A DNA stretch of 64,000 nt, taken from contig JAZOWE010000006.1 of NCBI GenBank assembly GCA_045659085.1, positions 47,320-111,319 on the forward strand. The letters run 5' to 3'. Below are positions 1-64,000 of this stretch, piece after piece (within the stretch, counting starts at the first letter, position 1; each line of letters begins with the position of its first letter). This DNA is from Tidjanibacter sp. (GTDB taxonomy: Bacteria; Bacteroidota; Bacteroidia; Bacteroidales; Rikenellaceae). A program made the position numbers and the translations under genes. Below the pieces are notes generated by a model. That model searched no databases and was not told where the DNA came from. It saw only the letters and a list, made by a program, of their open reading frames with translations.

Positions 1-87
1 TTTCAATGTTTACAACATTGAGAGAGCAAAAAAAGCGAGGGCTCGCAGACACCCCTGCAAGCCCTCGTCACAACGCCACAAATGCCC

Positions 88-342
88 TCACAAAACTTTC
101 GATTCCAAAGCCCTTGCGAGCTGGTCGGGACACGATGTGCCTTTGCCCCTGCAATCGATGCCGCGCAAGATGGCAACAACCTCCTTTGCGGGGCGGCCCT
201 TGACGAGTGCTGCAACAGCCTGAGTATTGCCGTGGCAACCACCCCAAATGGTCACATTTTCGACCACCCCGTCGTCGCCCACAACAATGTCGAACTGACG
301 CGAACAAACTCCCTGTGGAAAATATGTAAAACTCTTACTCAT
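88..342 (-). CDS. TSCPD-domain small protein (TIGR03905-like)
   Basis: 84 aa; N-terminal GVCS, GGCHGN and C-terminal CRGKGTSCPDQLA motifs. Confidence 0.85.
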   Translation of the reverse strand: MSKSFTYFPQGVCSRQFDIVVGDDGVVENVTIWGGCHGNTQAVAALVKGRPAKEVVAILRGIDCRGKGTSCPDQLARALESKVL

Positions 343-348
343 AGTATT

Positions 349-951
349 TTAGAAATTATAATAAACACCCAGATTCACAAATCCCTTTGCGCCCCAACCG
401 GCCTCCAAGAAACCGCCCAAGTCGCCTCCATAGGAGAGGCTCAGGGGATAGAGATTGACCATAGGTATAACGCCCACCTGATTGTTGGTCTCTTCGGGTG
501 TCTTTTGGCTGCTAATGAGCATCATCACGCCCGCGCCCCACGAACCATACATTGAGAACTTGCCCATCGAAAAATAGCGCGTCTGAGCAGCGAAGCAGAG
601 TGTCGGGTAGAGCGCTTTGGCACTTTTATTTACAGCTCCCGTCGCCACAAATTTAGACTCAAAACGCGCATATCCCAGCGCGAGTGAGCCACCCAACGCC
701 AGCCAATCGTTTATGCCGCAATATACCTCCACATTAGGATTGAGCAGAGGGACAAACTCCTGATGTTTAACGCCTTCGGCAGTATCTATGGAGCCAAGTC
801 CTGCAACCAAAGAGCCAAAAAAATCGGGCAGCGAGAACCACCCCACGCCACCTTTAACGCTCCACTCTCCGCGCTGCTGCGCCACGACTGAGTGCGAAGT
901 TCCGAGCATCACACCCGCCATCATCAAAAAAGCAAAAAATCGTTTCATCAC
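349..951 (-). CDS. outer-membrane beta-barrel protein
   Basis: Signal peptide, amphipathic beta strands, C-terminal aromatic signature VYYNF. Confidence 0.7.
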   Translation of the reverse strand: MMKRFFAFLMMAGVMLGTSHSVVAQQRGEWSVKGGVGWFSLPDFFGSLVAGLGSIDTAEGVKHQEFVPLLNPNVEVYCGINDWLALGGSLALGYARFESKFVATGAVNKSAKALYPTLCFAAQTRYFSMGKFSMYGSWGAGVMMLISSQKTPEETNNQVGVIPMVNLYPLSLSYGGDLGGFLEAGWGAKGFVNLGVYYNF

Positions 952-989
952 TCGTGCTGTTTAGGGTTAGAAACTTAGTGTAATCATTA

Positions 990-997
990 CAAATATA
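990..997 (-). promoter_or_regulatory. Bacteroidetes sigmaA -7 element (TATATTTG)
   Basis: caaatata on + = TAnnTTTG on -, about 40 nt upstream of the OMP start. Confidence 0.6.
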
Positions 998-1094
998 TGA
1001 ATTTTTCCGAGAACACAAACTTTCACACTCCAAAAACCACCCCGAATGAGCATTTGCTGCACTGTTGAGCGACTGCGGGTACGGAGCACCCGAG

Positions 1095-2078
1095 GGAATT
1101 GAAAATGGAAAATTTAGGTGCGCCTGTTGCGCAGTCAACCGTCGACCGCCTACCGACAAATTACCACCTATATTCGCGGGTATCTTTTTTAATACCCGAG
1201 AGGGTTGGGGGCATCTCTTTATAAGTAAGGAGGGTTTCCTCCCTCGTTCTCGGGTATCTTTTTTAATACCCGAGAGGGTTGGGGGCATCTCTTTATAAGT
1301 AAGGAGGGTTTCCTCCCTCGTTCATGGGTATCTTTTTTAATACCCGAGAGGGTTGGGCATTCCTCTCTCTTTTTAGATAGTTCCCCTCCTTTGATCACGG
1401 GTATCTTTTTTAATACCCGTGAACAAGGGAGGGGTGAGGTAGGGGGCAAGAGAAACAGGGGTGACAGGAGTGACAGGAGAAACAAGAGAAACAAGAGAAA
1501 CAAGAATCCTGTCTTTCCTGTTCTCCCTGTTTTTCCTATCTTTCTTGTCTTTTCCGTCTTTCCTCTCGGGCGCCCCGCGCCCGCAGTCGGTTGACGGTAG
1601 GCGGTCATCGACAGACAAAAAAACACAGAGAGCGGAGGAAATTTTGTGCCAAACAAGAAGGCGAGTCCGCGGTTTGCCAAGAATTGGTAGAGGTCAAAAA
1701 GGAATGATATCGTGGAGGGAATTTTTTGCGAAATAAGAAAGCGGCTCCGCAGTTTGCTTGACGCAAATGAGGGGTTTCAACAGCAAAACAAGCCACCTTA
1801 GAACAAAAAACGCAGAGAATTTGGCTATTTGCAATAGTAGAGGTTAAAAAAGGAATGATATCGTGGAGGGAATTTTTTGCGAAATAAGAAAGCGGCTCCA
1901 CAGTTTGCTTGACGCAAATGAGGGGTTTCAACAGCAAAACAAGCCACCTTAGAACAAAAAACGCAGAGAATTTGGCGAGTTTTAGGCGCACAAGAAAATC
2001 CCCTTCGCAGTTTACTAAGCGTAAATGAGAAGGGGATTTATCGCAGTGCAACGACAAAATCGTCAATTATATGCGTTT
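1095..2078. repeat. mosaic intergenic repeat island
   Basis: About 4 units of 73-74 bp containing GGGTATC-T6-AATACCC (1177-1425), inverted 9-mer arms (1445-1560), a 151-bp tandem duplication (1689-1976) and three TTTRC-N5-GYAAA cores. Confidence 0.9.
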
Positions 2079-4877
2079 TTACTTCTTTTTAACCTCTACC
2101 TGGTCGTAGGACTCAATAATATCTCCAATCTTAATATCGTTGTAGGACTCGATGTTAAGACCGCACTCCATATTGAGTGTCACCTCCTTAGCGTCGTCCT
2201 TGAAGCGTTTGAGCGAGCCAAGACGACCGGTGTAGATAACGATACCGTCGCGAATCACGCGGATAGGCGCGGTGCGGGTAATTTTACCCTCGCGCACAAT
2301 ACCACCGGCGATAGTACCCACCTTGCTGATTTTGAAGGTTTCGAGCACCTCAACAGTACCCATAATCTCCTCCTTCATCTCGGGCTCCAACATACCCTCA
2401 ATTGCGTCCTTAATATCGTTGATGGCATCGTAGATGATGGAGTAGAGACGAATCTCGATGGCCTCATTCTCGGCAATCTTGCGAGCGCCTGCCGAGGGAC
2501 GCACCTGGAAGCCCACAATTACGGCATTGGAGGCAGCTGCGAGGAGCACATCGCCCTCGGTAATCTGGCCCACAGCCTTGTGGATGACATTCACCTGTAC
2601 GGTCTCGGTGGAGAGTTTGAGGAGCGAGTCGGTCATAGCCTCAATCGAGCCGTCCACATCGCCCTTAACGATGATGTTGAGCTCCTTGAAGTTACCGATA
2701 GCGATACGGCGACCAATCTCATCGAGGGTAACATGTTTCTGTGTCTTGATACCCTGAATACGCTGCAACTGCTCGCGCTTGGTTGCAATTTCGCGTGCGC
2801 TCCTATCGTCGTCCATCACATTGATTTTATCGCCTGCCTGTGGTGCGCCATTCAGACCGAGCACCTGTACGGGGGTTGCGGGACCTGCGGCAGCCACCTT
2901 CTGACCGTGCTCATTGAACATAGCCTTCACACGACCTGTGTGCGTACCCGAGAGGATAACATCGCCTGTGCGGAGCGTACCATTCTCAACGAGGACTGTT
3001 GCCACATAACCGCGGCCCTTGTCGAGCGACGACTCGATAACCGAGCCGACAGCTTTCTTGTTGGGGTTGGCTTTAAGGTCGAGGAGTTCGGCCTCCAAGA
3101 GCACCTTCTCCAAGAGTTTGTCGAGGTTAATACCCTGCTTTGCCGAGATCTCCTGCGACTGATACTTGCCGCCCCAATCCTCCACGAGGTAGTTCATATT
3201 GGCGAGCTGCTCTTTGATAGCGTCGGGGTTGGCGGAGGGTTTGTCAATCTTGTTGATTGCGAAGACCATAGGCACTCCTGCTGCCACTGCGTGGTTGATA
3301 GCCTCAACGGTCTGGGGCATAACCTTGTCGTCGGCAGCCACAATGATAATTGCCACATCGGTCACCTGAGCACCACGCGCACGCATCGCCGTGAAGGCCT
3401 CGTGACCGGGGGTATCGAGGAAGGTGATGGTCTTACCCTCATACTTCACGCTGTAAGCACCGATGTGCTGGGTGATACCACCCGCCTCGCCGGCGATAAC
3501 ATTGGTCTTGCGGATGTTGTCCAGCAGCGAAGTCTTACCGTGGTCCACATGGCCCATAACGGTAACAATGGGTGGACGAGCCACGAGGTCCTCCTCTTTG
3601 TCGGCGACATCCTCAATAGCCTCCTGAATCTCCACGCTCACAAACTCCACCTTGAAGCCATACTCCTCGGCAACAATAACGAGGGCCTCGGCGTCGAGAC
3701 GCTGGTTGATGGACACCATAAGGCCGAGGTTCATACAGGTTGTGATAACATCCGTAACGCTCACATTCATCATTGTTGCGAGGTCGCTAACGGTTACAAA
3801 CTCGGTGAGTTTGAGAATCTTGCTCTCGCTCATCGACTGTTCAAATTCGGCCTCCATACGCTCTGCCACAGCCTGGCGTTTCTCCTTGCGGTGAACCGAG
3901 CCTTTGCTCTTACCACCCTTGGCCGTGAGCCTTGCGAGGGTATCCTTAATCTGTTTCTGCACCTCCTCATCGCTCACCTCGGGGCGAACCACAGGCTTGG
4001 GTGCATTCTTTTGTTTGTTCTTCTTATCCTTCTTGGAGGTAGGCTGCTGGTTGTTGTTCTGACCACCACCCTGCTGCGATTTACCACCTCCGTGCTGAGG
4101 TTTGGTTACATCAATTTTGTTGTCTTTGATGCGTTTGCGCTTCTCGCGGTGCGAGGGCTCTGCGCCTTTGCGAAGGCTATCGACATCAATCTTACCCAAC
4201 ACCTTGGGGCCCGCAATGTTGTTCTGCTCCAAGCGGAAAACCTCCCTCTCGGCCAGACGCTCATCGTAGGTTTTCTGCTGTGCCTCGGCATCTGCCACGG
4301 GAGCCTTGGGCTCGGCGGGCGCTGCGGGTTTGGGTGCTGCGGGTTTGGGGGTAGCCTTAACCTCGGGCTTAGGCTCGGACTTAACCTCGGGTTTAACCTC
4401 AGGTTTAGGCTCAGGTTTAGGCTCAACTTTGGGTGCAGGTGCTGCCTTAGGTGCAGCGGGTTGCTCGCTCACCTTTTGGGGTTGTTCCTTAGGCTCGGCA
4501 GGCTTTGCGGGAGCCTCCGCCTTGGGTGCACTCTTGGGTTCGAGGTCAATCTTACCCAAAACTTTGGGCTGTGGCACCTCGGTGCGGATGAAACTTCCGC
4601 TCTTGATAACCACCTCCTGCTCTTCGGACTTGTGCTCCTTCTTGTCGCCCAACGACACACTCTCCTGTTTGAGGTTCATGCGCTCGCGGACATTGGCCCT
4701 CTCACCTCCGAGGTGATTGCCGCCAAACTCTTTCTCCAACAAAGCATAGACATCGCTCTCCACCAAAGTGTTGGGCGCAATATCCTTAATACCCTTTTTT
4801 TCGAGAAAGTCGGTAATGGTACCCAGACCAACCTTAAACTCTCTTGCAACCTGTACGAGTCTCAGTTTTTTCTCCAT
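2079..4877 (-). CDS. infB: translation initiation factor IF-2
   Basis: [16 protein letters not shown] and NKID G-domain motifs; lies downstream of nusA. Confidence 0.99.
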
Positions 4878-4914
4878 TTGTTTCTATTTTATTTGTTATT
4901 TCTTTTTCTTTCTT

Positions 4915-5318
4915 CTCCGCTTTTTGTAAAAAGCGGAACCAAAAACTTTTAGTGTAGCCACCACTCTGTGGTGCTATCCACCGACTTGCTTCGGAGCCAT
5001 CCTCACAATCGCGTCACCCTGACGCCTTTTTGTAAAAAGCGGAACCAAAAACTTTTAGGCGATACTGCGTATCGCTTACTTAAATTGAAAATTGACAATG
5101 GAAAATGGAAAATTAAGGTGCTCCCTTTGGTCGCAGTTTTATATTCGTGCCGAAGGCACACCACAACTTTCAATTTTCAATTTTCAATTCCCTACGCGAG
5201 TGCATATCGCGAGGCGAGTTCAAGGCTTGGTTTCGATTTTGCTCCGCAGTTTACTAGCGGTAAATGAGGAAGCAAAATCGAAAGCATAACGCCGAAAACA
5301 CCCGCAAGATGCAGTAAA
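4915..5318. repeat. composite repeat between nusA and infB
   Basis: Two CTTTTT-GT-AAAAAG palindromes, inverted GAAAAT(T/G) arms (5081-5190) and a 120-bp GCGAGTGCATATCGCG element that recurs at 61769. Confidence 0.85.
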
Positions 5319-6542
5319 TTACTCGAATTCGGCACGGAGGATACGAACAACCTCCTCAATAGTCTCCTCCTCCAAGTCGGTACGCTTTGCAAGCTCCGCG
5401 TTGGAGAGTTCGAGCACGCTCTTGGCGGTGTCGCAACCAATGCGTTTGAAGGCGTCGATAATCCACTGTTCAATCTCGTCGTTGAACTCGTCGAGATCGA
5501 CATCCTCCTCGTCGGCATCGCGGAATACATCGATGTCGTAGCCCGAGAGCATCGACGCAAGGCGGATGTTAAGACCACCCTTACCGATAGCGAGCGACAC
5601 CTCGCTGGGTTTGAGGTATACCGACGCGGTCTTCTTGGCCTCGTCGAGTGAGATGGAGGTAATCTTTGCGGGGTTGAGTGCGCGCTGGATGAGGAGTGTG
5701 GTGTTTGCTGTCCAGTTTACGACATCGATATTCTCGTTCTTCAACTCCTTAACGATGGAGTAGATACGCGAGCCCTTAACACCCACACAAGCACCTACGG
5801 GGTCGATGCGGTCGTCGTACGACTCCACAGCGACCTTGGCCCTCTCGCCGGGGATGCGGACAATTTTCTTGATGGTGATAAGGCCGTCGAAAATCTCGGG
5901 CACCTCTGCCTCAAAGAGTTTCTGCAAGAACTCGGGGGCAGTACGCGACAAGATGATAACGGGAGTATTGTTGCGCATCTCAACCTTCGAAACAATAGCT
6001 TTGATGTTGTCGCCCTTGCGGAAGAAATCGCTGGGAATCTGCTCTGCCTTGGGCATTACGAGTTCGTTACCCTCATCGTCGAGCACCAAAATCTCCTTCT
6101 TCCACACCTGATAGACCTCGCCACTGATAATGTCGCCTACCCTCTCGCTATATTTCTCAAAGAGGTTTGCTTTCTCCAAGTCGAGGATGCGCGATGCGAG
6201 GTTCTGACGGAGCGAGAGCACTGCACGACGGCCAAACGAAGCCATCTCAATCTGGTCCGACACCTCTTCGCCCACCTCGTAGGTAGCGTCGAGTTTGCGT
6301 GCCTCACTGAGGGCAATCTGCTGGTTGGGATTCTCCACGGCGCCATCCTCCACGATGATACGGTTGCGCCAAATCTCCAAGTCGCCCTTTTCGGGGTTGA
6401 TGATGACATCGAAGTTTTCGTCTGTCTCGTAGGTTTTTTGGAGGTGGTGGCGGAAAACATCCTCCAACACACCAATCATTGTACTTTTGTCGATGTTTTT
6501 AAGCTCCTTAAACTCGGCAAAATTGCTAATCAAATTCTCCAT
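5319..6542 (-). CDS. nusA: transcription termination factor NusA
   Basis: S1/KH motifs (IDPVGACVGVKGSRI, LAIGKGGLNIRLA). Confidence 0.99.
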   Translation of the reverse strand: MENLISNFAEFKELKNIDKSTMIGVLEDVFRHHLQKTYETDENFDVIINPEKGDLEIWRNRIIVEDGAVENPNQQIALSEARKLDATYEVGEEVSDQIEMASFGRRAVLSLRQNLASRILDLEKANLFEKYSERVGDIISGEVYQVWKKEILVLDDEGNELVMPKAEQIPSDFFRKGDNIKAIVSKVEMRNNTPVIILSRTAPEFLQKLFEAEVPEIFDGLITIKKIVRIPGERAKVAVESYDDRIDPVGACVGVKGSRIYSIVKELKNENIDVVNWTANTTLLIQRALNPAKITSISLDEAKKTASVYLKPSEVSLAIGKGGLNIRLASMLSGYDIDVFRDADEEDVDLDEFNDEIEQWIIDAFKRIGCDTAKSVLELSNAELAKRTDLEEETIEEVVRILRAEFE

Positions 6543-6683
6543 TGTCTTTTGTGTTTTTATATTTTGTTGTTTTTGTTTCGTTATAATAATACCTGATACT
6601 CATGACGAGGTTCAGCGCTATTGACTATTTTTCAACAAATATGTCATTCTTACTTTACCTTCATCATTCATATAAAACTTACC

Positions 6684-7295
6684 TTATTCATCCTTAATAT
6701 CAAGATTGACTTTATCCTCATATCTACCATATTCCTCCAAACCCTCTTCTCCATCGAAGTAGTAACCATACTCGGTTGTCAGAACAATTTTTCGCGTTGT
6801 TAAGTATTTGTTGCTATTGGGCGCATAAAATCTCAAATAAAACTCACAATTCCCCTTTTCTCCTTCGAAGGCAACAGCTGTTGTTGTGTACCACACATCC
6901 CCAACATGCCGCCCGACATCTATATTGGCAGAAAGAACAACAAACGCTCCCTCCCAATCATTGTGTTTTTCGGATAACCGAATCTTCGTATCCCCAACAC
7001 AATCAATCCAACAATAGACTTTTTCGCTATGTGGATTGAAGTTGCAGGTTAAATAAGGTTGATAAAAACCCACAACATAGGAATACAAACTATTCTCTTC
7101 ATTGTCGGTCATCCAGTAGCGCTGAAACGACTCACACTCTCGTTCATCAATCTCAGACAACAACATCATGTCGACCAACTCATACTCCGTATTGCTATCT
7201 GGACAAGGGTATGTTGCATCAATTGTAGGTTGCTCACACGCCACAAGCGACATTACAAATAACACAACAGACTTAACCAACAATCTTTGAATCAT
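6684..7295 (-). CDS. hypothetical lipoprotein (AT-rich insertion)
   Basis: 203-aa ORF with lipobox-like LVAC; visibly more AT-rich than flanking genes. Confidence 0.7.
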   Translation of the reverse strand: MIQRLLVKSVVLFVMSLVACEQPTIDATYPCPDSNTEYELVDMMLLSEIDERECESFQRYWMTDNEENSLYSYVVGFYQPYLTCNFNPHSEKVYCWIDCVGDTKIRLSEKHNDWEGAFVVLSANIDVGRHVGDVWYTTTAVAFEGEKGNCEFYLRFYAPNSNKYLTTRKIVLTTEYGYYFDGEEGLEEYGRYEDKVNLDIKDE

Positions 7296-7334
7296 ACCGC
7301 TCTCTTATTGCAATATCCAACACTCCACAGGGCA

Positions 7335-7559
7335 CTCCTTAAGTTTCCATTTTCAATTCCACTCCGCGAGTGGGTTTTGCGGAGGGGATTTTTGCGCCCC
7401 TCAACCCCGCAAGATGTGCTCGCAAGGCACACTCGAAGCGAGTGCATATCGCGGAGCAGATGCAAGGCTTGCGTAGCGCGAGAAAGCGGAGTTTACTCAA
7501 AGTAAATGAGCATTTCGAGCGCAAGCGTAACGCAGCAGATGCCCGTGAGATGCGCTCGC
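7335..7559. repeat. GCGAGTGCATATCGCG / TTTAC-N5-GTAAA repeat element
   Basis: Close to the copy at 36110-36229; ends at the rimP stop codon. Confidence 0.85.
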
Positions 7560-8024
7560 CTAATGAAAGTCGAGATATTCCTTCACCCACTTAATCTGCG
7601 AGAACAAGTGGAACTCCTCAACCTCCACCTCGACTTTGCGTTTCTTGCCCTCCACAAGGCGACGCTCCGTGTAGGAGAGTGTAATACCCTCGGGCGACAC
7701 CTCTTTGAGCGTTGCGAGCATCTTCACGCCGTTCACGAGCAGCACCTCGACACTCTCGCCCACGAGTTTGTAGTATTGGCGTAGCAGTTTCAGGGGTTGT
7801 CCCACGCCTGCCGAAAATACCGAGAGTTCGTAGTCTTCAACCTCCCTGTCAAAAGCCTCTTCGATTTTGCGGCTCAGCTCCACGCAGGCGTCCAAATCGA
7901 CACTGCTGTCGGCATCAATCACCACCTCAATCTCGTTTGCGGGCGAACATTTCACATCGACCACAAAGCGGTCTGTTCCGTCGAGGGCGGCCTCTGCCAC
8001 CTCCCTAATTTTTGCTACATCCAT
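7560..8024 (-). CDS. rimP: ribosome maturation factor RimP
   Basis: LDACVELSRKIEEAFDRE, YELSVFSAGVGQPLK; first gene of rimP-nusA-infB; start set at MDVAKI. Confidence 0.95.
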   Translation of the reverse strand: MDVAKIREVAEAALDGTDRFVVDVKCSPANEIEVVIDADSSVDLDACVELSRKIEEAFDREVEDYELSVFSAGVGQPLKLLRQYYKLVGESVEVLLVNGVKMLATLKEVSPEGITLSYTERRLVEGKKRKVEVEVEEFHLFSQIKWVKEYLDFH

Positions 8025-8060
8025 CTCTTTCAGCGTTATACTTACCATTATACTACGAAA

Positions 8061-8085
8061 TTCGGGGACTCATCTGGTCCCCGAA
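8061..8085. promoter_or_regulatory. hairpin in the rimP 5' leader
   Basis: ttcggggac-tcatctg-gtccccgaa perfect 9-bp stem. Confidence 0.5.
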
Positions 8086-8102
8086 CATCGTTTTCGTTGG
8101 TG

Positions 8103-8110
8103 CAAATATA
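8103..8110 (-). promoter_or_regulatory. -7 promoter element of the rimP operon
   Basis: TATATTTG on - strand. Confidence 0.65.
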
Positions 8111-8162
8111 CGACATTATGTCGAAACTGCAAATTTTTAATATATAAATATAGGTTACGGGC

Positions 8163-8579
8163 CTATTTTGTGTTGCCGAAGAGCGAGCCGAGGCGTGTTT
8201 TGAGCAGCGCAACGACATCTCCAAAACGGCTCTCTCCCGTGATTGTGGTGGCGTTTTCGAGATAGCTCCAAAACTCCACACCACACACAAAACCCGTAAA
8301 GAGGTTGGCCAGACGCAGATTGACGAGTGGCATCAGCAGCGAGTCGAGCATCCAGGCGAGCATAATGCCCGCCATTACGAACGACAGTTTTGTGATTGTG
8401 CGCCACGCCTTACGACTCGTAAAGCGCCACTCGGAGCCCCGAGCGCGTGCCTTGTGGCGGTCGGCAAGTATGCCGGTCAGGAAGTCGACAGCAATGAAAG
8501 CGAGTGCAATAAGTAGCAGAGGCTCTACCGGGGCGAAAAACGACAGCACCCCGGCAATGATTCCGGAAATATACTTCAT
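8163..8579 (-). CDS. phage holin family protein
   Basis: 138 aa with several TM segments; (I)AVDFLTG and VEFWSYLEN motifs typical of the Phage_holin_4_1 class. Confidence 0.8.
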   Translation of the reverse strand: MKYISGIIAGVLSFFAPVEPLLLIALAFIAVDFLTGILADRHKARARGSEWRFTSRKAWRTITKLSFVMAGIMLAWMLDSLLMPLVNLRLANLFTGFVCGVEFWSYLENATTITGESRFGDVVALLKTRLGSLFGNTK

Positions 8580-8581
8580 TA

Positions 8582-8614
8582 GAATTGAAAATTGAAAATT
8601 GAAAATTGAAAATT
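8582..8614. repeat. (GAAAATT)n heptamer array inside the phage-like operon
   Basis: gaattgaaaattgaaaattgaaaattgaaaatt; same unit as the host intergenic repeats. Confidence 0.85.
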
Positions 8615-8649
8615 ATGGTGCATCTTGGATGCGAATTTTAATTCCCGCG

Positions 8650-9120
8650 CTACATCACCACTCCACCAATGATGCGTCGAGTGAGAGAGAGGGGGTTGTA
8701 GTCGGGGAAGAGGTCGAGGTTGTTGGCCAAAAAGGTTGTGGCGCGAGCGAGGAGTGTGTCGGCCTCTGCCCTAAGGCGTGCCACCACCTTGCGGAGTGTA
8801 GCCTCGTTTACGACCTCGAAGCTCTCTCCCGAGAGTCTTACAACGCCAACCTCTCCCACCCTAACGGCCAGGGTGGGCAGAAGCCGTGCAGCGACATAGA
8901 GTGCGAGGGGTTGTTTGAGGTACTCTTCGACAAACGCACCCCTACTACCATCTTCTTCCTCGGCAGTCAGAGCACCATAGAGTTCCTCGCCGAGTGCGGG
9001 GAGTAGGAAACTCTGCTGTGCGGCAAGTATTGAGTGGGGAGGTATGGCGCTCTCGCCGAGTGTATTGGGCGAGCCAAACGCCAAAGCTACCACCTCCGAT
9101 GGAGAAACAAGTATTTTCAT
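8650..9120 (-). CDS. phage head-tail adaptor-like protein (DUF6712-like)
   Basis: 156 aa, helical, LLPALGEELY motif, directly after the portal. Confidence 0.6.
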   Translation of the reverse strand: MKILVSPSEVVALAFGSPNTLGESAIPPHSILAAQQSFLLPALGEELYGALTAEEEDGSRGAFVEEYLKQPLALYVAARLLPTLAVRVGEVGVVRLSGESFEVVNEATLRKVVARLRAEADTLLARATTFLANNLDLFPDYNPLSLTRRIIGGVVM

Positions 9121-9123
9121 TGT

Positions 9124-10374
9124 TTAGGCTGTTTTAGAGTTGTCTGTTTTTGAAATTTGTGCCAGAAAGATTTGCTGTGCGGGATCGTCGGGGTTGTAAT
9201 CCAAGCCGTCGGCCATACGGGCCTCCCAAACGCGCATATATTCGGGTTTGGAGCGCGAGGGTGGGCGGTTGATGATGTCGAGCGACGAGCCGTTTTCGCC
9301 CAGAATTTCGCCAATCAGCAGTCGTATAGGGTCCAATAGTTCCTCTTGTTCGCCCAGGATCACGGTATTGAGAGCCACCTCCCATTCGTGGAGGATGCGC
9401 TCCGACGAGAAGCCCGTGGCGTAGTCCAGACCGCTGATGCTGCGGAACCACGAGTGAGCCACCACAATATCCGACACCGCCTGTTCGTGCAGCGCCTCCC
9501 AATCACCCTCGTTGGAGGAGGAGATGGGTATGAAGCGCGACGAGTCGCCATCGCCACAATCCTTAACCATAAACATCACCTGTCCGGGTTTGCCTGCAAA
9601 CTTACGCTCGGCCGTTTTCACAAACTCTTCGGCATCTTTCTCGTTGTCCACTCCCCCGTCGAGGAGCATAACACCCGAGAGTTGGAAGGAGTTGTCCAGT
9701 CGCGAGATGTTCCAATTGTCGGTTTTGTAGGCTATGGTCGAAACGCCCAGGCCGGCAATGTAGGGTGGCACGCCATAGTGCGAGAACATTGGTTCGTAGT
9801 CCTTGAAGTGAATGAGCGAGTGGAGGTTGCCATCCTCGCCCTGCTCAAAGAGTGGATAGAGTGGCAGAGATGCGCTCTCGGCAGCCACATAGTGGCTCCA
9901 ATCGTGGTGGAGTATGGCGCGAGTGCCATCTTTGGCGAGTCGGCAGCGCGAGGCGTCTTGGTGGAAGAGTGCGAGGAAGGAGTGCGCCTCGTCGGTCACA
10001 ACCTCCACAAAGGCGTTGCCAAAGAGAGCCTTGTCGAGAGCCAAATAGTTGAGCACCTGACGCAACGACTCGCCACGGGAGTTTGCTCTGGCAATAAAAC
10101 TCTTGGTTCTCACGGCTCTGTCGTCAACAATAAAACCCTTGCCCGAGATGTAGTCTGCCTTGTCGTTGATTATGCGACGATGAATGGTGGCTCGGCGAGC
10201 GAGAAGCGAGAGCGCGTTGGGAAACAGATTGTCGCTTCCCCACTTCCAGAAGTCGCTACCCGCACTCCTCGACGAAGCACTACTGCCAATCGTAATGCCC
10301 ACATCGAGTGGCGATGAGGCAGCTCGCGGAGTGAAAATTTTTGGTTTGTAACTCTTTTTGTTATTATGTTCCAT
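9124..10374 (-). CDS. phage portal protein
   Basis: 416 aa; WGSDNLFPN, HRRIINDKADYISGKGF and YGVPPYIA resemble Bacteroidetes phage portals. Confidence 0.8.
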   Translation of the reverse strand: MEHNNKKSYKPKIFTPRAASSPLDVGITIGSSASSRSAGSDFWKWGSDNLFPNALSLLARRATIHRRIINDKADYISGKGFIVDDRAVRTKSFIARANSRGESLRQVLNYLALDKALFGNAFVEVVTDEAHSFLALFHQDASRCRLAKDGTRAILHHDWSHYVAAESASLPLYPLFEQGEDGNLHSLIHFKDYEPMFSHYGVPPYIAGLGVSTIAYKTDNWNISRLDNSFQLSGVMLLDGGVDNEKDAEEFVKTAERKFAGKPGQVMFMVKDCGDGDSSRFIPISSSNEGDWEALHEQAVSDIVVAHSWFRSISGLDYATGFSSERILHEWEVALNTVILGEQEELLDPIRLLIGEILGENGSSLDIINRPPSRSKPEYMRVWEARMADGLDYNPDDPAQQIFLAQISKTDNSKTA

Positions 10375-10395
10375 AAGAAGTCGGTTTTGGAGATA

Positions 10396-10436
10396 AGGGG
10401 GGTGCCAACGAGATTTGGCCTCCCCCCTCTTTTTTT
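10396..10436. terminator. GC-rich hairpin between the tail-tube-like gene and the portal
   Basis: aggggggtgccaa-cgagat-ttggcctcccccct followed by a T run on +. Confidence 0.55.
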
Positions 10437-10439
10437 GGT

Positions 10440-10922
10440 TTAATCAATATAGTGGCACGAGGGGCTACCGTCTGTCGAGCATAGAGTCACCGAGAGAGAG
10501 GTTCGTTGCTCCTTGCTGCTGCCACTGTCGAGCCTAACCTCCGAGAGCCTTAGCGGATAGTCGGTAGCGGCAAGCGCGGAGTAGCCAACAAGCAGTTTCT
10601 CGCCACCGTGCAGTCCCACAACCGCCACCATACCCTCTTGCGAGAGCCTTCGAAGCTCCTCCACAACACCGTCCTGCAAGCCGCGCAGTGCAAATCGTAG
10701 TTTGTGGTGGGTGGTACCGTCGGGCTCCACAACCTCTTCCAGCCAGGCGCTCCCCTCGGCAAAAGCAACATCACAAAACCCGCACCCGTCGATGGGCAGT
10801 AGCGAGCTAAAACACCTCTCGGCGGAGTCGTACGACAGCGAGCCTATCTCGGATGCCGACAGCAGCCTGATGGAGCTTAACCCTCCGAGGTGTTTGGCGC
10901 AAGAGATAGAACCCAAAGTCAT
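10440..10922 (-). CDS. putative tail tube (major tail) protein
   Basis: 160 aa, beta-rich; N-terminal CAKHLGGLSSIRLL resembles the C-x3-GG(I/L) motif of Bacteroidetes phage tube proteins; follows the capsid gene. Confidence 0.45.
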   Translation of the reverse strand: MTLGSISCAKHLGGLSSIRLLSASEIGSLSYDSAERCFSSLLPIDGCGFCDVAFAEGSAWLEEVVEPDGTTHHKLRFALRGLQDGVVEELRRLSQEGMVAVVGLHGGEKLLVGYSALAATDYPLRLSEVRLDSGSSKEQRTSLSVTLCSTDGSPSCHYID

Positions 10923-10923
10923 A

Positions 10924-12189
10924 CTACTTCAAGTTTTTGATTACAAACTCGCCACCATAGTAACTGCGCAGGATGATGTCATAGCTTGCGACATCTCCGC
11001 TGTCGTGACTATAATATGCGTTGTCTTCGTCATAGTCCATCACCATCTTCTCGGCAATCAACTCGCCCGATGCATCATAGAGGTTGACTTGCACATCTGT
11101 CACCCACAAAGTGCCGTCGCTCAAACCAGGGATATAGGTATTCACAACCCACTCATCCTCATTTACTTCGGTTTGGATTTTTGTGATATTCAGGCCGAGA
11201 GCGACGGTTACCAACTCGGGGAAGAGGAAGTCGCAACCGGCCATAAAGATAGCCCTCTGACGGTTCTCCATAACATCGGGGTTGTACCACATACGCACCT
11301 CGGTACCAGGGAAGTCGTTGGTATTGACGGCAAGTGCGAGATTGCGACGGTCGGTGAGGAAGGCGAACGATTTGGGCATATCGTAGACCTCGTCGGTCGC
11401 ATAGTTGTTCAATCGGAGGTCAATGACGGGAATACCGCGATAGTAGAGTCCCTCGCGACCACTCTGTTTTGCGAGATATGCCGCCTCAATAGCCACACCG
11501 TCGAGTTCCTCCTCGTAGGCGTTGTAGACATCGGTGCTGACAAAGAATGCCAGCTGGCCCTCGGAACGCTGCGCACGCAGGGTGTCGGTGGAGCTGTCCC
11601 AAAGCTGTTTCAGGAGAGCCTCTGCCCATCCCTCTTTGCTGTTGGGAACATAGGCCAGACGCACCATTGCATTCTCGCCCGTTGTGGGATCCTCATTCTC
11701 GTCGTGCTCCATAAATCGTTTGATGAAGCCGTCGAAGGTGGCAAGGGCCTCCGTATCACGCTCGGTATTGCCGAGCCACATTGTTGCGCGGATACTCTCG
11801 GCAATGGATGCGCGGAAGAGGTTGGTTTCGGCCTCTTCGAGCTCGGTACCCGAGAGGTCCTCGAAGTTTACATCCGAACGCGAGGCAATCATCTCGAAGA
11901 CTGTCGAGAAGTAGTCCTCGGCGGAGTATGCCATCTCGGCCTTCACTTTGTGCATCTGGATGGTTTTCTGCAATTTGGTTGCAGGCTCGCCACCACTCCA
12001 ACCGCTCGAAGTGTATTTGCGCAAAATATCGCCATTGCGCTTCCAGAAATGGAGGGTTGTGGGTACGGGGGTGTTGTACATCACCTTAATACCGAGCTGC
12101 TCGGCATTCTCGCCGGTGAGCATGGGGCGGAAAAAGATAGTGTCGAGATTTTGACCTTCGTAGGACTTGATTTGTTCGATTTTGCTCAT
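10924..12189 (-). CDS. putative major capsid protein with C-terminal extension
   Basis: 421 aa, directly downstream of the head protease; HK97-like pattern (FVSTDVYNAYEEEL, YYRGIPV). Confidence 0.7.
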   Translation of the reverse strand: MSKIEQIKSYEGQNLDTIFFRPMLTGENAEQLGIKVMYNTPVPTTLHFWKRNGDILRKYTSSGWSGGEPATKLQKTIQMHKVKAEMAYSAEDYFSTVFEMIASRSDVNFEDLSGTELEEAETNLFRASIAESIRATMWLGNTERDTEALATFDGFIKRFMEHDENEDPTTGENAMVRLAYVPNSKEGWAEALLKQLWDSSTDTLRAQRSEGQLAFFVSTDVYNAYEEELDGVAIEAAYLAKQSGREGLYYRGIPVIDLRLNNYATDEVYDMPKSFAFLTDRRNLALAVNTNDFPGTEVRMWYNPDVMENRQRAIFMAGCDFLFPELVTVALGLNITKIQTEVNEDEWVVNTYIPGLSDGTLWVTDVQVNLYDASGELIAEKMVMDYDEDNAYYSHDSGDVASYDIILRSYYGGEFVIKNLK

Positions 12190-12253
12190 AGTTTTGTTGG
12201 TTTTTGTTGGTTATAAAATAGTTTTGTTGGGGTACTTTTTTTTTGGGGGGGGA

Positions 12254-13216
12254 TTATTTACCACCTCTTGCAAAGGCCGCACGCATTCCCTCCACATCTG
12301 CCATATAGGCACTCTCGTTGGATGTTGCAGCCACCAGACCGCTTGGTGCAGGGTCTTCACACTCTTTGGTGAGCGTTGGTCGTGCGGTGTGAAGTCGCGA
12401 GGGTGGAACGGGTGGCGCTCCGAGCTCTTTTTTGTCGGCATAGGAGGGCTCGGCAATTGTTGTGGTGCTTACCACCTTGCTTTCGGCTGCCACATCTACA
12501 CCCCTGCCGATACGCGAGAGTACCCTATTCCACGCCTCTGCCAGACGCTCCCCGAGGGGTTTTGCGGGGAGTGGTGTCAGACCGAGAGCCTCCACCTGCG
12601 AGCGAGCATCGTCGGTAATTGGCGATGAGGCGATAATCCTATCGGCCAACCCTGCTGCCACACACTCCTCGGGCGAGAGCCACACTCCTTTGCCACTATT
12701 GCGATTCATAAGTGCCCTGAACTCCTCTGCCGAGCGCCCCGAAGCGAGCGCATAAATCTCTGCCAAACGCTCATCGCTCTTATCAAGAAGCTCTTTGGTT
12801 GCCAACAGCGAGTGGGTGTTACCCTCCACAGTACTCTCGCAACAGTGGATAAGATAGAGCGCATTTGCCGACACCTCGCGAGCCCCTGCCGAGGCTGCCT
12901 GTGCAATGATTGTTGCAGCCGATGCGACATAACCGTAGCAACGGGTTACCACCTCCACCCCGAGCGAGCGTGCAGCGTCGTAGATGAGCAGAGCGTCGGC
13001 CAGACAGCCGCCCGTCGAGCGGATGTTGAGCACCAGGCGGTCAATCTTTCCCTCGGCACGAATCTCGTCGAGGGCCTTTTCAAATTGCTCGTAGGTCGAA
13101 ACCCTGCCCTCGGCAGCCTCGCCAAATTGCTCCTCTTCGGGCACCCCCAGCACCCCATCAATATCAATTGTGGCGATGCGTAGTGAGGAGTCTCTTTTTC
13201 GTTTATTTTCTTCCAT
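12254..13216 (-). CDS. ClpP-type prohead maturation protease with C-terminal scaffold-like tail
   Basis: NIRSTGG, VASAATII (catalytic Ser) and LIHC (His) ClpP motifs. Confidence 0.85.
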   Translation of the reverse strand: MEENKRKRDSSLRIATIDIDGVLGVPEEEQFGEAAEGRVSTYEQFEKALDEIRAEGKIDRLVLNIRSTGGCLADALLIYDAARSLGVEVVTRCYGYVASAATIIAQAASAGAREVSANALYLIHCCESTVEGNTHSLLATKELLDKSDERLAEIYALASGRSAEEFRALMNRNSGKGVWLSPEECVAAGLADRIIASSPITDDARSQVEALGLTPLPAKPLGERLAEAWNRVLSRIGRGVDVAAESKVVSTTTIAEPSYADKKELGAPPVPPSRLHTARPTLTKECEDPAPSGLVAATSNESAYMADVEGMRAAFARGGK

Positions 13217-13227
13217 AAGTCATTGGT

Positions 13228-13494
13228 TTACTTTGCGTTGTAATAGATATAGTTACTGATTGTTGCGGGCGAGCAGTTCATAGTCACTGCCACACTCTCC
13301 ATTGCGTCCATCTTGGTCATCCCTTCGGCCTGACGCTGAGCCACCATCTTTCGCGCCAAAAAAGCCTTGCAACGAGCCTCCGACAAGAGCCCACACTCGA
13401 AGAGGTGTTCGATAGTGCGACTCGACGACATCCCGCGACACTCTCGGAGCAGCAGTTCTTCGACCGCCACAATATTTTTATCTCTGTGTTTCAT
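13228..13494 (-). CDS. small protein with a putative C-terminal HTH
   Basis: KMDAMESVAVTMNCSPATISNYIY fits a helix-turn-helix pattern. Confidence 0.5.
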   Translation of the reverse strand: MKHRDKNIVAVEELLLRECRGMSSSRTIEHLFECGLLSEARCKAFLARKMVAQRQAEGMTKMDAMESVAVTMNCSPATISNYIYYNAK

Positions 13495-13521
13495 CTTGTT
13501 TACACTCTTTTTTGTAGTTTG

Positions 13522-15894
13522 TTAAATTGTCACAAATAGTGCTTTGGTCGAGGACTCGGCGGGGTTATAGTCGCAAATCTCCTCCAATCGGCAGAGCACC
13601 TCCTCGCCCTCCACTCGGAGCCTATACACCGCCCCAAAGCCACGCTCTCGGTTTGCAGGGTTGGCAAGTGCCTCAATCTGCTCGGGTGCAAGATGCAGGT
13701 GGAGTGTCAGTCGACGCGAGTGGTTGAGCCCCGCAAGATAGCCATCCCACCACCTGTGCAGCCCCTCAACACCGTCCCTATCCTCAATGAGCAACGAGCA
13801 GGGCTCGCCCGCCAGGGAGCCATCGTCGAAGAATGTCAGCAGAGGATACTCTCCACCGTCGGCAGTGGTCGGATAACTCCACCTCTGGTCACTTGGTAGC
13901 GAGCGCACACCCCTGAACGCTACCAACTTGGCGGGAAAATTAAGGTTTTCCACGCAGCCACTCCCCGAACCGTTGGCCGCCACAATGAGGTGGGCCGACG
14001 GGGCCTCCGCCACCACTCCGCTTTTCGACAGCGAGGCCGTAAAAAGGTTGTTGACAAGGCTCCTTTCTCCCTCCGAGGCAAAGATGTTGAGCAGGTCGGC
14101 TCGCCACTCGCCATACCTTATGCCCGACACTTTGCCATACTCATCCACCGCCACATCGCCCGTTCGATAGGCCAATCTGAGAGAACGAGGGTGTCCCAAT
14201 CCGACCTCTTCAACCACCACGGGCTCCGAGGGGTCTATGAGTTCCGACCAATCCACCACCCTGTCACTCCAAAATTCACAGCGGGGCTCCACAAAGACCA
14301 CTTGCGAGGTGTTGTCCGTCACAATTTGCAAATCGAAGAGCTCTTGGAGCGCGACAATAAGGTCCATACCCGTCTGCGGAATGTCGGCCACATCTCTCCA
14401 CGCGAGAGTACTTCCAATGGTCGGATGGGGATAGAGTACGGGGCGGATACTGCTACCGGCAAGCAGTTCCATCTCCATTCCCTCCTCGCCGCCACCAAAG
14501 AGGAATTGGTTGAAATAGACGGGCGACGAGGGCGAACACTTGGCAGCCTTGGAGCGCACTCTCGCCTCCAACTCCATAGTGCCATACTCCTGCACATAGC
14601 CGTCATAAACGGCCCAATCCCCCATATACGAGAATACATTGCCCTCGTAAACCATCTCCACCCTCATATTGCAGAGCCTACCCTCGTGGTTGTTTGTGAA
14701 GTGGTCGAAGCGTGCAGTGGTTGAGAGCAACACCCTCGACACCGTATCGCCGGGGGCGAGATTGTCGGGGTTGGCCGTCGGATTGACAATCTCGTCTGCC
14801 ACCAAGCGATAGGTTGTTCCCTCGGCGGCGTCGAACACCACAAAGGCATACTCTCCACCCTCAACCACCTGCTCGGCAGAGAGTGCGACGAAGTTGTTTT
14901 TCAGAGGAATCTTTACCTTGTCGCCCACGCCAAGGGTTATCTCCGAGAGTCCCACGAGTTCGGTGCGGCTCTTGATGCGGAACTGTGTGCGCCAGCGCAG
15001 GTGGTAGTCAAAGGCCGCCATAAGGGTTGTTGTGGGGGTAAAGCGGATACACCCTGTGCTCTCGTCCAACCCGAAGCACTCCTCGTAGGGCAGGCCATCG
15101 AGCTTACTGATGGGCACATCCACAAGGTTTCCCACCGTGTGGTAATTTTTCAGCGGGCTGGCAAACACTCTGCCGCCGTAGTCGGCTTGAACTACGGGCG
15201 AGTCCTCGTTGCGAGAGGCCAAAAAGTTCATTGTCGAGTGCCAACTACCATACCCCCTTTCGCTCCACCTGCCACTCATATAGAGAGATTGGAAAAAATC
15301 GGAGTCGAGAAATTCGGACTCAATGGCATAGCCTGCCTTGGCAAAAATCGCCCCAAGGAGTGAGCCCAGATGGATGAAGGGGTGGTAGTTTTCGGGCAGG
15401 ATGCGCCCCACATAGTTCTCTTGTCCCTCGCCCGTACCGCGCCACACGGGCAGAAACCGCACAATTGCACCCTCGGACTTCCAACTATCCTCAATAGTTT
15501 CGGGTGTAAACTCACCTCTCCACTCCTCCATCATTGAGGCTATGGCCACATCGGCACACTTGCGCCAACTGCACCCCTCGCCCACAATGTTGAAACGATA
15601 GTATCCACCCTCGCCCGTCATCGAAGCGGTGAGTCGCAGCATACCCTCCAACACCACACATCCGCAGACCTCCACACGAGCCGTGTGGGGCGTATGGTTG
15701 AACATCACTGCCGAGGCTGGGTGGTCGCAATGCTCCATAAGACGCCTATTGAGGTGTGTGGCAGGGATGGTTATACTCTTCGATAGGCGGTTGGCCGACG
15801 AGGTGGAGGTTTGCGAGGCGAGCGAGAGCGATATGGAGAGAGATGTCGAGGAGTCCATATCGGCCCTCTGGTTGTCAATATAAAGTCGTATCAT
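13522..15894 (-). CDS. putative phage tail-tip/baseplate hub protein
   Basis: 790 aa; N-terminal IRLYIDNQRADM...SKSITIPAT..N resembles Bacteroidetes siphovirus tail proteins. Confidence 0.6.
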   Translation of the reverse strand: MIRLYIDNQRADMDSSTSLSISLSLASQTSTSSANRLSKSITIPATHLNRRLMEHCDHPASAVMFNHTPHTARVEVCGCVVLEGMLRLTASMTGEGGYYRFNIVGEGCSWRKCADVAIASMMEEWRGEFTPETIEDSWKSEGAIVRFLPVWRGTGEGQENYVGRILPENYHPFIHLGSLLGAIFAKAGYAIESEFLDSDFFQSLYMSGRWSERGYGSWHSTMNFLASRNEDSPVVQADYGGRVFASPLKNYHTVGNLVDVPISKLDGLPYEECFGLDESTGCIRFTPTTTLMAAFDYHLRWRTQFRIKSRTELVGLSEITLGVGDKVKIPLKNNFVALSAEQVVEGGEYAFVVFDAAEGTTYRLVADEIVNPTANPDNLAPGDTVSRVLLSTTARFDHFTNNHEGRLCNMRVEMVYEGNVFSYMGDWAVYDGYVQEYGTMELEARVRSKAAKCSPSSPVYFNQFLFGGGEEGMEMELLAGSSIRPVLYPHPTIGSTLAWRDVADIPQTGMDLIVALQELFDLQIVTDNTSQVVFVEPRCEFWSDRVVDWSELIDPSEPVVVEEVGLGHPRSLRLAYRTGDVAVDEYGKVSGIRYGEWRADLLNIFASEGERSLVNNLFTASLSKSGVVAEAPSAHLIVAANGSGSGCVENLNFPAKLVAFRGVRSLPSDQRWSYPTTADGGEYPLLTFFDDGSLAGEPCSLLIEDRDGVEGLHRWWDGYLAGLNHSRRLTLHLHLAPEQIEALANPANRERGFGAVYRLRVEGEEVLCRLEEICDYNPAESSTKALFVTI

Positions 15895-15914
15895 AGTGGT
15901 TGATGTGTGTTTTT

Positions 15915-16886
15915 TTACAAGTTGAACGAGGTCTTCTCTTGGGGGCAGATGGTAAGGCTCACGCGCTCGGGCCGAGCGACTCCACGCAACACATTGTGGC
16001 CAACAATGCTTTGGGGTTCAAACTCTCCGTTCACGAGCCTCCAAACAAGGGGGGAGGCGACAATTTCGGAGAGCGTGCGAGCCTCGCGGATGGAGAGCAC
16101 TCCGCTGTCGAGTTCCACCTCTTCCCAACTCTCCACCGCAACACCTTCCCTACGCGAGGCGAGAAGTCTGTGCGATGTAGGGCGAGGGAATGTGTGGTAG
16201 CGAATGGAGCCGTCGGCACTGAGCCACGCCAACCTCACACCGCCCTCCACAGGCGGCACTACTCGGTAGTGGATACGAACACACTCCACCGCCCCGCTGC
16301 GCACCACCACTTCAAACTCCGTAGCCCCTTGGGGTGCAGAACTGTGGAGGAGAATGTGGTTGGCATTGAAACACAGCGCCACAATGCCTTTGTGCTTGTT
16401 GATCTGTTTGGCAAGCGGAACAGATACCCCATTTGCAAAAATTGCCAAAGCAATAACCGTAGTGTTGGGAGCAACACATAGTGCCACCTCGTCGCACTCG
16501 CCGACCGAAATGGTGCGCCACTCCTCGCTGCTGCCGAGTGGCGTATCGACCGCAAGAGCCTTGTGGGAGCAGGTAAAGAGCACTTCGGGGGTGCGCTCCG
16601 AGTTGTTGTTGTAGCCCACCGAGAGAGCGGCCTCCCTGCCCGAGAGCACAGCAAACCTACAACCCTCAACAAGAGGAGCGGGATGGGGATTGAGCTGCGA
16701 GAGCACAAAGGCTTTGGGCGAGGTGGCAATACTCTCGCGCCCCACATAGCGACGCACCCCCAGCAGATTACTCTCCCCGTCATAGAAGTGCAATTCGCAA
16801 GGCCGAGAGGTGTCGACCTCGTCGAACTCAAATAGATTATCATCGTGAGCCGACGCATAGTCGGCAGGATAGTTGGCCAATTTCAT
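15915..16886 (-). CDS. putative phage distal-tail-like protein
   Basis: 323 aa; VRLAWLSADGSIRYHTF resembles the W-x-N-x2-G-x2-D-x3-F motif seen upstream of hub genes. Confidence 0.45.
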   Translation of the reverse strand: MKLANYPADYASAHDDNLFEFDEVDTSRPCELHFYDGESNLLGVRRYVGRESIATSPKAFVLSQLNPHPAPLVEGCRFAVLSGREAALSVGYNNNSERTPEVLFTCSHKALAVDTPLGSSEEWRTISVGECDEVALCVAPNTTVIALAIFANGVSVPLAKQINKHKGIVALCFNANHILLHSSAPQGATEFEVVVRSGAVECVRIHYRVVPPVEGGVRLAWLSADGSIRYHTFPRPTSHRLLASRREGVAVESWEEVELDSGVLSIREARTLSEIVASPLVWRLVNGEFEPQSIVGHNVLRGVARPERVSLTICPQEKTSFNL

Positions 16887-16893
16887 AATTCAA

Positions 16894-17328
16894 TTACTTA
16901 ACTTGGGTTAAACACTCAAAACTCTCCACATCGGCACTCAGAGCCACCGCCACCTCGCCCGCAAGCGTCAGCACCTCACCCACGGGAGCAATCTCTCCGA
17001 TGGTGACACTAAAAATGTGGGGCATCTCCGACAGACGGGCACAAAACCTCTCGGCATCGGATGCAAGTGTGGCGATGGATGCCGCACGCGCCTCGTCGCT
17101 CAACTCATTTTTATTCAAAAACTTAACAGACAGAGCGCACATCACTTTGCGTTCCCTCTCGCCCTCAATGGAGCGCACCTTGGGGTGGTCTATAACAGCA
17201 ATCGGGAAACCCTCGTGTCGGAGAGTTCTGTGGAGATTTTCGGGGAGCGAGGGGTGGTAGCCCAACTCGGCAGCAAGGCTCTTTGCCGCCTCCCAAACAG
17301 CTTGGTAATTCATAGGCATAGTGTTCAA
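16894..17328 (-). CDS. hypothetical protein, first gene of the phage-like operon (tail completion-like?)
   Basis: 144 aa, alpha/beta pattern; assignment from position only. Confidence 0.4.
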   Translation of the reverse strand: MNTMPMNYQAVWEAAKSLAAELGYHPSLPENLHRTLRHEGFPIAVIDHPKVRSIEGERERKVMCALSVKFLNKNELSDEARAASIATLASDAERFCARLSEMPHIFSVTIGEIAPVGEVLTLAGEVAVALSADVESFECLTQVK

Positions 17329-17358
17329 TTTTGTGGTTATTTTAGTTCAATTTCTGAA

Positions 17359-17390
17359 CAAAGGTAATACAACAAAATCCGTTTGTCAAT
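17359..17390 (-). promoter_or_regulatory. host sigmaA-type promoter of the phage-like operon
   Basis: TACCTTTG (17359-17366) with (A)TTG 20 nt upstream on -; ACAAA-N5-TTTGT palindrome in the spacer. Confidence 0.65.
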
Positions 17391-17604
17391 ACCATTTTTT
17401 TATAAATTCCGATTTTTATTTCCATTCCCACGCCCAACTATCACACTCTCAGTAATATATTTTTGAAATTTTTTGGGGGCATTTGGGACAAATAGACAAA
17501 TAAATAACACACGCGCGCAAGGAAAAACGGAAAAAAATCTCTATCTTGCGAGAGATATAACTTCCGCACAACTATTCACTAACAATAAAACCATTTTTCT
17601 ACTT

Positions 17605-19941
17605 ATGAAAATCGCAAAACTTACAACCCTTTTGGCAGCCGCTACACTGCTTGGCAGTTGCTGTGGTTCGGAGAGGCAGGCTATCCCCACCGACAAAGAT
17701 GTTGAGCGTCGTGTGGAGGAGATTCTCTCCAAGATGACTCTCGAAGAGAAGGTTGGACAGATGGCAGAGATCGCCATTGACCTTGTAGTAAACCACTCGC
17801 AGAACGAGAAAGGCGAGTATTGGGCTGTTGCCAACGAGGAGAATTTGGACAAAATTATGAGCACCTACAAGGTTGGCTCCGTGCTCAACGCCCCCGGCAA
17901 AGCACTGACCGCCGAGAATTGGAACGGCCTCATTGAGAAGATTAACGCTTCGTCTATTGAGCACACAGGCATTCCCACTCTCTATGGCATCGACGCAATT
18001 CACGGCACAACCTACACTTGGGGTGCAACGCTCTTCCCACAGGAGGTGAATGCCGCAGCCTCATTCAACCGCGCCCTCACACGCCGCATGGCAGAGATGA
18101 CCGCCTATGAGGTTAGGGCAAGCAACATTCCTTGGACATACTCCCCCACCCTCGACCTTGGTCGTCGCCACGCTTGGCCCCGTTGCTGGGAGTCGTTCAG
18201 CGAGGATGCATATCTGACTGCCGAACTCGGCAAGGAGATGGTGTTGGGCTATCAGGGTGCCGACCCCAACCACATTGACGCACAACATATTGCCGCTTGC
18301 CCCAAACACTTTGTGGCATACGGTATGACCAACTCGGGACAAGACCGCACACCCGCCTATGTGTCCATTGCCGAGCTCAAAGAGAAACATTTTGCACCCT
18401 TCAAAGCAGCCGTAGAGGCAGGTGCACTCTCCATTATGGCCAACTCTGCATCGATTAATGGTGTTCCCACCCACGCCGACTACGAACTTATGACCGAGTG
18501 GCTCAAAGAGGGCCTCGGATGGGATGGTGTTATCGTTTCGGACTGGGCAGATGTTCCCAACCTCTACCAGAGGGAGAGGGTTGCCGTTGACTACAAAGAC
18601 GCCATCGTTAAGGCCGTCAATGCGGGTATGGATATGGCAATGATTCCCTACGATTTGCGATTCTGCACCTACTTGGTGGAGGCCGTGAACGAGGGCCTTG
18701 TAAGCCGCGAGCGTATCGACGACGCCGCACGCCGCATCATCCGTATGAAGGTTCGTTTGGGCCTTATTGACACACCCAACACCTATGTCAAAGACTACCC
18801 CGAGTTTCAGGGCGAGGCTATCCGCGAAGCTGCATACGAGGCCGCTTGCGAGTCCATCACTCTCTTGAAGAACAAGGACAACATTCTTCCCCTCAAAAAA
18901 GGTGCTAAGGTGCTTGTTGCAGGCCCCAATGCCGACAAGATGCGCCCCTTGTGCGGAGGTTGGAGTTTCTCGTGGCAGGGCGACATTGTGGACCAAGTGT
19001 TGCCCAATGGCGTAACCATCCTCGACGCTATCCGCGCAAAGGCCGGCAAGAACAATGTGAAGTATGTTGCAGGTGTTGAGTATGCCGACAAGGGTTCCTA
19101 TGCTGCCGAGAAGAATGTAAACATCGACGCTGCCGTTCGTGCTGCCCGCGGTGTGGACTACATCATCCTCTGCCTTGGCGAGAACAGCTACTGCGAAACC
19201 CCTGGCAACTTGCAGGAGATGACCCTTTCGGAGAACCAGACAAAACTTGCAAAAGCCCTCATCGCTACGGGCAAACCCGTGGTTCTTGTGCTGAACGAGG
19301 GCCGCAACCGCATCATCAGGGAGTTTGTGGATGGTGTTGATGCCGTTCTCCACACCTACCTCCCCGGCACCGAGGGCGGCAGGGCTTTGGCCTCGATCCT
19401 CTATGGCGATGTCAACCCCAGCGGAAAACTGCCCCACTCCTACCCCAAATACTCCAACGCTATGACCACCTACGACCACAAGGTTTCGGAGAGCGTTGGC
19501 ACTATGGATGGCGCCTATGACTACAACGCTGTGGTAAGCCTCCAATGGGCATTTGGCTACGGCTTGTCGTACACCACCTTTGAGTATAGCAACTTGCAGA
19601 TTCTCTCGGGCGCGGATTTCAAGGCCGGCGACACCATCCGCATCAGCATCGATGTCACCAATACTGGCAAACGCGCAGGTAAGGAGAGTGTACTGCTGTT
19701 CGTGAACGACGATGTTGCTTCGATTATCCCCGATGCACGCCGCCTGAGAGATTTCGACAAGATTGAACTTGCAGCAGGCCAGACCAAGACCGTAACATTT
19801 GAGCTCGCTGCCGAGGAGCTGGCATTTGCCAAGAACGACGCTAATTGGTACCTCGAAACGGGCACCTATACCGTTCAGTGTGGCAACCAAACCGCCAAAC
19901 TCAACTGTACCGAAGACGCATCACTCGGTGCACATATCTAA
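17605..19941 (+). CDS. GH3 beta-glucosidase, lipoprotein
   Basis: Lipobox LGSC; DAIHG, CPKHF, VIVSDW (catalytic Asp), GEGRNR and an Fn3-like C-terminus. Confidence 0.93.
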   Translation: MKIAKLTTLLAAATLLGSCCGSERQAIPTDKDVERRVEEILSKMTLEEKVGQMAEIAIDLVVNHSQNEKGEYWAVANEENLDKIMSTYKVGSVLNAPGKALTAENWNGLIEKINASSIEHTGIPTLYGIDAIHGTTYTWGATLFPQEVNAAASFNRALTRRMAEMTAYEVRASNIPWTYSPTLDLGRRHAWPRCWESFSEDAYLTAELGKEMVLGYQGADPNHIDAQHIAACPKHFVAYGMTNSGQDRTPAYVSIAELKEKHFAPFKAAVEAGALSIMANSASINGVPTHADYELMTEWLKEGLGWDGVIVSDWADVPNLYQRERVAVDYKDAIVKAVNAGMDMAMIPYDLRFCTYLVEAVNEGLVSRERIDDAARRIIRMKVRLGLIDTPNTYVKDYPEFQGEAIREAAYEAACESITLLKNKDNILPLKKGAKVLVAGPNADKMRPLCGGWSFSWQGDIVDQVLPNGVTILDAIRAKAGKNNVKYVAGVEYADKGSYAAEKNVNIDAAVRAARGVDYIILCLGENSYCETPGNLQEMTLSENQTKLAKALIATGKPVVLVLNEGRNRIIREFVDGVDAVLHTYLPGTEGGRALASILYGDVNPSGKLPHSYPKYSNAMTTYDHKVSESVGTMDGAYDYNAVVSLQWAFGYGLSYTTFEYSNLQILSGADFKAGDTIRISIDVTNTGKRAGKESVLLFVNDDVASIIPDARRLRDFDKIELAAGQTKTVTFELAAEELAFAKNDANWYLETGTYTVQCGNQTAKLNCTEDASLGAHI

Positions 19942-19947
19942 AACAAG

Positions 19948-19984
19948 AAAGAGGGCTGTGATTTTGTCACAGCCCTCTTTTTTG
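19948..19984 (+). terminator. rho-independent terminator
   Basis: aaagagggctgtga-ttttg-tcacagccctcttt followed by Ts. Confidence 0.85.
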
Positions 19985-20004
19985 CCTACCGACATCGGGT
20001 GCAG

Positions 20005-20536
20005 AGAATGGAAAATTGAAAATGGAAAATTGAAAATTTTGGTGCGCCACAGGCGCGGGTATCAAAAAAGATACCCGTGAACAAGGGGAGGGCAAGGAGT
20101 GACAAGAGCGACAAGAGCGACAAGAGCGACAAGAGCGACAGGAACGACAAGAGCGACAGGAGTGACAAGAGCGACAAGAGCGACAAGAGCGACAGGAGTG
20201 ACAGGAATCCCTGTTCTCCTTGTCTTTCCTGTCTTTCTTGTTTTTCTTCTCGGGCGCCCCGCGCCCGCAGTCGGTAGTCGGTAGACCGTACCTATGGCGC
20301 ACAAGAAAATCTCCCCCGCAGTTTACATCAGCAGCAAAACGCACAAATAAGCGAGCGGATTTTAGACGGAGGAGTAACGGCGCTTTTGTGAGGATGGCTC
20401 TATTGAAAGCAAAATTTTCATATGGCGGAGGAATTTTTGTGCCAAACAAGAAGGCGAGTCCCGCAGTTTGCTTGACGCAAATGAGGAACTCGCCTATCGC
20501 AGAGCGGTGCAAAAAATTACCCGCTATATGGAAATT
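20005..20536. repeat. mosaic repeat island between GH3 and glyA
   Basis: GAAAAT arms, a GGGTATC palindrome, 12 GACA(A/G)GAG(C/T)-type 9-mers (20101-20208), CGGGCGCCCCGCGCCCGCAG and a TTTGC-N5-GCAAA core. Confidence 0.9.
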
Positions 20537-21817
20537 TTACCAGGCGAAAAGAGGATAATCCGCCATCAACGCATTAACATCGCGACGAACAGCTGCAATG
20601 TTCTCTTCGTTTTCGTGGTCGGAGAGTACGCGGTCGATAAGCTCTACGATGTAGTCCATCTTATCCTCTTTAAGACCACGGGTGGTGATGGCGGGGGTAC
20701 CGAAACGCAAGCCCGAAGTCTGGAAGGGCGAACGGCTGTCGAAGGGCACCATATTTTTATTGGTGGTAATATCGGCAGCAACGAGTACCTTCTCGGCAAC
20801 CTTACCGGTCAGTTCGGGGAACTTGGTGCGGAGGTCGATAAGCATAAGGTGGTTTTCGGTCTTACCCGACACTACCTTGTAGCCACGACGAGCGAATGCG
20901 TCGGCCATAGCAGCAGCATTCTTCACAACCTGTTTCTGATACTCGATGTAGGAGGGGTCGAGAGCCTCGCCAAAGGCAACAGCCTTAGCGGCGATGACAT
21001 GTTCGAGGGGACCGCCCTGAATACCGGGGAATACTGCCGAGTTGAGCACTGCCGACATCTTCTTAACAACGCCTTTGGGAGTAGTAAGGCCCCAAGGGTT
21101 GTCGAAGTCCTCGCCCATAAGGATGATACCGCCACGAGGACCACGGAGGGTTTTGTGTGTGGTGGAGGTCACGATGTGGGCATATTTCACGGGGTTATCC
21201 AAAAGGCCTGCGGCGATAAGGCCTGCGGTGTGAGCCATATCGACAAGCAGAATTGCGCCCACTTTGTCGGCAATCTCGCGCATACGCTTGTAGTCCCACT
21301 CACGCGAGTAGGCCGAAGCACCACCAATGATGAGTTTGGGTTTGTGCTCCAACGCCAGAGCCTCCATCTGGTCGTAATCTACGGTGCCCGTTTCGGGGTT
21401 GAGCTGGTAGCCCACAGCCTTGTAGTTCACACCCGACATATTTACGGGCGAACCGTGCGAGAGGTGACCACCGTGTGCAAGGTCGAGGCCCATAAAGGTA
21501 TCGCCCACTTTTAGGCAGGCGAAGAACACAGCCATATTGGCCTGTGCACCACTGTGGGGCTGCACATTGGCATACTCTGCGCCATAGAGTTTTTTCAGAC
21601 GCTCCTGAGCAAGGAGTTCCACCTTATCGACAACCTCACAACCGCCATAGTAGCGTGCTGCGGGATAGCCTTCGGCATACTTATTGGTAAGAATCGAACC
21701 CATAGCCTGCATTACCTGCTCGCTAACATAGTTCTCCGAGGCGATAAGTTCCAAGCCGTTGGTCTGACGGGCACACTCTTCGCCAATGAGGTCAAAAATT
21801 TCGTTGTCGTGTTTCAT
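20537..21817 (-). CDS. glyA: serine hydroxymethyltransferase
   Basis: [30 protein letters not shown]. Confidence 0.99.
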
Positions 21818-21876
21818 TTTGTTTTGTTATAGTGTTTTAGAGTTTTAAGTATTTTCCAAATTCTCTACCGATTTGA

Positions 21877-21936
21877 CAAAATTAGCGATTTTTCTGTTGA
21901 TTGATACATTTTGCAAAATAATTTTTCATATCTTTG
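21877..21936. promoter_or_regulatory. divergent glyA/fabG promoters
   Basis: TAATTTTG on - (21877-21884) and TATCTTTG on + (21929-21936). Confidence 0.6.
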
Positions 21937-21968
21937 AGAAACTTTTAATCAAAAAAGGTATTACGATT

Positions 21969-22715
21969 ATGGGACTTTTAGCAGGAAAGGTGGCTCTCGT
22001 TACGGGCGCAACGCGCGGCATCGGCCGAGCCATCGCACTCAAATACGCCTCCGAAGGGGCCGATGTGGCATTCACCTATCTCTCCTCGGCCTCGGCAGCC
22101 GAAGAACTCATCCGCGAGATTGAGGCTATGGGTGTCAGGGCTGCGGGCTACCGCTCCGACGCTTCCTCCTACGAGGAGGCACACACTCTCGCCTCGGAGG
22201 TGCAGAAAACTTTGGGCAGGATTGATATTCTTGTGCACAATGCGGGCATCACACGCGACACGCTGCTGATGCGTATGAGCGAGGAGATGTGGGACGCAGT
22301 CATCAACACCAACCTCAAATCGGCATTCAACATCACCCACGCCGTAGCCCCCATTATGGCTCGCCAGAGGGGTGGCTCAATTGTCTATATGAGCTCCGTT
22401 GTGGGCATTGGCGGCAATGCTGGTCAGGCAAACTATGCGGCCTCCAAAGCGGGACTCATAGCACTCTCGAAGAGTGTTGCCAAGGAGTTCGGCGCAAGGG
22501 GCGTAAGGGCCAACTGCATCGCACCGGGATTCATCCAGACCGATATGACTGCCGTACTTTCGGAAGAGATTCGAGCCTCCTTTGTCGAAAACATTTCGCT
22601 CCGCAGGGCCGGAACGCCCGAGGATGTTGCCGGTGTGGCACTATTCTTGGGTAGTGACCTCAGTGGCTATGTCACAGGGCAGACCATCGCCTGCTGTGGC
22701 GGAATGAGAGGATAG
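21969..22715 (+). CDS. fabG: 3-oxoacyl-ACP reductase
   Basis: TGATRGIG, NAGITRD, YAASKAG. Confidence 0.95.
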   Translation: MGLLAGKVALVTGATRGIGRAIALKYASEGADVAFTYLSSASAAEELIREIEAMGVRAAGYRSDASSYEEAHTLASEVQKTLGRIDILVHNAGITRDTLLMRMSEEMWDAVINTNLKSAFNITHAVAPIMARQRGGSIVYMSSVVGIGGNAGQANYAASKAGLIALSKSVAKEFGARGVRANCIAPGFIQTDMTAVLSEEIRASFVENISLRRAGTPEDVAGVALFLGSDLSGYVTGQTIACCGGMRG

Positions 22716-22724
22716 TTACAAAAT

Positions 22725-22912
22725 TCAAAATTGAAAATTGAAAATTCAAAATTCAAAATTATTTTACCAATTAAAAAAATATAACCAGAACTCGGGTGCG
22801 ATATATGAGGCAAGTTCAAGGCCTGCGAAGGGCGAAAAAGCGGAGTTTACTATGAGTAAATGAGCATTTTGAGCACGAGCGTAACGCAGAAATTGCCCAT
22901 AGAGCGCAGCCG
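22725..22912. repeat. GAAAATT array plus TTTAC-N5-GTAAA element
   Basis: Homologous to 7438-7559 and 36110-36229. Confidence 0.8.
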
Positions 22913-22953
22913 AACAGCACTCTGAAACACAAACTAACAAACAGAATAAAACT

Positions 22954-23529
22954 ATGGCATCAATTAAAGGCACACTTACTGAGCAGAACTTGCTCAAAGC
23001 ATTTGCTGGCGAGAGCCAGGCACGCAGTCGCTACACATTCTTCGCATCGCAGGCAAAGAAAGAGGGTTTCGAGCAGATTGCAGCAATTTTTATGGAGACT
23101 GCCGAGCAGGAGAAAGAGCACGCAAAGAGGTTCTTTAAGTTCCTCGAAGGTGGTATGGTTGAGATTACCGCTGCCTATCCCGCAGGCGTGATTGGCGACA
23201 CCGCAGCCAACCTCGAAGCAGCAGCTGCTGGCGAGCACGAGGAGTGGGCAGACCTCTACCCCGAGTTTGCAGCCGTTGCTGACGAGGAGGGTTTCCCCGC
23301 AGTGGCAGCCGCTTTCCGCAACATCTCAAAAGTTGAGGCCTACCACGAGCAGCGCTACCGCGCACTCTACGCTCGCGTAGCCGACGGCGAGGTTTTCCTC
23401 CGCAAAGACGAGATTACCTGGCAGTGCCGCAACTGCGGTTTCATCTATGTGGGTAAAGAGGCTCCCAAAGCTTGCCCCGCATGCCTCCACCCACAGAGCT
23501 ACTTCGAGCCTTTGAAAGACAATTTTTAG
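22954..23529 (+). CDS. rbr: rubrerythrin
   Basis: AFAGESQAR, EKEHAKRF, EHEE, CRNCG...CPAC. Confidence 0.97.
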   Translation: MASIKGTLTEQNLLKAFAGESQARSRYTFFASQAKKEGFEQIAAIFMETAEQEKEHAKRFFKFLEGGMVEITAAYPAGVIGDTAANLEAAAAGEHEEWADLYPEFAAVADEEGFPAVAAAFRNISKVEAYHEQRYRALYARVADGEVFLRKDEITWQCRNCGFIYVGKEAPKACPACLHPQSYFEPLKDNF

Positions 23530-23541
23530 GCTAATGCACTC

Positions 23542-23593
23542 TTACATCAAAGAGGGAGCTCAACAAATTTGTTGAGCACCCTCTTTGATGTAA
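23542..23593. terminator. long hairpin downstream of rbr
   Basis: ttacatcaaagaggg-agctcaacaa-at-ttgttgagca-ccctctttgatgtaa. Confidence 0.7.
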
Positions 23594-23875
23594 AAGTTTG
23601 TATAACAAGTGATGATTTTAGGCTTACGAAGCCCGAAAAACCGCAGTTTACTAGGCGTGTTTCATAATGCAAAGGTAGTGATTTTATATAATATGGTGTA
23701 GCAAGGAGCTCTTTGTGTCTTTTAATGGTACATTCTGCACCCTGCGGTTTACATCTTCCCGCGGCAATGGGATTGACTGCGCTGCGCTTGTCCATCCCCT
23801 ATCTCACGCAATCTTGGGATTACTGCACCGCCTACGGCGGTTTGTGATCCCCTACGCTCGCCGCGGGGCAGTTGC

Positions 23876-24010
23876 ACAACAAAGAAGATAGACCCTCGAA
23901 GAGGGTTATTTCTTGTACAAAAGGGTTGCGAACACTCGTGCAAGCACGGCATCGCAACCCTTTTATACAAGAAAACCTCCGCATTTGCGGAGGTCTATCT
24001 TCTTTGTTGT
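23876..24010. repeat. cruciform-like palindrome abutting the tRNA 3' end
   Basis: Perfect 19-bp outer IR, 23-bp inner IR with one mismatch, two side hairpins. Confidence 0.85.
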
Positions 24011-24084
24011 ACTCGGTATGGGATTCGAACCCATGATTTCAAGAATGAGAATCTTGCGTCCTGGACCAGCTAGACGAACCGAGC
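24010..24084 (-). tRNA. tRNA-Glu (CTC)
   Basis: Cloverleaf GCTCGGT...ACCGAGT-A; anticodon arm CAAGA-TTCTCAT-TCTTG; T-loop GGTTCGAATCC. Confidence 0.95.
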
Positions 24085-24104
24085 ATTGTTCCGTTTTGGT
24101 GGTG

Positions 24105-24135
24105 CAAAGATAGAGCAAAAATCCAAACCTCCAAA
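24105..24135 (-). promoter_or_regulatory. tRNA promoter
   Basis: TTTG-N19-TATCTTTG on -. Confidence 0.75.
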
Positions 24136-24179
24136 ACTTTTGCCAAAAAAAATAAAAATTTTGTGATTTTTTTGCAAAA

Positions 24180-24355
24180 ACCGCCAACTGCGGGCGCGAT
24201 GCCCCCGAAAGGAAAAACAAGAAAGATAGGAAAAATAGGAAGAACAAGGAGAACAGGGACGCCTGTCACTCTTGTCGCTCCTGTTTCTCCTGTCAATTCT
24301 GTCACTCCTTGTCCCCCTTGTTCACGGGTATCTTTTTTGATACCCGTGAACAAAG
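24180..24355. repeat. 9-mer inverted arms plus 35-bp GGGTATC palindrome
   Basis: tgttcacgggtatc-tttttt-gatacccgtgaacaa at 24319-24353. Confidence 0.85.
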
Positions 24356-24460
24356 AGAGTCCCCAATTTTACATTTCCGATTCAAAACACTATATTTGTG
24401 GTGTCGGAAGGATATAATTCCCTCCGACACATATATTGTGAAAGTGTTTTCGCACTGTCC

Positions 24461-24624
24461 CAAGTAGAAAATGTGGAAGTTTTCAATGCAAGAGGACAAC
24501 GAAGAGCACTCACTACCTGTATAGATATGTGGCGCATCTTTTGCGATGCAACCTCACATACTATTTAGGTGTGGGGTATTGCATCGTTTATTCTTGCATG
24601 GGTCTTTCCACAACCTTCTACTTG
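24461..24624. other. 164-nt imperfect rod-like inverted repeat
   Basis: Nested complementary blocks caagtagaa/ttctacttg, tgtggaa/ttccaca, atgcaaga/tcttgcat, gcatc/gatgc. Confidence 0.7.
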
Positions 24625-24714
24625 ATAGACGATAAATAGGCTCCACACTTTCTTTTTACCCCTATACTAACCCGATTGTCGGGAGCCACAATCACAAAAA
24701 AAATGATGAGACTT

Positions 24715-25329
24715 ATGAAGTTTTGTAAGTTGTTTTGTGTGCTGACACTTGTCGCCACCTCTTCCCTGTTTGTCGGTTGTGAATCCGAAGAAGATCCCTA
24801 TGTTTCTCCCTCCGGTCAGGAGGTCGCACCCGATGTTGTTGTCAACACTCCCAGCGATGCCGTAACCCTCAATCTATTGATTGACGATGAGTTGGCATCT
24901 TACTACTCCCTAACAGATGCTTTCAATTGGGATTCAGACAATAGTTACAATAGCACAAGACACAAATACGAAGGAGTTGAATACGACTTGACTCGCCAGC
25001 GTTTAATTTGTGATTTGGGAGCAATGAACGGTTTGGGAAACATCACCACATTCTCCACTCCCAATCCGGCACTCGAGTGTGCCATCTTTAAGGGGCATGG
25101 TTATATATTCTATAACGAGATTAGTAGTGATGGAATTTCGGCTCGTGATGAGGATGGATACTATTCTTATACCGTCGAAGACGAAGCATTACGAGTGGCT
25201 ATCATAAACGATTATTACCGCACCCATGGTGGTGGATTTGACTACTATTGTGTTTGGGTTGAAGATGTCTTCGCAAATGGTATAACTGTAAAGTATGTAA
25301 TTCGCAGGCAAAATGTTGTAACAGAATAG
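24715..25329 (+). CDS. hypothetical lipoprotein
   Basis: Lipobox FVGC followed by an acidic segment; AT-rich. Confidence 0.75.
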   Translation: MKFCKLFCVLTLVATSSLFVGCESEEDPYVSPSGQEVAPDVVVNTPSDAVTLNLLIDDELASYYSLTDAFNWDSDNSYNSTRHKYEGVEYDLTRQRLICDLGAMNGLGNITTFSTPNPALECAIFKGHGYIFYNEISSDGISARDEDGYYSYTVEDEALRVAIINDYYRTHGGGFDYYCVWVEDVFANGITVKYVIRRQNVVTE

Positions 25330-25354
25330 CCCCCCATCTCAAAAAATCATAACT

Positions 25355-26152
25355 ATGAAAAAAAATTACTTCTTATTGTTAGTTGTGCTATTTTTCGGAG
25401 CAACAACCTTTGCGCAGGATGTAATCGTGCGCAAGGATGGCACAACAATTCTCGCCAAGGTGGAGAAGGTTGGCGAGGCTACGGTTGAGTACCGCAAGTG
25501 GGACAATCAGGAGGGTCCCATCTACACCCTCTCGACACGCAAAATTCTATCCATCAATTACCAGAACAGCTCGCACGACAGTTTTGCCGATGTTGCAGAT
25601 ACAGATAGCACCGTAACCTCTTCTGGCATAAAGGCATCCAATGCCCCTATCTCCTCGGAGTTGCAGACGCAAAGCTCCGCCCAAACCACTACAACCACCA
25701 CAACCACTACAAAGAAATCCAATTGGTATCGCGATGAAACTTGGTATGTGATGAACCAAGACCTTATTGGTTTTTGTATAAGTATGGATGACGATGGACT
25801 TTTCGGCACCCAAACCTCCATATTATTAGCCCGCAATTTGGGAAGATTCTTCTCTGCCGGTATAGGCTTTGAGATTTTTACCGACACCCACTACCAATAC
25901 TACGACAACAACAGCCTATACAGCATCTATGCCGACATACAATGGTACATATTGGGCAAAAAGAAATTTACACCATTCTACGATGTGAGATTGGGTTGTT
26001 GTGTGGAGGATGGCGGTGTGTATGCAAGTGCGCGATTTGGCTTCGCCATCCACAATGTTACCATTTCCTATGGAGTGACCGAACGATGTGAAGTCTACCC
26101 TGGTCTTTGGCCCTCATTTGACATAAGTTTGGGCTGGGCGATCCGCTTCTAA
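25355..26152 (+). CDS. exported protein with C-terminal beta-barrel
   Basis: Signal peptide; QDVIVRKDG..ILAKV N-domain, Thr-rich linker, C-terminal GWAIRF. Confidence 0.7.
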   Translation: MKKNYFLLLVVLFFGATTFAQDVIVRKDGTTILAKVEKVGEATVEYRKWDNQEGPIYTLSTRKILSINYQNSSHDSFADVADTDSTVTSSGIKASNAPISSELQTQSSAQTTTTTTTTTKKSNWYRDETWYVMNQDLIGFCISMDDDGLFGTQTSILLARNLGRFFSAGIGFEIFTDTHYQYYDNNSLYSIYADIQWYILGKKKFTPFYDVRLGCCVEDGGVYASARFGFAIHNVTISYGVTERCEVYPGLWPSFDISLGWAIRF

Positions 26153-26170
26153 TCGGGCAACCCTCCAAAA

Positions 26171-26205
26171 TGTTCACGGGTATCTTTTTTGATACCCGTG
26201 AACAA
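26171..26205. repeat. 35-bp GGGTATC palindrome
   Basis: Identical to 24319-24353. Confidence 0.9.
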
Positions 26206-26293
26206 GGGGGGGCAACTCCTCTACTCCTCCCCTCCCCTAACTTAGGGGCGGGGGGAGAAATGAGGAAAGAGGAAAGAGTAATAGGAGGAGGAG

Positions 26294-26427
26294 CCCTAAA
26301 TACCCTAAATACCCTAAATACCCTAAATACCCTAAATACCCTAAATACCCTAAACACCCTAAATACCCTAAATACCCTAAATACCCTAAATTCCTTAAAG
26401 CCCTTAAAGCCCTTAAAGCCCTTAAAC
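26294..26427. repeat. 9-bp tandem array (CCCTAAATA)x11 plus (CCCTTAAAG)-type units
   Basis: Read directly from the sequence. Confidence 0.95.
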
Positions 26428-26541
26428 TCCCAAATCAATTTTAGTCGCACAAAAAAAATCTCCATTGCAGTTGCTTTAAGCAAACCACAATGGAGATTTG
26501 TCGTAGCACGACGACAAAATCGTCGCCTATCAGATGCTTTA

Positions 26542-27300
26542 TTACTCTTCGGGGAACGACACCAAGATGCGACCGCAATACTCGCAGATGATAATCTTCT
26601 TGCCCTGGCGAATCTCGCTCTGACGCTGGGGAGGAATGCGGTTGTAGCAACCACCGCAGGCGTCACGCTTAACCGACACCACAGCCAAACCGTTGCGAAC
26701 ATTCGAACGGATGCGGTTGTAGGCGGTCAGAAGGCGCTCGTCGATAACCTCGCGAGCCTTCTCCTCCTCTGCCCTGAGAGCCTCAACATCTTTTGCGGTC
26801 TCGGCATCGATGGAGTCCAACTCCTCGCGTTTGGCAGCCAAATCTACGCTACGCTCGGCCTTAACAGCCTCGGCGTCCTCCAAAGCCTGTTTCTTAACCT
26901 TCAATGCAGCGGTGTACTCCCTGATATGTTTCTCGCAGAGCTGGTTCTGCAACTCCTGATACTCAATCTCCTTACCGATAGCGTCGAACTCGCGGTTGTT
27001 GCGCACATTGTTCTGCTGCTCGGTATATTTAACGATCATAGCCTTATTCTGCTCAATCTCCTCTTTTGCCTGACGGGTGAGGGCGTTGAGTTCGTCGATG
27101 TCGGCCTGGATTTTGTCGATGCGTGTCTGCAAACCTGCAACCTCGTCTTCCAAGTCGGCAACCTCGATGGGGAGTTCGCCTTTTACCTTGTTGATTTCGT
27201 CAATTTTAGAGTCGATTTTCTGCAACTCATAGAGTGCTTTGATGCGCTCCTGCATAGTGTAGTCGCTACCCTCTGCTGCTTTTTTGTTTGTTGTTGCCAT
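26542..27300 (-). CDS. coiled-coil protein with C4 zinc ribbon (DUF164-like)
   Basis: Long coiled coil; CGGC...CEYCGRIL. Confidence 0.9.
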   Translation of the reverse strand: MATTNKKAAEGSDYTMQERIKALYELQKIDSKIDEINKVKGELPIEVADLEDEVAGLQTRIDKIQADIDELNALTRQAKEEIEQNKAMIVKYTEQQNNVRNNREFDAIGKEIEYQELQNQLCEKHIREYTAALKVKKQALEDAEAVKAERSVDLAAKREELDSIDAETAKDVEALRAEEEKAREVIDERLLTAYNRIRSNVRNGLAVVSVKRDACGGCYNRIPPQRQSEIRQGKKIIICEYCGRILVSFPEE

Positions 27301-27324
27301 AGATTCTAACCTATATTTTATTTC

Positions 27325-28119
27325 TTAGTTATTTCCCTTAACCATATAGTGCACCGGATTTTCCGAACAAGTGCTCTTATGGGGTGCAAAAGTAGATATT
27401 TTTTTTGACAATATCTCAAACAAAATATCAATTGCAAAAATTTCGGTCTCAAAATGTCCCGCATCGACCAAAATCATACGGTCGGCATCGACAAAATCGT
27501 GGTATTTGAAGTCTGCCGAGAGGTAGAGGTCGGCACCCGCAGCCTCCGCCTCGCCAATGAGCGAGCCTCCCGAGCCGGTGCATATCGCCACCCTCTCAAC
27601 CCTATCTATTCGCACGGGGCTGTGGCGCAACACGCTCACTCCCAACTTTTCGGCAATGAGTCCCAACGCCTTTGCGGGCTCCACGGGCTCCTTGAAGCGT
27701 GCCACCACGCCAATACCCACACCCATCTCCTTTGCGGGGGCAAGCACACCCTCCTCCTCCAAGCCGAGGAGTTTTGCAAGGTGGTGACTGAGTCCCCTTT
27801 CGGGAGCACTGTCGAGGTTGGTATGTGCAGCATAGAGAGCCACACCCGAGGCAATAGCCTTTGCAATGGCTCGTTGCTGGCGGTTGGCATATACCAGGCG
27901 TTTGAGGGGGCTGAAAATTATGGGGTGGTGTGTCACAACCATCGAGGCGCCCTTGCAGATAGCCTCCTCCACAACCTCCTCGGTGGCATCGAGGGCCACC
28001 ACAATACCCGAAACCTCAGCCTCGGGATCGCCCACAACCAATCCGGCATTGTCGTACGACTCCTGCCACGCAAGAGGAACACTCTCCTCCAAAATATGTA
28101 CTACATCCTTGACTTTCAT
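27325..28119 (-). CDS. Nif3-like dinuclear metal centre protein
   Basis: QESYDNAGL, THHPIIF, HTNLD, DAGHFETE. Confidence 0.92.
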   Translation of the reverse strand: MKVKDVVHILEESVPLAWQESYDNAGLVVGDPEAEVSGIVVALDATEEVVEEAICKGASMVVTHHPIIFSPLKRLVYANRQQRAIAKAIASGVALYAAHTNLDSAPERGLSHHLAKLLGLEEEGVLAPAKEMGVGIGVVARFKEPVEPAKALGLIAEKLGVSVLRHSPVRIDRVERVAICTGSGGSLIGEAEAAGADLYLSADFKYHDFVDADRMILVDAGHFETEIFAIDILFEILSKKISTFAPHKSTCSENPVHYMVKGNN

Positions 28120-28141
28120 CACACTTTCTCTACGCTCCTGA

Positions 28142-28816
28142 TTAGAACAGAGTCTGTTCAATAACCTGTTTTTTGGCCTCCTTGGAGTTCTTCTTAGCCA
28201 CCGCAAGGCGTATATCCTCGGGCGAGAACAAATCGCCACCAATCAGCGTACCCATCTTGGGTGTGCGTGGCTTCTTGGGCTCTTCGGGCCGAGGCTCGGT
28301 GGTGGGCATCTCCATCTTAAAGTCAGCCAGCTGCTCCTTTATGGGCTCGGACTTTGCAGGCTCTGCCACCATAGGTTCCTCGGTCTGCTCCGGCTCGGCC
28401 ACAACCTCGGGGGCACTCTCCACAACGGCCACAATCTCCTCCGAAGACTCCTCGTCAATCTCAATAACCTCCATCTCGTCGCCAAGTTCTGCCCTAAGTG
28501 CGGCAAGCATATTGCGTATCGAACGCAGGCGCTCGACAATCTCTGCCTCGTGGCTCACGCCGTCACGATTTTGGCGGATGCGTTTTTTGGCACCTTCGAG
28601 AGTCATACCCTGCTCCTTCACCAAGTGGTAGATAATTCGCAGGTTGTCGACATCGGCGGTGGTGTACATTCGGTGTCCGCGCGAGTTTTTGGCGATTTTC
28701 AGAATGGGGAACTCCGATTCCCAAAACCTCAGCAGCGAGGCATTGACACCAAACAAGTCACACACCTCGCCCATAGAGTAGTAAATTTTACCTTTGGGAT
28801 GAACAATCTCTTCCAT
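28142..28816 (-). CDS. MerR-family HTH regulator with long C-terminal tail
   Basis: YYSMGEVCDLFGVNASLLRFWE...GHRMYT. Confidence 0.88.
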   Translation of the reverse strand: MEEIVHPKGKIYYSMGEVCDLFGVNASLLRFWESEFPILKIAKNSRGHRMYTTADVDNLRIIYHLVKEQGMTLEGAKKRIRQNRDGVSHEAEIVERLRSIRNMLAALRAELGDEMEVIEIDEESSEEIVAVVESAPEVVAEPEQTEEPMVAEPAKSEPIKEQLADFKMEMPTTEPRPEEPKKPRTPKMGTLIGGDLFSPEDIRLAVAKKNSKEAKKQVIEQTLF

Positions 28817-28873
28817 AAAAAATGCGTATATTTGGCGCAAGTTACAAATTTTTTAGAATAAGGACAACAACAA

Positions 28874-29272
28874 ATGGCTAAAACCAACCGTCAGAATATA
28901 AAAATAGTAGGTCGCGTGACCTACGGCAACGGTTTAGGTCAAAAGCTTGGCTTTCCAACCGCCAACATTGAGCCCTCTCATCCACTCCCCAAGGTGGCCG
29001 ACGGTGTGTGGGCGGGCTTTGCCGAGGTAGAAGGCAAGCCCTACGAGAGTGTTATAAATATAGGTTATAGCCCCTCGGTTGTGGAGAATGGCGCAAGACG
29101 AATAGAGGCTCACATTGTGGGCTTCGAGGGCAACCTCTACGGCCAAGAGATAACACTCTATCTTGTCTACCACTTGCGCGAGGAGCGTAAGTTCGGCTCC
29201 CGCGAGGAGCTTGTGGCTCAGATTGAGCGCGACCGCAACAAGGCCCTCGACCTACTAAGCATCAAGGAATAG
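28874..29272 (+). CDS. stand-alone riboflavin kinase domain
   Basis: GQKLGFPTAN, IEAHI, LREERKF; no FAD synthetase N-domain. Confidence 0.88.
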   Translation: MAKTNRQNIKIVGRVTYGNGLGQKLGFPTANIEPSHPLPKVADGVWAGFAEVEGKPYESVINIGYSPSVVENGARRIEAHIVGFEGNLYGQEITLYLVYHLREERKFGSREELVAQIERDRNKALDLLSIKE

Positions 29273-29297
29273 AAACTTACTAAAAAACTATACGACT

Positions 29298-29606
29298 ATG
29301 GCAAACGAACAGAACAACCAGCACAAACTCGAATTCGAGCTCTCGCCCGAAGTAGCTCAGGGACAGTATGCAAACCTCGCGATTATTGCACACTCCGCCT
29401 CGGAGTTCATTCTCGACTTTGCGGCAATGCTCCCCGGATTGCAGAAGGCAAAGGTCAAGAGCCGCATTGTGACAACCCCCGAACACGCCAAGAAACTTAT
29501 GCTCTCACTCCAAGAGAACATTGCCCGCTATGAGCGCACCTTCGGACAAATCAATCTCTCGAAACCCTCGCACAACAACCCTATGAGTGGCGGCGGTTTT
29601 GCATAA
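29298..29606 (+). CDS. DUF3467 family protein
   Basis: YANLAIIAHSASEFILDF, SRIVTTPEHAK. Confidence 0.85.
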   Translation: MANEQNNQHKLEFELSPEVAQGQYANLAIIAHSASEFILDFAAMLPGLQKAKVKSRIVTTPEHAKKLMLSLQENIARYERTFGQINLSKPSHNNPMSGGGFA

Positions 29607-29628
29607 AGCCCCTTACACCATTAAAAAT

Positions 29629-29669
29629 AATAGAGAGTTACCTGCGAGGCAACTCTCTATTGTTTTTTT
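29629..29669 (+). terminator. rho-independent terminator
   Basis: aatagagagtt..cct-gcg-agg..aactctctatt plus T7. Confidence 0.8.
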
Positions 29670-29676
29670 GGGGTAG

Positions 29677-29998
29677 GGTTTTTAAGGTTTTTAGGGTATT
29701 TAGAGTATTTAGAGTATTTAGAGTATTTAGAGTATTTAGAGTATTTAGGGCATTTAGGGTAAATTCCTTACAAAATAAAAGTTTACTAATCGGGCAGTTA
29801 AAAAACGCATAGAAGCGAGCGAGTTTTAGGCGGAGGCGTAACGCCTCTTTTGTGAGGGTGGTTCTCTTGAAAGTAAAAGCGCATAGAGCGGAGGAAATTT
29901 TGTGCCAAACAAGAAGGCGAGTCCGCAGTTTGCTTATCGCAAATGAGGAACTCGCCTATCGAAGAGCGGTGCAAAATTTACCCGCTATATGTACTTTT
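29677..29998. repeat. (TATTTAGAG)n array plus TTTGC-N5-GCAAA element
   Basis: 9-mer array at 29677-29760; 29885-29998 closely matches 20423-20536. Confidence 0.9.
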
Positions 29999-32056
29999 TT
30001 AGAAGAATTTTACGCGCTCATCGGTAATCTCCGCACCCTCGCGCAAAGCCTGATCAATGCGCTCATTGAGGTAGTAGAGCTGATAGGAGTCGAGGCGTAC
30101 TTTCTCGTCCTCGGGGGTTACATTCTCGGCAGCGGTGCGGCCGTCAACCGACAGAACATATACACCATAGTTACCAGCGATGGGGTTCACGATAACACCC
30201 TCCTCGGCAGCAGCGATTGCGCCCACGAGTTTCATATCGGGACCTACGCCCACAACATTGTTTGCGTTACCCAGAAGGGCCTCAACCTCAACAACTTTAC
30301 CGTTAATCTTCTCGGCAGCCTCCTCGATGGTAGCAACACCTGCAACCTGCTCTGCAACCCAAGCGGTCTTAGCCTCGTTGCGGAGGGTGTTGAGTACGCG
30401 GTTCTTAACCTCCGAGAGGGGCATATAACCCTCCTTGCGGATGTTGGTAACGGTTGCTACAACATAGTCGCCGTCAATCTCCATAGTACCCGAGATTTTG
30501 CCAACCTTGTTGTTGTATGCCCAGCGCACGAGCTCGCGAGCATCCGAGAAACCGCTAACGGTGCGGTCGGTATTGCGGATACGGGCGTTGCGTTTTGCCA
30601 CGCCAAGTTCCGAAGCAGCGGTCGCAAAGTCGGTATCGTTGGCAGCAGCAATGAACTTGTTAGCCTCGTTTGCAGCCTCCTGGATGGTTGCATCACCTGC
30701 CACGATTTCGTAGGTGATGGTTGCCACCTGAGCTTTGCGAACATCCTTCGAGCGGTAGGTGAGCTGTGCGATGTGAATACCGAACTGGCTCTCAACCTTC
30801 ACAATCTGATTGAGGCGGGCACCAAGAAGAGCGTTGCTAAACTCAGGAACCATAGCCTCGGGAGCGAACTTACCCAAGTCGCCACCGTTCTGTGCCGAGC
30901 CGTCGAGCGAGTATTTTTCTGCCAACTCAGCGAAGTTGCGGCTGTTAGTGCGGAGTGCCTTGTAGATGCTGTCTGCCAACTCGTTCTGGTCGAACGAAAG
31001 GAGAATGTGGCGTGCACCAATCTCGTCGGGCATATTGCGGATGTCGGCAATGCGAGCCATTGTGTAGGTGTTACCCTCCAATACGGGACCGTAGAGCTGG
31101 CCGCGTTTGTTGCCAAATGCGTAGGGTTTGTACTCTGCGGCAATCTTCTCTGCCGAGTAGTATGCGTTATCCACGCTGCTGTGGCTGTTGGCGGTTGCAA
31201 ACTGCAAAGCGTTGTCGGCAGCCTTGAACTCCTCGGCGAGAGTCTCAACAGCCTCTTTGGCCTCTGCAAAGTCGGCCTCCGAAGGCTCCACGCTGAACAC
31301 TGCATACTCAACCTCGCGCATAGCGCTCTGGCGGAAGAGCTCTTTGTGGTCGTTATAGTACTTCTTAACCTCGCTCTCCGAAGGGGTTACGATGAGCGAA
31401 TCGGCAATGTTGTAGTAGGGTTTAACAACAACCTTTGCGGTCGAAGCGGTGTTGGCAGCCTTCACCGAGTTCTCAACCTCAACATTGTTGGCCACAAAAC
31501 CTGCGCCCACAAGCGAAGTGAAGTTCGACACAAGGCGCTGCTCGGCAGCTTTCCTCTTGATGTAGTTCCACAGGTCGTATGCCATCTGGTTGCCCTCAAC
31601 CTGCGAGAGGAAGTTCCTCATAAGCTCAGGGCTGTAAGTGCGGGTTGCGGGATCCGAGAAGAAGGAGGTGATGATGGGCGAAAGGAAGCCACCCTGAATC
31701 ATATCAACAACCTCGGCGTCGGTAACCATCAAACCCATCTTGTTGAACGAAGGTGCGTATGCGTTAGCCATTACGAGGTCGTTCCAAGCCTCGTTGTAGA
31801 TTGCATCATACTGAGCAGCATCGAAAGCGCTCGAACCATAGAGTGCGGTGTAGATATTCTTCACATACTCGGTCTGGTAGGCGTACTCTTGGTACTCGAT
31901 GTTCTGACCATTGATTTTACCTACGCGGTTAGCCCTCGAAGTGAAGATGCTACCGCTGCTAAAAAGGTCGCCAAGCAAGAAAGCGACAAGACCAAGTGCA
32001 ATAACGGCAGTTACGATAACACCGCCTTTGGTCCTCAAATCATTTAATGTTGCCAT
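29999..32056 (-). CDS. ppiD: SurA N-terminal domain/parvulin PPIase (PpiD-like)
   Basis: N-terminal TM MATLNDLRTKGG; ARHIL, FAELAEKYS, GGDLG. Confidence 0.88.
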   Translation of the reverse strand: MATLNDLRTKGGVIVTAVIALGLVAFLLGDLFSSGSIFTSRANRVGKINGQNIEYQEYAYQTEYVKNIYTALYGSSAFDAAQYDAIYNEAWNDLVMANAYAPSFNKMGLMVTDAEVVDMIQGGFLSPIITSFFSDPATRTYSPELMRNFLSQVEGNQMAYDLWNYIKRKAAEQRLVSNFTSLVGAGFVANNVEVENSVKAANTASTAKVVVKPYYNIADSLIVTPSESEVKKYYNDHKELFRQSAMREVEYAVFSVEPSEADFAEAKEAVETLAEEFKAADNALQFATANSHSSVDNAYYSAEKIAAEYKPYAFGNKRGQLYGPVLEGNTYTMARIADIRNMPDEIGARHILLSFDQNELADSIYKALRTNSRNFAELAEKYSLDGSAQNGGDLGKFAPEAMVPEFSNALLGARLNQIVKVESQFGIHIAQLTYRSKDVRKAQVATITYEIVAGDATIQEAANEANKFIAAANDTDFATAASELGVAKRNARIRNTDRTVSGFSDARELVRWAYNNKVGKISGTMEIDGDYVVATVTNIRKEGYMPLSEVKNRVLNTLRNEAKTAWVAEQVAGVATIEEAAEKINGKVVEVEALLGNANNVVGVGPDMKLVGAIAAAEEGVIVNPIAGNYGVYVLSVDGRTAAENVTPEDEKVRLDSYQLYYLNERIDQALREGAEITDERVKFF

Positions 32057-32150
32057 TTTGAGTTTAGTTTTTATTTGTTTATTTTGTTTCTTTTGTTTGC
32101 GTTTTATTCAAAATCAGCCTCAAATATAGTGTTTTTATTGATACTTTGTA

Positions 32151-33410
32151 TCACAAAACCCTAACTTTTGCCAATTCCACCCTCGAAGAGGAGGATTTTA
32201 GGATTTTTATCTCCTTGCCCTCGCTCTCAATGACCGTACCTACGGCAGGAATACCTCCGTAGTGGTCGATGATGTAGCCCGCGAGGGTGTCATACTCGCC
32301 ATCCTCCGAGAGTCCCAAGTTGTAGCGTTCGTTCAGGTACGACACCTCCAATCGGCACGAAAGCACCCACTGTTTGTCTTTGAGTACCTTCTCCACCAAT
32401 TCGGGCTCGTCGTGTTCGTCCTCAATCTCGCCAACAATCTCCTCCAAGACATCCTCCAACGAGATGATACCCGCCGTGCCACCAAACTCGTCGATAACCA
32501 CCGCAACACTCTGGCGCGAGCGAATCATCTCGCCCATAAGTTTCTCGGTAACCATCGTTTCGGGCACATACCTTACGGGCATCAGTATCTCTTTGATGCT
32601 CTTGGGGTTGCGAAACAGACTCTTGGTCGTGACATAGCCTACAATGTTGTCTATCGAATCCTCCCACACAAACAATCGCGAGAAGGATGTTTCTATAAAT
32701 CTTTCGGTCAGTTCCTCAATGCTGATGGTGGCCTCCACAGCCTCCACATCCACTCTCGGAACCATACAGTCCCTGACTCTCAAATCCGAGAAATCGAGCG
32801 CATTTTGGAAAATTTTAAGTTCGTTTGCCTGTACATTTTCGCTCTCCGCGCTCTCGTCAATAAGATTTTCGAGGTCTATCTTACCAAAGCTCTTGATGTT
32901 GTGCTCCTCCCTGACTTTCAGTCCCACCAGGCGCATAATGCCAAACGAGAGTGCGGTGGCAAACTTTGCTATGGGGAATAGTACGAGATAGCAGAGATAT
33001 ACAGGTATAATCAGCGCCCTAAAAAAGGCATTGGGGCGCATCTTGAAGAGGCTCTTGGGGGTAAACTCGCCCAAGAAGATGATGACGAGTGTCGAGATGA
33101 GTGTTTCGATAACCACCGAGTCTTCGGCCATCTGAAGGCCCATCTTACCCGCCACAAGGTGGATGAGTTGTGCCATAAAGGTCGAATAGACAACAAGCAC
33201 AATGTTGTTGCCCACCAGCATTGTTGTTATGAACTCGCCCGGCTTGGAGGCAAAACGCTCAATGATGCGTCCTACCATGCCACCCCTCTTGCGGTCAATC
33301 TCCATACGAAGCCTATTGGCACTCGTAAAGGCAATCTCCATACCCGAAAAGAAGGCCGACAGCGTGACCGAAATCACAACAATAACTATGACGCTCAGCA
33401 AACTATGCAT
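32151..33410 (-). CDS. CNNM/CBS hemolysin-family protein
   Basis: FFSGMEIAF, MVPRVD, VIDEFGGTAGIISLEDVLEEIVGEI. Confidence 0.93.
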   Translation of the reverse strand: MHSLLSVIVIVVISVTLSAFFSGMEIAFTSANRLRMEIDRKRGGMVGRIIERFASKPGEFITTMLVGNNIVLVVYSTFMAQLIHLVAGKMGLQMAEDSVVIETLISTLVIIFLGEFTPKSLFKMRPNAFFRALIIPVYLCYLVLFPIAKFATALSFGIMRLVGLKVREEHNIKSFGKIDLENLIDESAESENVQANELKIFQNALDFSDLRVRDCMVPRVDVEAVEATISIEELTERFIETSFSRLFVWEDSIDNIVGYVTTKSLFRNPKSIKEILMPVRYVPETMVTEKLMGEMIRSRQSVAVVIDEFGGTAGIISLEDVLEEIVGEIEDEHDEPELVEKVLKDKQWVLSCRLEVSYLNERYNLGLSEDGEYDTLAGYIIDHYGGIPAVGTVIESEGKEIKILKSSSSRVELAKVRVL

Positions 33411-33452
33411 CTTAATACTTCTCTCTCACACCCGCTTTTGTCCGACAGTGCG

Positions 33453-34304
33453 TTACAATTCGACAGGCTTATGGGGCTCCAAAACCCTTCTCTCGCCCGG
33501 CTCCTGCAACTTATCTTCTCGAAGTTTCAGCTTTTCGCGCTTGGCGTTATGCTCATTAATCTTCGCGTTGCGTTTGGCGTTCTGCTGCTCTTTGCGGCGC
33601 AACTCTTTGGAGCGCAGCTCTTTGCGGCGCTTGGCATCCTGCTCTTCGAGATAACTCTGGGGGCGTTGTTCCTTTTTCTCCACCTTTTGAGTCTCTTTCT
33701 GCTCTGCCTTAACATCGCTGTCGGACTTGGGCTGTGGATTCTCGCTCTGCGAGGCATCCACCCACATTCGTCCCTCGCTCTCGCGGAACACCCAATCCTT
33801 AAACTCCGAGTCGGACTCAAAGCCCTCGCCCACAAACTCGTCGTCGCCATCCACAATCCTACAATCCACATTGGAATAGACCTTGTCGGTCTTTTGGTCC
33901 CAGAAGAGTTGCTGCGTAAAGAGTTTTCGGCCGTCGGCGCTCTCGCCCACAACATTGCCCCTTGTCTCCCACAACTCCCTCTTTTCGTAGAAGATGGCGT
34001 AGTCGGCCCTCAACTTGGAGTCGTCGCCTCCAAGCGAATCGAAAGTCACGATATTGATACCCCTGCGAAACTCCATATAGGGGTCCCTTGCAAACTCATA
34101 ACGCTCCATCAGCGGGGTCCAAAAGCGGTACTCCTTCACGCCATTTTTGGTATAGACCATTGTGAGAGTGTCGCTCTGCTGGGTAATCATGGTCTGCATA
34201 TTGACCTCTTTGGTGCTCTTTTCGCCCGAGCACGAAAACAGCAAGATAGCACCTCCCACAAGAGATGCTACCATTGCCATTTTATATATCTGTCCGAGTG
34301 ACAC
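33453..34304 (-). CDS. lptC: LPS export protein LptC with charged C-terminal tail
   Basis: Lipoprotein-like signal; LRADYA, WETRGNV, LFTQQLFWD; conserved context. Confidence 0.85.
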   Translation of the reverse strand: MSLGQIYKMAMVASLVGGAILLFSCSGEKSTKEVNMQTMITQQSDTLTMVYTKNGVKEYRFWTPLMERYEFARDPYMEFRRGINIVTFDSLGGDDSKLRADYAIFYEKRELWETRGNVVGESADGRKLFTQQLFWDQKTDKVYSNVDCRIVDGDDEFVGEGFESDSEFKDWVFRESEGRMWVDASQSENPQPKSDSDVKAEQKETQKVEKKEQRPQSYLEEQDAKRRKELRSKELRRKEQQNAKRNAKINEHNAKREKLKLREDKLQEPGERRVLEPHKPVEL

Positions 34305-35866
34305 TATTTAACAGGTCTTACGGTGGTGCTACCCGACACCCAACCGCAGTTTACGGTATAAGCGTCGCCCTCCTGCAAACCGCGGAAGAAGCAATCCGCC
34401 TGTTTGGGGAAGTAGTTGCGGTAGGTAGCCAACAGAGTATTGCAAATCTCCTGCTGAGCCTCGCTACCCTCCACAGCCTCAAACATTGCGCGAGCCTTAG
34501 CTACGATATCGGAAGCCAACCAGAATACGGTCTGTTTGTCGAAGCCCTCGCAGTTGGAGCCATCAACATAAGCCTGTGCAAGGCAGAGGTATGCCGAGCC
34601 ATTCTCGGGGTTGAACTCGATGGCCTTCTTAGCCCAAGTGGCAGCCTCGCGTGCAGCACCTGCCGAAAGCTCGGTGTTGGAGATCTGGATGCAGAGGTTT
34701 GCTTTGATTTTGGCATCCTGCTCAACCTCTACTGCTGCGCGGAGGTATTCGAGAGCTTTGTCGAACATCTTGTTGGCCTCAAATGCGCGGCTGAGCAACT
34801 GTGCGGTCTGAGTCGAGGGAGCCTGAGCATAGTATTTCTCGCCAACGGTGAGGTAGAACTCGCTCTGGCAGTTGTTGCGCGAAAGGAGTTTGAAAGCTTT
34901 CTCGATCTGTGCAGCGTCGTCGGGGTTGTTAGCCAACCTCTCGCCGAAGATTTTTTCGAGGTTTGTGCAATCGGCAGCACCCGACTTGATGAGCAGTGCA
35001 TCGAAAGTGGTCTTAGCCTCTGCGTCCTCCACGAGGTCCATCTTCGAGGCCATAAACTCATACTCGCTCATAAAGTGGTCGGTCTCAACATTGAGAGCGT
35101 CGTACTCCTCAACAAGCACGGTGAAGTACTGGTTGATGAATGTTGCGTCCACCTCGGGATCTTTCTCGATAGCCTCGCGGAAGAGTTGGAGCATACCCTG
35201 CTTGTCCTCCGAGCGATATTTGTAGTAATCTTTTGCTTTGTTCTTCAAGATGTAAACCTCGCCATACTTCTCGTCATCCGCAAAAGCAGCAAGACGCAAG
35301 TCCCAAAGTTTCATCAGAGCCTCAATGTGGCCAAGCTTCTCGTCCATACTCTTCGAACGGGCAATTTTGTTACGAAGGATATTTGCACCATTCGAGTAAA
35401 CACTACTACGAGCCTTGGGGCAGTTCTGAATCAGAGTGTACATATACTCCAAAGCCTTGTCGTAGTCCTTGTTGTTGTATGCGTCGCCAAAGAAGTTGAA
35501 GATGCGAACATTCTCCTCCCTCTCGGCAGCAGTTGCGTTCTCACCCCACTCAGGGCCATAGGTTGTTGCAGGTTTCTGCTCCTCCACTACGCCATTTTTG
35601 GCAGCAGCAGCCTTCTGTGCAGCAATGATTTTAGCAATTTTCTCCTCCTCAGCCTTGCGAGCCTTCTCGGCTTTCTCGGCAGCTTTGCGAGCCTTCTCAG
35701 CCTCTTTTGCAGCCTTCCTCTCAGCCTTCTCGCGAGCCTTACGCTGTGCAGGAGTCTCCTCCACCTGCTGACTCTCCTGAGTCTGTGCCAAAAGGGTGGT
35801 AGTGTTCATTGTGCCTGCCATCACGAGCGAGAGCACAACCATCGATTTGATTACGATTCTTTTCAT
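34304..35866 (-). CDS. exported TPR-repeat protein
   Basis: Signal peptide and helical TPR-like repeats. Confidence 0.75.
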   Translation of the reverse strand: MKRIVIKSMVVLSLVMAGTMNTTTLLAQTQESQQVEETPAQRKAREKAERKAAKEAEKARKAAEKAEKARKAEEEKIAKIIAAQKAAAAKNGVVEEQKPATTYGPEWGENATAAEREENVRIFNFFGDAYNNKDYDKALEYMYTLIQNCPKARSSVYSNGANILRNKIARSKSMDEKLGHIEALMKLWDLRLAAFADDEKYGEVYILKNKAKDYYKYRSEDKQGMLQLFREAIEKDPEVDATFINQYFTVLVEEYDALNVETDHFMSEYEFMASKMDLVEDAEAKTTFDALLIKSGAADCTNLEKIFGERLANNPDDAAQIEKAFKLLSRNNCQSEFYLTVGEKYYAQAPSTQTAQLLSRAFEANKMFDKALEYLRAAVEVEQDAKIKANLCIQISNTELSAGAAREAATWAKKAIEFNPENGSAYLCLAQAYVDGSNCEGFDKQTVFWLASDIVAKARAMFEAVEGSEAQQEICNTLLATYRNYFPKQADCFFRGLQEGDAYTVNCGWVSGSTTVRPVK

Positions 35867-35934
35867 TGGTGTTTAGGTATTTTTGTTTGTTTATAATTTG
35901 TTTCTCCTTATTTTTCCTCTCTTTTCGAAGCTTT

Positions 35935-36229
35935 CTTTTCGAAGCTTTTTGTAAAAAGCTTCACCAAAAACTTTTGGGCGATACTGCGTATCGCTTATTG
36001 ACTTTGCTCTTGTCATTCCTATCACTCCTGTTATTCCTGCATGAAAAACAAGAAAGACAAGAAGGACAGGAATTTTCCATTCTCAATTTTCAATTTTCAA
36101 TTCCCTTGGCGAGTGCATATCGCGGAGCAGATGCAAGGCTTGCGATGGGCGAGGATGCGGAGTTTGCTCTGCGCAAATGAGCATTCCGAGCCCGAGCATA
36201 ACGCAGCAGATGCCCGCGAGATGTGCTCG
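35935..36229. repeat. composite repeat (CTTTTT-GT-AAAAAG, 9-mer arms, ATTTTCA, TTTGC-N5-GCAAA)
   Basis: Modules shared with 4915-5318, 7438-7559 and 61340-61894. Confidence 0.85.
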
Positions 36230-37537
36230 CTAATCGTATTTGGCCTTCACAAACCAATAATCCTCTCCAAACAAACTAAATCCGATGGTAAATTTGAGAT
36301 AGTTCTCTTTGGAAAGTCCTGCCTTTGTTGTACCCCTCTGTCCCAACTCCAAACCGAGGTTGATGTTCGACAGACCGGTCATTCGCAGGGGAATACCTAC
36401 ACCGAAGGTCAGTGCTACATCGTCGAAGGGTTGGTTGTTGAGGACCATATAGTATTGACTCCAACGCACGCCGGCACGATAGGTAAAGCGGTTGAAGGCG
36501 TTACGCACATCGCCGGGGTTGGGGGTATATTGGCCACCCACTCGCACCGTGTTGGTATTGCGGAACGAGAGCTGGTCGGTAACATCTGCACTGTTGCGCG
36601 AGCCCCAATCGGCAAACTCATAGTCTGCGCCGAAGCTGTACTTCATCGTGTGGTAGTAAAAACCTACCGCATAGATGGAGGGCATTGCAAAATTGGACTC
36701 GTAGATCTCATTTACGGCATATTCGCCGGGGAGCAGGGTACTATTTACGGGAACACTCCTCTGCACCTCAGTGCCCATCTTACCACCCAATTGGTAGGTT
36801 GCACCCACGGTCATGACTCTCTTCTCGGAGGAGATGGGGGTCCACTGCATACCGAAACGGCCATAGAAACTATTTATGTGCTCCAACTCCGAGCCATAGA
36901 GCGAGTAGTAGGAGCCGCTGCCCGTGATGGTGGTAGGCTGTGCCACAAAGTCGCGTTCGATACTGCCGTGGAGATAGACGAGGTCGGCACCAACGGAGAA
37001 GTTTTTGAACAACTCATAACCCACACCGGCCTTAAATTGGGTTACATCGCCCGAGCCCGAGTAGTTGTAGAACATCTGCCCTATTCCACCCAACACATCG
37101 GAGTTTTGGTCGTAGTAGCTGACATTGTAGCCCACCGAGCTGAGGGGCATAACGCTCACTGCTGCGCCCATACCCTTAATCAGCGGAAACGACATCGAGA
37201 TGTCGCGGATGTTGAAGGTGTTGAAGGCTGTGTGCGCATCGGTGGTGCGAGCATAGAAGTTTTGTCCCTCCATATCGAAGTTCGAGAGGAACGAATTACC
37301 CCTCACGGAGCTATACGATGCAGGGTTGAGAGAGTTGATGTAGAGATAGTTGCGGAAACCAACGCCTGCGCCACCCATCGCCCTCAATGCACTATTGCCT
37401 TCGTTGTGAATATCGCCAATACCGTAGAAAGTGTAGGGCGAATAGGCGTTAAGGCTGCTACTTTGAGCCAGAGCATTTGCCCCGCATCCAAGCACGAGGG
37501 CCACCATCAAAACCGATATTTTATCTCTCAAATTCAT
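36230..37537 (-). CDS. outer-membrane beta-barrel protein (FadL/OmpP1-like)
   Basis: Signal peptide; SPYTFYGIG, NPASY; conserved upstream of TPR-lptC in Bacteroidetes. Confidence 0.7.
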   Translation of the reverse strand: MNLRDKISVLMVALVLGCGANALAQSSSLNAYSPYTFYGIGDIHNEGNSALRAMGGAGVGFRNYLYINSLNPASYSSVRGNSFLSNFDMEGQNFYARTTDAHTAFNTFNIRDISMSFPLIKGMGAAVSVMPLSSVGYNVSYYDQNSDVLGGIGQMFYNYSGSGDVTQFKAGVGYELFKNFSVGADLVYLHGSIERDFVAQPTTITGSGSYYSLYGSELEHINSFYGRFGMQWTPISSEKRVMTVGATYQLGGKMGTEVQRSVPVNSTLLPGEYAVNEIYESNFAMPSIYAVGFYYHTMKYSFGADYEFADWGSRNSADVTDQLSFRNTNTVRVGGQYTPNPGDVRNAFNRFTYRAGVRWSQYYMVLNNQPFDDVALTFGVGIPLRMTGLSNINLGLELGQRGTTKAGLSKENYLKFTIGFSLFGEDYWFVKAKYD

Positions 37538-37648
37538 TCTGTTCTTTTTCTGCTTTTTATCCGCCAATAGACAAAGTCTATTAACATTCCGCAAATATCG
37601 TATTTTTTAATCGTTTTTCAAAGCATTTTTTGACTTTGGCCACGATTT

Positions 37649-40600
37649 TCAATTTTTAGTCGCTCCTCGTTCCTCGGCCACAGCCTCCGCCATGGCGTCC
37701 AAAACCCTGCAACCCTCTGCCACAGAGTCTACTTCTCTAACGGTCAAATAGACCTTATTGTTGTTTTGTTTGAGGACAAATTTTGCGGGTTGGGAGGCAA
37801 TATAGCGCAGAATTGAGCCAAAGAGAGTGCTCTTGTAGTAGATGTTGCGTCCATCGGAGGGGAACCACAGCAGCATAAGTCCATTTTTGACCTTCGCACG
37901 CTCCATACCGAGAGCCACAGCCCTCCACCTAAGGCGCACAATATCCACAAGGTTCTGTGCCTGCTGTGGCAACTTACCGAAGCGGTCTTCCAGCTCTGCC
38001 ACAAAGCGGACCATATCCTCCTCGGAGGTTATGCCGTCAATGCGACGATAGAGTTGCAGCTTCTCGCTCGCCTGTCCGATATAGCGGTCGGGCAGGAGCG
38101 CTGCTTGGTCTGTTTCGACCTGACAGTCTGTGACATAGCGTATATTGTCGGGCATCGCAACCTCTTCGCGCTCCGAGCCGAGAATATCCTCCAACCCCTC
38201 GGTCCCTTCGGTGCGGAGTTCGGTGATGGCCTCGTCGAGAATTTTTTGGTATGTTTCAAAGCCCATATCGGCAATAAAACCACTCTGCTCAGCACCCAGC
38301 AGGTTACCAGCACCACGAATATCCAAATCCTGCATTGCGATATTAAAGCCCGAGCCGAGGTCCGAAAACTCCTCAATAGCCCTCAACCTACGCCTTGCGT
38401 CACCCGTCAGCAGCTCGTCGGGAGGCGAAAGAAGGTAGCAAAAACTCTTTCTGTCGCTCCTGCCCACCCTACCTCTGAGCTGGTGCAACTCGCTCAGTCC
38501 GAAGCGGTGGGCGTTGTTGATAATAATCGTATTGGCATTGGGAATATCTATGCCGTTTTCGATGATTGTCGTAGCCACCAACACATCGTACTCGCCATAG
38601 ATAAAGTCCATAATGAGCTTTTCGAGCTGAGGTGCGGGCATCTGTCCGTGACCAACAACAACCCTCGCCTTGGGGCGCAACCTCTGCACAAGGGCGGCAA
38701 TGCGGTCGATATCCTCCACCCTATTGTGGAGGAAATAGACCTGTCCTCCCCTATCGAGCTCAAAATCGAGAGCCTCCTTAATGATACCCTCATCGAAGGT
38801 GTGCGACTCGGTGACAATGGGTTGGCGGTTGGGTGGCGGAGTGGATATTACCGACAAATCCCTCGCTCCCATAAGCGAGAATTGGAGTGTTCGGGGAATG
38901 GGCGTAGCCGTCAGTGTAAGAGTATCGACGCCAACACTCAGGCTGCGGAGCTTCTCCTTGGCCGCAACGCCAAATTTCTGTTCCTCATCAATAATCAGCA
39001 GTCCCAAGTCCTTGAACTTCACCTCCTTGCCGAGCAACTTATGCGTGCCGACAATAATATCTATCTTACCCTCTGCGAGGTCTTGCAAAATCTGTTTTGT
39101 ATCTTTCGAGGAGCGTGTGCGCGAGAGGTAATCCACCTTTACGGGGAGTCCCCTCATTCGCTCGGCAAAGGTGCGGTAGTGTTGGAGCGAGAGGATGGTT
39201 GTGGGCACCAGCACCGCCACCTGCTTACTATCGCACGCGGCCTTGAATGCCGCCCTCACAGCGACCTCCGTCTTGCCAAAGCCCACATCGCCACACACAA
39301 GCCTATCCATCGGCTCGCGCGACTCCATATCGGCCTTGATGAGTTCGATGGCTTTCTGCTGGTCGGGGGTCTCCTCCCACTGGAATGAGCTCTCCATCTC
39401 GTATTGCAGATAGCTGTCGGGCGAAAAAGCAAAACCTCCGCTCGACTTCCTCTCGGCATAGAGCCTAATGAGCGAGCGGGCAATATCCTTCACCGCCTTT
39501 TTGGTCGCCTCCTTAACCCTCTGCCAAGCACCCGCACCAAGGCGGTAGATGCGTGGCGGAGCGTCGCTATCCTTGCTCTTATAACGCGAAATGCGGTGGA
39601 GCGAGTGCACATTCACCAAGAGCACATCGCCCTCCTTATAGACAATCTTGACCGACTCCTGCTCCTTGCCGTTCTCCACCGAGCGCACCAAGCCGCCAAA
39701 CTGTCCCACACCGTGGTCTATATGCACCACATAGTCGCCAATTTTAAGCCTGTTGAGTTCGGCTATCGTAAGGCTCTCCTTGTGGTCAATCTCGCCACGC
39801 AGCGAGTAGCGATGATAGCGGTCGAAAATCTGGTGGTCGGTATAGAGGCTAACCCTCAGAGTTCTATCCGTAAATCCCTCGTGGAGAGTCATTTTGAGCA
39901 TCTCAAAGCGGGCCTTGCGATGGGTTGCCGCAAGCAGATTTTCGAGCCTTTCGCCCTGAGCCCTGTTCTCCGAGAGGAAGTAGGTCGTATAGCCCTGCAT
40001 AGCCCTCGCCTCAATATCCTCCGCAAGCAAGTCGTACTGTCGGTTGATGGCCATCTGTGGCTGAGTATTGAACGCCACCTGCACCTCGGCGGGGCGTTTT
40101 ACGCTTGCCCTGCGCAGCACCATTCTTCGCCCCTCGGTATCGCCCAAAAAGGCCTTTGCCGAAGTGACTCTCTGGGCGTCATCTGCGGGGTTGTCGCTCT
40201 CTGCAAGGAGTTTGCGTCGCTCCTCGTCGAGCCTCGCAAGAGTGTGGTCCAAGTTATCCATCCACCACACAGCGTCGCCCACATAGCCCGCAATCGTCAC
40301 CTTTGTTTCGCTGGCGAAGTTTTTGAGATTGGGCACAATTCTCACACTCTGCAACCTCTCGGTCGAGAGTTGCGAGGAGAGTTCGAAGCGACGGAGGCTC
40401 TCCACCTCGTCGCCAAAGAAATCCAATCGGAAAGGTTTATTCTCCGAATATGAAAAAATATCAAAAATGCCGCCACGCATTGAGTATTGGCCCGGCTCGT
40501 GCACAAAGTCAACCCTCTCGAAGCCCAGTTCCTCAACCCTCTGCTGCAACTCCTCCATCGAAACTCGTGCGCCCACCGACACCTCCACAACCGTCTGGCT

Positions 40601-41068
40601 CACACTCTCGGCCGAGACAACATTCTCAAAGAGTGCCTCGGGGTAGGTGCAGACCACAATGGCCTCTCCCCTATGGTTGCGGATAGCCTCCAAGGCGGCA
40701 GTGCGTTGCACCACACCCGAAGCATCCTCGCCACCATAGCGTATGGAGCGTTTGTAACTCGACGGCAAAAACAGCACCCTCTCTGCACCCAAAAAGGAGT
40801 AGAGGTCGCCGGCAAGGTAGGCTGCCGCATCCCTGTCGTCTGCCACACAGATATGTACGCCACCCGTCTTATGGGCCACCACCGAGAGATATAGCGCAAA
40901 AGCCGAACCTGCCAGAGAGGTAATCTCTGTCACGGTTCGGCTCTCAATACTCTGCACCACCTGCTTTGCTGCCGAGGTGCGTGCTGCACGCTGAACAATA
41001 TCCCGTATGGTACTATTCTCGTTCTTCACGACATTTGTATGCAAAGGAGAGGACCGCTTATTCCACAC
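37649..41068 (-). CDS. mfd: transcription-repair coupling factor
   Basis: VHIDHGVG, CGDVGFGKTE, DEEQKFG, ATPIPRTL, QLRGRVGR; start codon uncertain. Confidence 0.97.
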   Translation of the reverse strand: MWNKRSSPLHTNVVKNENSTIRDIVQRAARTSAAKQVVQSIESRTVTEITSLAGSAFALYLSVVAHKTGGVHICVADDRDAAAYLAGDLYSFLGAERVLFLPSSYKRSIRYGGEDASGVVQRTAALEAIRNHRGEAIVVCTYPEALFENVVSAESVSQTVVEVSVGARVSMEELQQRVEELGFERVDFVHEPGQYSMRGGIFDIFSYSENKPFRLDFFGDEVESLRRFELSSQLSTERLQSVRIVPNLKNFASETKVTIAGYVGDAVWWMDNLDHTLARLDEERRKLLAESDNPADDAQRVTSAKAFLGDTEGRRMVLRRASVKRPAEVQVAFNTQPQMAINRQYDLLAEDIEARAMQGYTTYFLSENRAQGERLENLLAATHRKARFEMLKMTLHEGFTDRTLRVSLYTDHQIFDRYHRYSLRGEIDHKESLTIAELNRLKIGDYVVHIDHGVGQFGGLVRSVENGKEQESVKIVYKEGDVLLVNVHSLHRISRYKSKDSDAPPRIYRLGAGAWQRVKEATKKAVKDIARSLIRLYAERKSSGGFAFSPDSYLQYEMESSFQWEETPDQQKAIELIKADMESREPMDRLVCGDVGFGKTEVAVRAAFKAACDSKQVAVLVPTTILSLQHYRTFAERMRGLPVKVDYLSRTRSSKDTKQILQDLAEGKIDIIVGTHKLLGKEVKFKDLGLLIIDEEQKFGVAAKEKLRSLSVGVDTLTLTATPIPRTLQFSLMGARDLSVISTPPPNRQPIVTESHTFDEGIIKEALDFELDRGGQVYFLHNRVEDIDRIAALVQRLRPKARVVVGHGQMPAPQLEKLIMDFIYGEYDVLVATTIIENGIDIPNANTIIINNAHRFGLSELHQLRGRVGRSDRKSFCYLLSPPDELLTGDARRRLRAIEEFSDLGSGFNIAMQDLDIRGAGNLLGAEQSGFIADMGFETYQKILDEAITELRTEGTEGLEDILGSEREEVAMPDNIRYVTDCQVETDQAALLPDRYIGQASEKLQLYRRIDGITSEEDMVRFVAELEDRFGKLPQQAQNLVDIVRLRWRAVALGMERAKVKNGLMLLWFPSDGRNIYYKSTLFGSILRYIASQPAKFVLKQNNNKVYLTVREVDSVAEGCRVLDAMAEAVAEERGATKN

Positions 41069-41083
41069 TCCTCTCCCGATTAT

Positions 41084-42631
41084 CTATTCCAAAGCGCGGC
41101 GCTTTTTGTCCACCATCTTAAACTCCACAATGCCCATAGATTGGTCTACCAAGAGCTTGATGCGGCACAAATAACGCCTGCTCCACCTACTGCGGATACT
41201 CCACAACCAACCCCTCGAAAGATATGCAGCCATAATGGGATTGACCACAATCCTCAGCGAACGCTTGCGCTTCTCGATGGCATAGTAGGCAATCTGATTT
41301 TCAATCTGTTTGTCGATGAGAATCGAGGGCGAAATTTTACCCGTACCGCCACAAGTAGGACAGGTCTCCTCCGCCTTGCTGATAGCCTCGGGGCGCACCC
41401 TCTGGCGGGTAATCTGCATCAGACCAAACTTCGTAATGGGCAGAATGGTGTGTTTGGCCTTGTCGGTCGCCATCTGCTTCTGCATCTCCTCATAGAGTCT
41501 CTGGCGATTCTCTGCCTTGTGGAGGTCAATGAAGTCAATAATCACAATACCGCCCATATCGCGCAAGCGCAACTGACGGGCGATTTCGGCTGCTGCCGAG
41601 AGGTTTACATCCATAGCCGTACTCTCCTGGTCGTCGGCGACCTTTGCACGATTGCCACTATTGACATCGATAACATGCATCGCCTCCGTGTGCTCGATGA
41701 TGAGGTAGGCACCCCTTTTGAGCGACACATACTTAGCAAAGAGAGATTTTATTTGGCGCGAAACATCAAAGTTGTCGAAGATGGGCATTGTACCCTTGTA
41801 GTGTTTGACAATTTTGAGTTTCTCGGGTGCGATAACCTTTACATACTCTTTTATCTCGTTGTATATCCCTTCGTCATTCACATGAATGGCGTTGAATGTG
41901 GAGTTGAGCGAGTCGCGGATGATGGTGTTTGCTCGGCTCATCTCGCTGAGCAGTTGCACAGGTGCAACCTTCGTTTTGATACCTTCCAGAGCACTCTCCC
42001 AACGCCTGATGAGCGCAAGAATATCCTGCTCAATATCGATGTCGCTCTTGCCCTGCGCCGCGGTGCGGATAATCACACCGTAGTTTTTGGGCAACACCTT
42101 GTCACAGATGCGTTTGAGTCTTTTTTTCTCCTCGTTGGAGCGTATTTTTTGGGATATGGATATTTTGTTTGTAAAGGGGATAAGTACAACATTGCGACCT
42201 GCGAGAGAGATGTCCGAGGTAAGCCTTGGACCCTTTGTCGAGATTGCCTCCTTGGCAATCTGCACCATAATGGGCTGTCCGCCCGCAATGAAATTCGCCA
42301 ATTTGCCCGTCTTCTCCATGGGCTGGTCGAGTTTCAGACTCTCGATTCGCACATTTTTCTTCTTTGTCGACAGATTCGCCACGAGCTTATGGAGCGTGGT
42401 GAACTGCGGTCCGAGATCGAGATAGTGAATAAAAGCATCCTTCTCGTGACCGATATTGACAAATGCGGCATTCAGTCCGGGCATAATTTTGCGTACCTTG
42501 CCCAGATAGATGTCGCCCACCGCAAAACCACTCTTGCAACTCTCCTTGTCCAACTCTACGAGCTGCTTGTCCTCAACAAGTGCAATGGTTACCTCGGTGG
42601 GTGTCGAATTGATGATTAGTTCCCTGTTCAT
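41084..42631 (-). CDS. rng: ribonuclease E/G family
   Basis: LNAAFVNIG, KGPRLT, VIDVNSG, DMGGIVIIDFID. Confidence 0.93.
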   Translation of the reverse strand: MNRELIINSTPTEVTIALVEDKQLVELDKESCKSGFAVGDIYLGKVRKIMPGLNAAFVNIGHEKDAFIHYLDLGPQFTTLHKLVANLSTKKKNVRIESLKLDQPMEKTGKLANFIAGGQPIMVQIAKEAISTKGPRLTSDISLAGRNVVLIPFTNKISISQKIRSNEEKKRLKRICDKVLPKNYGVIIRTAAQGKSDIDIEQDILALIRRWESALEGIKTKVAPVQLLSEMSRANTIIRDSLNSTFNAIHVNDEGIYNEIKEYVKVIAPEKLKIVKHYKGTMPIFDNFDVSRQIKSLFAKYVSLKRGAYLIIEHTEAMHVIDVNSGNRAKVADDQESTAMDVNLSAAAEIARQLRLRDMGGIVIIDFIDLHKAENRQRLYEEMQKQMATDKAKHTILPITKFGLMQITRQRVRPEAISKAEETCPTCGGTGKISPSILIDKQIENQIAYYAIEKRKRSLRIVVNPIMAAYLSRGWLWSIRSRWSRRYLCRIKLLVDQSMGIVEFKMVDKKRRALE

Positions 42632-42706
42632 TATTTCTTTCAAGTGCATCCTACCACACTCGGGCAGGAAGATGTCTTCGGGGCTCAAAAGTCCCCTTTA
42701 CGAAAA

Positions 42707-42746
42707 AACAGAGCCAAAAGCCCACAATGGGGCTTTTGTGCTCTAT
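42707..42746. terminator. hairpin downstream of HU
   Basis: agagccaaaagccc-acaat-ggggcttttgtgctct. Confidence 0.55.
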
Positions 42747-42913
42747 TTCTTCTATTAAAGGTACAACAAACTATTTTTTGTTGTGTTTGTGACGATTTTT
42801 ACGCAGGCGTTTTTTGCGTTTGTGGGTCGCCATTTTGGGACCTTTCCTTTTCTTACCGTTAGGCATAGTTCTTACTTTTTAGTTTGGTTAACAAAAATCA
42901 ACTCCTTTTTGGC

Positions 42914-43186
42914 TTATTTTACCTTGCAAGTGAAGCTCTTTGCAGGTTTGAAAGCGGGGATGTTGTGTGCGGGAATAGTGATAGTAGTGCCTTTCGAGAT
43001 GTTGCGAGCAACTTTCTGAGCACGCTCTTTGATGATGAAGCTACCGAAACCACGGAGGTAAACGGGCTCGTTCTCGATCAAAGAACCTTTAACATTCTCC
43101 ATGAAAGCCTCTACAATCTGCTGTACGAGAACTTTCTCTGCGCCAGTCTCTTTGGCGATGTTGTTTACGATATCTGCCTTAGTCAT
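42914..43186 (-). CDS. HU/IHF-family DNA-binding protein
   Basis: MTKADIV, LRGFGSF, ARNI, PAFKP. Confidence 0.96.
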   Translation of the reverse strand: MTKADIVNNIAKETGAEKVLVQQIVEAFMENVKGSLIENEPVYLRGFGSFIIKERAQKVARNISKGTTITIPAHNIPAFKPAKSFTCKVK

Positions 43187-43460
43187 AACTTTATTTTTTA
43201 TTAGTTTATGAAATAATCTTAGTTTGTACCTTTTGATTTGTCCTTGGAACACACAAGGTTTTCAAATCGGAGTGCAAATATACTGCATTATTTGGTTAAT
43301 TTACAATAGAGTAGCGATTTTTTTTGATTTTTTTATCCATAGCCACCACTTGGCGACTACAACACCCCACCCAACACCCCCTCGCACACACAACACAGCA
43401 AGTTCTGTGCCCACACCTCCCTGCAAAGATTGTTTAATAATAAAAATAAGGTGTAAAAAT

Positions 43461-43491
43461 TTTGTCATTCGATTAAAAAAATATAATTTTG
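43461..43491 (+). promoter_or_regulatory. promoter of the WG-repeat gene
   Basis: TTTG-N19-TAATTTTG. Confidence 0.7.
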
Positions 43492-43602
43492 GGGGAAACT
43501 ACGCTTGATTCGGGGGGCTACCACTATCACACACAAGAGAAGCCCCGGCAACCAAACGCAAATAAACTTAAATAAATAACTAACAATTAACTATTTACAT
43601 CT

Positions 43603-46600
43603 ATGAAAAAACTTTTTGTAGTTCTTTTGGCTGCAATGCTGTGCCTCCCCGCTGTGGCTCAGGATTTGACTCCAAAGAAGAATGCCCGTGGCAAATGGGG
43701 CTATGTGGACAACAAGGACAATTGGCTGATTAAGGCAAGGTATGAGGTTGCCGAGGAGTTTGCAGCCGACGGCCTTGCAAAAGTTAAGAATTCCAAAGGT
43801 CAGTGGGGTTTTGTAAACAAAGCAGGTGACGAGGTTGTACGCCTTCGCTACGATTGGCTTGGCAATTTCTCGCTCGACGGCATCTGCAAGGTGCAGGAAG
43901 ATGGCAAGTATGGTCTGATTAACCGCGACGGCAAGACTCTCGCAAAGACCAAATACGACGAGATTGAGGAGTTCTCAGAGGCCGGCACCGCAGTGGTTCG
44001 CATCGAGGAGAACTATGGTATGATTAACAAAGAGGGTAAGGAGATTATCCGTGTTCGCTATCAGGAGGTAACCGATTTCTCGGTTGACGGCCTGGCTTGG
44101 ATTAAACAGTCCGACAAATGGGGCGTCATCAACCGCGAGGGCAAGACTATCGCAAAGGTTAAATACGACGAGCCCAGCGTGTGGAACGAGAACGGTACCG
44201 CACATGTGAAAGTTGACGGCTTGGTTGGTATCCTCAGCAAAACAGGTAAGGAGATTCACAAACCCCAATACGAGAGCATTGGCACTTTCAACGAGGATGG
44301 TTTGGCATGGTGCACCAAAGAGGGCCTCTTTGGTCTTATCAACAGCACCGGCAAACGCCTTTCGGAGAACAAGTATAGCGAGGTGAGCGGTTGGAACGAG
44401 AGCGGCAATGCTCTTGTGAGAATCGAGACCAAATGGGGCTTGGTGAACAAAGCCGGCAAGGAGGTTTTGGATGTAGCCTACGACGAGATTGGCGCTTTCA
44501 ACGAGATGGGTGTTGCCAAGGTTATGAACGACGGCAAATATGGTCTTGTAAGCTCGCTCGGTCAGGTGCTCGCTCCCGTAAAATACAGCACCATTGGCGA
44601 CTTTGCAGCAGGTTTTGCAAAGGTTAGCATCGATGGCAAATATGGTATCATCAACGCCAACGGCAAGGAGGTTTCGGCTGTTAAGTACGACACCTTTGCA
44701 GAGTATGCACAAAACGGCCTGGCGCTCGTCACTGCCGATGGTTTCATCGGTTGGGTTGACCGCGGAGGCAGGGAGATTGTTCCCGTAGCAAACGACGAGG
44801 TTGGCGAGTGGACCGAGGATGGTATGAACTGGGTTCGTAAGGGCGAGCTCTACGGCTGGATTGACATCACCGGTAAATTCATCACCAAGGTTGAGTATAG
44901 CAAACTTTGGGCTTGGGACAACAACGGTTTGAGCAAAGTTGCCAAAGGCGAGCTTATGAGCTGGATTACCCGCGAGGGTGACCTCATCTCTCCTGTGGTT
45001 TACTCGGAGGTTGGCGAGTGGAACGACCTCGGTCTTGTTTGGGTAAAGCAGGGCGAGCTCTACGGCATGCTCAATGTTGAGGGCAAGAAGATTGTGCCCA
45101 TCAAATACACCTCGCTTGGTGCGTTCAACACCTACGGCCTTGCAATGGCTTCGCTTGGCGAGGGCAAATGGGGCTGGGTTAATACCGCAGGCAAGGAGAT
45201 TCTCAAAGTGAACAACCAGGCTGTTTGGGCTTTTGGCGACGAGGGCCTTGCAAAATTCCGCGACGCTAAGGGTAAATATGGCTTCATCAACGCCGAGGGC
45301 AAGAAAGTTGTCCCCGCAAAGAACGACTATGCAGACGATTTCGTTAATGGTCTTGTAAGGGTTGGTCAGAAGGGCGTTTACGACGAGAATGGCGTATATA
45401 GCGGTGGTAAGTGGGGTTTCTACAATCCCAAAGGCAAAGCCGTTGTACGCATCAGCTACGACTATGCCGACGCATTTGCCGATGGTTTGGCTCGCGTGAG
45501 CACCAAGGGTGTTTGGACCGATGGCCAATACTCGGGTGGCAAATGGGGCTATGTAAACAACCGTGGCAAAGAGATTATCAAACCCAAATACGACACTGCC
45601 GGCAACTTCTCGGAGGGCTACGCTTGGGTAAGCCTCGCAGGTAAGTATGGCTGGATTGACACCACCGGTAGAGAGGTTATCGCCGTACAGTACGACGATG
45701 TTCACAGCTTCGAGCAGGGCGTTGCAAGGGTTAAACTCGACGGCAAATATGGCTGGCTCGGCAAATCGGGTGTGCCCGTTATCGCAATTCAGTATGAGGT
45801 TGCCGACGACTTCGATGCCAACGGTTTGGCAAGGGTATCGCTCGATGGCAAATGGGGTTTCATCAATCGCTCTGGCGAGGAGGTTGTTCCCGTTAAGTAC
45901 AATGGCGCAGAGCCCTACGATGCAGACGGCATTGCAATGGTACAGAGTGGCGAGACTTGGTTTAAGATTGACACCAAGGGTATCATTACCGTAACTCCCA
46001 AATATATCGGTTCGCTCCACTTCGACGAGGGCTTCGCACCCATCCAGCTCGATGGCAAATGGGGCTTCTGCAATGTTGCAGGTACTATGGTTATTCCCGC
46101 CGAGTTCGACGCCGTATGGGCATACTCGCAGGGCAATGCAATGGTACAGAAGGGCGATGTTTACTTCTGGATTAACATCGAGGGCAAACCCATCAACGAT
46201 AAACGCTACGAGTCTGTCGGCGAGTTCGACGGCGAGGGCCTTGCTAAGGCTTCGCTCGGTGGCAAATGGGGCTTTGTAAACCGCGCTGGTGGCGAGGTAT
46301 TGCCCGTAGTTTACGACTCGGTTGGCGATTGGGATGCAGCAGGTCTGTCGAAGATTGAGTCGGAGGGTAAGTACGGCTGGGTTAACCACGGTGGCAAAGT
46401 TGTTGTAGCTCCCAAGTACGAGGAGGTTGGCGACTTCACCGAGAATGGCCTTGCAAAGGTTAAGGTTGGTGGCAAGATGGGCTTCATCAACACCAAGTAC
46501 CGCGAGATTATCCCCGCAATCTACGACGAGGTTGGCGACTTCATTTATGGTGTGGCTCGCGTTTGCTCGGATGGCAAGTGGGGCTTCATCGACATCGACG

Positions 46601-47400
46601 GCAAAGAGATTACTCCTCTGAAATATAGCGAGCTTGGCGATATGAACGAGGGTATTGCAAAGGTTAAGGTTGCAGGCAAATGGGGCTTCATCGACTCGAA
46701 ATACGACGAGATTTTGGCTCCTATCTACGACGAGATTGGCGAGTTTGTTGACGGCATCACCTGGGTACGCCTCGAAGGCAAGTGCGGCCTTATCGACAAG
46801 AACGGTCGCGGCATCACTGCTCCCAAGTACGACACCATTGCGAACTTCGAGGATGGCGTTGCACTCGTAAGCATCAAGGAGACCTTCGGCTACATCAACC
46901 GCACGGGTGCGGAGGTTGTTCCCGTAATCTACACCACCGCCGAGGAGGCTACCGACATCTGCAAGGAGTTCCTCTACTACCAGAAGTTCTCCAACTATGC
47001 TAAGGAGTATATGGCTCCCCAGGTTGAGGCATTCAAGGTTAAGGACGAGTTCGAGACCGAGGCTCAGTACGCTTCGCGCGTAAACGAGGAGACCATCGCT
47101 GCTCTCGAAGAGAAACTCACCGAGGAGGCCGAGGCCGAGTACATCAAGGAGCGTGGCAAGAGCGTTGTTCTGCAACTCACTTTGGGCACCTACGACGCCG
47201 AGAACGAGTGCTTCGGTGTCACCGACAACAACTACGGCTCGTTTGTGGTAAATGTTCCTTTGAATGTAGCACGCGACTTCAAGTCGTTGTGGGATGGTTT
47301 GACCAAGACCGCTTCGTTCTGCGTGAAAGACGACGCTCTCTCGGTTGAGAGCATCACCTTCCGTATGCCCGACGGTGCTGAGTTCACCACCAATAAGTAG
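43603..47400 (+). CDS. secreted WG-repeat protein, 1265 aa
   Basis: Signal peptide; dozens of F-x-E-G-x-A-x-V...GKWG(F/Y)I repeats; distinct C-terminal domain. Confidence 0.9.
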   Translation: MKKLFVVLLAAMLCLPAVAQDLTPKKNARGKWGYVDNKDNWLIKARYEVAEEFAADGLAKVKNSKGQWGFVNKAGDEVVRLRYDWLGNFSLDGICKVQEDGKYGLINRDGKTLAKTKYDEIEEFSEAGTAVVRIEENYGMINKEGKEIIRVRYQEVTDFSVDGLAWIKQSDKWGVINREGKTIAKVKYDEPSVWNENGTAHVKVDGLVGILSKTGKEIHKPQYESIGTFNEDGLAWCTKEGLFGLINSTGKRLSENKYSEVSGWNESGNALVRIETKWGLVNKAGKEVLDVAYDEIGAFNEMGVAKVMNDGKYGLVSSLGQVLAPVKYSTIGDFAAGFAKVSIDGKYGIINANGKEVSAVKYDTFAEYAQNGLALVTADGFIGWVDRGGREIVPVANDEVGEWTEDGMNWVRKGELYGWIDITGKFITKVEYSKLWAWDNNGLSKVAKGELMSWITREGDLISPVVYSEVGEWNDLGLVWVKQGELYGMLNVEGKKIVPIKYTSLGAFNTYGLAMASLGEGKWGWVNTAGKEILKVNNQAVWAFGDEGLAKFRDAKGKYGFINAEGKKVVPAKNDYADDFVNGLVRVGQKGVYDENGVYSGGKWGFYNPKGKAVVRISYDYADAFADGLARVSTKGVWTDGQYSGGKWGYVNNRGKEIIKPKYDTAGNFSEGYAWVSLAGKYGWIDTTGREVIAVQYDDVHSFEQGVARVKLDGKYGWLGKSGVPVIAIQYEVADDFDANGLARVSLDGKWGFINRSGEEVVPVKYNGAEPYDADGIAMVQSGETWFKIDTKGIITVTPKYIGSLHFDEGFAPIQLDGKWGFCNVAGTMVIPAEFDAVWAYSQGNAMVQKGDVYFWINIEGKPINDKRYESVGEFDGEGLAKASLGGKWGFVNRAGGEVLPVVYDSVGDWDAAGLSKIESEGKYGWVNHGGKVVVAPKYEEVGDFTENGLAKVKVGGKMGFINTKYREIIPAIYDEVGDFIYGVARVCSDGKWGFIDIDGKEITPLKYSELGDMNEGIAKVKVAGKWGFIDSKYDEILAPIYDEIGEFVDGITWVRLEGKCGLIDKNGRGITAPKYDTIANFEDGVALVSIKETFGYINRTGAEVVPVIYTTAEEATDICKEFLYYQKFSNYAKEYMAPQVEAFKVKDEFETEAQYASRVNEETIAALEEKLTEEAEAEYIKERGKSVVLQLTLGTYDAENECFGVTDNNYGSFVVNVPLNVARDFKSLWDGLTKTASFCVKDDALSVESITFRMPDGAEFTTNK

Positions 47401-47419
47401 GTTTTTACACCTATATATT

Positions 47420-47459
47420 AAAAAAGGTCGCACTCCAAAAGTGGGGTGCGACCTTTTTT
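47420..47459. terminator. bidirectional terminator
   Basis: aaaaaaggtcgcactcc-aaaagt-ggggtgcgacctttttt. Confidence 0.85.
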
Positions 47460-47651
47460 AGAAGGCTATGAGCCTATTTTATGTGAGTTTCGCGAATTTC
47501 AAAAAAGTTGAAATTCCGAAACTTCCGCTTTATCAAAGAGACTTTTTGAGGCTCTTTGAGCAAGTCCCTCCTTTGCTAAAGGAGGGATTTAGGGAGGAAT
47601 ATAAATACTAAGCAGCCCATGCTGTGGGCAAGGGGCTTGCGGAGCAAGCCC

Positions 47652-47738
47652 TAATGTGAGGTTTTCGGAAATGGCGCAACTGCATTCCCATTATTAACAG
47701 AGAGTTAGTGATGCGCCATTTTCACGAAACTCACATTA
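47652..47738. other. 87-nt imperfect hairpin overlapping the OMP stop codon
   Basis: Terminal IR TAATGTGAG/CTCACATTA; inner AAATGGCGCA/TGCGCCATTT. Confidence 0.7.
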
Positions 47739-48278
47739 TTTTATCTGTCTGCCACCAATAACAAGACCTAAGGAAAGCCCCCAATAGGTGTATTCTCGCA
47801 TCAGAATTTTGCTTTCTAAGGATAAACGAAGAGTATTGAATAGTTCTACCCCTAAGCGAGGAGCAAATGTGAAATGCTGTCTAAACTCATTTGTGGGGCT
47901 ATTAGGAGAAAAATTTGATGCACTCCGTATAGTTTCACCATAACCTATACCGATGCCACCAAAGATATTGAAGGCTCTGTGGGGGCGATAGTTGTAGTCG
48001 GTATAAATAGTAGTATGCTCGTGCCTATATTTTTTCTGCTCTTCTCTACTATACTTTACCACACCGAGTTGCAAACCCATTGATAGAGGGGAATTGGGGA
48101 TATTAAAGCGTATTTCGGTATATACCTCACCAGATTGTGATGTGTCAAAAGAGTCGTGCCCTGCGCCACCGACAAGACCGAGTGCCAACTCGCCCTCTAT
48201 CACTCCCACGCGCTCCTGAGAGTATAAACTATAACTGGCTGCAAAAAGTAGCAATACGCTAATGATTTGCGATCTCAT
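47736..48278 (-). CDS. small outer-membrane beta-barrel protein (AT-rich)
   Basis: Signal peptide, alternating beta strands, FAPRLGVELF. Confidence 0.7.
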   Translation of the reverse strand: MRSQIISVLLLFAASYSLYSQERVGVIEGELALGLVGGAGHDSFDTSQSGEVYTEIRFNIPNSPLSMGLQLGVVKYSREEQKKYRHEHTTIYTDYNYRPHRAFNIFGGIGIGYGETIRSASNFSPNSPTNEFRQHFTFAPRLGVELFNTLRLSLESKILMREYTYWGLSLGLVIGGRQIK

Positions 48279-48286
48279 ACGCTGGG

Positions 48287-48490
48287 TTATTTTAATTCAT
48301 TTGTCGTTATAACACAAGCCTTCACTTGGTTGTTGTATCTCACATATGCATACACTTCACCCCTAGTGATAATTTGTTCATATGCTTTGGTTGCTTTGAC
48401 ATTAGAAGATATCCACGAAGCACTGTCAAAATTATATGATAATCCAAATGTCACATATCCTGAAAACCATTGATAGTAAATGTCTGCTTT
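48287..48490 (-). pseudogene. 5'-truncated ORF remnant
   Basis: 67-codon open frame with no ATG (KADIYYQWFSGYVTFGLSYNF...TNELK*) ending 8 nt before the OMP start. Confidence 0.35.
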
Positions 48491-48768
48491 TCATGTTTGT
48501 TGCGCTTTTCTTTTATTCTTGCTATGAGTTACTCGAATGAGTGACATAGTTCGAGTGGACTACGCTGAATTCTACCATTTGCTTGTATAATTCAGTTTTT
48601 TGAGAAAATGTCCATCGGTGTTGATTTTCTACAAAAATAAGACTTTTTTTTCACACATCACACTCTTTACCCCACATTGTATTATAGAAAAAAAGGTTGC
48701 ACCTTCGTGGGGTGAGACTTTTTTTATGAAAACTTTGCACAATTGGGTATAATTAGAGAAATAAATAT

Positions 48769-48776
48769 TATATTTG
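48769..48776 (+). promoter_or_regulatory. -7 element of the TM2 operon
   Basis: TATATTTG. Confidence 0.6.
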
Positions 48777-48883
48777 TGGGAGAAAGGACCCGTAGAAAGG
48801 ATGGTTCCAAGGCGAAAAAGGGAGAAAATTCGTCTCTTAAAGATTGAAACACACACATTTATTAACTTAAAACCTTTAATGTT

Positions 48884-49294
48884 ATGAAGAAACTTGTACT
48901 TACCCTTGCAGTTGCCCTTATGGCACTTTGCGCATCGGCTAACAACTATGTAGCAAACGATGCAGCTATCGACGCTCTTGTTGAGAACTCGGTAGAGATG
49001 GTTATGGAGGCTGCTCCCGCAACCGCTCCCGCTAACATGGTATCGCTCAGCAGCAATCAGGATCCCCTCATTGCTACCCTTCTTAGCTGGTTCACAGGTT
49101 GGTGTGGTCTTCACCGCTACTACCTCGGTACTCAGGTTTGGATGGGTCTTCCCTACCTGCTGACCGGTGGTGGCTTCGGCGTTGTTACCCTCATTGACGC
49201 AGTTTTGATGACTATTGACTTGGTTCAGAACAACTCTATCAATCCCCAGTACATCAACAATCCTCGCATTTTGATGTGGGCTAATTTGTTCTAA
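48884..49294 (+). CDS. TM2-domain protein with signal peptide
   Basis: IATLLSWFTGWCGLHRYYLG...GGFGVVTLID. Confidence 0.88.
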   Translation: MKKLVLTLAVALMALCASANNYVANDAAIDALVENSVEMVMEAAPATAPANMVSLSSNQDPLIATLLSWFTGWCGLHRYYLGTQVWMGLPYLLTGGGFGVVTLIDAVLMTIDLVQNNSINPQYINNPRILMWANLF

Positions 49295-49314
49295 TCCACA
49301 AAAATTACTACCTT

Positions 49315-49357
49315 TATGGGGCGAAGGCAAAACAAAACCTTCGCCCCATATTTTTTT
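49315..49357 (+). terminator. rho-independent terminator after the TM2 gene
   Basis: tatggggcgaagg-N10-ccttcgccccata plus T7. Confidence 0.85.
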
Positions 49358-49371
49358 GTAATACGCACTAT

Positions 49372-50082
49372 ATGAATAGACGATTTTTAGCCACCCTACT
49401 ACTTTTCATCCCGCTGATGGCAAGCGCACAAGTGCGCCTTTCGATTGACGAAAGGAGTGTGCAGGTGGCCGGTGGCAAGAAGATGACCACCGAGCGCAGC
49501 ATCTACCTCCACCCCGACGGTAGGCTCGTGAGTGTGCAACATAGTCCCCAGAACATCATCTCGATTACCAACTCGCTCGGCGAGATGCGTAACTACAACC
49601 CCGCAACGAATGAGGTTGTGACGATGAACAACAAGGAGATGTCTTCGAGCCGCGAGATGATTACAATGTTCGCATCGGGCAGTTATACGGATATGGCTCT
49701 GTCGCAATATGGCTTTCGCCAAAGCTCCATACGCCGAGAGGAAGGAGTTATTATCAAGACCTTCACACCCGCCAGCACTGCCGAGATAGGCAAGGTGGAA
49801 CTTGTCTTCCAACAGCAGTTGCCAATCTGTATGCTCTACTACAATGCCAAAGACGAGTGTATCCGCAAAGTCTATTTTTCGCGCTACGAGTATGGTAGAA
49901 TACCTATGCCTATGCGCGTTACGGATGTGGAATATACTCCCAAGCGCGACTCGATCGTAACACTCAACACATACAGTAATCTTATGATTGGTGAGTCTGC
50001 CAATTCGGATATGTTCGACTGGCAGATACCTTCGGACGCCAAACGCACCGAATTGGACCTCAACAAATTATTCCAGAAGTGA
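49372..50082 (+). CDS. exported protein, possibly LolA-like fold
   Basis: Signal peptide, beta-rich, C-terminal FDWQIPSDAK. Confidence 0.5.
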   Translation: MNRRFLATLLLFIPLMASAQVRLSIDERSVQVAGGKKMTTERSIYLHPDGRLVSVQHSPQNIISITNSLGEMRNYNPATNEVVTMNNKEMSSSREMITMFASGSYTDMALSQYGFRQSSIRREEGVIIKTFTPASTAEIGKVELVFQQQLPICMLYYNAKDECIRKVYFSRYEYGRIPMPMRVTDVEYTPKRDSIVTLNTYSNLMIGESANSDMFDWQIPSDAKRTELDLNKLFQK

Positions 50083-50507
50083 CACTGCGGCTCACATATC
50101 GACTTCTGATGGTCGCCCTCTTTGTGGTGGCAGGCACTCTTTCGGCCTCGGCACAACAGAGCGACAAGGAGCTCTTGCGCCAAGCCTCGTTCGAGGCTCC
50201 ACGCGAGGATAGGAGCGTGCCCTATGGCATCGAGCAGGGGCGCAAGACACTCTCGCCACTCTACCACTCGGCGAGCGGCGCTCTGTGGTTGTGGGAAAAC
50301 TTGGTGGCAGCGGATGTCTGTGCCCCAGGGGGCTACACCGACACCAATACGGCCTATTTCAAGGGGTTGGTTGTGGAGTATGGTGCTCCGCTGGCCGTCA
50401 TCTATGGCCTCGACCGTATGGTGCGCAACACCAAGATTGGTCGCCACTCGACACCAAAAAATAACATAGGACTGATTGAGGACTCCGTAGAACGCTATCG
50501 AAGATGA
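50079..50507 (+). CDS. YidD/haemolytic-domain-like protein with signal peptide
   Basis: CAPGGYTDTNTAYFKGLVVEYG...YGLDRMVR resembles the YidD core. Confidence 0.55.
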   Translation: MTLRLTYRLLMVALFVVAGTLSASAQQSDKELLRQASFEAPREDRSVPYGIEQGRKTLSPLYHSASGALWLWENLVAADVCAPGGYTDTNTAYFKGLVVEYGAPLAVIYGLDRMVRNTKIGRHSTPKNNIGLIEDSVERYRR

Positions 50508-51373
50508 AGAGATTTTTGTGCATATTAGTAGTGGTTCTTTGGGGCGCTTGTGCCAATCTTTCGGCACAACAATCCGCCATTGCCGACTATAAGTTTGGCA
50601 CCTACCTTTTGGGCAAGGGCCTGCTGAGGGATGCCGCAACACTCACACACACCCTCTCCGAGAAAGACTACACCCCCGCAGCGCTCGACACGATGCGCTA
50701 CCTGAGGGGATGGACACTCTATCAGAGCCAGAAGTTTGCCGAGGCTGCCCAGGCTTTCGGGAGTGTGGGCGAAAGTTCGTCGTTCTACCCCAAGAGCACA
50801 TTTTTTGGAGCAGTGTGCGACCTGCAAGAGGGCAACATAGCCACCGCCAAAGCCCGACTCGAAGAGTTCGCCCTCTCGCCCCACGCCGACACTTTCAAGG
50901 AGCTTCTTGCCTTTGAGCAGGGTGGTATCGCCCTATTGGAGGGAGATTACGACGCCTACGAGCGAGAACAACAGCTGTTTTCGTACTCCCATTTTGCACT
51001 CCGCACCGAGCAACAGACTCTCGACAACATCGCGCTCAACCGCCCCAAAGAGCTATCGCCCTGGGTTGCGGGCGTGGCGAGTGCCATAGTTCCGGGATTG
51101 GGCAAGATATATGCGGGCGATGTTGGCGGAGGCGTTGCTTCATTCCTCTTGGTGGGAGCATTTGCGGCACTCACTGCCAACAGCTGGGCCAAGGCCGACA
51201 GCCCCGCAAATTGGCGCACCATAACCTATGGAACCATAGGCTCACTGCTCTACATCAGCAACATCTTCGGAAGCATTGCCTCCGTAAAAGTATATTACAA
51301 GCGTTTTGAAGAGATTAACCGCGAGGCTGTTATGTACAGCATCCATATTCCTCTGCGCAACATTTTCGACTAA
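50504..51373 (+). CDS. TPR protein with C-terminal TM2-like membrane segment
   Basis: Signal peptide; helical repeats; SPWVAGVASAIVPGLGKIYAG. Confidence 0.65.
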   Translation: MKRFLCILVVVLWGACANLSAQQSAIADYKFGTYLLGKGLLRDAATLTHTLSEKDYTPAALDTMRYLRGWTLYQSQKFAEAAQAFGSVGESSSFYPKSTFFGAVCDLQEGNIATAKARLEEFALSPHADTFKELLAFEQGGIALLEGDYDAYEREQQLFSYSHFALRTEQQTLDNIALNRPKELSPWVAGVASAIVPGLGKIYAGDVGGGVASFLLVGAFAALTANSWAKADSPANWRTITYGTIGSLLYISNIFGSIASVKVYYKRFEEINREAVMYSIHIPLRNIFD

Positions 51374-52109
51374 GGCGCAACCCTCCAAGTGGGATATGAG
51401 GGCTTTGGAGTTGGAGCGTGAGATTTACGCTGCAACCACCCCCGCGTGTCACAACTCGGCAGTGTTGGCCAAGTGCGAAGTGCGCAAACAGCAAGGACTC
51501 TACAAGGAGGCTCTGGCAGAACTCTCGCGTGTCTATACCTACGCACTCAGTGGAGAACAGACCACCGAGTACTACACCCAACGAGCCCTGTGTGGCTACC
51601 TTGCAGGGGAGTTCGACACCGCCCTTGCAACCATCGACGAGGCCGCCTTCTACATCCCGAGGAGTGAACTGCTCATTCTTGTGGAGGCTCTGGCAGCGGG
51701 CGAGAAAGGCGATTGGCAACGCTCCGAGAGGGCTGCCAAGGAGTACCTCGCACTCTACCCCGACGACACGCTGCGTACTGCAACCATCGAAGAACTCTAC
51801 CGCCATACCCCCTCGCTACGCAACCCCATGACGGCATATTGGCTCAGCCTACTTCCGGGCCTTGGGCAATTCTATGCTGGTGAGGTGTGGAGCGGTGTGG
51901 TGTCGCTCGTGGCCAACGGTCTGCTTGGAGGCTTTGCTGTTAGCGAGATGATTGTCGGTCAGTGGCTCAGCGGCTGGATTGTGGGCTGCGGACTGCTCGG
52001 CAACACCTATTTTGTCGGTCAGGAGCGTGCCCGCATCCTCACCGAACGCCGCAACCAACGACTCCTGCGCACCCACAACGACCTGCTGCGCGATGCGCTA
52101 CTCAACTAA
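51306..52109 (+). CDS. TPR protein with C-terminal TM2-like segment
   Basis: NPMTAYWLSLLPGLGQFYAG; start either TTG 51306 or ATG 51396. Confidence 0.65.
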   Translation: MKRLTARLLCTASIFLCATFSTKAQPSKWDMRALELEREIYAATTPACHNSAVLAKCEVRKQQGLYKEALAELSRVYTYALSGEQTTEYYTQRALCGYLAGEFDTALATIDEAAFYIPRSELLILVEALAAGEKGDWQRSERAAKEYLALYPDDTLRTATIEELYRHTPSLRNPMTAYWLSLLPGLGQFYAGEVWSGVVSLVANGLLGGFAVSEMIVGQWLSGWIVGCGLLGNTYFVGQERARILTERRNQRLLRTHNDLLRDALLN

Positions 52110-52325
52110 CCCCAAAGAAGACTCCCTGTGCAGTTTGCTTGACGCAAATGAGGAGGGAGTTTATCGCAGTGTAACACCTATTGCAAGAGTGGTTCCAAAG
52201 AAAGAAAATAGCATATATTGCAGAGGGATTTTTGTGCCAAAAGAAGGAGCGAGTCCGCAGCCTACTCTTCGTAGGTGAGGAACTCGCTCTCTGAATTTTG
52301 GTGCAAAAAGCACCTGCAAGATGTG
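52110..52325. repeat. TTTGC-N5-GCAAA repeat element in a convergent gap
   Basis: cagtttgcttgacgcaaatgagg plus TTTTTGTGCCAAA...GCGAGTCCGCAG module. Confidence 0.8.
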
Positions 52326-53873
52326 CTATTTTGCGTAGGCTACGGCACGAGTCTCGCGTATTACAGTAATCTTCACCTGACCGGGATAGGTCATCTCGTC
52401 CTGAATCTTCTTGGCGATGTCGTGGCTGAGCTGCTCGCTGTCGGCATCGGAAATCTTGTCGGCACCAACAATCACGCGCAGTTCGCGACCCGCCTGAATA
52501 GCGTAGGTTTTCATAACGCCGGGATACGAGAGGGCGATATCCTCCATCTCTTTGAGGCGTTTGATGTAGCTCTCAACAATCTCGCTACGAGCACCGGGGC
52601 GAGCGCCCGAAATGGCGTCGCACACCTGAACGATGGGGGCGATGAGCGAAGTCATCTCCATCTCCTCGTGGTGGCTACCTACGGCATTGCAAACCTCGGC
52701 TTTCTCTTTGTACTTCTCGCAGAGCTTCATACCGAGCATTGCGTGTGGCAATTCGGGCTCGTCATCGGGCACCTTGCCAATATCGTGCAACAGACCTGCA
52801 CGGCGTGCGTTCTTAACATTAAGGCCCAACTCTGCCGCCATAATACCACAGAGGTTTGCGGTCTCGCGAGCGTGCTGCAAGAGGTTCTGACCGTAGGAAG
52901 AACGGTACTTCATCTTACCGATAAGCCTTACAAGCTCGGGGTGCATATTGTGGATACCGAGGTCGATGGTTGTACGCTTACCCACCTCGGCAATCTCGTC
53001 CTCAATCTGTTTTTTAACCTTCGACACCACCTCCTCAATGCGTGCGGGGTGGATGCGACCGTCGGTTACGAGTTGGTGGAGTGCAAGGCGTGCAATCTCC
53101 CTGCGCACAGGGTCAAAGCCCGAGAGGATAATTGCGTCGGGGGTGTCGTCAACGATAATCTCCACACCTGTTGCAGCCTCCAAGGCGCGGATATTGCGGC
53201 CCTCGCGACCAATGATTCGGCCCTTAACCTCGTCGGAGTCGATGTTGAAGACGGTTACGGAGTTCTCGATGGCGGTCTCGGTTGCCACCCTCTGGATGGT
53301 CTGCACAACAATGCGTTTTGCCTCCTTGTTGGCGGTGAGTTTTGCCTCCTCGATGGTGTCGTTGATGTAGGTCTGAGCCTCCTGCTCCGCCTCTGCCTTC
53401 ATATTCTCCATCAGCACATTCTTCGCCTCCTCGGCGCTCATACCTCCAATCTGTTCGAGTTTGACATTCTGCTCGCGAATGATGCGCTCAACCTCCTCTT
53501 TGCGCCTATCGAGCGACGAGAGTTGGTTGTTGAGATTGTCTTTGAGTTTTTCGAGTTCGTTGTTCTTCTTGTCCAACTCACTGCGCTGCTGGTTGATGTT
53601 GTTCTCCTGCTGTTTGATACCCTGCTCGCGCTGGTTGAGTTTCTGGTTGCGCTCATTGACGGTGCGGTCGTGCTCCCTTTTGAGTTCGAGGAATTTCTCC
53701 TTGGCCTGCAACTCTTTCTCTTTGCGAATCATCTCGCCCTCGCTCTTGGCGGCGGCCAGAAGCGCCTCGCGACGCTTCGCTACGGTTGTTTTGGTTATCG
53801 CATTCGACACCACAATGTAGACTCCGATGCCCACACTTGCCGAGATAACCGATGCTAATACTATTGTTATCAT
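52326..53873 (-). CDS. rny: ribonuclease Y
   Basis: N-terminal TM, coiled coil, KH ([13 protein letters not shown]), HD (LLHDIGK). Confidence 0.99.
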
Positions 53874-53947
53874 AACTTACCTGTTTACTGTGTTAAAATG
53901 TTATTATCGTTAGTTAATTATGGTTGTTTCTTTTAATAAAAAAATAA

Positions 53948-54156
53948 CCCACATAGAATTCCAAGAAATGTTTGACGAAACTACCGAATCGTCATAGGTG
54001 AGAGCTCCGTATTTGCATCGCAAACCTCTAACGGCACCGCCGAAGCAGCACTCCCCTTTGCAAAGAAGGGTTACCTAAGCCTGTTTTTGATACTACGAGT
54101 CACTCTCAATTTTTTAAGTGTTGAGTTTCGCAAATCTGTGTTGGAATCTATGCGGG
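53948..54156 (-). ncRNA. ssrS: probable 6S RNA
   Basis: Complementary ends cccacatagaattccaa / ttggaatctatgcggg; about 200 nt; established zapA-6S-rny synteny. Confidence 0.7.
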
Positions 54157-54243
54157 CAAAATTGTCTTTATTCCTATGTTTAAGAACCTGTTGTGTGGAT
54201 TTTATCTGTAGGCATCCACACTCGCCACTGCTTGTTCAAGGCT

Positions 54244-54534
54244 CTATTTGAGTTTTGCCAAGTGAGCTTCGAGCATACGGTCGAGGCGGGTAAGCTCCGC
54301 CATATCGTCGTCCAAACTTCGAGCCGTAGTCTGCTGCACCTTACCGAGTGCGAGCAAAAGTGCGGCATACGACAGCACCCCTTCGTCGTCGAGTTCAAAC
54401 GCCGATTTGATTTTGGAAATCATCTCGTTGGTCTCCCTCTCTGCCTTGCGGTACAACTCTTCCTGTGCGCGGTCGATAGTAAAGGGATACTTGCGCCCCG
54501 CAACCGTAAGGTGTATTTTCAGTGGTTCTGCCAT
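54244..54534 (-). CDS. zapA: cell division protein ZapA
   Basis: IHLTVAGRKYPFTI..EELYRKA. Confidence 0.88.
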   Translation of the reverse strand: MAEPLKIHLTVAGRKYPFTIDRAQEELYRKAERETNEMISKIKSAFELDDEGVLSYAALLLALGKVQQTTARSLDDDMAELTRLDRMLEAHLAKLK

Positions 54535-54574
54535 TTAGTCTTCAAAAAAATAATCTTCTCGTACAGCCAAATAT

Positions 54575-54871
54575 CTACTTGTTCATAAGAGCAATACACT
54601 TGTCAATCTCCCGCATAAGACGATTGATTTGCGCTCTTGCCCTCTTGCGCGAGGCCTCATCCGAGCCGCCTCCGCCAAGTCCTTCGCCGAGAGATTGCAG
54701 CGCTGCCTTACGCTCGGTAGCATCCAACTTCTCGCGCAGAGTGCGATTCTCGCTCCTGAGGCGTGCGAGGTCTGCCTCTGCCGACGCACACTGACGCTCC
54801 AAGCGAGTGTTCTCTTCAATCACTCTCGCCACCTTCTCTGCCAGTGCACCCACGATTTGTTGTTTTGCCAT
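54575..54871 (-). CDS. coiled-coil protein (ZapB-like)
   Basis: Heptad pattern, C-terminal INRLMREIDKCIALMN, upstream of zapA. Confidence 0.7.
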   Translation of the reverse strand: MAKQQIVGALAEKVARVIEENTRLERQCASAEADLARLRSENRTLREKLDATERKAALQSLGEGLGGGGSDEASRKRARAQINRLMREIDKCIALMNK

Positions 54872-54918
54872 CTTCTCGGTCTGTTGTTATTTTATGGTGT
54901 TACACACCTAACCAATTA

Positions 54919-54926
54919 CAAAGTTA
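54919..54926 (-). promoter_or_regulatory. -7 element of the zapB-like/zapA operon
   Basis: TAACTTTG on -. Confidence 0.6.
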
Positions 54927-54934
54927 CGAAGAAA

Positions 54935-55065
54935 AATTGAAAGTTGAAAATGGAAAATGGAAAATTAAAATTTGCCGAGCACTCGGCACAAAAAAAATGC
55001 GGTCGCAACACATTGCAACCGCACCATAATTTTCAATTTTTAATTTTCCATTTTCAATTCTCCAT
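54935..55065. repeat. MITE-like element with GAAAAT(G/T) inverted arms
   Basis: Arms gaaaatggaaaattaaaatt / aatttttaattttccattttc enclosing two small hairpins; overlaps the rimO 3' end. Confidence 0.75.
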
Positions 55066-56359
55066 AGAGGTCATACTCGTCGTAGTCCGTCACTCGGATA
55101 TCGACCATGGAGCCTATTTCGAGAGGTGTGGTGGTGGGAATAAGAATCTCCTCGTCCACCTCGGGGCTGTCGTACTGTGAGCGTGCAATATAAAAATCGC
55201 CCTCCACACGGTCCACAATAACCCTCATATCCTTGCCAACCCTCTCGCTGTTGAGTGCAAGCGAGATGCGTTTCTGAATACCCATAAGTCTTTCTACCCT
55301 CGCCTCCTTAACCTCGTCGGGAACATCATCAGTCAGGTGGAGTGCCGAAGGGGTACCCTCCTCCTCGGAGTAGGCAAAGGCTCCGAGCCTATCAAATCTA
55401 ACCCTCTGTACAAAGTCACAAAGCTCCTCAAAGTCCTCGTCGGTTTCGCCGGGGAAGCCCACAAGCATTGTTGTGCGCAGAGCAATATCGGGAATTTCGC
55501 GCCTAAGGCGTGCCACGAGCTCCTCGGTTTCGGCCTTGGTGATACGACGACGCATTGCTTTGAGCTGATTATCGGCAATATGTTGGAGAGGAATGTCGAG
55601 GTATTTACACATCTTGGGCTCGTCCCTGAGAACCTCGATAACATCCTGTGGGAAGTCGGTGGGATAGGCGTAGTGCAACCTTACCCACTCCACGCCCTCA
55701 ATGGCACACAACCTGCGCAGCAACTCTGCCAACTTACGCTCGCCATAGAGGTCTTTGCCGTAGTAGGTGGTATCTTGTGCAATGACAATAATTTCCTTAA
55801 CACCCACGGCTACAAGACCTTCGGCCTCCTCCAACACTTTCTCCATAGGCACACTGCGGTGACTTCCGCGAATGAGCGGAATGGCGCAATATGCACAGTG
55901 CCAATTACAACCCTCGCCAATTTTCAGGTAGGCGTAGTGGTCGGGGGTCGTCAGCAGACGGTCGGTTTCGAGTTCGGGGAGATACTCTGCATCCAGAGCC
56001 TCCACAACCTCCTTCAAGCTGCGGGCACCGAAATAATCATCCACTTCGGGTATCTCCTCCCTGAGTTCGTCGGCATACCTCTCGCTAAGGCAGCCCATAA
56101 CAAAGAGCCTTTCGATGCGTCCCTCGGCCTTGGCCTCGGCACACTCCAAGATGGTCTGAATGGCCTCCTCCTTGGCGTCGCCAATGAAGCCACAGGTGTT
56201 GATAACCACAATCTTGGCGTCGTCCGTAGAGTTGGAATCGGTAACAATCTCATAGCCCGCCTCGTCGAGCTGCGCCATAAGGTGCTCGCTATCCACAAGG
56301 TTTTTGGAGCAACCAAGAGTTATGACATTGATTTTCTGCTTTGTACTCATAGCGCTCAT
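55040..56359 (-). CDS. rimO: ribosomal protein S12 methylthiotransferase RimO
   Basis: LGCSKNLVDSE, CGFI, CNWHCAYC radical SAM motif, TRAM domain. Confidence 0.97.
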   Translation of the reverse strand: MSAMSTKQKINVITLGCSKNLVDSEHLMAQLDEAGYEIVTDSNSTDDAKIVVINTCGFIGDAKEEAIQTILECAEAKAEGRIERLFVMGCLSERYADELREEIPEVDDYFGARSLKEVVEALDAEYLPELETDRLLTTPDHYAYLKIGEGCNWHCAYCAIPLIRGSHRSVPMEKVLEEAEGLVAVGVKEIIVIAQDTTYYGKDLYGERKLAELLRRLCAIEGVEWVRLHYAYPTDFPQDVIEVLRDEPKMCKYLDIPLQHIADNQLKAMRRRITKAETEELVARLRREIPDIALRTTMLVGFPGETDEDFEELCDFVQRVRFDRLGAFAYSEEEGTPSALHLTDDVPDEVKEARVERLMGIQKRISLALNSERVGKDMRVIVDRVEGDFYIARSQYDSPEVDEEILIPTTTPLEIGSMVDIRVTDYDEYDLYGELKMEN

Positions 56360-56360
56360 C

Positions 56361-57377
56361 CTATTTTTTGCCAAAAAGGGCGTTTACATATTCGTTGCGG
56401 TCAAAGACTTTCAGCTGGTCAACACCCTCTCCCACGCCAATATAGTGCACAGGGATGGAGAATTGGTCGCTGATACCAATCACAACACCGCCCTTTGCCG
56501 TACCATCCAACTTGGTGATGGCAAGCGAATTAACCTTTGTTGCGGCCGTAAATTGGCGAGCCTGCTCAAAGGCGTTCTGTCCCGTCGAGCCGTCGAGTAC
56601 GAGCATAACCTCGTGGGGAGCATCGGGGATGATTTTCGCCATAACATTGCGTATTTTCGAGAGCTCGTTCATCAGTCCCACCTTGTTGTGAAGTCTGCCT
56701 GCCGTATCAATCAGCACCACATCTGCGCCGTTTGCCACAGCCGACTTCAAGGTATCGAAAGCCACCGAAGCCGGATCGGAGCCCATATCCTGACGAATCA
56801 TCGTGGCCCCCGCCCTGTCGGCCCACACCTGCAATTGGTCGATGGCGGCGGCGCGGAAAGTATCGGCAGCACCGATATAGACCTTCTTGCCTGCCTTGCG
56901 AAGTTGGGCTGCGAGTTTACCGATAGTGGTGGTCTTACCTGCACCATTAACACCCACAACCATAACAACATAGGGCACACCCTCTGTGATGTTCAGGCCA
57001 AAATTCTCACTCTTCTCCTCGCACTCCTGCAAGAGGGCCGAAATCTCCTCGCGCAGGATGTCGTTGAGTTCGGCAGTGTTCATATACTTATCCCTCGCAA
57101 CTCGTGCTTCGAGGTTTTTGATGATTTTAACCGTTGTCTCTACGCCCACATCGGAGGTGATGAGCACCTCTTCCAACTCGTCCAAAAACTCCTCGTCGAC
57201 CTGCGCACGGCCTGCCACCGCGCGAGCCAACTTGCCAAAGAAACCCTCTTTGGTCTTACGAAGTCCCTCCTCGACCTCCTCTTGTTGAGTCATTTGGGGC
57301 TGCTCGGTGGAGGGCAACTGCTCTACACTTTCGGTAGCGTCGCTCTTCTTTCGCTTAAAAATATCAAATAGTGCCAT
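56361..57377 (-). CDS. ftsY: SRP receptor FtsY
   Basis: GVNGAGKTTT, DTFRAAA, DTAGRL, TKLDGTAKGG. Confidence 0.98.
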   Translation of the reverse strand: MALFDIFKRKKSDATESVEQLPSTEQPQMTQQEEVEEGLRKTKEGFFGKLARAVAGRAQVDEEFLDELEEVLITSDVGVETTVKIIKNLEARVARDKYMNTAELNDILREEISALLQECEEKSENFGLNITEGVPYVVMVVGVNGAGKTTTIGKLAAQLRKAGKKVYIGAADTFRAAAIDQLQVWADRAGATMIRQDMGSDPASVAFDTLKSAVANGADVVLIDTAGRLHNKVGLMNELSKIRNVMAKIIPDAPHEVMLVLDGSTGQNAFEQARQFTAATKVNSLAITKLDGTAKGGVVIGISDQFSIPVHYIGVGEGVDQLKVFDRNEYVNALFGKK

Positions 57378-57414
57378 AATTTTTCAATTGTCGTTTTTCA
57401 ATTCGACAAAAATA

Positions 57415-58296
57415 CTATCTATTTTTGAATTTTCGCACAATGGGTGTCCCTGCGAACAATTTTTCACCCTCTTCGGGCGAGAGTTTTGCCCAAAAGTTGC
57501 TATCGTAGTCGGTGGGGGTGACCTTGGGGGCAAAGAGCGGATTGCGGAAAAGGGGTGCAGTCGCGTTATGCGGACAACAGGTCTGGCACTCGTCGCAACC
57601 AAACACCCAACCTCGGGTATCGAAGGGCTCTTCGGCACTCTTTTCGATGGTGCGATTGGATATGCACAGGGCTGTTTTTATGGTACGATTGGGGGCAATT
57701 GCTCCCGTTGGGCATCGTAGCAAACACTTGCCACAGCCCACACATCCGTCGCCCTCGAAGGGTTTGCTATACTCGTCGCACTCGTCGGGGAGAATGAGCG
57801 CACCAAGCACCATAAATGAGCCAAGCGACGGGCTTATAATGAGCGAGTTACGCCCCTGCCAACCTATGCCAGCAAGCCGTGCAAGGCTCTTTTCGGCAAG
57901 CGGAACACTATCGACACACACTTTTACACTCTTGGGATTGGTAAAACCCAGCCCGAGAGCCACCCGTCGGAGCATATCTCGTAGCGTGGTATGGTAGTCG
58001 TCGGAGAGTGCATAGGAGGCTACACGGGCGTCAAAATCGGGCTCATAGCCCTCCGAGAAGCGGTTTTTGTAGCTCACAGCACCCACAACGACACTCTTGG
58101 CGCCCGGCAATAGCAACCTCGCATCAAACCTCTTGTCCACATTGCGCACAAGATAGTCGAGTCGATAGGCACCGCCACCCGCCAACCACTCACCAAAATG
58201 GGCTTTGGCATCGGAGAGTTCTGTGGCTCGCACCACACCCCACGCATCGAAACCAACGGAGGCCATTTGCTCGGATATTTTTTTGACATTGAGCAT
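57415..58296 (-). CDS. queG: epoxyqueuosine reductase
   Basis: YALSDDYH, CVGCGKCLLRCPT, WVFGCDECQTCCP. Confidence 0.92.
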   Translation of the reverse strand: MLNVKKISEQMASVGFDAWGVVRATELSDAKAHFGEWLAGGGAYRLDYLVRNVDKRFDARLLLPGAKSVVVGAVSYKNRFSEGYEPDFDARVASYALSDDYHTTLRDMLRRVALGLGFTNPKSVKVCVDSVPLAEKSLARLAGIGWQGRNSLIISPSLGSFMVLGALILPDECDEYSKPFEGDGCVGCGKCLLRCPTGAIAPNRTIKTALCISNRTIEKSAEEPFDTRGWVFGCDECQTCCPHNATAPLFRNPLFAPKVTPTDYDSNFWAKLSPEEGEKLFAGTPIVRKFKNR

Positions 58297-58383
58297 CCCA
58301 AATTCGAGGTTAAAGTGAGTTTGTCATTTGTGTTTTAATTTTACTTTTGTGCGCTATTTTGAAAAAACTTACAAAAAAAATTC

Positions 58384-58391
58384 TACCTTTG
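58384..58391 (+). promoter_or_regulatory. -7 element
   Basis: TACCTTTG upstream of the acyl-CoA ligase. Confidence 0.6.
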
Positions 58392-58435
58392 TATTTATAC
58401 ACCGACCAAAGGTAACAAAAATTTTACAAAAACGC

Positions 58436-60043
58436 ATGGAATACAGAACTCTCAAACAGATATTTACCAATAGTGTAAAGAAGTTCTCGAAACTCCCCGC
58501 ACTCTCGATGTTCGAGCGCGAGAGCATGACCTATGGCGAACTCGGCGAGAGGGTTGCTTATGTTAGCGACCTGCTGAGGGGTGCCGGTCTGGGCGCAGGC
58601 GACAAGGTTGTGCTTTTGAGCAGCAGTATGCCCAACTGGGGCGTTTGCTACTTTGCAGCCGTAAATGCGGGTATGGTCATCGTACCCATTATGCCCGAGT
58701 TTTCGAGCGCCGAACTCGATATGCTCATTGCCCACTCCGAGGCCAAAGCACTCTGTGTGAGCGACAAACTCTACACCAAACTCTCCGAGGAGACAATCAG
58801 CAGGATGAATATCGTCATCCGCACCAAAAACCTCGCAGTTTTGAGCCAAACCTGCACCGACCATACCGAGCCCGTTGAGCCCAAGCCCGAAGATTTGGCA
58901 GCCATCATCTACACCTCGGGAACAACCTCTGCTCCCAAAGGCGTAATGCTCACCCACAAGGCTCTGGCTACTCAGGTGGAGATTTGCTACACCATGCAGA
59001 ATGTTGACGAGGATGACATCTTCCTCTCCATTCTCCCCTTGGCCCACACCTACGAGTGCTCGCTCGGTCTGCTGTTGCCCATCAGCCACGGCTCACAGGT
59101 GGTCTATATGGACCGCCCACCCACGGCTTCGGCACTGATGCCCGCATTCAAGAGCGTGCGCCCCACCATCATCCTCTCCGTACCCCTGATTATGGAAAAG
59201 ATTTTCCGCAGCCAGGTGAAGTCGAAATTCACCAAGAGCAAAGCGATGTCGGCCCTCTACTCGGTGGGCATCATCCGCAAATTCTTCCACTCCATTGCGG
59301 GCAAGAGGCTCAAAAAGGTATTTGGTGGCAGGGTTCGCTTCTTTGGCATTGGTGGCGCAAAGGTGGAGCGCGAGACCGAACGCTTTATGCGCGAAGCGAA
59401 GTTCCCCTACGCCATTGGCTATGGACTGACCGAGACCGCCCCTCTGTTGTTTGGCTCGGCACCCGCCGACACCCGTTTGCAGGCCGTAGGCTTGGCGGGC
59501 AAGTATGTAGAGGGTAAACTCATCGATGTAAACCCCGAAACGGGCGAGGGCGAGTTGGTTGTAAAGACTCCCTGCATTATGGAGGGCTATTACAAAAACC
59601 CCGAGGCTACTCGCGAAGCATTCACCGAGGATGGTTGGTTCCGCACCAAAGACCTCTGCATCTTCGACGAGAAGGGTTATCTTGTAATTAAAGGTAGGGC
59701 TAACAATATGATTGTAGGCTCGACGGGCGAGAATATCTACCCCGAAGAGATAGAAAGCGTTATCAACACCCATAGATTAGTAACCGAGTCGATTGTTGTG
59801 GCCGATGGCGGTTCGCTGGTAGCGTTGGTAACGCTCGATAAAGAGAAACTCGAAGAGGCACTCTCGGATTTCAAAGACAATGTACACATCAAGTACGAGG
59901 AGCTCATGAAGGAGATTCGTGAGTATGTGAACGCCCGTGTTGCCAAATTCGCCCGCGTATCGAAAATCGAGGAGCAGAAGGATGGTTTCGAGAAAACCCC
60001 CTCGATGAAGATTAAGCGTTTTCTCTACAAGAGGGACAAATAG
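58436..60043 (+). CDS. long-chain fatty acid-CoA ligase (AMP-binding)
   Basis: YTSGTTSAPKG, GYGLTE, GWFRTKD. Confidence 0.92.
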   Translation: MEYRTLKQIFTNSVKKFSKLPALSMFERESMTYGELGERVAYVSDLLRGAGLGAGDKVVLLSSSMPNWGVCYFAAVNAGMVIVPIMPEFSSAELDMLIAHSEAKALCVSDKLYTKLSEETISRMNIVIRTKNLAVLSQTCTDHTEPVEPKPEDLAAIIYTSGTTSAPKGVMLTHKALATQVEICYTMQNVDEDDIFLSILPLAHTYECSLGLLLPISHGSQVVYMDRPPTASALMPAFKSVRPTIILSVPLIMEKIFRSQVKSKFTKSKAMSALYSVGIIRKFFHSIAGKRLKKVFGGRVRFFGIGGAKVERETERFMREAKFPYAIGYGLTETAPLLFGSAPADTRLQAVGLAGKYVEGKLIDVNPETGEGELVVKTPCIMEGYYKNPEATREAFTEDGWFRTKDLCIFDEKGYLVIKGRANNMIVGSTGENIYPEEIESVINTHRLVTESIVVADGGSLVALVTLDKEKLEEALSDFKDNVHIKYEELMKEIREYVNARVAKFARVSKIEEQKDGFEKTPSMKIKRFLYKRDK

Positions 60044-60053
60044 ACCATTTGGC

Positions 60054-60098
60054 CCACACAAAAAAGGAGCATCTTTCGAGATGCTCCTTTTTTGTGTG
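60054..60098. terminator. bidirectional terminator
   Basis: cacacaaaaaaggagcatct-ttcg-agatgctccttttttgtgtg. Confidence 0.9.
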
Positions 60099-60144
60099 TC
60101 TAAGGTCTAAGGCCAATAGTCCTAAGTCAAAATTATTCTCTGTT

Positions 60145-60295
60145 TGTTCGTGGGTATCTTTTTTAATACCCGTGAACAAGGGGCGAGGACAAAACAAGGG
60201 GAGCAGGAATGACAAGAGTGACAAGAGAAACAGGAGTCTCTGTTATTCCTGTTATTCCTGTCACTCTTGTCTTTCTTCTCGGGCGCCCCGCAAGG
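60145..60295. repeat. GGGTATC palindrome, inverted 9-mer arms and CGGGCGCCCCGC
   Basis: Same module order as 1395-1585 and 20055-20275. Confidence 0.85.
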
Positions 60296-60303
60296 CACAC
60301 TCG

Positions 60304-61299
60304 CTACAAGAACAATTTCTCGGCAATCTGCACCGCATTAAGCGCCGCACCCTTGCGTATCTGGTCGGCAACACACCAGAAAGTCAGTCCCTTGGGGTTA
60401 GCGATATCCTTGCGGATACGACCAACAAATACGGGAGTTGTTTCGGCAACAAAGAGGGGCATAGGGTACTTCTTCTCGGCAGGAACATCCTCCACAACAA
60501 TACCCTCGGCACCCCTGAAAGCCTCCAAAGCCTCCTCGACCGACACCTCGCGCTCGAACTCCACCCAGATAGCCTCCGAGTGGGCACGAGCCACAGGCAC
60601 GCGCACACAAGTGGCACTCACGGCAATGTCGGAGTGCATAATCTTCTGTGTCTCGTAGTACATTTTCAGCTCCTCTTTGGTGTAGTCTTCCTCCGCAAAG
60701 ACATCGATATGGGGGATGACATTGCCGGCAATCTGGTAGGCGAATTTATTGACCGTCGTAGGCTTACCCTCGGCAATCTCGCGATACTGATTCTCCAACT
60801 CGGCAATACCCATAGCACCCGCACCACTTGCAGCCTGATAGGTGGCCACATGCACACGCGAGATGTGGGCAATCTTCTCCAAAGCCGCAAGAGCCACAAC
60901 CATCTGAATGGTCGAGCAGTTGGGGTTGGCGATAACATTGCGTGGAGTGTTACGCGCATCCTCGGGGTTTACCTCGGGCACCACAAGGGGTACATCCTTG
61001 TCCATACGGAAAGCACTCGAATTGTCAATCATAATGGTGCCGTGTTTGGTAATGGTCTTCTCAAACTCTTTGGAGGTGCCACCGCCTGCCGACACAAAGG
61101 CTACATCAATACCCTTGAAGTCGTCGTTGTGCTGCAACAACTTCACGATATACTCTTTGCCCTTGAAAGTGTAAGTCGTTCCTGCACTGCGCTCACTACC
61201 AAAGAGGTAGAGATTGTCAATGGGAAACTCCCTCTCGGCAAGTATCCTCAAAAACTCCTGTCCTACGGCGCCACTTGCGCCAACAATAGCTACATTCAT
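60304..61299 (-). CDS. asd: aspartate-semialdehyde dehydrogenase
   Basis: [37 protein letters not shown]. Confidence 0.99.
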
Positions 61300-61339
61300 A
61301 TCTTTCTCTTTTTTTAGTTATTTTCCTTTTTTTATTCGC

Positions 61340-61894
61340 CACTTTTTGAAGCATTCTTCGAAGCTTTTTGTAAAAAGCTTCTCTTTGCGACTTTTTATAA
61401 AAAGTCGCCCAAAAATTTTTAGTGTAGCCCTTGCGGTGAGGTGTGGCTATCTTCGCAGATAGTGCAGCAGCCAAATTAGGAGCCCTTCTTCAAACAAGTT
61501 TGAGAGGGCTCCTACTTTGTCCGCCACTCTCCTTCGGAGAGCCTCACACCTCCCCGAAAAAAGTCTGCTCTCAAACTCTCCTGTTTTTTCCTGTTGCTCT
61601 TGTCACTCTTGTCACTCCTGTCACTCCTGCAAGAAAGACAGGAAAAACAAGAAAAACAAGAAGGACAGGAATTTTCAATTCTCAACCCCACCCCGAGTGG
61701 GTTTTGTGGAGGGACTTTTTGCCCTCTCAACTCCGCGAGTGCATATCGTGGGGGCGTCCCTCTATTTAGCGAGTGCATATCGCGAGGCGAGTTCAAGGCT
61801 TGGTTTTGATTTTGCTCCGCAGTTTACTAGCGGTAAATGAGGAAGCAAAATCAAAAGCATAACGCAGAAATCGACCGCGAGATGTGCTCGCCCG
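61340..61894. repeat. composite repeat island
   Basis: CTTTTT-GT-AAAAAG palindromes, 9-mer arms, two GCGAGTGCATATCG modules, TTTAC-N5-GTAAA core. Confidence 0.85.
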
Positions 61895-64000
61895 CTAAAA
61901 GAACTCGTCGGCCTCTTCAAATATAACATCCGAAGGTTTCTCCTCCTCAACAGATTCTTCGCCTTCGGCAAGTTCGCCGTTTGCCTCGGCCTCAACATCC
62001 TCAATGGTTATTGAGCCATCCCAGCAGTCGTAATCTTTGGCACCTGCGGGGCGGTGGAAAGTATCTTCGCGGGTGACACCAAGAGTGCCGTTGTCCATAA
62101 CCTTTTTGAGGAACTCGCCATAGACGGGCAGTGCCACAACCGAGCCCTCGCCCTTGTCGGAGAGGTGGACACTCTGGTCCTCGCCGCCAACCCACACACC
62201 ACCTACAAGGTTGGGCGCCACGCACATAAACCACGCATCCCTATTCTCTTGCGAGGTGCCGGTCTTGCCACCCACCTCCAAGCCGCTCATACCGTATGCC
62301 CAGCCGAGCCTTACACCCGTACCACGCTCCACAACCGTACGCAACATTCCGACCATTGTGTGTGCGGTCTGTTCGCTGATAGCCACAGTGCTTGTGGGCG
62401 AGAACTCCGCCAAGACATTGCCGTGCTTATCCTCGATGCGGGTAACGAAGATGGGTTCGGTATGCACACCCCTATTAGCAAATGTGGAGTATGCGCCCAC
62501 CATCTCAAAAAGGCTCACATCGGGCGTGCCAAGACAGATGGCATTTACGGGGTCCACAAAACTCATAATGCCCATATTGTGAATGAAGTCGGCAACAGCT
62601 GCGGGCTGATTGGCCTGTTTCATAATCCACGCCGAGTAGTTGTTGCGGCTGCGGGCCAAACCCCAGCGCAGGGGATACATCTCGCCATCGTAGACCACCT
62701 TTGTACCCGCCTCTTTTGGGGTCCACGCCTCGCCTGTGTAGGTTTCGATGGTTACGGGCAGGTTGGGCACCATTGTGCAGGGATTATATCCGAGGTGGTC
62801 GAAAGCGAAGGTGTAGATGAAAGGTTTGATGGTCGAGCCCACCTGACGCTTACCCTGCTTTGCCATATCGTACTTGAAGTAGCGGAACGAGGGGCCTCCG
62901 ACATAGGCCTTAACATAGCCATTATGGGGATCGACAGCCATCAGCGACGCACGCATAATACGCTTGTGGTGAAGGATGGAGTCCATGGGGGTGATGAGGG
63001 TATCGACCTCGCCCTGGAAGGTGAAGATTTTGGTCTTAACCTTTGTGCGGAAAGCCTCCTCAATCTCGGTCTTGGAATAGCCGGCATTGCTCATATCGCG
63101 ATAGCGGTCCGAGTAGCGCACTGCTCGGTCCATAATCTTTTTGATATCCTCCTCTTCGAGGTCGTTGAAGAGCACACCCGACTCTTTCACTTGCTTGTCG
63201 AGCGCGGGCTGAATTTGCTGCGAGAGCTGTTTCTGCACCGCCTCCTCGGCATAGCGTTGCATTGTGGAGTTGAGGGTAGTGTAGATTTTCAGACCGTCGC
63301 GGTAGATGTTGTAGGTCGAGCCATCGGCTTTCTTGTTTTTCAGACACCAGCCATACAAGGGGTTGTTCTCCCACCTCTCAACCTCTTTTTCGTAGTCGTA
63401 CTTGGTGTAGTACATACTGCGCACAGGTTTGGGCGAGGTCATCGTCACGCGAATCATCTCGCGGAAGTAGGTTGCCAAGCCCTCGTTGTGCGACGAGGAG
63501 GAGAAGTTGAGTTCTATGGGGAGTGCCGTGAGCGAGTCGAGCTGTGCCTTGGTGATGTAGCCGCTCGCCTCCATACGGCTCATAACCGTATTGCGCCTTG
63601 TGAGAGAGTTTTTGGGGTTGCGCACGGGGCTGTAACGGGTAGGGGCATTAACCACGCCCACCAACATAGCAGCCTCCTGCACATTGATTTCGTGGGGCTC
63701 CTTGCCAAAGAAAGTCTTGGCTGCTGCCTTGATACCGTAGGCGTTGGAGCCAAAGAAAACGGTGTTGAAATACATCGCCACAATCTCGTTTTTGGTGTAG
63801 TTGTGTTCGAGTTTCACGGCGGTTATCCACTCTTTGAATTTGGCAACAACGAGGTTACCGGTACGAACGAGTTTCGAGGAGTAGTGTGTCGTATCGCGAG
63901 GAAAGAGGTTTTTGGCAAGCTGCTGCGTGATTGTCGAGCCACCACCCTGACCTCTGTCGCCCAAAGCGATGGTCTTGATACCCACACGAGCAAGCGATAT
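61895..64000 (-). CDS. penicillin-binding protein 1A (5' end outside window)
   Basis: GGSTITQQLAKN transglycosylase motif; STIK, SRN and KTG transpeptidase motifs. Confidence 0.95.
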   Translation of the reverse strand: MSLARVGIKTIALGDRGQGGGSTITQQLAKNLFPRDTTHYSSKLVRTGNLVVAKFKEWITAVKLEHNYTKNEIVAMYFNTVFFGSNAYGIKAAAKTFFGKEPHEINVQEAAMLVGVVNAPTRYSPVRNPKNSLTRRNTVMSRMEASGYITKAQLDSLTALPIELNFSSSSHNEGLATYFREMIRVTMTSPKPVRSMYYTKYDYEKEVERWENNPLYGWCLKNKKADGSTYNIYRDGLKIYTTLNSTMQRYAEEAVQKQLSQQIQPALDKQVKESGVLFNDLEEEDIKKIMDRAVRYSDRYRDMSNAGYSKTEIEEAFRTKVKTKIFTFQGEVDTLITPMDSILHHKRIMRASLMAVDPHNGYVKAYVGGPSFRYFKYDMAKQGKRQVGSTIKPFIYTFAFDHLGYNPCTMVPNLPVTIETYTGEAWTPKEAGTKVVYDGEMYPLRWGLARSRNNYSAWIMKQANQPAAVADFIHNMGIMSFVDPVNAICLGTPDVSLFEMVGAYSTFANRGVHTEPIFVTRIEDKHGNVLAEFSPTSTVAISEQTAHTMVGMLRTVVERGTGVRLGWAYGMSGLEVGGKTGTSQENRDAWFMCVAPNLVGGVWVGGEDQSVHLSDKGEGSVVALPVYGEFLKKVMDNGTLGVTREDTFHRPAGAKDYDCWDGSITIEDVEAEANGELAEGEESVEEEKPSDVIFEEADEFF

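Follow-up and report, generated by a model that had tools for sequence, protein, structure and literature searches.

A long interspersed hairpin repeat with an ERIC-like build and stop-codon-linked orientation in a ruminant-gut Rikenellaceae bacterium

Why should a short motif, TTTRC-N5-GYAAA, recur along one stretch of bacterial chromosome always on the same strand? The window (the whole 64,000-nucleotide stretch analysed) comes from a ruminant-gut Rikenellaceae bacterium, and a preliminary description had reported 11 such cores in it, all on the plus strand. Re-scanning the window recovered every one with exact coordinates and sequence (11/11); 100 dinucleotide shuffles, which set the chance level, gave a mean of 0.46 matches and a maximum of 2, with none reaching 11 (0/100). 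The IUPAC core is its own reverse complement, so orientation can be read only from the flanks and the loop. The flanks (C/G)AG...TGAG were found in every window copy as described, and the first base of the loop was T in all copies. A relaxed scan added a twelfth, previously overlooked copy at 52258-52280 (CAG CCTAC tcttc GTAGG TGAG), whose stem CCTAC/GTAGG is doubly compensated, and two truncated 5' halves, at 1619-1677 and ~23608-23663. All 14 copies (12 full, 2 truncated) lie on the plus strand and none on the minus strand. A covariance model run on the window at E<=1 likewise gave 12 plus-strand and 0 minus-strand matches, in agreement with the earlier statement that reverse-orientation copies are absent. 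The copies are as follows.

1619-1677, plus strand: truncated 5' half, A-type, ending within the apical stem (..GAGTCCGCGGTTTGC, the break falling before caag).
1694-1835, plus strand: element copy, core TTTGC ttgac GCAAA at 1753-1767, 43.7 bits; unit 1 of a 151-nt tandem duplication.
1843-1986, plus strand: element copy, core at 1904-1918; unit 2 of the tandem duplication, 98% identical.
1952-2087, plus strand: element copy, core TTTAC taagc GTAAA at 2011-2025, 84.4 bits; predicted to overlap the infB stop codon (2079-2081, minus strand) at the base of its hairpin.
5191-5325, plus strand: element copy, core at 5250-5264, 83.8 bits; flanked by a nusA-like gene (5319-6542, minus strand) and infB (minus strand), its end ~7 nt from the stop of the former.
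7433-7566, plus strand: B-type, core GAG TTTAC tcaaa GTAAA TGAG at 7492-7506, 109 bits; the hairpin at 7438-7559 (-64.4 kcal/mol) reaches the stop codon of the gene at 7560-8048 (minus strand).
20407-20544, plus strand: A-type, core at 20467-20481, 70.6 bits; a convergent site, adjoining the stop of glyA (20537-21817, minus strand).
22787-22920, plus strand: B-type, core at 22846-22860, 106.4 bits; between two plus-strand genes.
23608-23663, plus strand: truncated 5' half, B-type (GTATAACAAG...CCGCAGTTTACTAGGCGT, then cut), 22.2 bits, E 0.018; downstream of rubrerythrin.
29870-30005, plus strand: A-type, core at 29929-29943, 89 bits; adjoining the stop of a ppiD/SurA-like gene (29999-32056, minus strand).
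36104-36237, plus strand: B-type with a G-C stem (TTTGC/GCAAA), core at 36163-36177, 99.9 bits; its end overlaps the stop of the gene at 36230-37594 (minus strand).
52118-52178, plus strand: short-form element, core at 52134-52148, 27.8 bits; first unit in an array downstream of rny.
52202-52337, plus strand: A-type, stem CCTAC/GTAGG, core at 52261-52275, 56.3 bits, outside the training set; adjoining the stop of rny (52326-53873, minus strand).
61764-61898, plus strand: B-type, core at 61823-61837, 84.9 bits, 94% identical to the copy with its core at 5250; adjoining the stop of a PBP gene (61895 onward, minus strand).

The core is the conserved apex of a long imperfect hairpin repeat of ~115-135 nt, with element spans of 115-140 nt. 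Hairpins in the window span 104-160 nt and have rod-like minimum free energy structures (z about -8). The apical stem NNUAC/GUANN is closed by a G.U pair, beneath which lies a 3x2 purine-rich internal loop, 5' G-S-A opposite 3' G-A, with a C-G pair below it; this loop takes the place of the "bulged G" that had been suggested next to the core. The stems covary around an invariant loop, and the helix beneath it covaries freely (one pair in that lower helix reads CG 60, GC 48, AU 13, with 3-4 broken). Shuffles had 75.4% paired cells compared to 95.5% in the element; their covariation score was 0.125 against 0.484, which none of them reached (0/500), and with slid partners it was at most 0.138. 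The coupled A/G and T/C change in the core held in 11/11 window copies, as first noticed; among 129 matches in other genomes this position was AT in 112, GC in 14, AC in 2 and GT in 1. A scan with no anchor on the stem returned TTTAC/GTAAA 68 times, CATAC/GTATG 19 times and TGTAC/GTACA twice, and the TGAG tail stood in 89/121 copies. The element also has terminal inverted repeats (such as TGAATAAAAAG...CTTTTTATTCA and GCGAGTGCATATCG...). An Rfam scan of the window raised only tRNA-Glu to its gathering score, with the element matching no family, and a scan of 5150-7650 at E<=10 returned nothing relevant. The element is thus structure-constrained, which sustains that part of the earlier idea of a structure-selected mobile or regulatory family; arm-to-arm covariation in an inverted repeat is not, by itself, proof of RNA function.

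The single orientation in the window mostly tracks gene direction. Nine of the 10 window sites adjoin the stop of a minus-strand gene, and 35 of the 49 window genes are on the minus strand. Elsewhere, the 3'-side gene lay on the opposite strand for 104 of 126 copies, with its stop a median of 66 nt from the core centre (neighbour counts from a gene caller validated on one related strain, 17/18 genes). Model-free mirror tests gave the same picture: the 3' side faced an opposite-strand stop codon in 57 versus 11 and 32 versus 7 cases, and the distance from core centre to stop was 56-62 nt. This placement of the 3' end on an opposite-strand stop, together with the excess of minus-strand genes, accounts for the uniform plus orientation in the window. 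The replication-strand bias proposed earlier therefore gives way largely to gene direction, and we see no pointer to a replication-linked or RAYT/integron-type system. The copy with its core at 22846 is the exception: it does lie between two plus-strand genes, for a short-chain dehydrogenase and rubrerythrin.

This placement has a consequence for the RNA. Since the 3' end of the element sits on the stop, read-through transcript of the adjoining gene would carry the reverse complement of the plus form from 0-10 nt past the stop onward. The plus form, antisense to that gene, folds better in 116/127 copies (mean -43.5 versus -35.6 kcal/mol) and is richer in G.U pairs and purine-purine mismatches.

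Outside the window we found >240 copies of the same architecture in other genomes and metagenomes. Carriers are mostly Bacteroidales, along with Pseudomonas, Zetaproteobacteria, CPR and others, and the 22-nt apex is common to Bacteroidales, Pseudomonas, Zetaproteobacteria, CPR and environmental metagenomes. Cultured carriers include Alistipes, Marinilabilia, Anaerophaga and Pseudomonas. Unrelated loci carry copies that are 94-98% identical, and some copies stand in tandem arrays. Strain comparison revealed filled and empty sites, with presence and copy number both varying: 1-5 copies lie downstream of rny depending on the strain, and the element at 22787-22920 is missing in strains L007-L010 and present in L011. 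At the 52202-52337 site, other strains carry the stem CTTAC/GTAAG or an intermediate CCTAC/GTAAG. Such variation in presence and copy number indicates present or recent mobility or recombination of the family, in line with the mobile part of the earlier proposal. Comparisons of filled and empty sites yielded no clean junction and no target-site duplication, and neither a TA duplication nor TATA termini were demonstrated. Intergenic regions change between strains as whole modules, and element repeats explain a large share of the intergenic differences among strains of the lineage. At gene ends they also interrupt the contigs of metagenome and metatranscriptome assemblies.

An HUH/RAYT or integron-integrase enzyme had been suggested to act on these hairpins. 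Window genes included no Y1/RAYT or tyrosine recombinase Pfam family, and no protein family recurred within 1.5 kb of the element at 120 loci. The element lies beside housekeeping genes, infB, nusA, rny and glyA among them.

That the element is a repeat family with gene-linked orientation we regard as very likely. Taken as a whole, the data make it somewhat probable that it is a non-autonomous interspersed hairpin repeat, MITE-like and ERIC-like. Copies would have been dispersed by a mobilisation or recombination activity that acts in trans and is encoded elsewhere, and one orientation would be kept beside stop codons owing to the effect of the hairpin in the mRNA 3' end. The hairpin base and the gene's stop and last codons overlap; ribosomes terminating there may melt that base and in this way link translation with processing or decay of the 3' end, as in the model proposed for stop-codon-proximal ERICs of Yersinia. 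A role at the RNA level, in the 3' end of the upstream gene's mRNA, we put forward tentatively and at somewhat below even. A hairpin selected in the mRNA of the adjoining gene should show the opposite fold asymmetry, and the better fold of the plus form argues against it.

The same asymmetry bears on two other readings. The plus form might itself be a functional RNA, either a small or antisense RNA that is transcribed on its own or read convergently, or the 3' UTR of its 5' neighbour, with its 3' end lying over the stop of the opposite gene. Its RNA-like G.U and G.A features would then be explained; a co-directional gene is present on the 5' side at 41/126 sites, at a median of ~142 nt from the core, and a T-run follows ~20% of copies in the plus sense. 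We nevertheless consider this reading unlikely, as at 54/126 sites the genes on either side both run opposite to it, so that a dedicated promoter would be required and none is evident, and the T-runs are limited to a minority of copies. We give still less credence to a single-stranded DNA element, in which an HUH/Y1 (RAYT/IS200-605-like) or integrase-like enzyme would act on the plus hairpin and its extrahelical purines, and orientation would reflect the strand exposed by replication. Having one well-folding strand that bears the G.U and G.A features, with an invariant internal loop amid covarying stems, would suit such an enzyme; in the window the element is also plus at all four convergent sites and at the single site between plus-strand genes, a weak regional excess, and attC sites likewise follow stops and fold on the ORF-antisense strand. 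However, orientation tracks the neighbouring gene at a fixed stop distance, which replication alone would not predict, and it is mixed within 8 kb in other genomes. RAYT, Y1 and integrase genes are absent from the window and none recurs near the 120 loci, and the consensus has neither a GTAG/CGTC head nor a GTTRRRY core. If the minus strand is the leading strand, as its gene excess suggests, the folding strand would be the leading-strand template, the opposite of the IS608 paradigm.

A third possibility needs no mobility at all: intrinsic, often bidirectional host terminators that look like a family through shared constraints. Position immediately past stop codons fits terminators, as does the pairing of an A-run before with a T-run after the hairpin, seen in 18/129 copies and in ~35% of those at convergent sites. 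Yet ~80% of copies lack U-tracts, several lie within operons (e.g. nusA-infB), near-identical copies occupy unrelated loci, tandem arrays exist, strains differ in presence or absence, and an invariant 22-nt core across phyla is no property of terminators. We judge this explanation very improbable.

Several known repeat systems resemble the hairpin repeat that we favour. REP/BIME elements and REPINs are also multicopy extragenic palindromes at gene 3' ends that are thought to act as hairpins. REPs are 20-40 nt long with a GTAG or CGTC head (PMC3733652); at 115-135 nt, with no such head in its consensus and no RAYT gene in the window or at the 120 loci, the element is not a REP/RAYT (REPIN) system. 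Integron attC sites lie just after ORF stops, and their folded strand is antisense to the ORF. They share with the element an imperfect hairpin directly past the stop, the conserved position of the unpaired bases and a single orientation within an array. Identity with attC was rejected: the element has no R'/R'' core (the complement of its consensus reads GTTACGC/GTTATGC, not GTTRRRY), the window has no intI, and the neighbours are housekeeping genes rather than cassettes. Correia/NEMIS, RUP, SPRITE and BrickBuilt (Porphyromonas) are non-autonomous hairpin MITEs of 100-200 nt that are co-transcribed with neighbours and sometimes serve as terminators or RNase substrates (PMC2229807, PMC10969869, PMC4596501). 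Going by their descriptions, none is reported with the core, cross-phylum spread or fixed stop spacing of the element.

ERIC-type hairpin repeats (ERIC/IRU/RU-1), known since 1990, are the closest known analogue. ERIC is ~127 bp and forms one long rod-like hairpin; judged against an E. coli ERIC copy, the element is alike in size and topology. In ERIC the apex reads GAG-CUUAC-loop-GUAAG-UGA, and it shares with the element a closing G.U and an internal loop that contains GA. The SAG-NNTAC-loop-GTANN-TGA of the element follows the layout of the ERIC core (primers ERIC1R/ERIC2, ..GGAGCTTACATAAGTAAGTGAC..), and the exact ERIC-type stem CTTAC/GTAAG is present in the element of strain L001. Short flanking motifs, AAGGC and AGCG(T)AACGCAGA, are also common to both. 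The adjoining helix differs, the internal loop is 3x2 in the element and 2x2 in ERIC, and the apical loop is 5 nt compared to 4 nt. Both are intergenic, multicopy and strain-variable, without a linked transposase. In the E. coli ERIC copy examined, an opposite-strand stop (ybhI) lies at 66 nt, and the fold asymmetry is as in the element. Stop-codon-proximal Yersinia ERICs reportedly show an orientation preference, and the model proposed for them has ribosomes melt the hairpin. ERICs lie at gene 3' ends with orientation-dependent RNase E effects (PMC2229807, PMC10969869); the element matches this position and stop-codon orientation preference, and its sequence in metatranscriptome contigs, which are unstranded, suggests that it is transcribed.

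Whether the two are truly homologous is a tentative matter, and we put the chance at somewhat below even. Local alignment of the element with ERIC gave a weak excess (z about 3). Profile methods do not support homology: the covariance model of the element scored 4.1 bits on ERIC (E 1.6, 344 nt), an nhmmer profile of 237 element copies had no match to ERIC, and a blastn query with ERIC had none in 1.6 Mb holding >250 element copies. Reviews limit ERIC to Enterobacteriaceae and Vibrionaceae (PMC10969869, PMC3184786), whereas the element occurs in Bacteroidales and several other phyla. An ERIC-like build with stop-linked orientation is now found in gut Bacteroidales, and reviews treat such repeats as a gammaproteobacterial peculiarity. 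If the mechanism is shared with ERIC, the conserved apex would be a candidate site at which a widely distributed factor binds, the fixed distance to the stop would suggest a connection to translation termination or to processing of the 3' end, and so broad a range of hosts would allow the mobilising activity to be sought through co-occurrence. A bolder and rather doubtful extension would make ERIC and the element branches of one ancient cross-phylum superfamily, with the antisense strand as the substrate of a factor that sets the distance to the stop codon. The apex G-S-A / G.U-NNUAC-loop-GUANN / G-A may be its defining feature, and the purine-rich folded strand, as single-stranded DNA, antisense RNA or an intermediate RNA, may be the substrate of a putative conserved trans-acting factor. 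Were this true, phylogenetic profiling could find the mobilising activity of ERIC-type elements.

The hairpin repeats with TTTRC-N5-GYAAA at the apex form a genuine family whose structure is constrained. The core pattern occurred 11 times in the window, compared to a mean of 0.46 and a maximum of 2 in dinucleotide-preserving shuffles, at exactly the positions reported in the preliminary description. The pattern is identical to its own reverse complement, and the '+' label therefore rests on the flanks and the loop: (C/G)AG lies 5' of the core, TGAG lies 3' of it, and the first loop base in the window was always T. Scanning for SAG, a 5-bp stem, a loop and TGAG yielded a twelfth perfect copy, with CCTAC/GTAGG as its stem, at 52258-52280. 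A covariance model of the element, built on 127 copies, recovered this copy with an E-value of 2e-9 although it lay outside the training set. At E<=1 the model gave 12 '+' matches in the window and none on '-', in agreement with the earlier failure to find a reverse-orientation copy. Two truncated copies were also present:

1619-1677, truncated 5' half of the element
about 23608-23663, truncated 5' half of the element

Each core sits at the tip of a long imperfect hairpin, over which the model spans about 115-140 nt, and the element folds into a rod with z-scores near -8. There are two subfamilies, the A type (..GGAGGAAATTTTGTGCCAAACAAGAAGGCGAGTCCG-core-GAACTCGCC..GGTGCAAAA..), which also has a short form, and the B type (..CAAGGCTTGCG..-core-..AGCGTAACGCAG..).

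RNAalifold analysis of the 127 aligned copies, from among the matches listed, gave an apical stem of six pairs including a closing G.U, an internal loop with 5' G-S-A facing 3' G-A, and then a C-G pair. In the helix beneath this pair both sides varied freely; one pair was CG in 60 copies, GC in 48 and AU in 13, with 3-4 broken. In this structure 95.5% of cells were paired, compared to 75.4% in shuffles, and the covariation score of 0.484 (shuffles, 0.125) was reached by none of 500 shuffles, with slid partners scoring at most 0.138. Since the first scan, with the exact core pattern, required the apical stem, stem variation was judged on the second scan, which was anchored on the 5' arm without requiring the apex and returned at least 120 metagenome stretches. 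Among the matches listed (121 copies), the stems included TTTAC/GTAAA (68), CATAC/GTATG (19), TGTAC/GTACA (2) and TTTAT/ATAAA (1); all five apical positions were paired in 93 of the 121, the TGAG tail was present in 89 and the first loop base was T in 83. Depending on the strain, the orthologous site downstream of the RNase Y gene rny carried CCTAC/GTAGG, CTTAC/GTAAG or the one-step intermediate CCTAC/GTAAG. The covariation first noted at the R/Y position thus holds and extends well past it, into the stem variants and the lower helix, and the structural observation as a whole was borne out and extended. In a DNA inverted repeat, covariation between the two arms can also have causes other than RNA function. 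We rejected a K-turn identity for the internal loop on the reasoning that its 3x2 strand lengths misfit the layout of a 3-nt bulge plus tandem G.A pairs.

We next consider the orientation of the copies relative to genes. Gene calls came from Pfam, existing calls on strain contigs and our own codon log-odds caller, which recovered 17 of 18 genes with zero false positives on one held-out strain contig and assigned 35 window genes to '-' and 14 to '+'. At eight window sites the 3' side of the element lay on a stop codon belonging to a '-' gene, namely infB, the genes at 5319 and 7560, glyA, a ppiD-like gene, the gene at 36230, rny and a PBP gene, with the predicted hairpin base overlapping the stop and last codons by 8-21 nt. 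The sole exception in the window was the copy at 22846, which is missing from four of five strain contigs and is a recent arrival. Elsewhere, among the matches listed, flanking genes in the frame of the element were '--' in 54 cases, '+-' in 41, '++' in 9 and '-+' in 10; of 126 cases, 104 had a 3'-side gene running opposite to the element, with a median of 66 nt between its stop and the core centre. A model-free mirror test compared long ORFs ending 50-100 nt from the centre, opposite-strand downstream versus same-strand upstream, and gave 57 versus 11 for the genomes and 32 versus 7 for an independent metagenome set (among the matches listed); measured from the core centre, stop distances were most frequent at 56-62 nt. 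Opposite orientations can coexist in one 8-kb locus. As orientation is tied to the stop of the abutting gene, the uniform '+' in the window is mainly a consequence of gene direction, with a small residue: '+' is also the orientation at all four convergent sites and at the '+ +' site.

The earlier interpretation as a replication-linked, RAYT- or integron-like family was therefore unsupported: orientation mainly follows gene direction, and tests for the defining features of REP/RAYT systems and of integron attC sites gave negative results for both. A RAYT or tyrosine recombinase gene flanked by the motif had been suggested as something to look for; the window showed no transposase, RAYT or integrase, the unannotated window ORFs gave no transposase or recombinase match in Pfam, and no protein family recurred beside the element among ORFs within 1.5 kb of 120 loci, the largest ORF cluster appearing in 4 loci. 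Three kinds of observation concern mobility. Near-identical copies (94-98%) lay at unrelated loci, and tandem duplications also occurred. The array downstream of rny held one to five units depending on the strain, and strains also differed in whether the site at 22846 and one downstream of a miaB-like gene were filled or empty. Strain comparisons revealed no clean target-site duplication; whole intergenic modules were replaced rather than cleanly inserted into. Carriage by phage was rejected, with only 6 matches among 2.9 million viral contigs, as was a role as host terminators, with A/T runs flanking only ~20% of copies.

The two strands of the element do not fold equally well. Among the matches listed, the purine-rich '+' form had the lower folding energy in 116 of 127 copies (mean -43.5 kcal/mol, versus -35.6 kcal/mol for the complement), and non-canonical pairs were distributed as follows.

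Non-canonical pairs in folds of the two strands
'+' strand fold: G.U pairs 490 (127 imposed by the search pattern); A.C mismatches 24; purine-purine 180; pyrimidine-pyrimidine 21
Complement fold (mirrored control): G.U pairs 314; A.C mismatches 91; purine-purine 16; pyrimidine-pyrimidine 285

Relative to the gene at whose stop codon the element lies, this better-folding form is the antisense strand. This asymmetry can be read in two ways: the weaker complement may be what an mRNA tolerates, or finds useful, directly after the stop codon, or the folded '+' strand may act in the form of ssDNA or of an RNA, either antisense or intermediate. By our reasoning, a C-to-T bias of the coding or leading strand, linked to transcription or replication, would give the opposite pattern. 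The metatranscriptome contigs with the element were unstranded, of mixed strains and broken at repeats.

The host is a Rikenellaceae bacterium of the ruminant gut. The window shared ~86% nucleotide identity with an 'uncultured Alistipes sp.' MAG over infB-nusA and glyA and 84% with a Tidjanibacter MAG over rny, and contigs with identical proteins originate from animal-gut metagenomes. The first scan, with one genome per species, returned at least 120 stretches and at least 129 matches, and nearly all of those listed had the extended architecture beyond the 22-nt core. The matches listed were mostly from Bacteroidales (Alistipes, Tidjanibacter, other Rikenellaceae, Bacteroidaceae, Marinilabilia, Anaerophaga and Lentimicrobiaceae), the others being from Pseudomonas, Zetaproteobacteria, Gallionella, Oligoflexales, a Peribacteria (CPR) MAG and Clostridia MAGs. 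In the complete genome of Pseudomonas sp. KNUC1026 (sequence L065, 3900-4620), the element sits between repeated pairs of toxin C-terminus and immunity-like ORFs, a polymorphic-toxin locus. The pheM-pheS interval of E. coli NCTC86 (sequence L132, 360-490) holds a hairpin with the GAG...TGAG internal loop and GAAAC/ATTTC lower helix of the element, from which it differs in its apical stem, CGTA/TACG. Present in 5 of 5426 E. coli genomes, this hairpin is possibly another relative of the family.

Several other features of the window were recorded. Long 'shadow' ORFs, none with a Pfam match, run antisense to real genes, and longest-ORF calling would choose the wrong strand at infB:

2025-4952 (+), antisense to infB
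29852-32047 (+), antisense to the ppiD-like gene
34265-35896 (+), antisense to a TPR gene
41039-42619 (+), antisense to the RNase G gene
43975-47433 (-), antisense to the WG-repeat gene
52275-53858 (+), antisense to the RNase Y gene

The WG-repeat gene (43603-47400, +) encodes a 1265-aa protein made almost wholly of WG-containing beta repeats, with 23 stretches matching PF14903, and is the source of many of the window's direct-repeat families. Arrays with a 9-nt period (such as CCCTAAATA ~14 times, or GAGCGACAA units) lie between genes and often precede a complementary array, giving long inverted structures. A second hairpin repeat family has the form TGTTCACGGGTATC-T6-(G/A)ATACCCGTGAACAAGG, and heptad runs of GAAAATT/GAAAATG adjoin many hairpin elements; at 55040-55075 the complement of the run encodes the final residues and stop codon of the miaB-like gene.

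9-nt-period arrays: 1432-1564, 20061-20262, 24261-24318, 26267-26452, 35999-36072, 60194-60300, 61580-61671
Second hairpin family: 1171-1433 (four units, 74-nt period), 20050-20091, 24319-24360, 26171-26212, 60145-60186
GAAAATT/GAAAATG runs: 1081-1121, 5081-5121, 8581-8621, 20005-20045, 22713-22767, 54933-54987, 55040-55075

Two second-family hairpins flank a strain-variable 2-kb insertion. The insertion at 24353-26366 (2.0 kb) has two ORFs without a Pfam match; its site is 87 nt in strain contig L007 and holds a different three-gene insert in L009. Another, at 47392-48883 (1.5 kb), has an OMP beta-barrel-like ORF at 47736-48278, and its site is 219 nt in strain contigs L001, L002 and L006. 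The segment 9124-16886 (-) is possibly a phage-derived or GTA-like block:

9124-10374 (-), weak Phage_portal match, below Pfam's cut-off
10924-12189 and 13522-15894 (-), large ORFs without a Pfam match
12254-13216 (-), ClpP-like protease

The family had no description in Rfam, where no family matched at the gathering score or at E<=10, or in the literature searched, where full-text queries with element sequence strings returned nothing relevant. It belongs to a known kind, the hairpin MITE-like elements at gene 3' ends, and its interest lies in an apex conserved across phyla, a fixed stop-codon spacing and a well-folding strand antisense to the adjacent gene. According to reviews, ERIC is a ~127-bp MITE at gene 3' ends with orientation-dependent RNase E effects, found only in Enterobacteriaceae and Vibrionaceae (PMC2229807, PMC3184786, PMC10969869, PMC2267715). 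We retrieved an E. coli ERIC copy via the ERIC1R/ERIC2 primer core. The covariance model did not recover it (4.1 bits), an nhmmer profile of 237 copies gave no match to ERIC, and ERIC as an nhmmer or blastn query gave none in return, so that the family is not placed under ERIC. Local alignments between ERIC and the element scored modestly above shuffles (16.9 versus 15.2 ± 0.54; reverse complement, 14.3). As profile and BLAST homology to ERIC was not demonstrated, we call the family ERIC-like, in build and behaviour, rather than a member. The E. coli ERIC copy shares with the element its rod shape, an apex (GAG-CUUAC-AUAA-GUAAG-UGA) with the closing G.U pair and GA/GA loop, the short motifs AAGGC and AGCGAACGCAGA, an opposite-strand stop codon (ybhI) 66 nt from the core centre, and a fold asymmetry (-54.0 versus -44.3 kcal/mol). 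ERICs overlapping or beside stop codons reportedly favour one orientation. ERIC is the closest analogue of the family.

Follow-up and report, generated by a model that had tools for sequence, protein, structure and literature searches.

The block considered here lies at 8163–17328 of the window (the whole 64,000-nucleotide stretch of Tidjanibacter sp. DNA that was analysed), where ten co-oriented open reading frames (ORFs), all on the minus strand, occupy C6:55482–64647 within a 155-kb contig. From g1, the first gene of the operon, to g10, the last gene of the block, this locus (locus 1) encodes a tail-tip pair, a ClpP-type prohead protease, a capsid protein, a portal, a DUF6712 protein, three small unknown proteins and a holin; rimP, then nusA and infB, adjoin the holin side, and a GH3 glycosidase and SHMT lie on the far side. 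Five of the ORFs (144, 323, 790, 88 and 160 aa) have no match in Pfam, PHROGs or NCBIfam, and a search of the same three collections matched none of the ten to a terminase, tape-measure or muralytic family. The initial annotation, which had noted the lack of a terminase, a tape measure and a lysin in the block, is borne out by this result and by the beta-rich character of the 790-aa product. Neither outcome that would have refuted that description was encountered: none of the ten ORFs proved to be TerL, a tape measure or a lysin, and the block, which lies in the interior of its contig and so is not a prophage fragment at a contig end, is not a truncated piece of a prophage.

The head genes begin with g5 (12254–13216), assigned as a ClpP-type prohead maturation protease by PF00574 (E 6e-25), phrog_94 (E 3e-34) and NF045542 (E 9e-23), with a C-terminal third rich in Pro and Ala and a dN/dS of 0.11. 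The major capsid protein is encoded by g6 (10924–12189), which matches phrog_1623 and, weakly, NF033394 (capsid_maj_Podo); of 21 capsid orthologues, 19 match phrog_1623 and 7 match phrog_212 (‘major head protein’). Its core of ~325 aa carries a C-terminal extension of ~90 aa that is specific to one Tidjanibacter subclade, giving capsid lengths of 405–421 aa here versus 321–332 aa in Alistipes-type loci; a capsid alignment profile retrieved nothing usable from PDB sequences. The portal gene g8 (9124–10374; dN/dS 0.09–0.10) is the sole portal match in the genome, supported by phrog_11226 (E 3e-17), PF04860 (E 2e-8) and the PBSX-type portal model TIGR01540, whose match (E 9e-17) falls below the cut-off of that model, yet is the best-scoring portal model. 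Directly after the portal in each of the 77 of 80 related loci in which it was found is g9 (8650–9120), a DUF6712 protein (PF20459, E 9e-13) that we infer from this position to be a head-to-tail adaptor, although its alignment profile has no match among PDB sequences. The block closes with the holin g10 (8163–8579; PF05105, E 1e-11; phrog_199; dN/dS 0.05–0.10), which is not followed by a lysin gene in the source genome, the next gene being rimP.

The tail-tip pair was inferred from predicted structures. The AlphaFold2 model of g3 (13522–15894, 790 aa; pLDDT 89.6) is mostly beta and suggests a tail hub or tail-tip protein of the gp27/gpJ/Mu gp44 fold class, with Foldseek matches to the lambda gpJ tail tip (E 3e-5), the monocin tip 9j1k_L and Listeria gp18 3gs9 (both probability 0.99), the Mu gp44/MuSo2 hub, and the CIS/PVC/AFP baseplate hubs. 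Foldseek probabilities are 0.9–0.99 across hubs 9j1k_L, 3gs9, 3cdd and 8rk3_b, but the global TM is only 0.14–0.17, which we attribute to the several domains of the protein, and no sequence family matches. Because g3 is beta-rich, with PDB matches to tail-tip and baseplate hubs, and is not helical, it is ruled out as a tape measure; it also contains no lysin domain. Of the 24 genomes available for the genus, 23 have an intact copy, uninterrupted by stop codons, at 37–55% identity. In front of the hub, in the slot of a distal tail protein, g2 (15915–16886, 323 aa) is predicted to be an all-beta, three-domain structural protein of phage tail-tip type (pLDDT 95.4). Its AlphaFold2 model superposes at TM 0.70–0.79 on uncharacterised tailed-phage proteins, including those of the Bacteroidota phages Nonlabens P12024S, Flavobacterium 23T and Polaribacter Leef_1, and among PDB structures matches Ig-like folds only; g2 orthologues, detected in 59 of 80 related loci, had no match in PHROGs or Pfam, and their alignment profile gave nothing usable against PDB sequences.

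The three small unknown proteins have no family match. The first operon gene, g1 (16894–17328, ~140 aa), probably starts at the ATG at 17316; 15 of 80 loci, and also A. putredinis, have an orthologue of 134–145 aa in the corresponding place, the dN/dS of g1 is 0.22–0.44, and a role in head-to-tail joining would be no more than a guess from size and position. Directly upstream of the protease, the conserved g4 (13228–13494, 88 aa) was detected in 42 of 80 loci and shows no similarity to the 91-aa ORF that takes this position in genus g33. The accessory protein g7 (10440–10922, 160 aa) drew no match from PDB sequences, PHROGs or Pfam, although 24 orthologues were included in the search. It was detected in 31 of 80 loci, and in many loci the portal directly follows the capsid gene. 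Its absence from so many of them makes the role of an essential tube unlikely and leaves an earlier suggestion that it is tube-like unsupported.

The initial annotation further proposed that the partner genes lie elsewhere in the genome, which holds for the terminase and the muramidase but not for the tape measure. A genome-wide search for an orphan TerL and lysin located both in one fused ORF on another contig of the source genome (G000:C32:14546–16570, minus strand), which is the only large terminase and the only PF11860 muramidase of that genome. Its domains are Terminase_6N, a T7 RNaseH-like nuclease and a PF11860 N-acetylmuramidase (E 1e-65), and in PHROGs it matches both the large terminase (phrog_38, 1e-81) and endolysin (3e-73). 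The Terminase_6N match (C32:15971–16483) is the only one genome-wide, PF03237 scores 37.6 bits against a cut-off of 22, and PF03354 has no match in the source genome. The ORF possesses the Walker A/B motifs and RNase-H-like nuclease acidic residues required of a large terminase. Specifically, 13 genomes from several genera share without variation the motifs PPQHGKS (Walker A), VDVFIxDD and FTRWH and the nuclease motifs NYTDTADTGDDY, ESNNGG and WHDAxDV. A terminase profile matched T7 gp19 (4bij, E 0.004) in the PDB, whereas phmmer against the PDB returned nothing, so that this match comes from the profile only. The terminase is fused to the muramidase in this Tidjanibacter subclade, and an assembly or frameshift artefact can be rejected, given that the fusion is in frame across a conserved linker in all eight clade genomes, two of which have no Met at the junction, and that ~29 protein clusters from independent assemblies carry both domains. 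To our knowledge, a terminase–endolysin fusion is an architecture without earlier description.

This second locus is composed of a repressor with a CI-like helix-turn-helix and an S24 peptidase and, divergently, gX (~100 aa, conserved) followed by the T7-type large terminase, which is the best-conserved component after the repressor. No small terminase is recognisable, gX having no family match. The repressor carries a GDSM serine motif and an Ala-Gly site, which make RecA-stimulated self-cleavage plausible. Both loci lack replication genes, and the flanks of locus 2, too, are housekeeping genes. The structural genes are on a different contig from the packaging and lysis genes here, and are 18–330 kb from them in relatives; none of the 80 genome loci and 48 IMG/VR loci examined has a TerL less than 10 kb from the portal. 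In some Tidjanibacter species a TerL does occur 3–5 kb past g1, with housekeeping genes such as RNase HII in between.

In contrast to the terminase and lysin, no tape measure was recovered by the genome-wide search with PF10145, TIGR01760 and PF06791, and only g1 and the promoter lie upstream of g2. Insofar as no tape measure is found anywhere in the genome, a short tail is likely, and the short-tailed particle offered as one option in the initial annotation fits this absence. The absence of a tape measure and tail tube rests on three HMM families and a 91%-complete genome, in which g1, g4, g7 and g9 are still proteins without a known fold. The other option, a DNA-free shell, is disfavoured by the retained portal and by the invariance across genera of the Walker A, Walker B and nuclease motifs of the terminase.

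The two loci share a candidate regulatory site. The operator-like palindrome GTTCAATTTCTGAAC (17345–17359, no strand assigned) abuts the −7 box of the block promoter (TAccTTTG, 17359–17366, minus strand), and only four 15-mers within two mismatches of it exist in the 1.78-Mb genome: at the block promoter, at C32:17029 and C32:17244 in the terminase/repressor locus, and at C2:45867 inside rplU, the last of which was taken as a chance match and set aside as an operator. Its core TTCA-N5-TGAA, carried at locus 1 by the −7 box/start region of the block promoter and at locus 2 by the repressor/terminase spacer, is perfect at the same position upstream of g1 in 15–17 Tidjanibacter loci (background 0.0094 per kb) and in 13 of 18 repressor/gX spacers (~0.003 expected per spacer). 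Perfect copies number 18 genome-wide against 26 expected, with the AT-spacer form at the two loci only; with no genome-wide regulon, a general SOS regulator was rejected. From these sequence patterns alone, without binding or expression data, we infer that the shared palindrome is operator-like and that the repressor may control both loci. In ~39 Alistipes-type loci the sequence ahead of the block yielded no operator, so co-regulation is indicated for Tidjanibacter only. The palindrome site inside the repressor gene encodes VQELN, and its conservation may be coding only. At the other end of the block, a terminator scan identified a hairpin with a 10-bp stem (8061–8085, no strand assigned) between the holin stop and the rimP start; minus-strand RNA of 8040–8165 folds at −35.2 kcal/mol (z = −3.8), and a Bacteroides-type −7 box (TAtaTTTG, minus strand) lies just upstream. 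Together, hairpin and −7 box probably insulate rimP–nusA–infB from the block.

Both loci are widespread in the family. Among 120 sampled family genomes, the portal occurs in 95, in single copy, and the terminase in 98, and the two are present or missing in the same genera (24–25 of 31), in line with the initial annotation's proposal of partner genes elsewhere; within the genus, hub gene and terminase are each present in 23 of 24 genomes. A relative of the portal is encoded by 472 species genomes, including those of A. putredinis DSM 17216 and A. timonensis JC136. The order g2 to g10 is kept in all 80 loci, the block has rimP as its neighbour throughout the Tidjanibacter clade but corA in two Alistipes, and the repressor–gX–terminase module is kept in Alistipes, where it is likewise unlinked from the block. 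Gene content does vary: A. putredinis has no holin after g9, and genera g27 and g33 possess a rearranged variant of terminase, protease, capsid, portal and DUF6712 only, without a detectable hub gene, so that tail-tip genes are not universal. Spearman correlations among the identity ranks for NusA, the terminase and the hub are 0.93, 0.90 and 0.87. For all ten block genes, pN (0.09–0.43) is lower than pS (0.51–0.82) and dN/dS is 0.05–0.44, values that are rough because dS is saturated. With pN well below pS, 23 of 24 hub genes free of internal stops and invariant terminase motifs, the block genes meet our criterion for purifying selection. No integrase lies beside either locus, three tyrosine recombinases being encoded on other contigs. 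Elsewhere, the phage-like contig L174 (reverse transcriptase, lysozyme, RecT) has the same head-gene order, with 47% portal identity, and 48 matches to these host loci are listed in IMG/VR as viral contigs.

The explanation we favour, and consider reasonably probable, is that the block supplies one half, structural genes and holin, of an old, domesticated system that derives from a phage, is fixed in the chromosome at two loci and passes vertically in most Rikenellaceae. The system would be repressor-controlled, DNA-packaging and short-tailed, resembling gene transfer agents (GTAs); DNA content and transfer are untested. The expectation for a GTA, namely vertical, chromosome-fixed particle genes that do not propagate themselves, is met by the single copy, the divergence tracking NusA and the housekeeping flanks. 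In the proposed mechanism, the repressor would keep both loci silent and its loss would turn both on together. Proheads would be built on the portal and then matured by the protease, the terminase would load them with DNA, and the neck proteins and hub complex would close the particle with a short tail, without a tube or tape measure. The holin would give the muramidase domain access to the cell wall, lysing the producer. With no integrase, no replication genes and non-contiguous loci, the particles could not propagate the system, and by analogy with GTAs they would most likely carry host DNA, although packaging and delivery are untested.

Several other readings of these genes must be weighed. 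An intact temperate prophage does not fit the split loci, the single portal and the lack of a nearby integrase and of replication genes. It is very improbable, in our assessment, that the genes are a decaying prophage remnant, functionless and persisting by chance. The lack of integrase, replication genes, tape measure and tail tube at the loci, and the variable content (g7 often absent, no holin after g9 in A. putredinis, no hub in g27 and g33), could be read as decay, but in 24 or more genera almost all genomes have intact reading frames, pN remains far below pS in all ten genes despite saturated dS, the terminase motifs are invariant and the operator conserved, and two unlinked loci co-occur and co-diverge. 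A capsid-forming satellite or helper-dependent head module, whose heads would depend on an infecting phage for tails or other functions and which would rely on that phage to spread, is highly unlikely. Such an element could account for the complete head-gene set beside a minimal or absent tail, for the head-only variants of g27 and g33 and for the resemblance to contig L174; neither locus, however, has an integrase, a primase/replicase or attachment sites, a hub, holin and lysin are already part of the system, and no other prophage is detectable in the source genome. A cf-PICI-like element, in particular, is not supported by a single copy kept genus- and family-wide by vertical descent, with divergence tracking NusA and with the rimP and corA neighbourhoods preserved.

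The remaining alternative concerns function rather than origin. DNA-filled or empty short-tailed particles might kill or lyse competitors or kin, or release cell contents, in the manner of PBSX and without delivering DNA. The conservation of a terminase with all its catalytic motifs would be hard to explain if DNA were irrelevant, and with no sheath, tube or tape measure found there is no obvious puncturing device. A killing role nevertheless retains some appeal, since g2 and g3 evolve fastest (25–55% identity versus 65–87% for the portal), as expected of receptor-binding parts under diversifying pressure, and S24 repressor control resembles that of SOS-induced bacteriocins; PBSX itself packages 13-kb DNA yet acts as a tailocin (PMC12946183). 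We regard this role as unlikely without dismissing it.

Comparison with known systems places the Rikenellaceae genes close to several but within none. The likeness to T7-like (Autographivirales-type) phages lies in the terminase, with its matches to T7 gp19 (4bij) and to Pfam Terminase-T7_RNaseH-like, in the weak match of the capsid to the podovirus major capsid model and in the failure to find a tape measure. The tail-tip proteins, in contrast, resemble the hubs of siphoviruses and myoviruses (lambda gpJ, Mu gp44) rather than a T7 nozzle, and T7 does not share the order tail tip, protease, capsid, portal, adaptor, holin. Among the RcGTA-type GTAs of Alphaproteobacteria (Rhodobacter capsulatus, Caulobacter), RcGTA has a tape measure and a tail that is long and non-contractile, and it is controlled by the host through CtrA and quorum sensing. 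Shared with these agents are domesticated, vertically inherited head and tail genes without integrase or replication genes, required genes (including lysis genes) at separate chromosomal loci, a family-wide distribution and purifying selection. The Rikenellaceae system differs in having no tape measure or tube that we could find, a T7-type terminase that is fused to an endolysin, a ClpP-type protease and, apparently, control by a phage-type CI/S24 repressor. Membership of the Rhodogtaviriformidae, defined by a 15–17-gene cluster with tape measure, distal tail, hub and ‘megatron’, is not supported by the missing tape measure, the other protease and terminase types and the other gene order, albeit without a direct sequence comparison. 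PBSX of Bacillus subtilis is likewise chromosomally fixed and repressor-controlled, and the g8 portal scores best against the PBSX-type model, if below its cut-off; the further features of PBSX, DNA-damage induction, host-DNA packaging and release by lysis, are likenesses that are only inferred for Rikenellaceae. PBSX, however, spans a single uninterrupted region (~28 kb) that includes a contractile tail, a tape measure and a terminase pair of its own, whereas the Rikenellaceae system is split, totals ~12.5 kb and has no sheath, tube or tape measure. The remaining comparison is with FpGTA of Faecalibacterium prausnitzii, a ~ten-gene, 10.5-kb operon of phage structural genes that is near-ubiquitous in this gut genus (PMC12946183, Nat Commun 2026). 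It is reported as a podovirus-like, GTA-like element of a human gut commensal, without a long tail, and its packaging of fragments of ~8.4–8.9 kb was shown experimentally (PMC12946183). The likeness lies in a small, ~ten-gene phage-structural operon and the absence of a long tail, and not in any sequence comparison; FpGTA belongs to Bacillota rather than Bacteroidota, possesses packaging evidence that the Rikenellaceae system lacks, and is one operon including a small terminase candidate, whereas terminase, lysin and repressor here are at a separate locus.

Particles, packaged DNA and transfer have yet to be observed for the Rikenellaceae genes, and the case is made without expression or read-level evidence. 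A long-read study of virus-like particles from three human donors reported GTA-like packaging in Ruminococcaceae, Oscillospiraceae and Christensenellaceae (PMC12946183), but no Rikenellaceae packaging, though the family was abundant in total DNA (PMC12946183). Our full-text literature search found no description of a GTA-like system in Bacteroidota. For Rikenellaceae (Alistipes, Tidjanibacter and relatives), which abound in human and animal guts, the strongest form of the proposal is a working GTA, the first in Bacteroidota, that is short-tailed, lacks a tape measure, is switched at two unlinked loci by cleavage of one CI-like repressor, fills its heads with host DNA and in one clade carries a fusion of packaging motor and endolysin; this remains tentative, a possibility that we would not yet expect to hold in full. 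If true, the fusion would set packaging capacity and lysis in fixed proportion.

Recognition of the system would remove a systematic false provirus call from virus catalogues, and the genes offer a compact natural case of a capsid and tail tip with no tube or tape measure. The existence of cultured carriers (A. putredinis DSM 17216 and A. timonensis JC136) makes the system directly testable. Few gut bacteria are more abundant than Alistipes and its relatives, and gut Bacteroidales engage in intense horizontal transfer; a vertically kept, repressor-controlled particle system of ~12.5 kb would give gut bacteria a new means of exchanging chromosomal genes, or of lysing their kin.

The evidence supports a single regulon of about 13 genes divided between two loci, the first of which, at 8163–17328, is filled by ten minus-strand ORFs with only short gaps between them. 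Family scans put names on five of these, here numbered in transcription order: a ClpP-type prohead protease (g5, 12254–13216, 320 aa; phrog_94, 3e-34), a capsid protein (g6, 10924–12189, 421 aa; phrog_1623), a portal (g8, 9124–10374, 416 aa; TIGR01540, 9e-17), a DUF6712 protein (g9, 8650–9120, 156 aa) and, as the last gene, a holin (g10, 8163–8579, 138 aa; PF05105, 1e-11). The first four genes, g1 (16894–17328, about 140 aa), g2 (15915–16886, 323 aa), g3 (13522–15894, 790 aa) and g4 (13228–13494, 88 aa), and the seventh, g7 (10440–10922, 160 aa), were left unnamed. The initial annotation had reported terminase, tape measure and lysin as missing from this block, correctly, as the scans of the ten ORFs show none of them. 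Among 21 orthologues of g6, phrog_1623 was matched by 19 and phrog_212 ('major head protein') by seven; an additional C-terminal stretch of ~90 aa (10924–11200) is limited to one Tidjanibacter subclade (405–421 aa) and is lacking from the capsid orthologues of Alistipes-type and other Tidjanibacter loci (321–332 aa).

The block is centrally placed on a 155-kb contig and is flanked by ordinary genes, with RimP, NusA and IF-2 on one side and a GH3 glycosidase and serine hydroxymethyltransferase on the other. A Bacteroides-type promoter (TTTG ... TATATTTG) is present in the spacer between holin and rimP (8049–8162), together with a strong hairpin (8061–8085, z = –3.8) only 12 nt ahead of the rimP start codon; although a lysis gene is upstream of it, the rimP-nusA-infB operon seems to be transcribed from a start of its own. 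A 203-aa ORF between rimP and nusA (6684–7295) has no Pfam match and is missing from the rimP–nusA spacing in some relatives, the gap being about 380 to 950 bp (L047–L066). The lysis end of the block also differs between species: in A. timonensis the holin is directly followed by a 133-aa ORF (L113:12099–12500) with an NNPGNIR motif, presumably that of phage lytic enzymes, and in A. putredinis (L098:11857–13014) no holin match follows DUF6712, rplY and pth coming next.

An AlphaFold2 model of g3, built on an alignment of 38 homologues, is confident and mainly beta (pLDDT 89.6). Its best structure matches in the PDB include gpJ of the lambda tail tip (E 3e-5), the tip of monocin and gp18 of a Listeria prophage (probability 0.99), the Mu gp44/MuSo2 hub and the baseplate hubs of contractile injection systems, with global TM scores that are low because g3 is multi-domain. 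The resulting assignment of g3 as a tail hub rather than as a tape measure is well supported by modeling but not proven. For g2, the model consists of three beta domains (pLDDT 95.4) that match only Ig-like folds in the PDB; against a viral structure library, TM scores of 0.70–0.79 were obtained to uncharacterised tailed-phage proteins, including those of the Flavobacteriia phages Nonlabens P12024S, Flavobacterium 23T and Polaribacter Leef_1. The gene directly precedes that of the hub, which is the usual position of a distal tail protein. The usual place of a tape measure is empty, g1 and the promoter alone being upstream of g2, and a search of the genome (91% complete) for three tape-measure families gave no matches. 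A role for g7 as an essential tube is unlikely, since many orthologous loci lack it. In a set of loci from virus catalogues (L150–L169, L177–L181), the hub match starts 5.8–6.5 kb from the protease gene, compared to 2.7 kb in the block, reflecting either a greatly enlarged hub gene or the insertion of additional tail-tip genes.

That partner genes might lie elsewhere in the genome, as the initial annotation had proposed, was borne out for terminase and lysin by a single ORF on another contig, C32. The only Terminase_6N match in the whole genome (C32:15971–16483; PF03354 terminase gave none) falls within a minus-strand ORF at 14546–16570 that carries three domains: Terminase_6N, a T7-type RNase-H-like nuclease and, from residue 578, a complete PF11860 N-acetylmuramidase (E 1e-65), the sole PF11860 match of the genome. 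In the PHROGs collection the ORF is both large terminase (1e-81) and endolysin (3e-73), and the portal of the block is likewise the only one in the genome. The two activities share one frame through a conserved linker in all eight genomes of the Tidjanibacter subclade, two of which lack a methionine at the junction, and independent assemblies contribute about 29 protein clusters that contain both domains; on this genomic evidence, the fusion is real. In more distant relatives the terminase is 460–500 aa and the muramidase is found at another place, and the ATPase and nuclease motifs of the terminase are invariant across genera. A U32 peptidase is encoded downstream of the fusion, and upstream is gX (C32:16627–16954), a conserved ~100-aa gene with no family match. 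Across relatives (~85–125 aa) gX always stands ahead of the terminase, with invariant Y..L, Y, PxWW and DF motifs; it occupies the small-terminase position, although no helix-turn-helix signature was found in it. Beyond gX, and divergent, is the gene of a 228-aa protein that matches phrog_4 'transcriptional repressor' (1e-35) and combines an HTH_3 with a Peptidase_S24 domain, the architecture of phage CI repressors.

The two loci are linked by a shared palindrome. The minus-strand promoter of the block has the sequence TTGACA-17 nt-TACCTTTG, of which the second element fits the Bacteroides-type –7 box, for which the consensus is TAnnTTTG, and the palindrome GTTCAGAAATTGAAC (17345–17359) begins at the final G of this box. 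Only four 15-mers within two mismatches of it occur in the 1.78-Mb genome: the block site, one in the spacer between repressor and gX, one inside the repressor gene, and one inside rplU, which was taken as chance. Perfect TTCA-N5-TGAA sites were observed in 13 of 18 repressor/gX spacers of relatives, including four of five Alistipes-type genomes (L129–L133), and just upstream of g1 in 15–17 Tidjanibacter loci, against a background of 0.0094 per kb in the same loci. In about 39 Alistipes-type loci the region upstream of the block showed no such site, and the link between loci is therefore established for Tidjanibacter only. Since there is no genome-wide excess of such sites (18 observed versus 26 expected), the repressor looks dedicated to the two-locus system as opposed to being a general SOS regulator, its binding and cleavage being inferred.

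Hub and terminase each occur in 23 of 24 genomes of the genus, the one exception being 59% complete, and in 16 other families of the order there was no sign of either, except for two weak terminase or muramidase matches that are unrelated. Among 120 sampled genomes of the family, 95 carry the portal, in one copy, and 98 the terminase; the two are present or absent in matching genera (six lack both), with few mismatches, mostly in incomplete genomes. A relative of the portal is present in 472 named species genomes labelled Tidjanibacter, Alistipes or Rikenellaceae, including A. putredinis DSM 17216, A. timonensis JC136 and an A. senegalensis MAG. The order from g2 to g10 is unchanged in all 80 loci fetched. 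Five genomes from other genera have an intact repressor-gX-terminase module at a great distance from the block, either on a different scaffold or separated from it by 330 kb. Identity to the source genome ranks 19–23 genus members alike for NusA, terminase and hub (Spearman 0.93, 0.90 and 0.87), indicating that two unlinked loci co-diverge with a housekeeping gene; the p-values are overstated as the genomes are related, but the pattern is nonetheless clear. In the two nearer tiers of the genus the block adjoins rimP-nusA, and in the remaining members it occupies other sites; corA is its neighbour in two Alistipes species.

In two further genera of the family (g27 and g33; L183, G084:C1:1474000–1493999, and L184, L185), the terminase is directly upstream of protease-capsid-portal-DUF6712, with a divergent S24 repressor, DUF6712 as the N-terminus of a 382-aa protein, and housekeeping genes (Fe-ADH, LeuA) as flanks. 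None of g1–g3 lies in the vicinity, and four of five genomes with such a locus had no hub match at all. This is apparently an unsplit, head-only variant, which may be closer to the ancestral order and which shows that the split in the Tidjanibacter system arose through rearrangement within the family. Two IMG/VR contigs (L174, L175; portal 47% identical) have the protease-capsid-g7-portal-DUF6712 order of the block and continue with a reverse transcriptase, a phage lysozyme, a DAM-like gene and RecT; they have the appearance of a genuine phage, one related to the domesticated system's ancestor. The 48 IMG/VR 'viral contigs' (L134–L181) are mostly the same host-resident block at family-level identity (53–69%) with no terminase nearby, and virus catalogues seem to list the domesticated block as a provirus.

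Intact frames and selection in >24 genera make a dead remnant very unlikely. For all ten block genes pN is far below pS against two relatives (dN/dS 0.05–0.44, with true values probably lower because dS is saturated). A helper-dependent satellite might be suggested by the head-only loci with their undetectable hub, but is unlikely considering the absence of an integrase, the single copy per genome and the host-like descent. The three tyrosine recombinases of the genome are all on contigs other than those of the two loci, and as no second portal or terminase was found in the 91% complete genome, no helper prophage is visible. The system also failed tests of membership as an RcGTA homologue, an intact prophage or a satellite, and meets both genomic criteria of the gene transfer agent class, the two functional ones, DNA packaging and delivery, being only inferred. 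Its nearest functional parallels are FpGTA of Faecalibacterium, with ten ORFs in 10.5 kb, podovirus-like and near-ubiquitous in its genus (PMC12946183), RcGTA-type agents, which resemble it in split loci and vertical descent, and PBSX, in repressor control and host DNA packaging. A killing particle of the PBSX kind remains possible, being consistent with the tail-tip proteins as the fastest evolving and with SOS-like control. A full-text literature search found no such system described in Rikenellaceae or Bacteroidota. The long-read study (PMC12946183) lists no Rikenellaceae packaging events, although the family is abundant in the donors, which is mild evidence against constitutive activity.

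The gene set, its division between loci, the fusion, the palindrome common to both loci, the distribution and the selection are shown directly by the analysis. For a gene transfer agent-like system, we infer that cleavage of the repressor would de-repress both loci. A capsid would then be built on the portal and matured by the ClpP-type protease, heads would be filled by the T7-type terminase, and the particle would be closed by neck proteins and the hub-type tail tip, with exit from the cell via holin and muramidase. The absence of tape measure and tube points to a very short tail, again an inference. The nature of the packaged DNA and any delivery of it are inferred by analogy: a system whose genes are divided between loci and which has no means of moving or copying itself would most likely fill its heads with host DNA, as gene transfer agents do.
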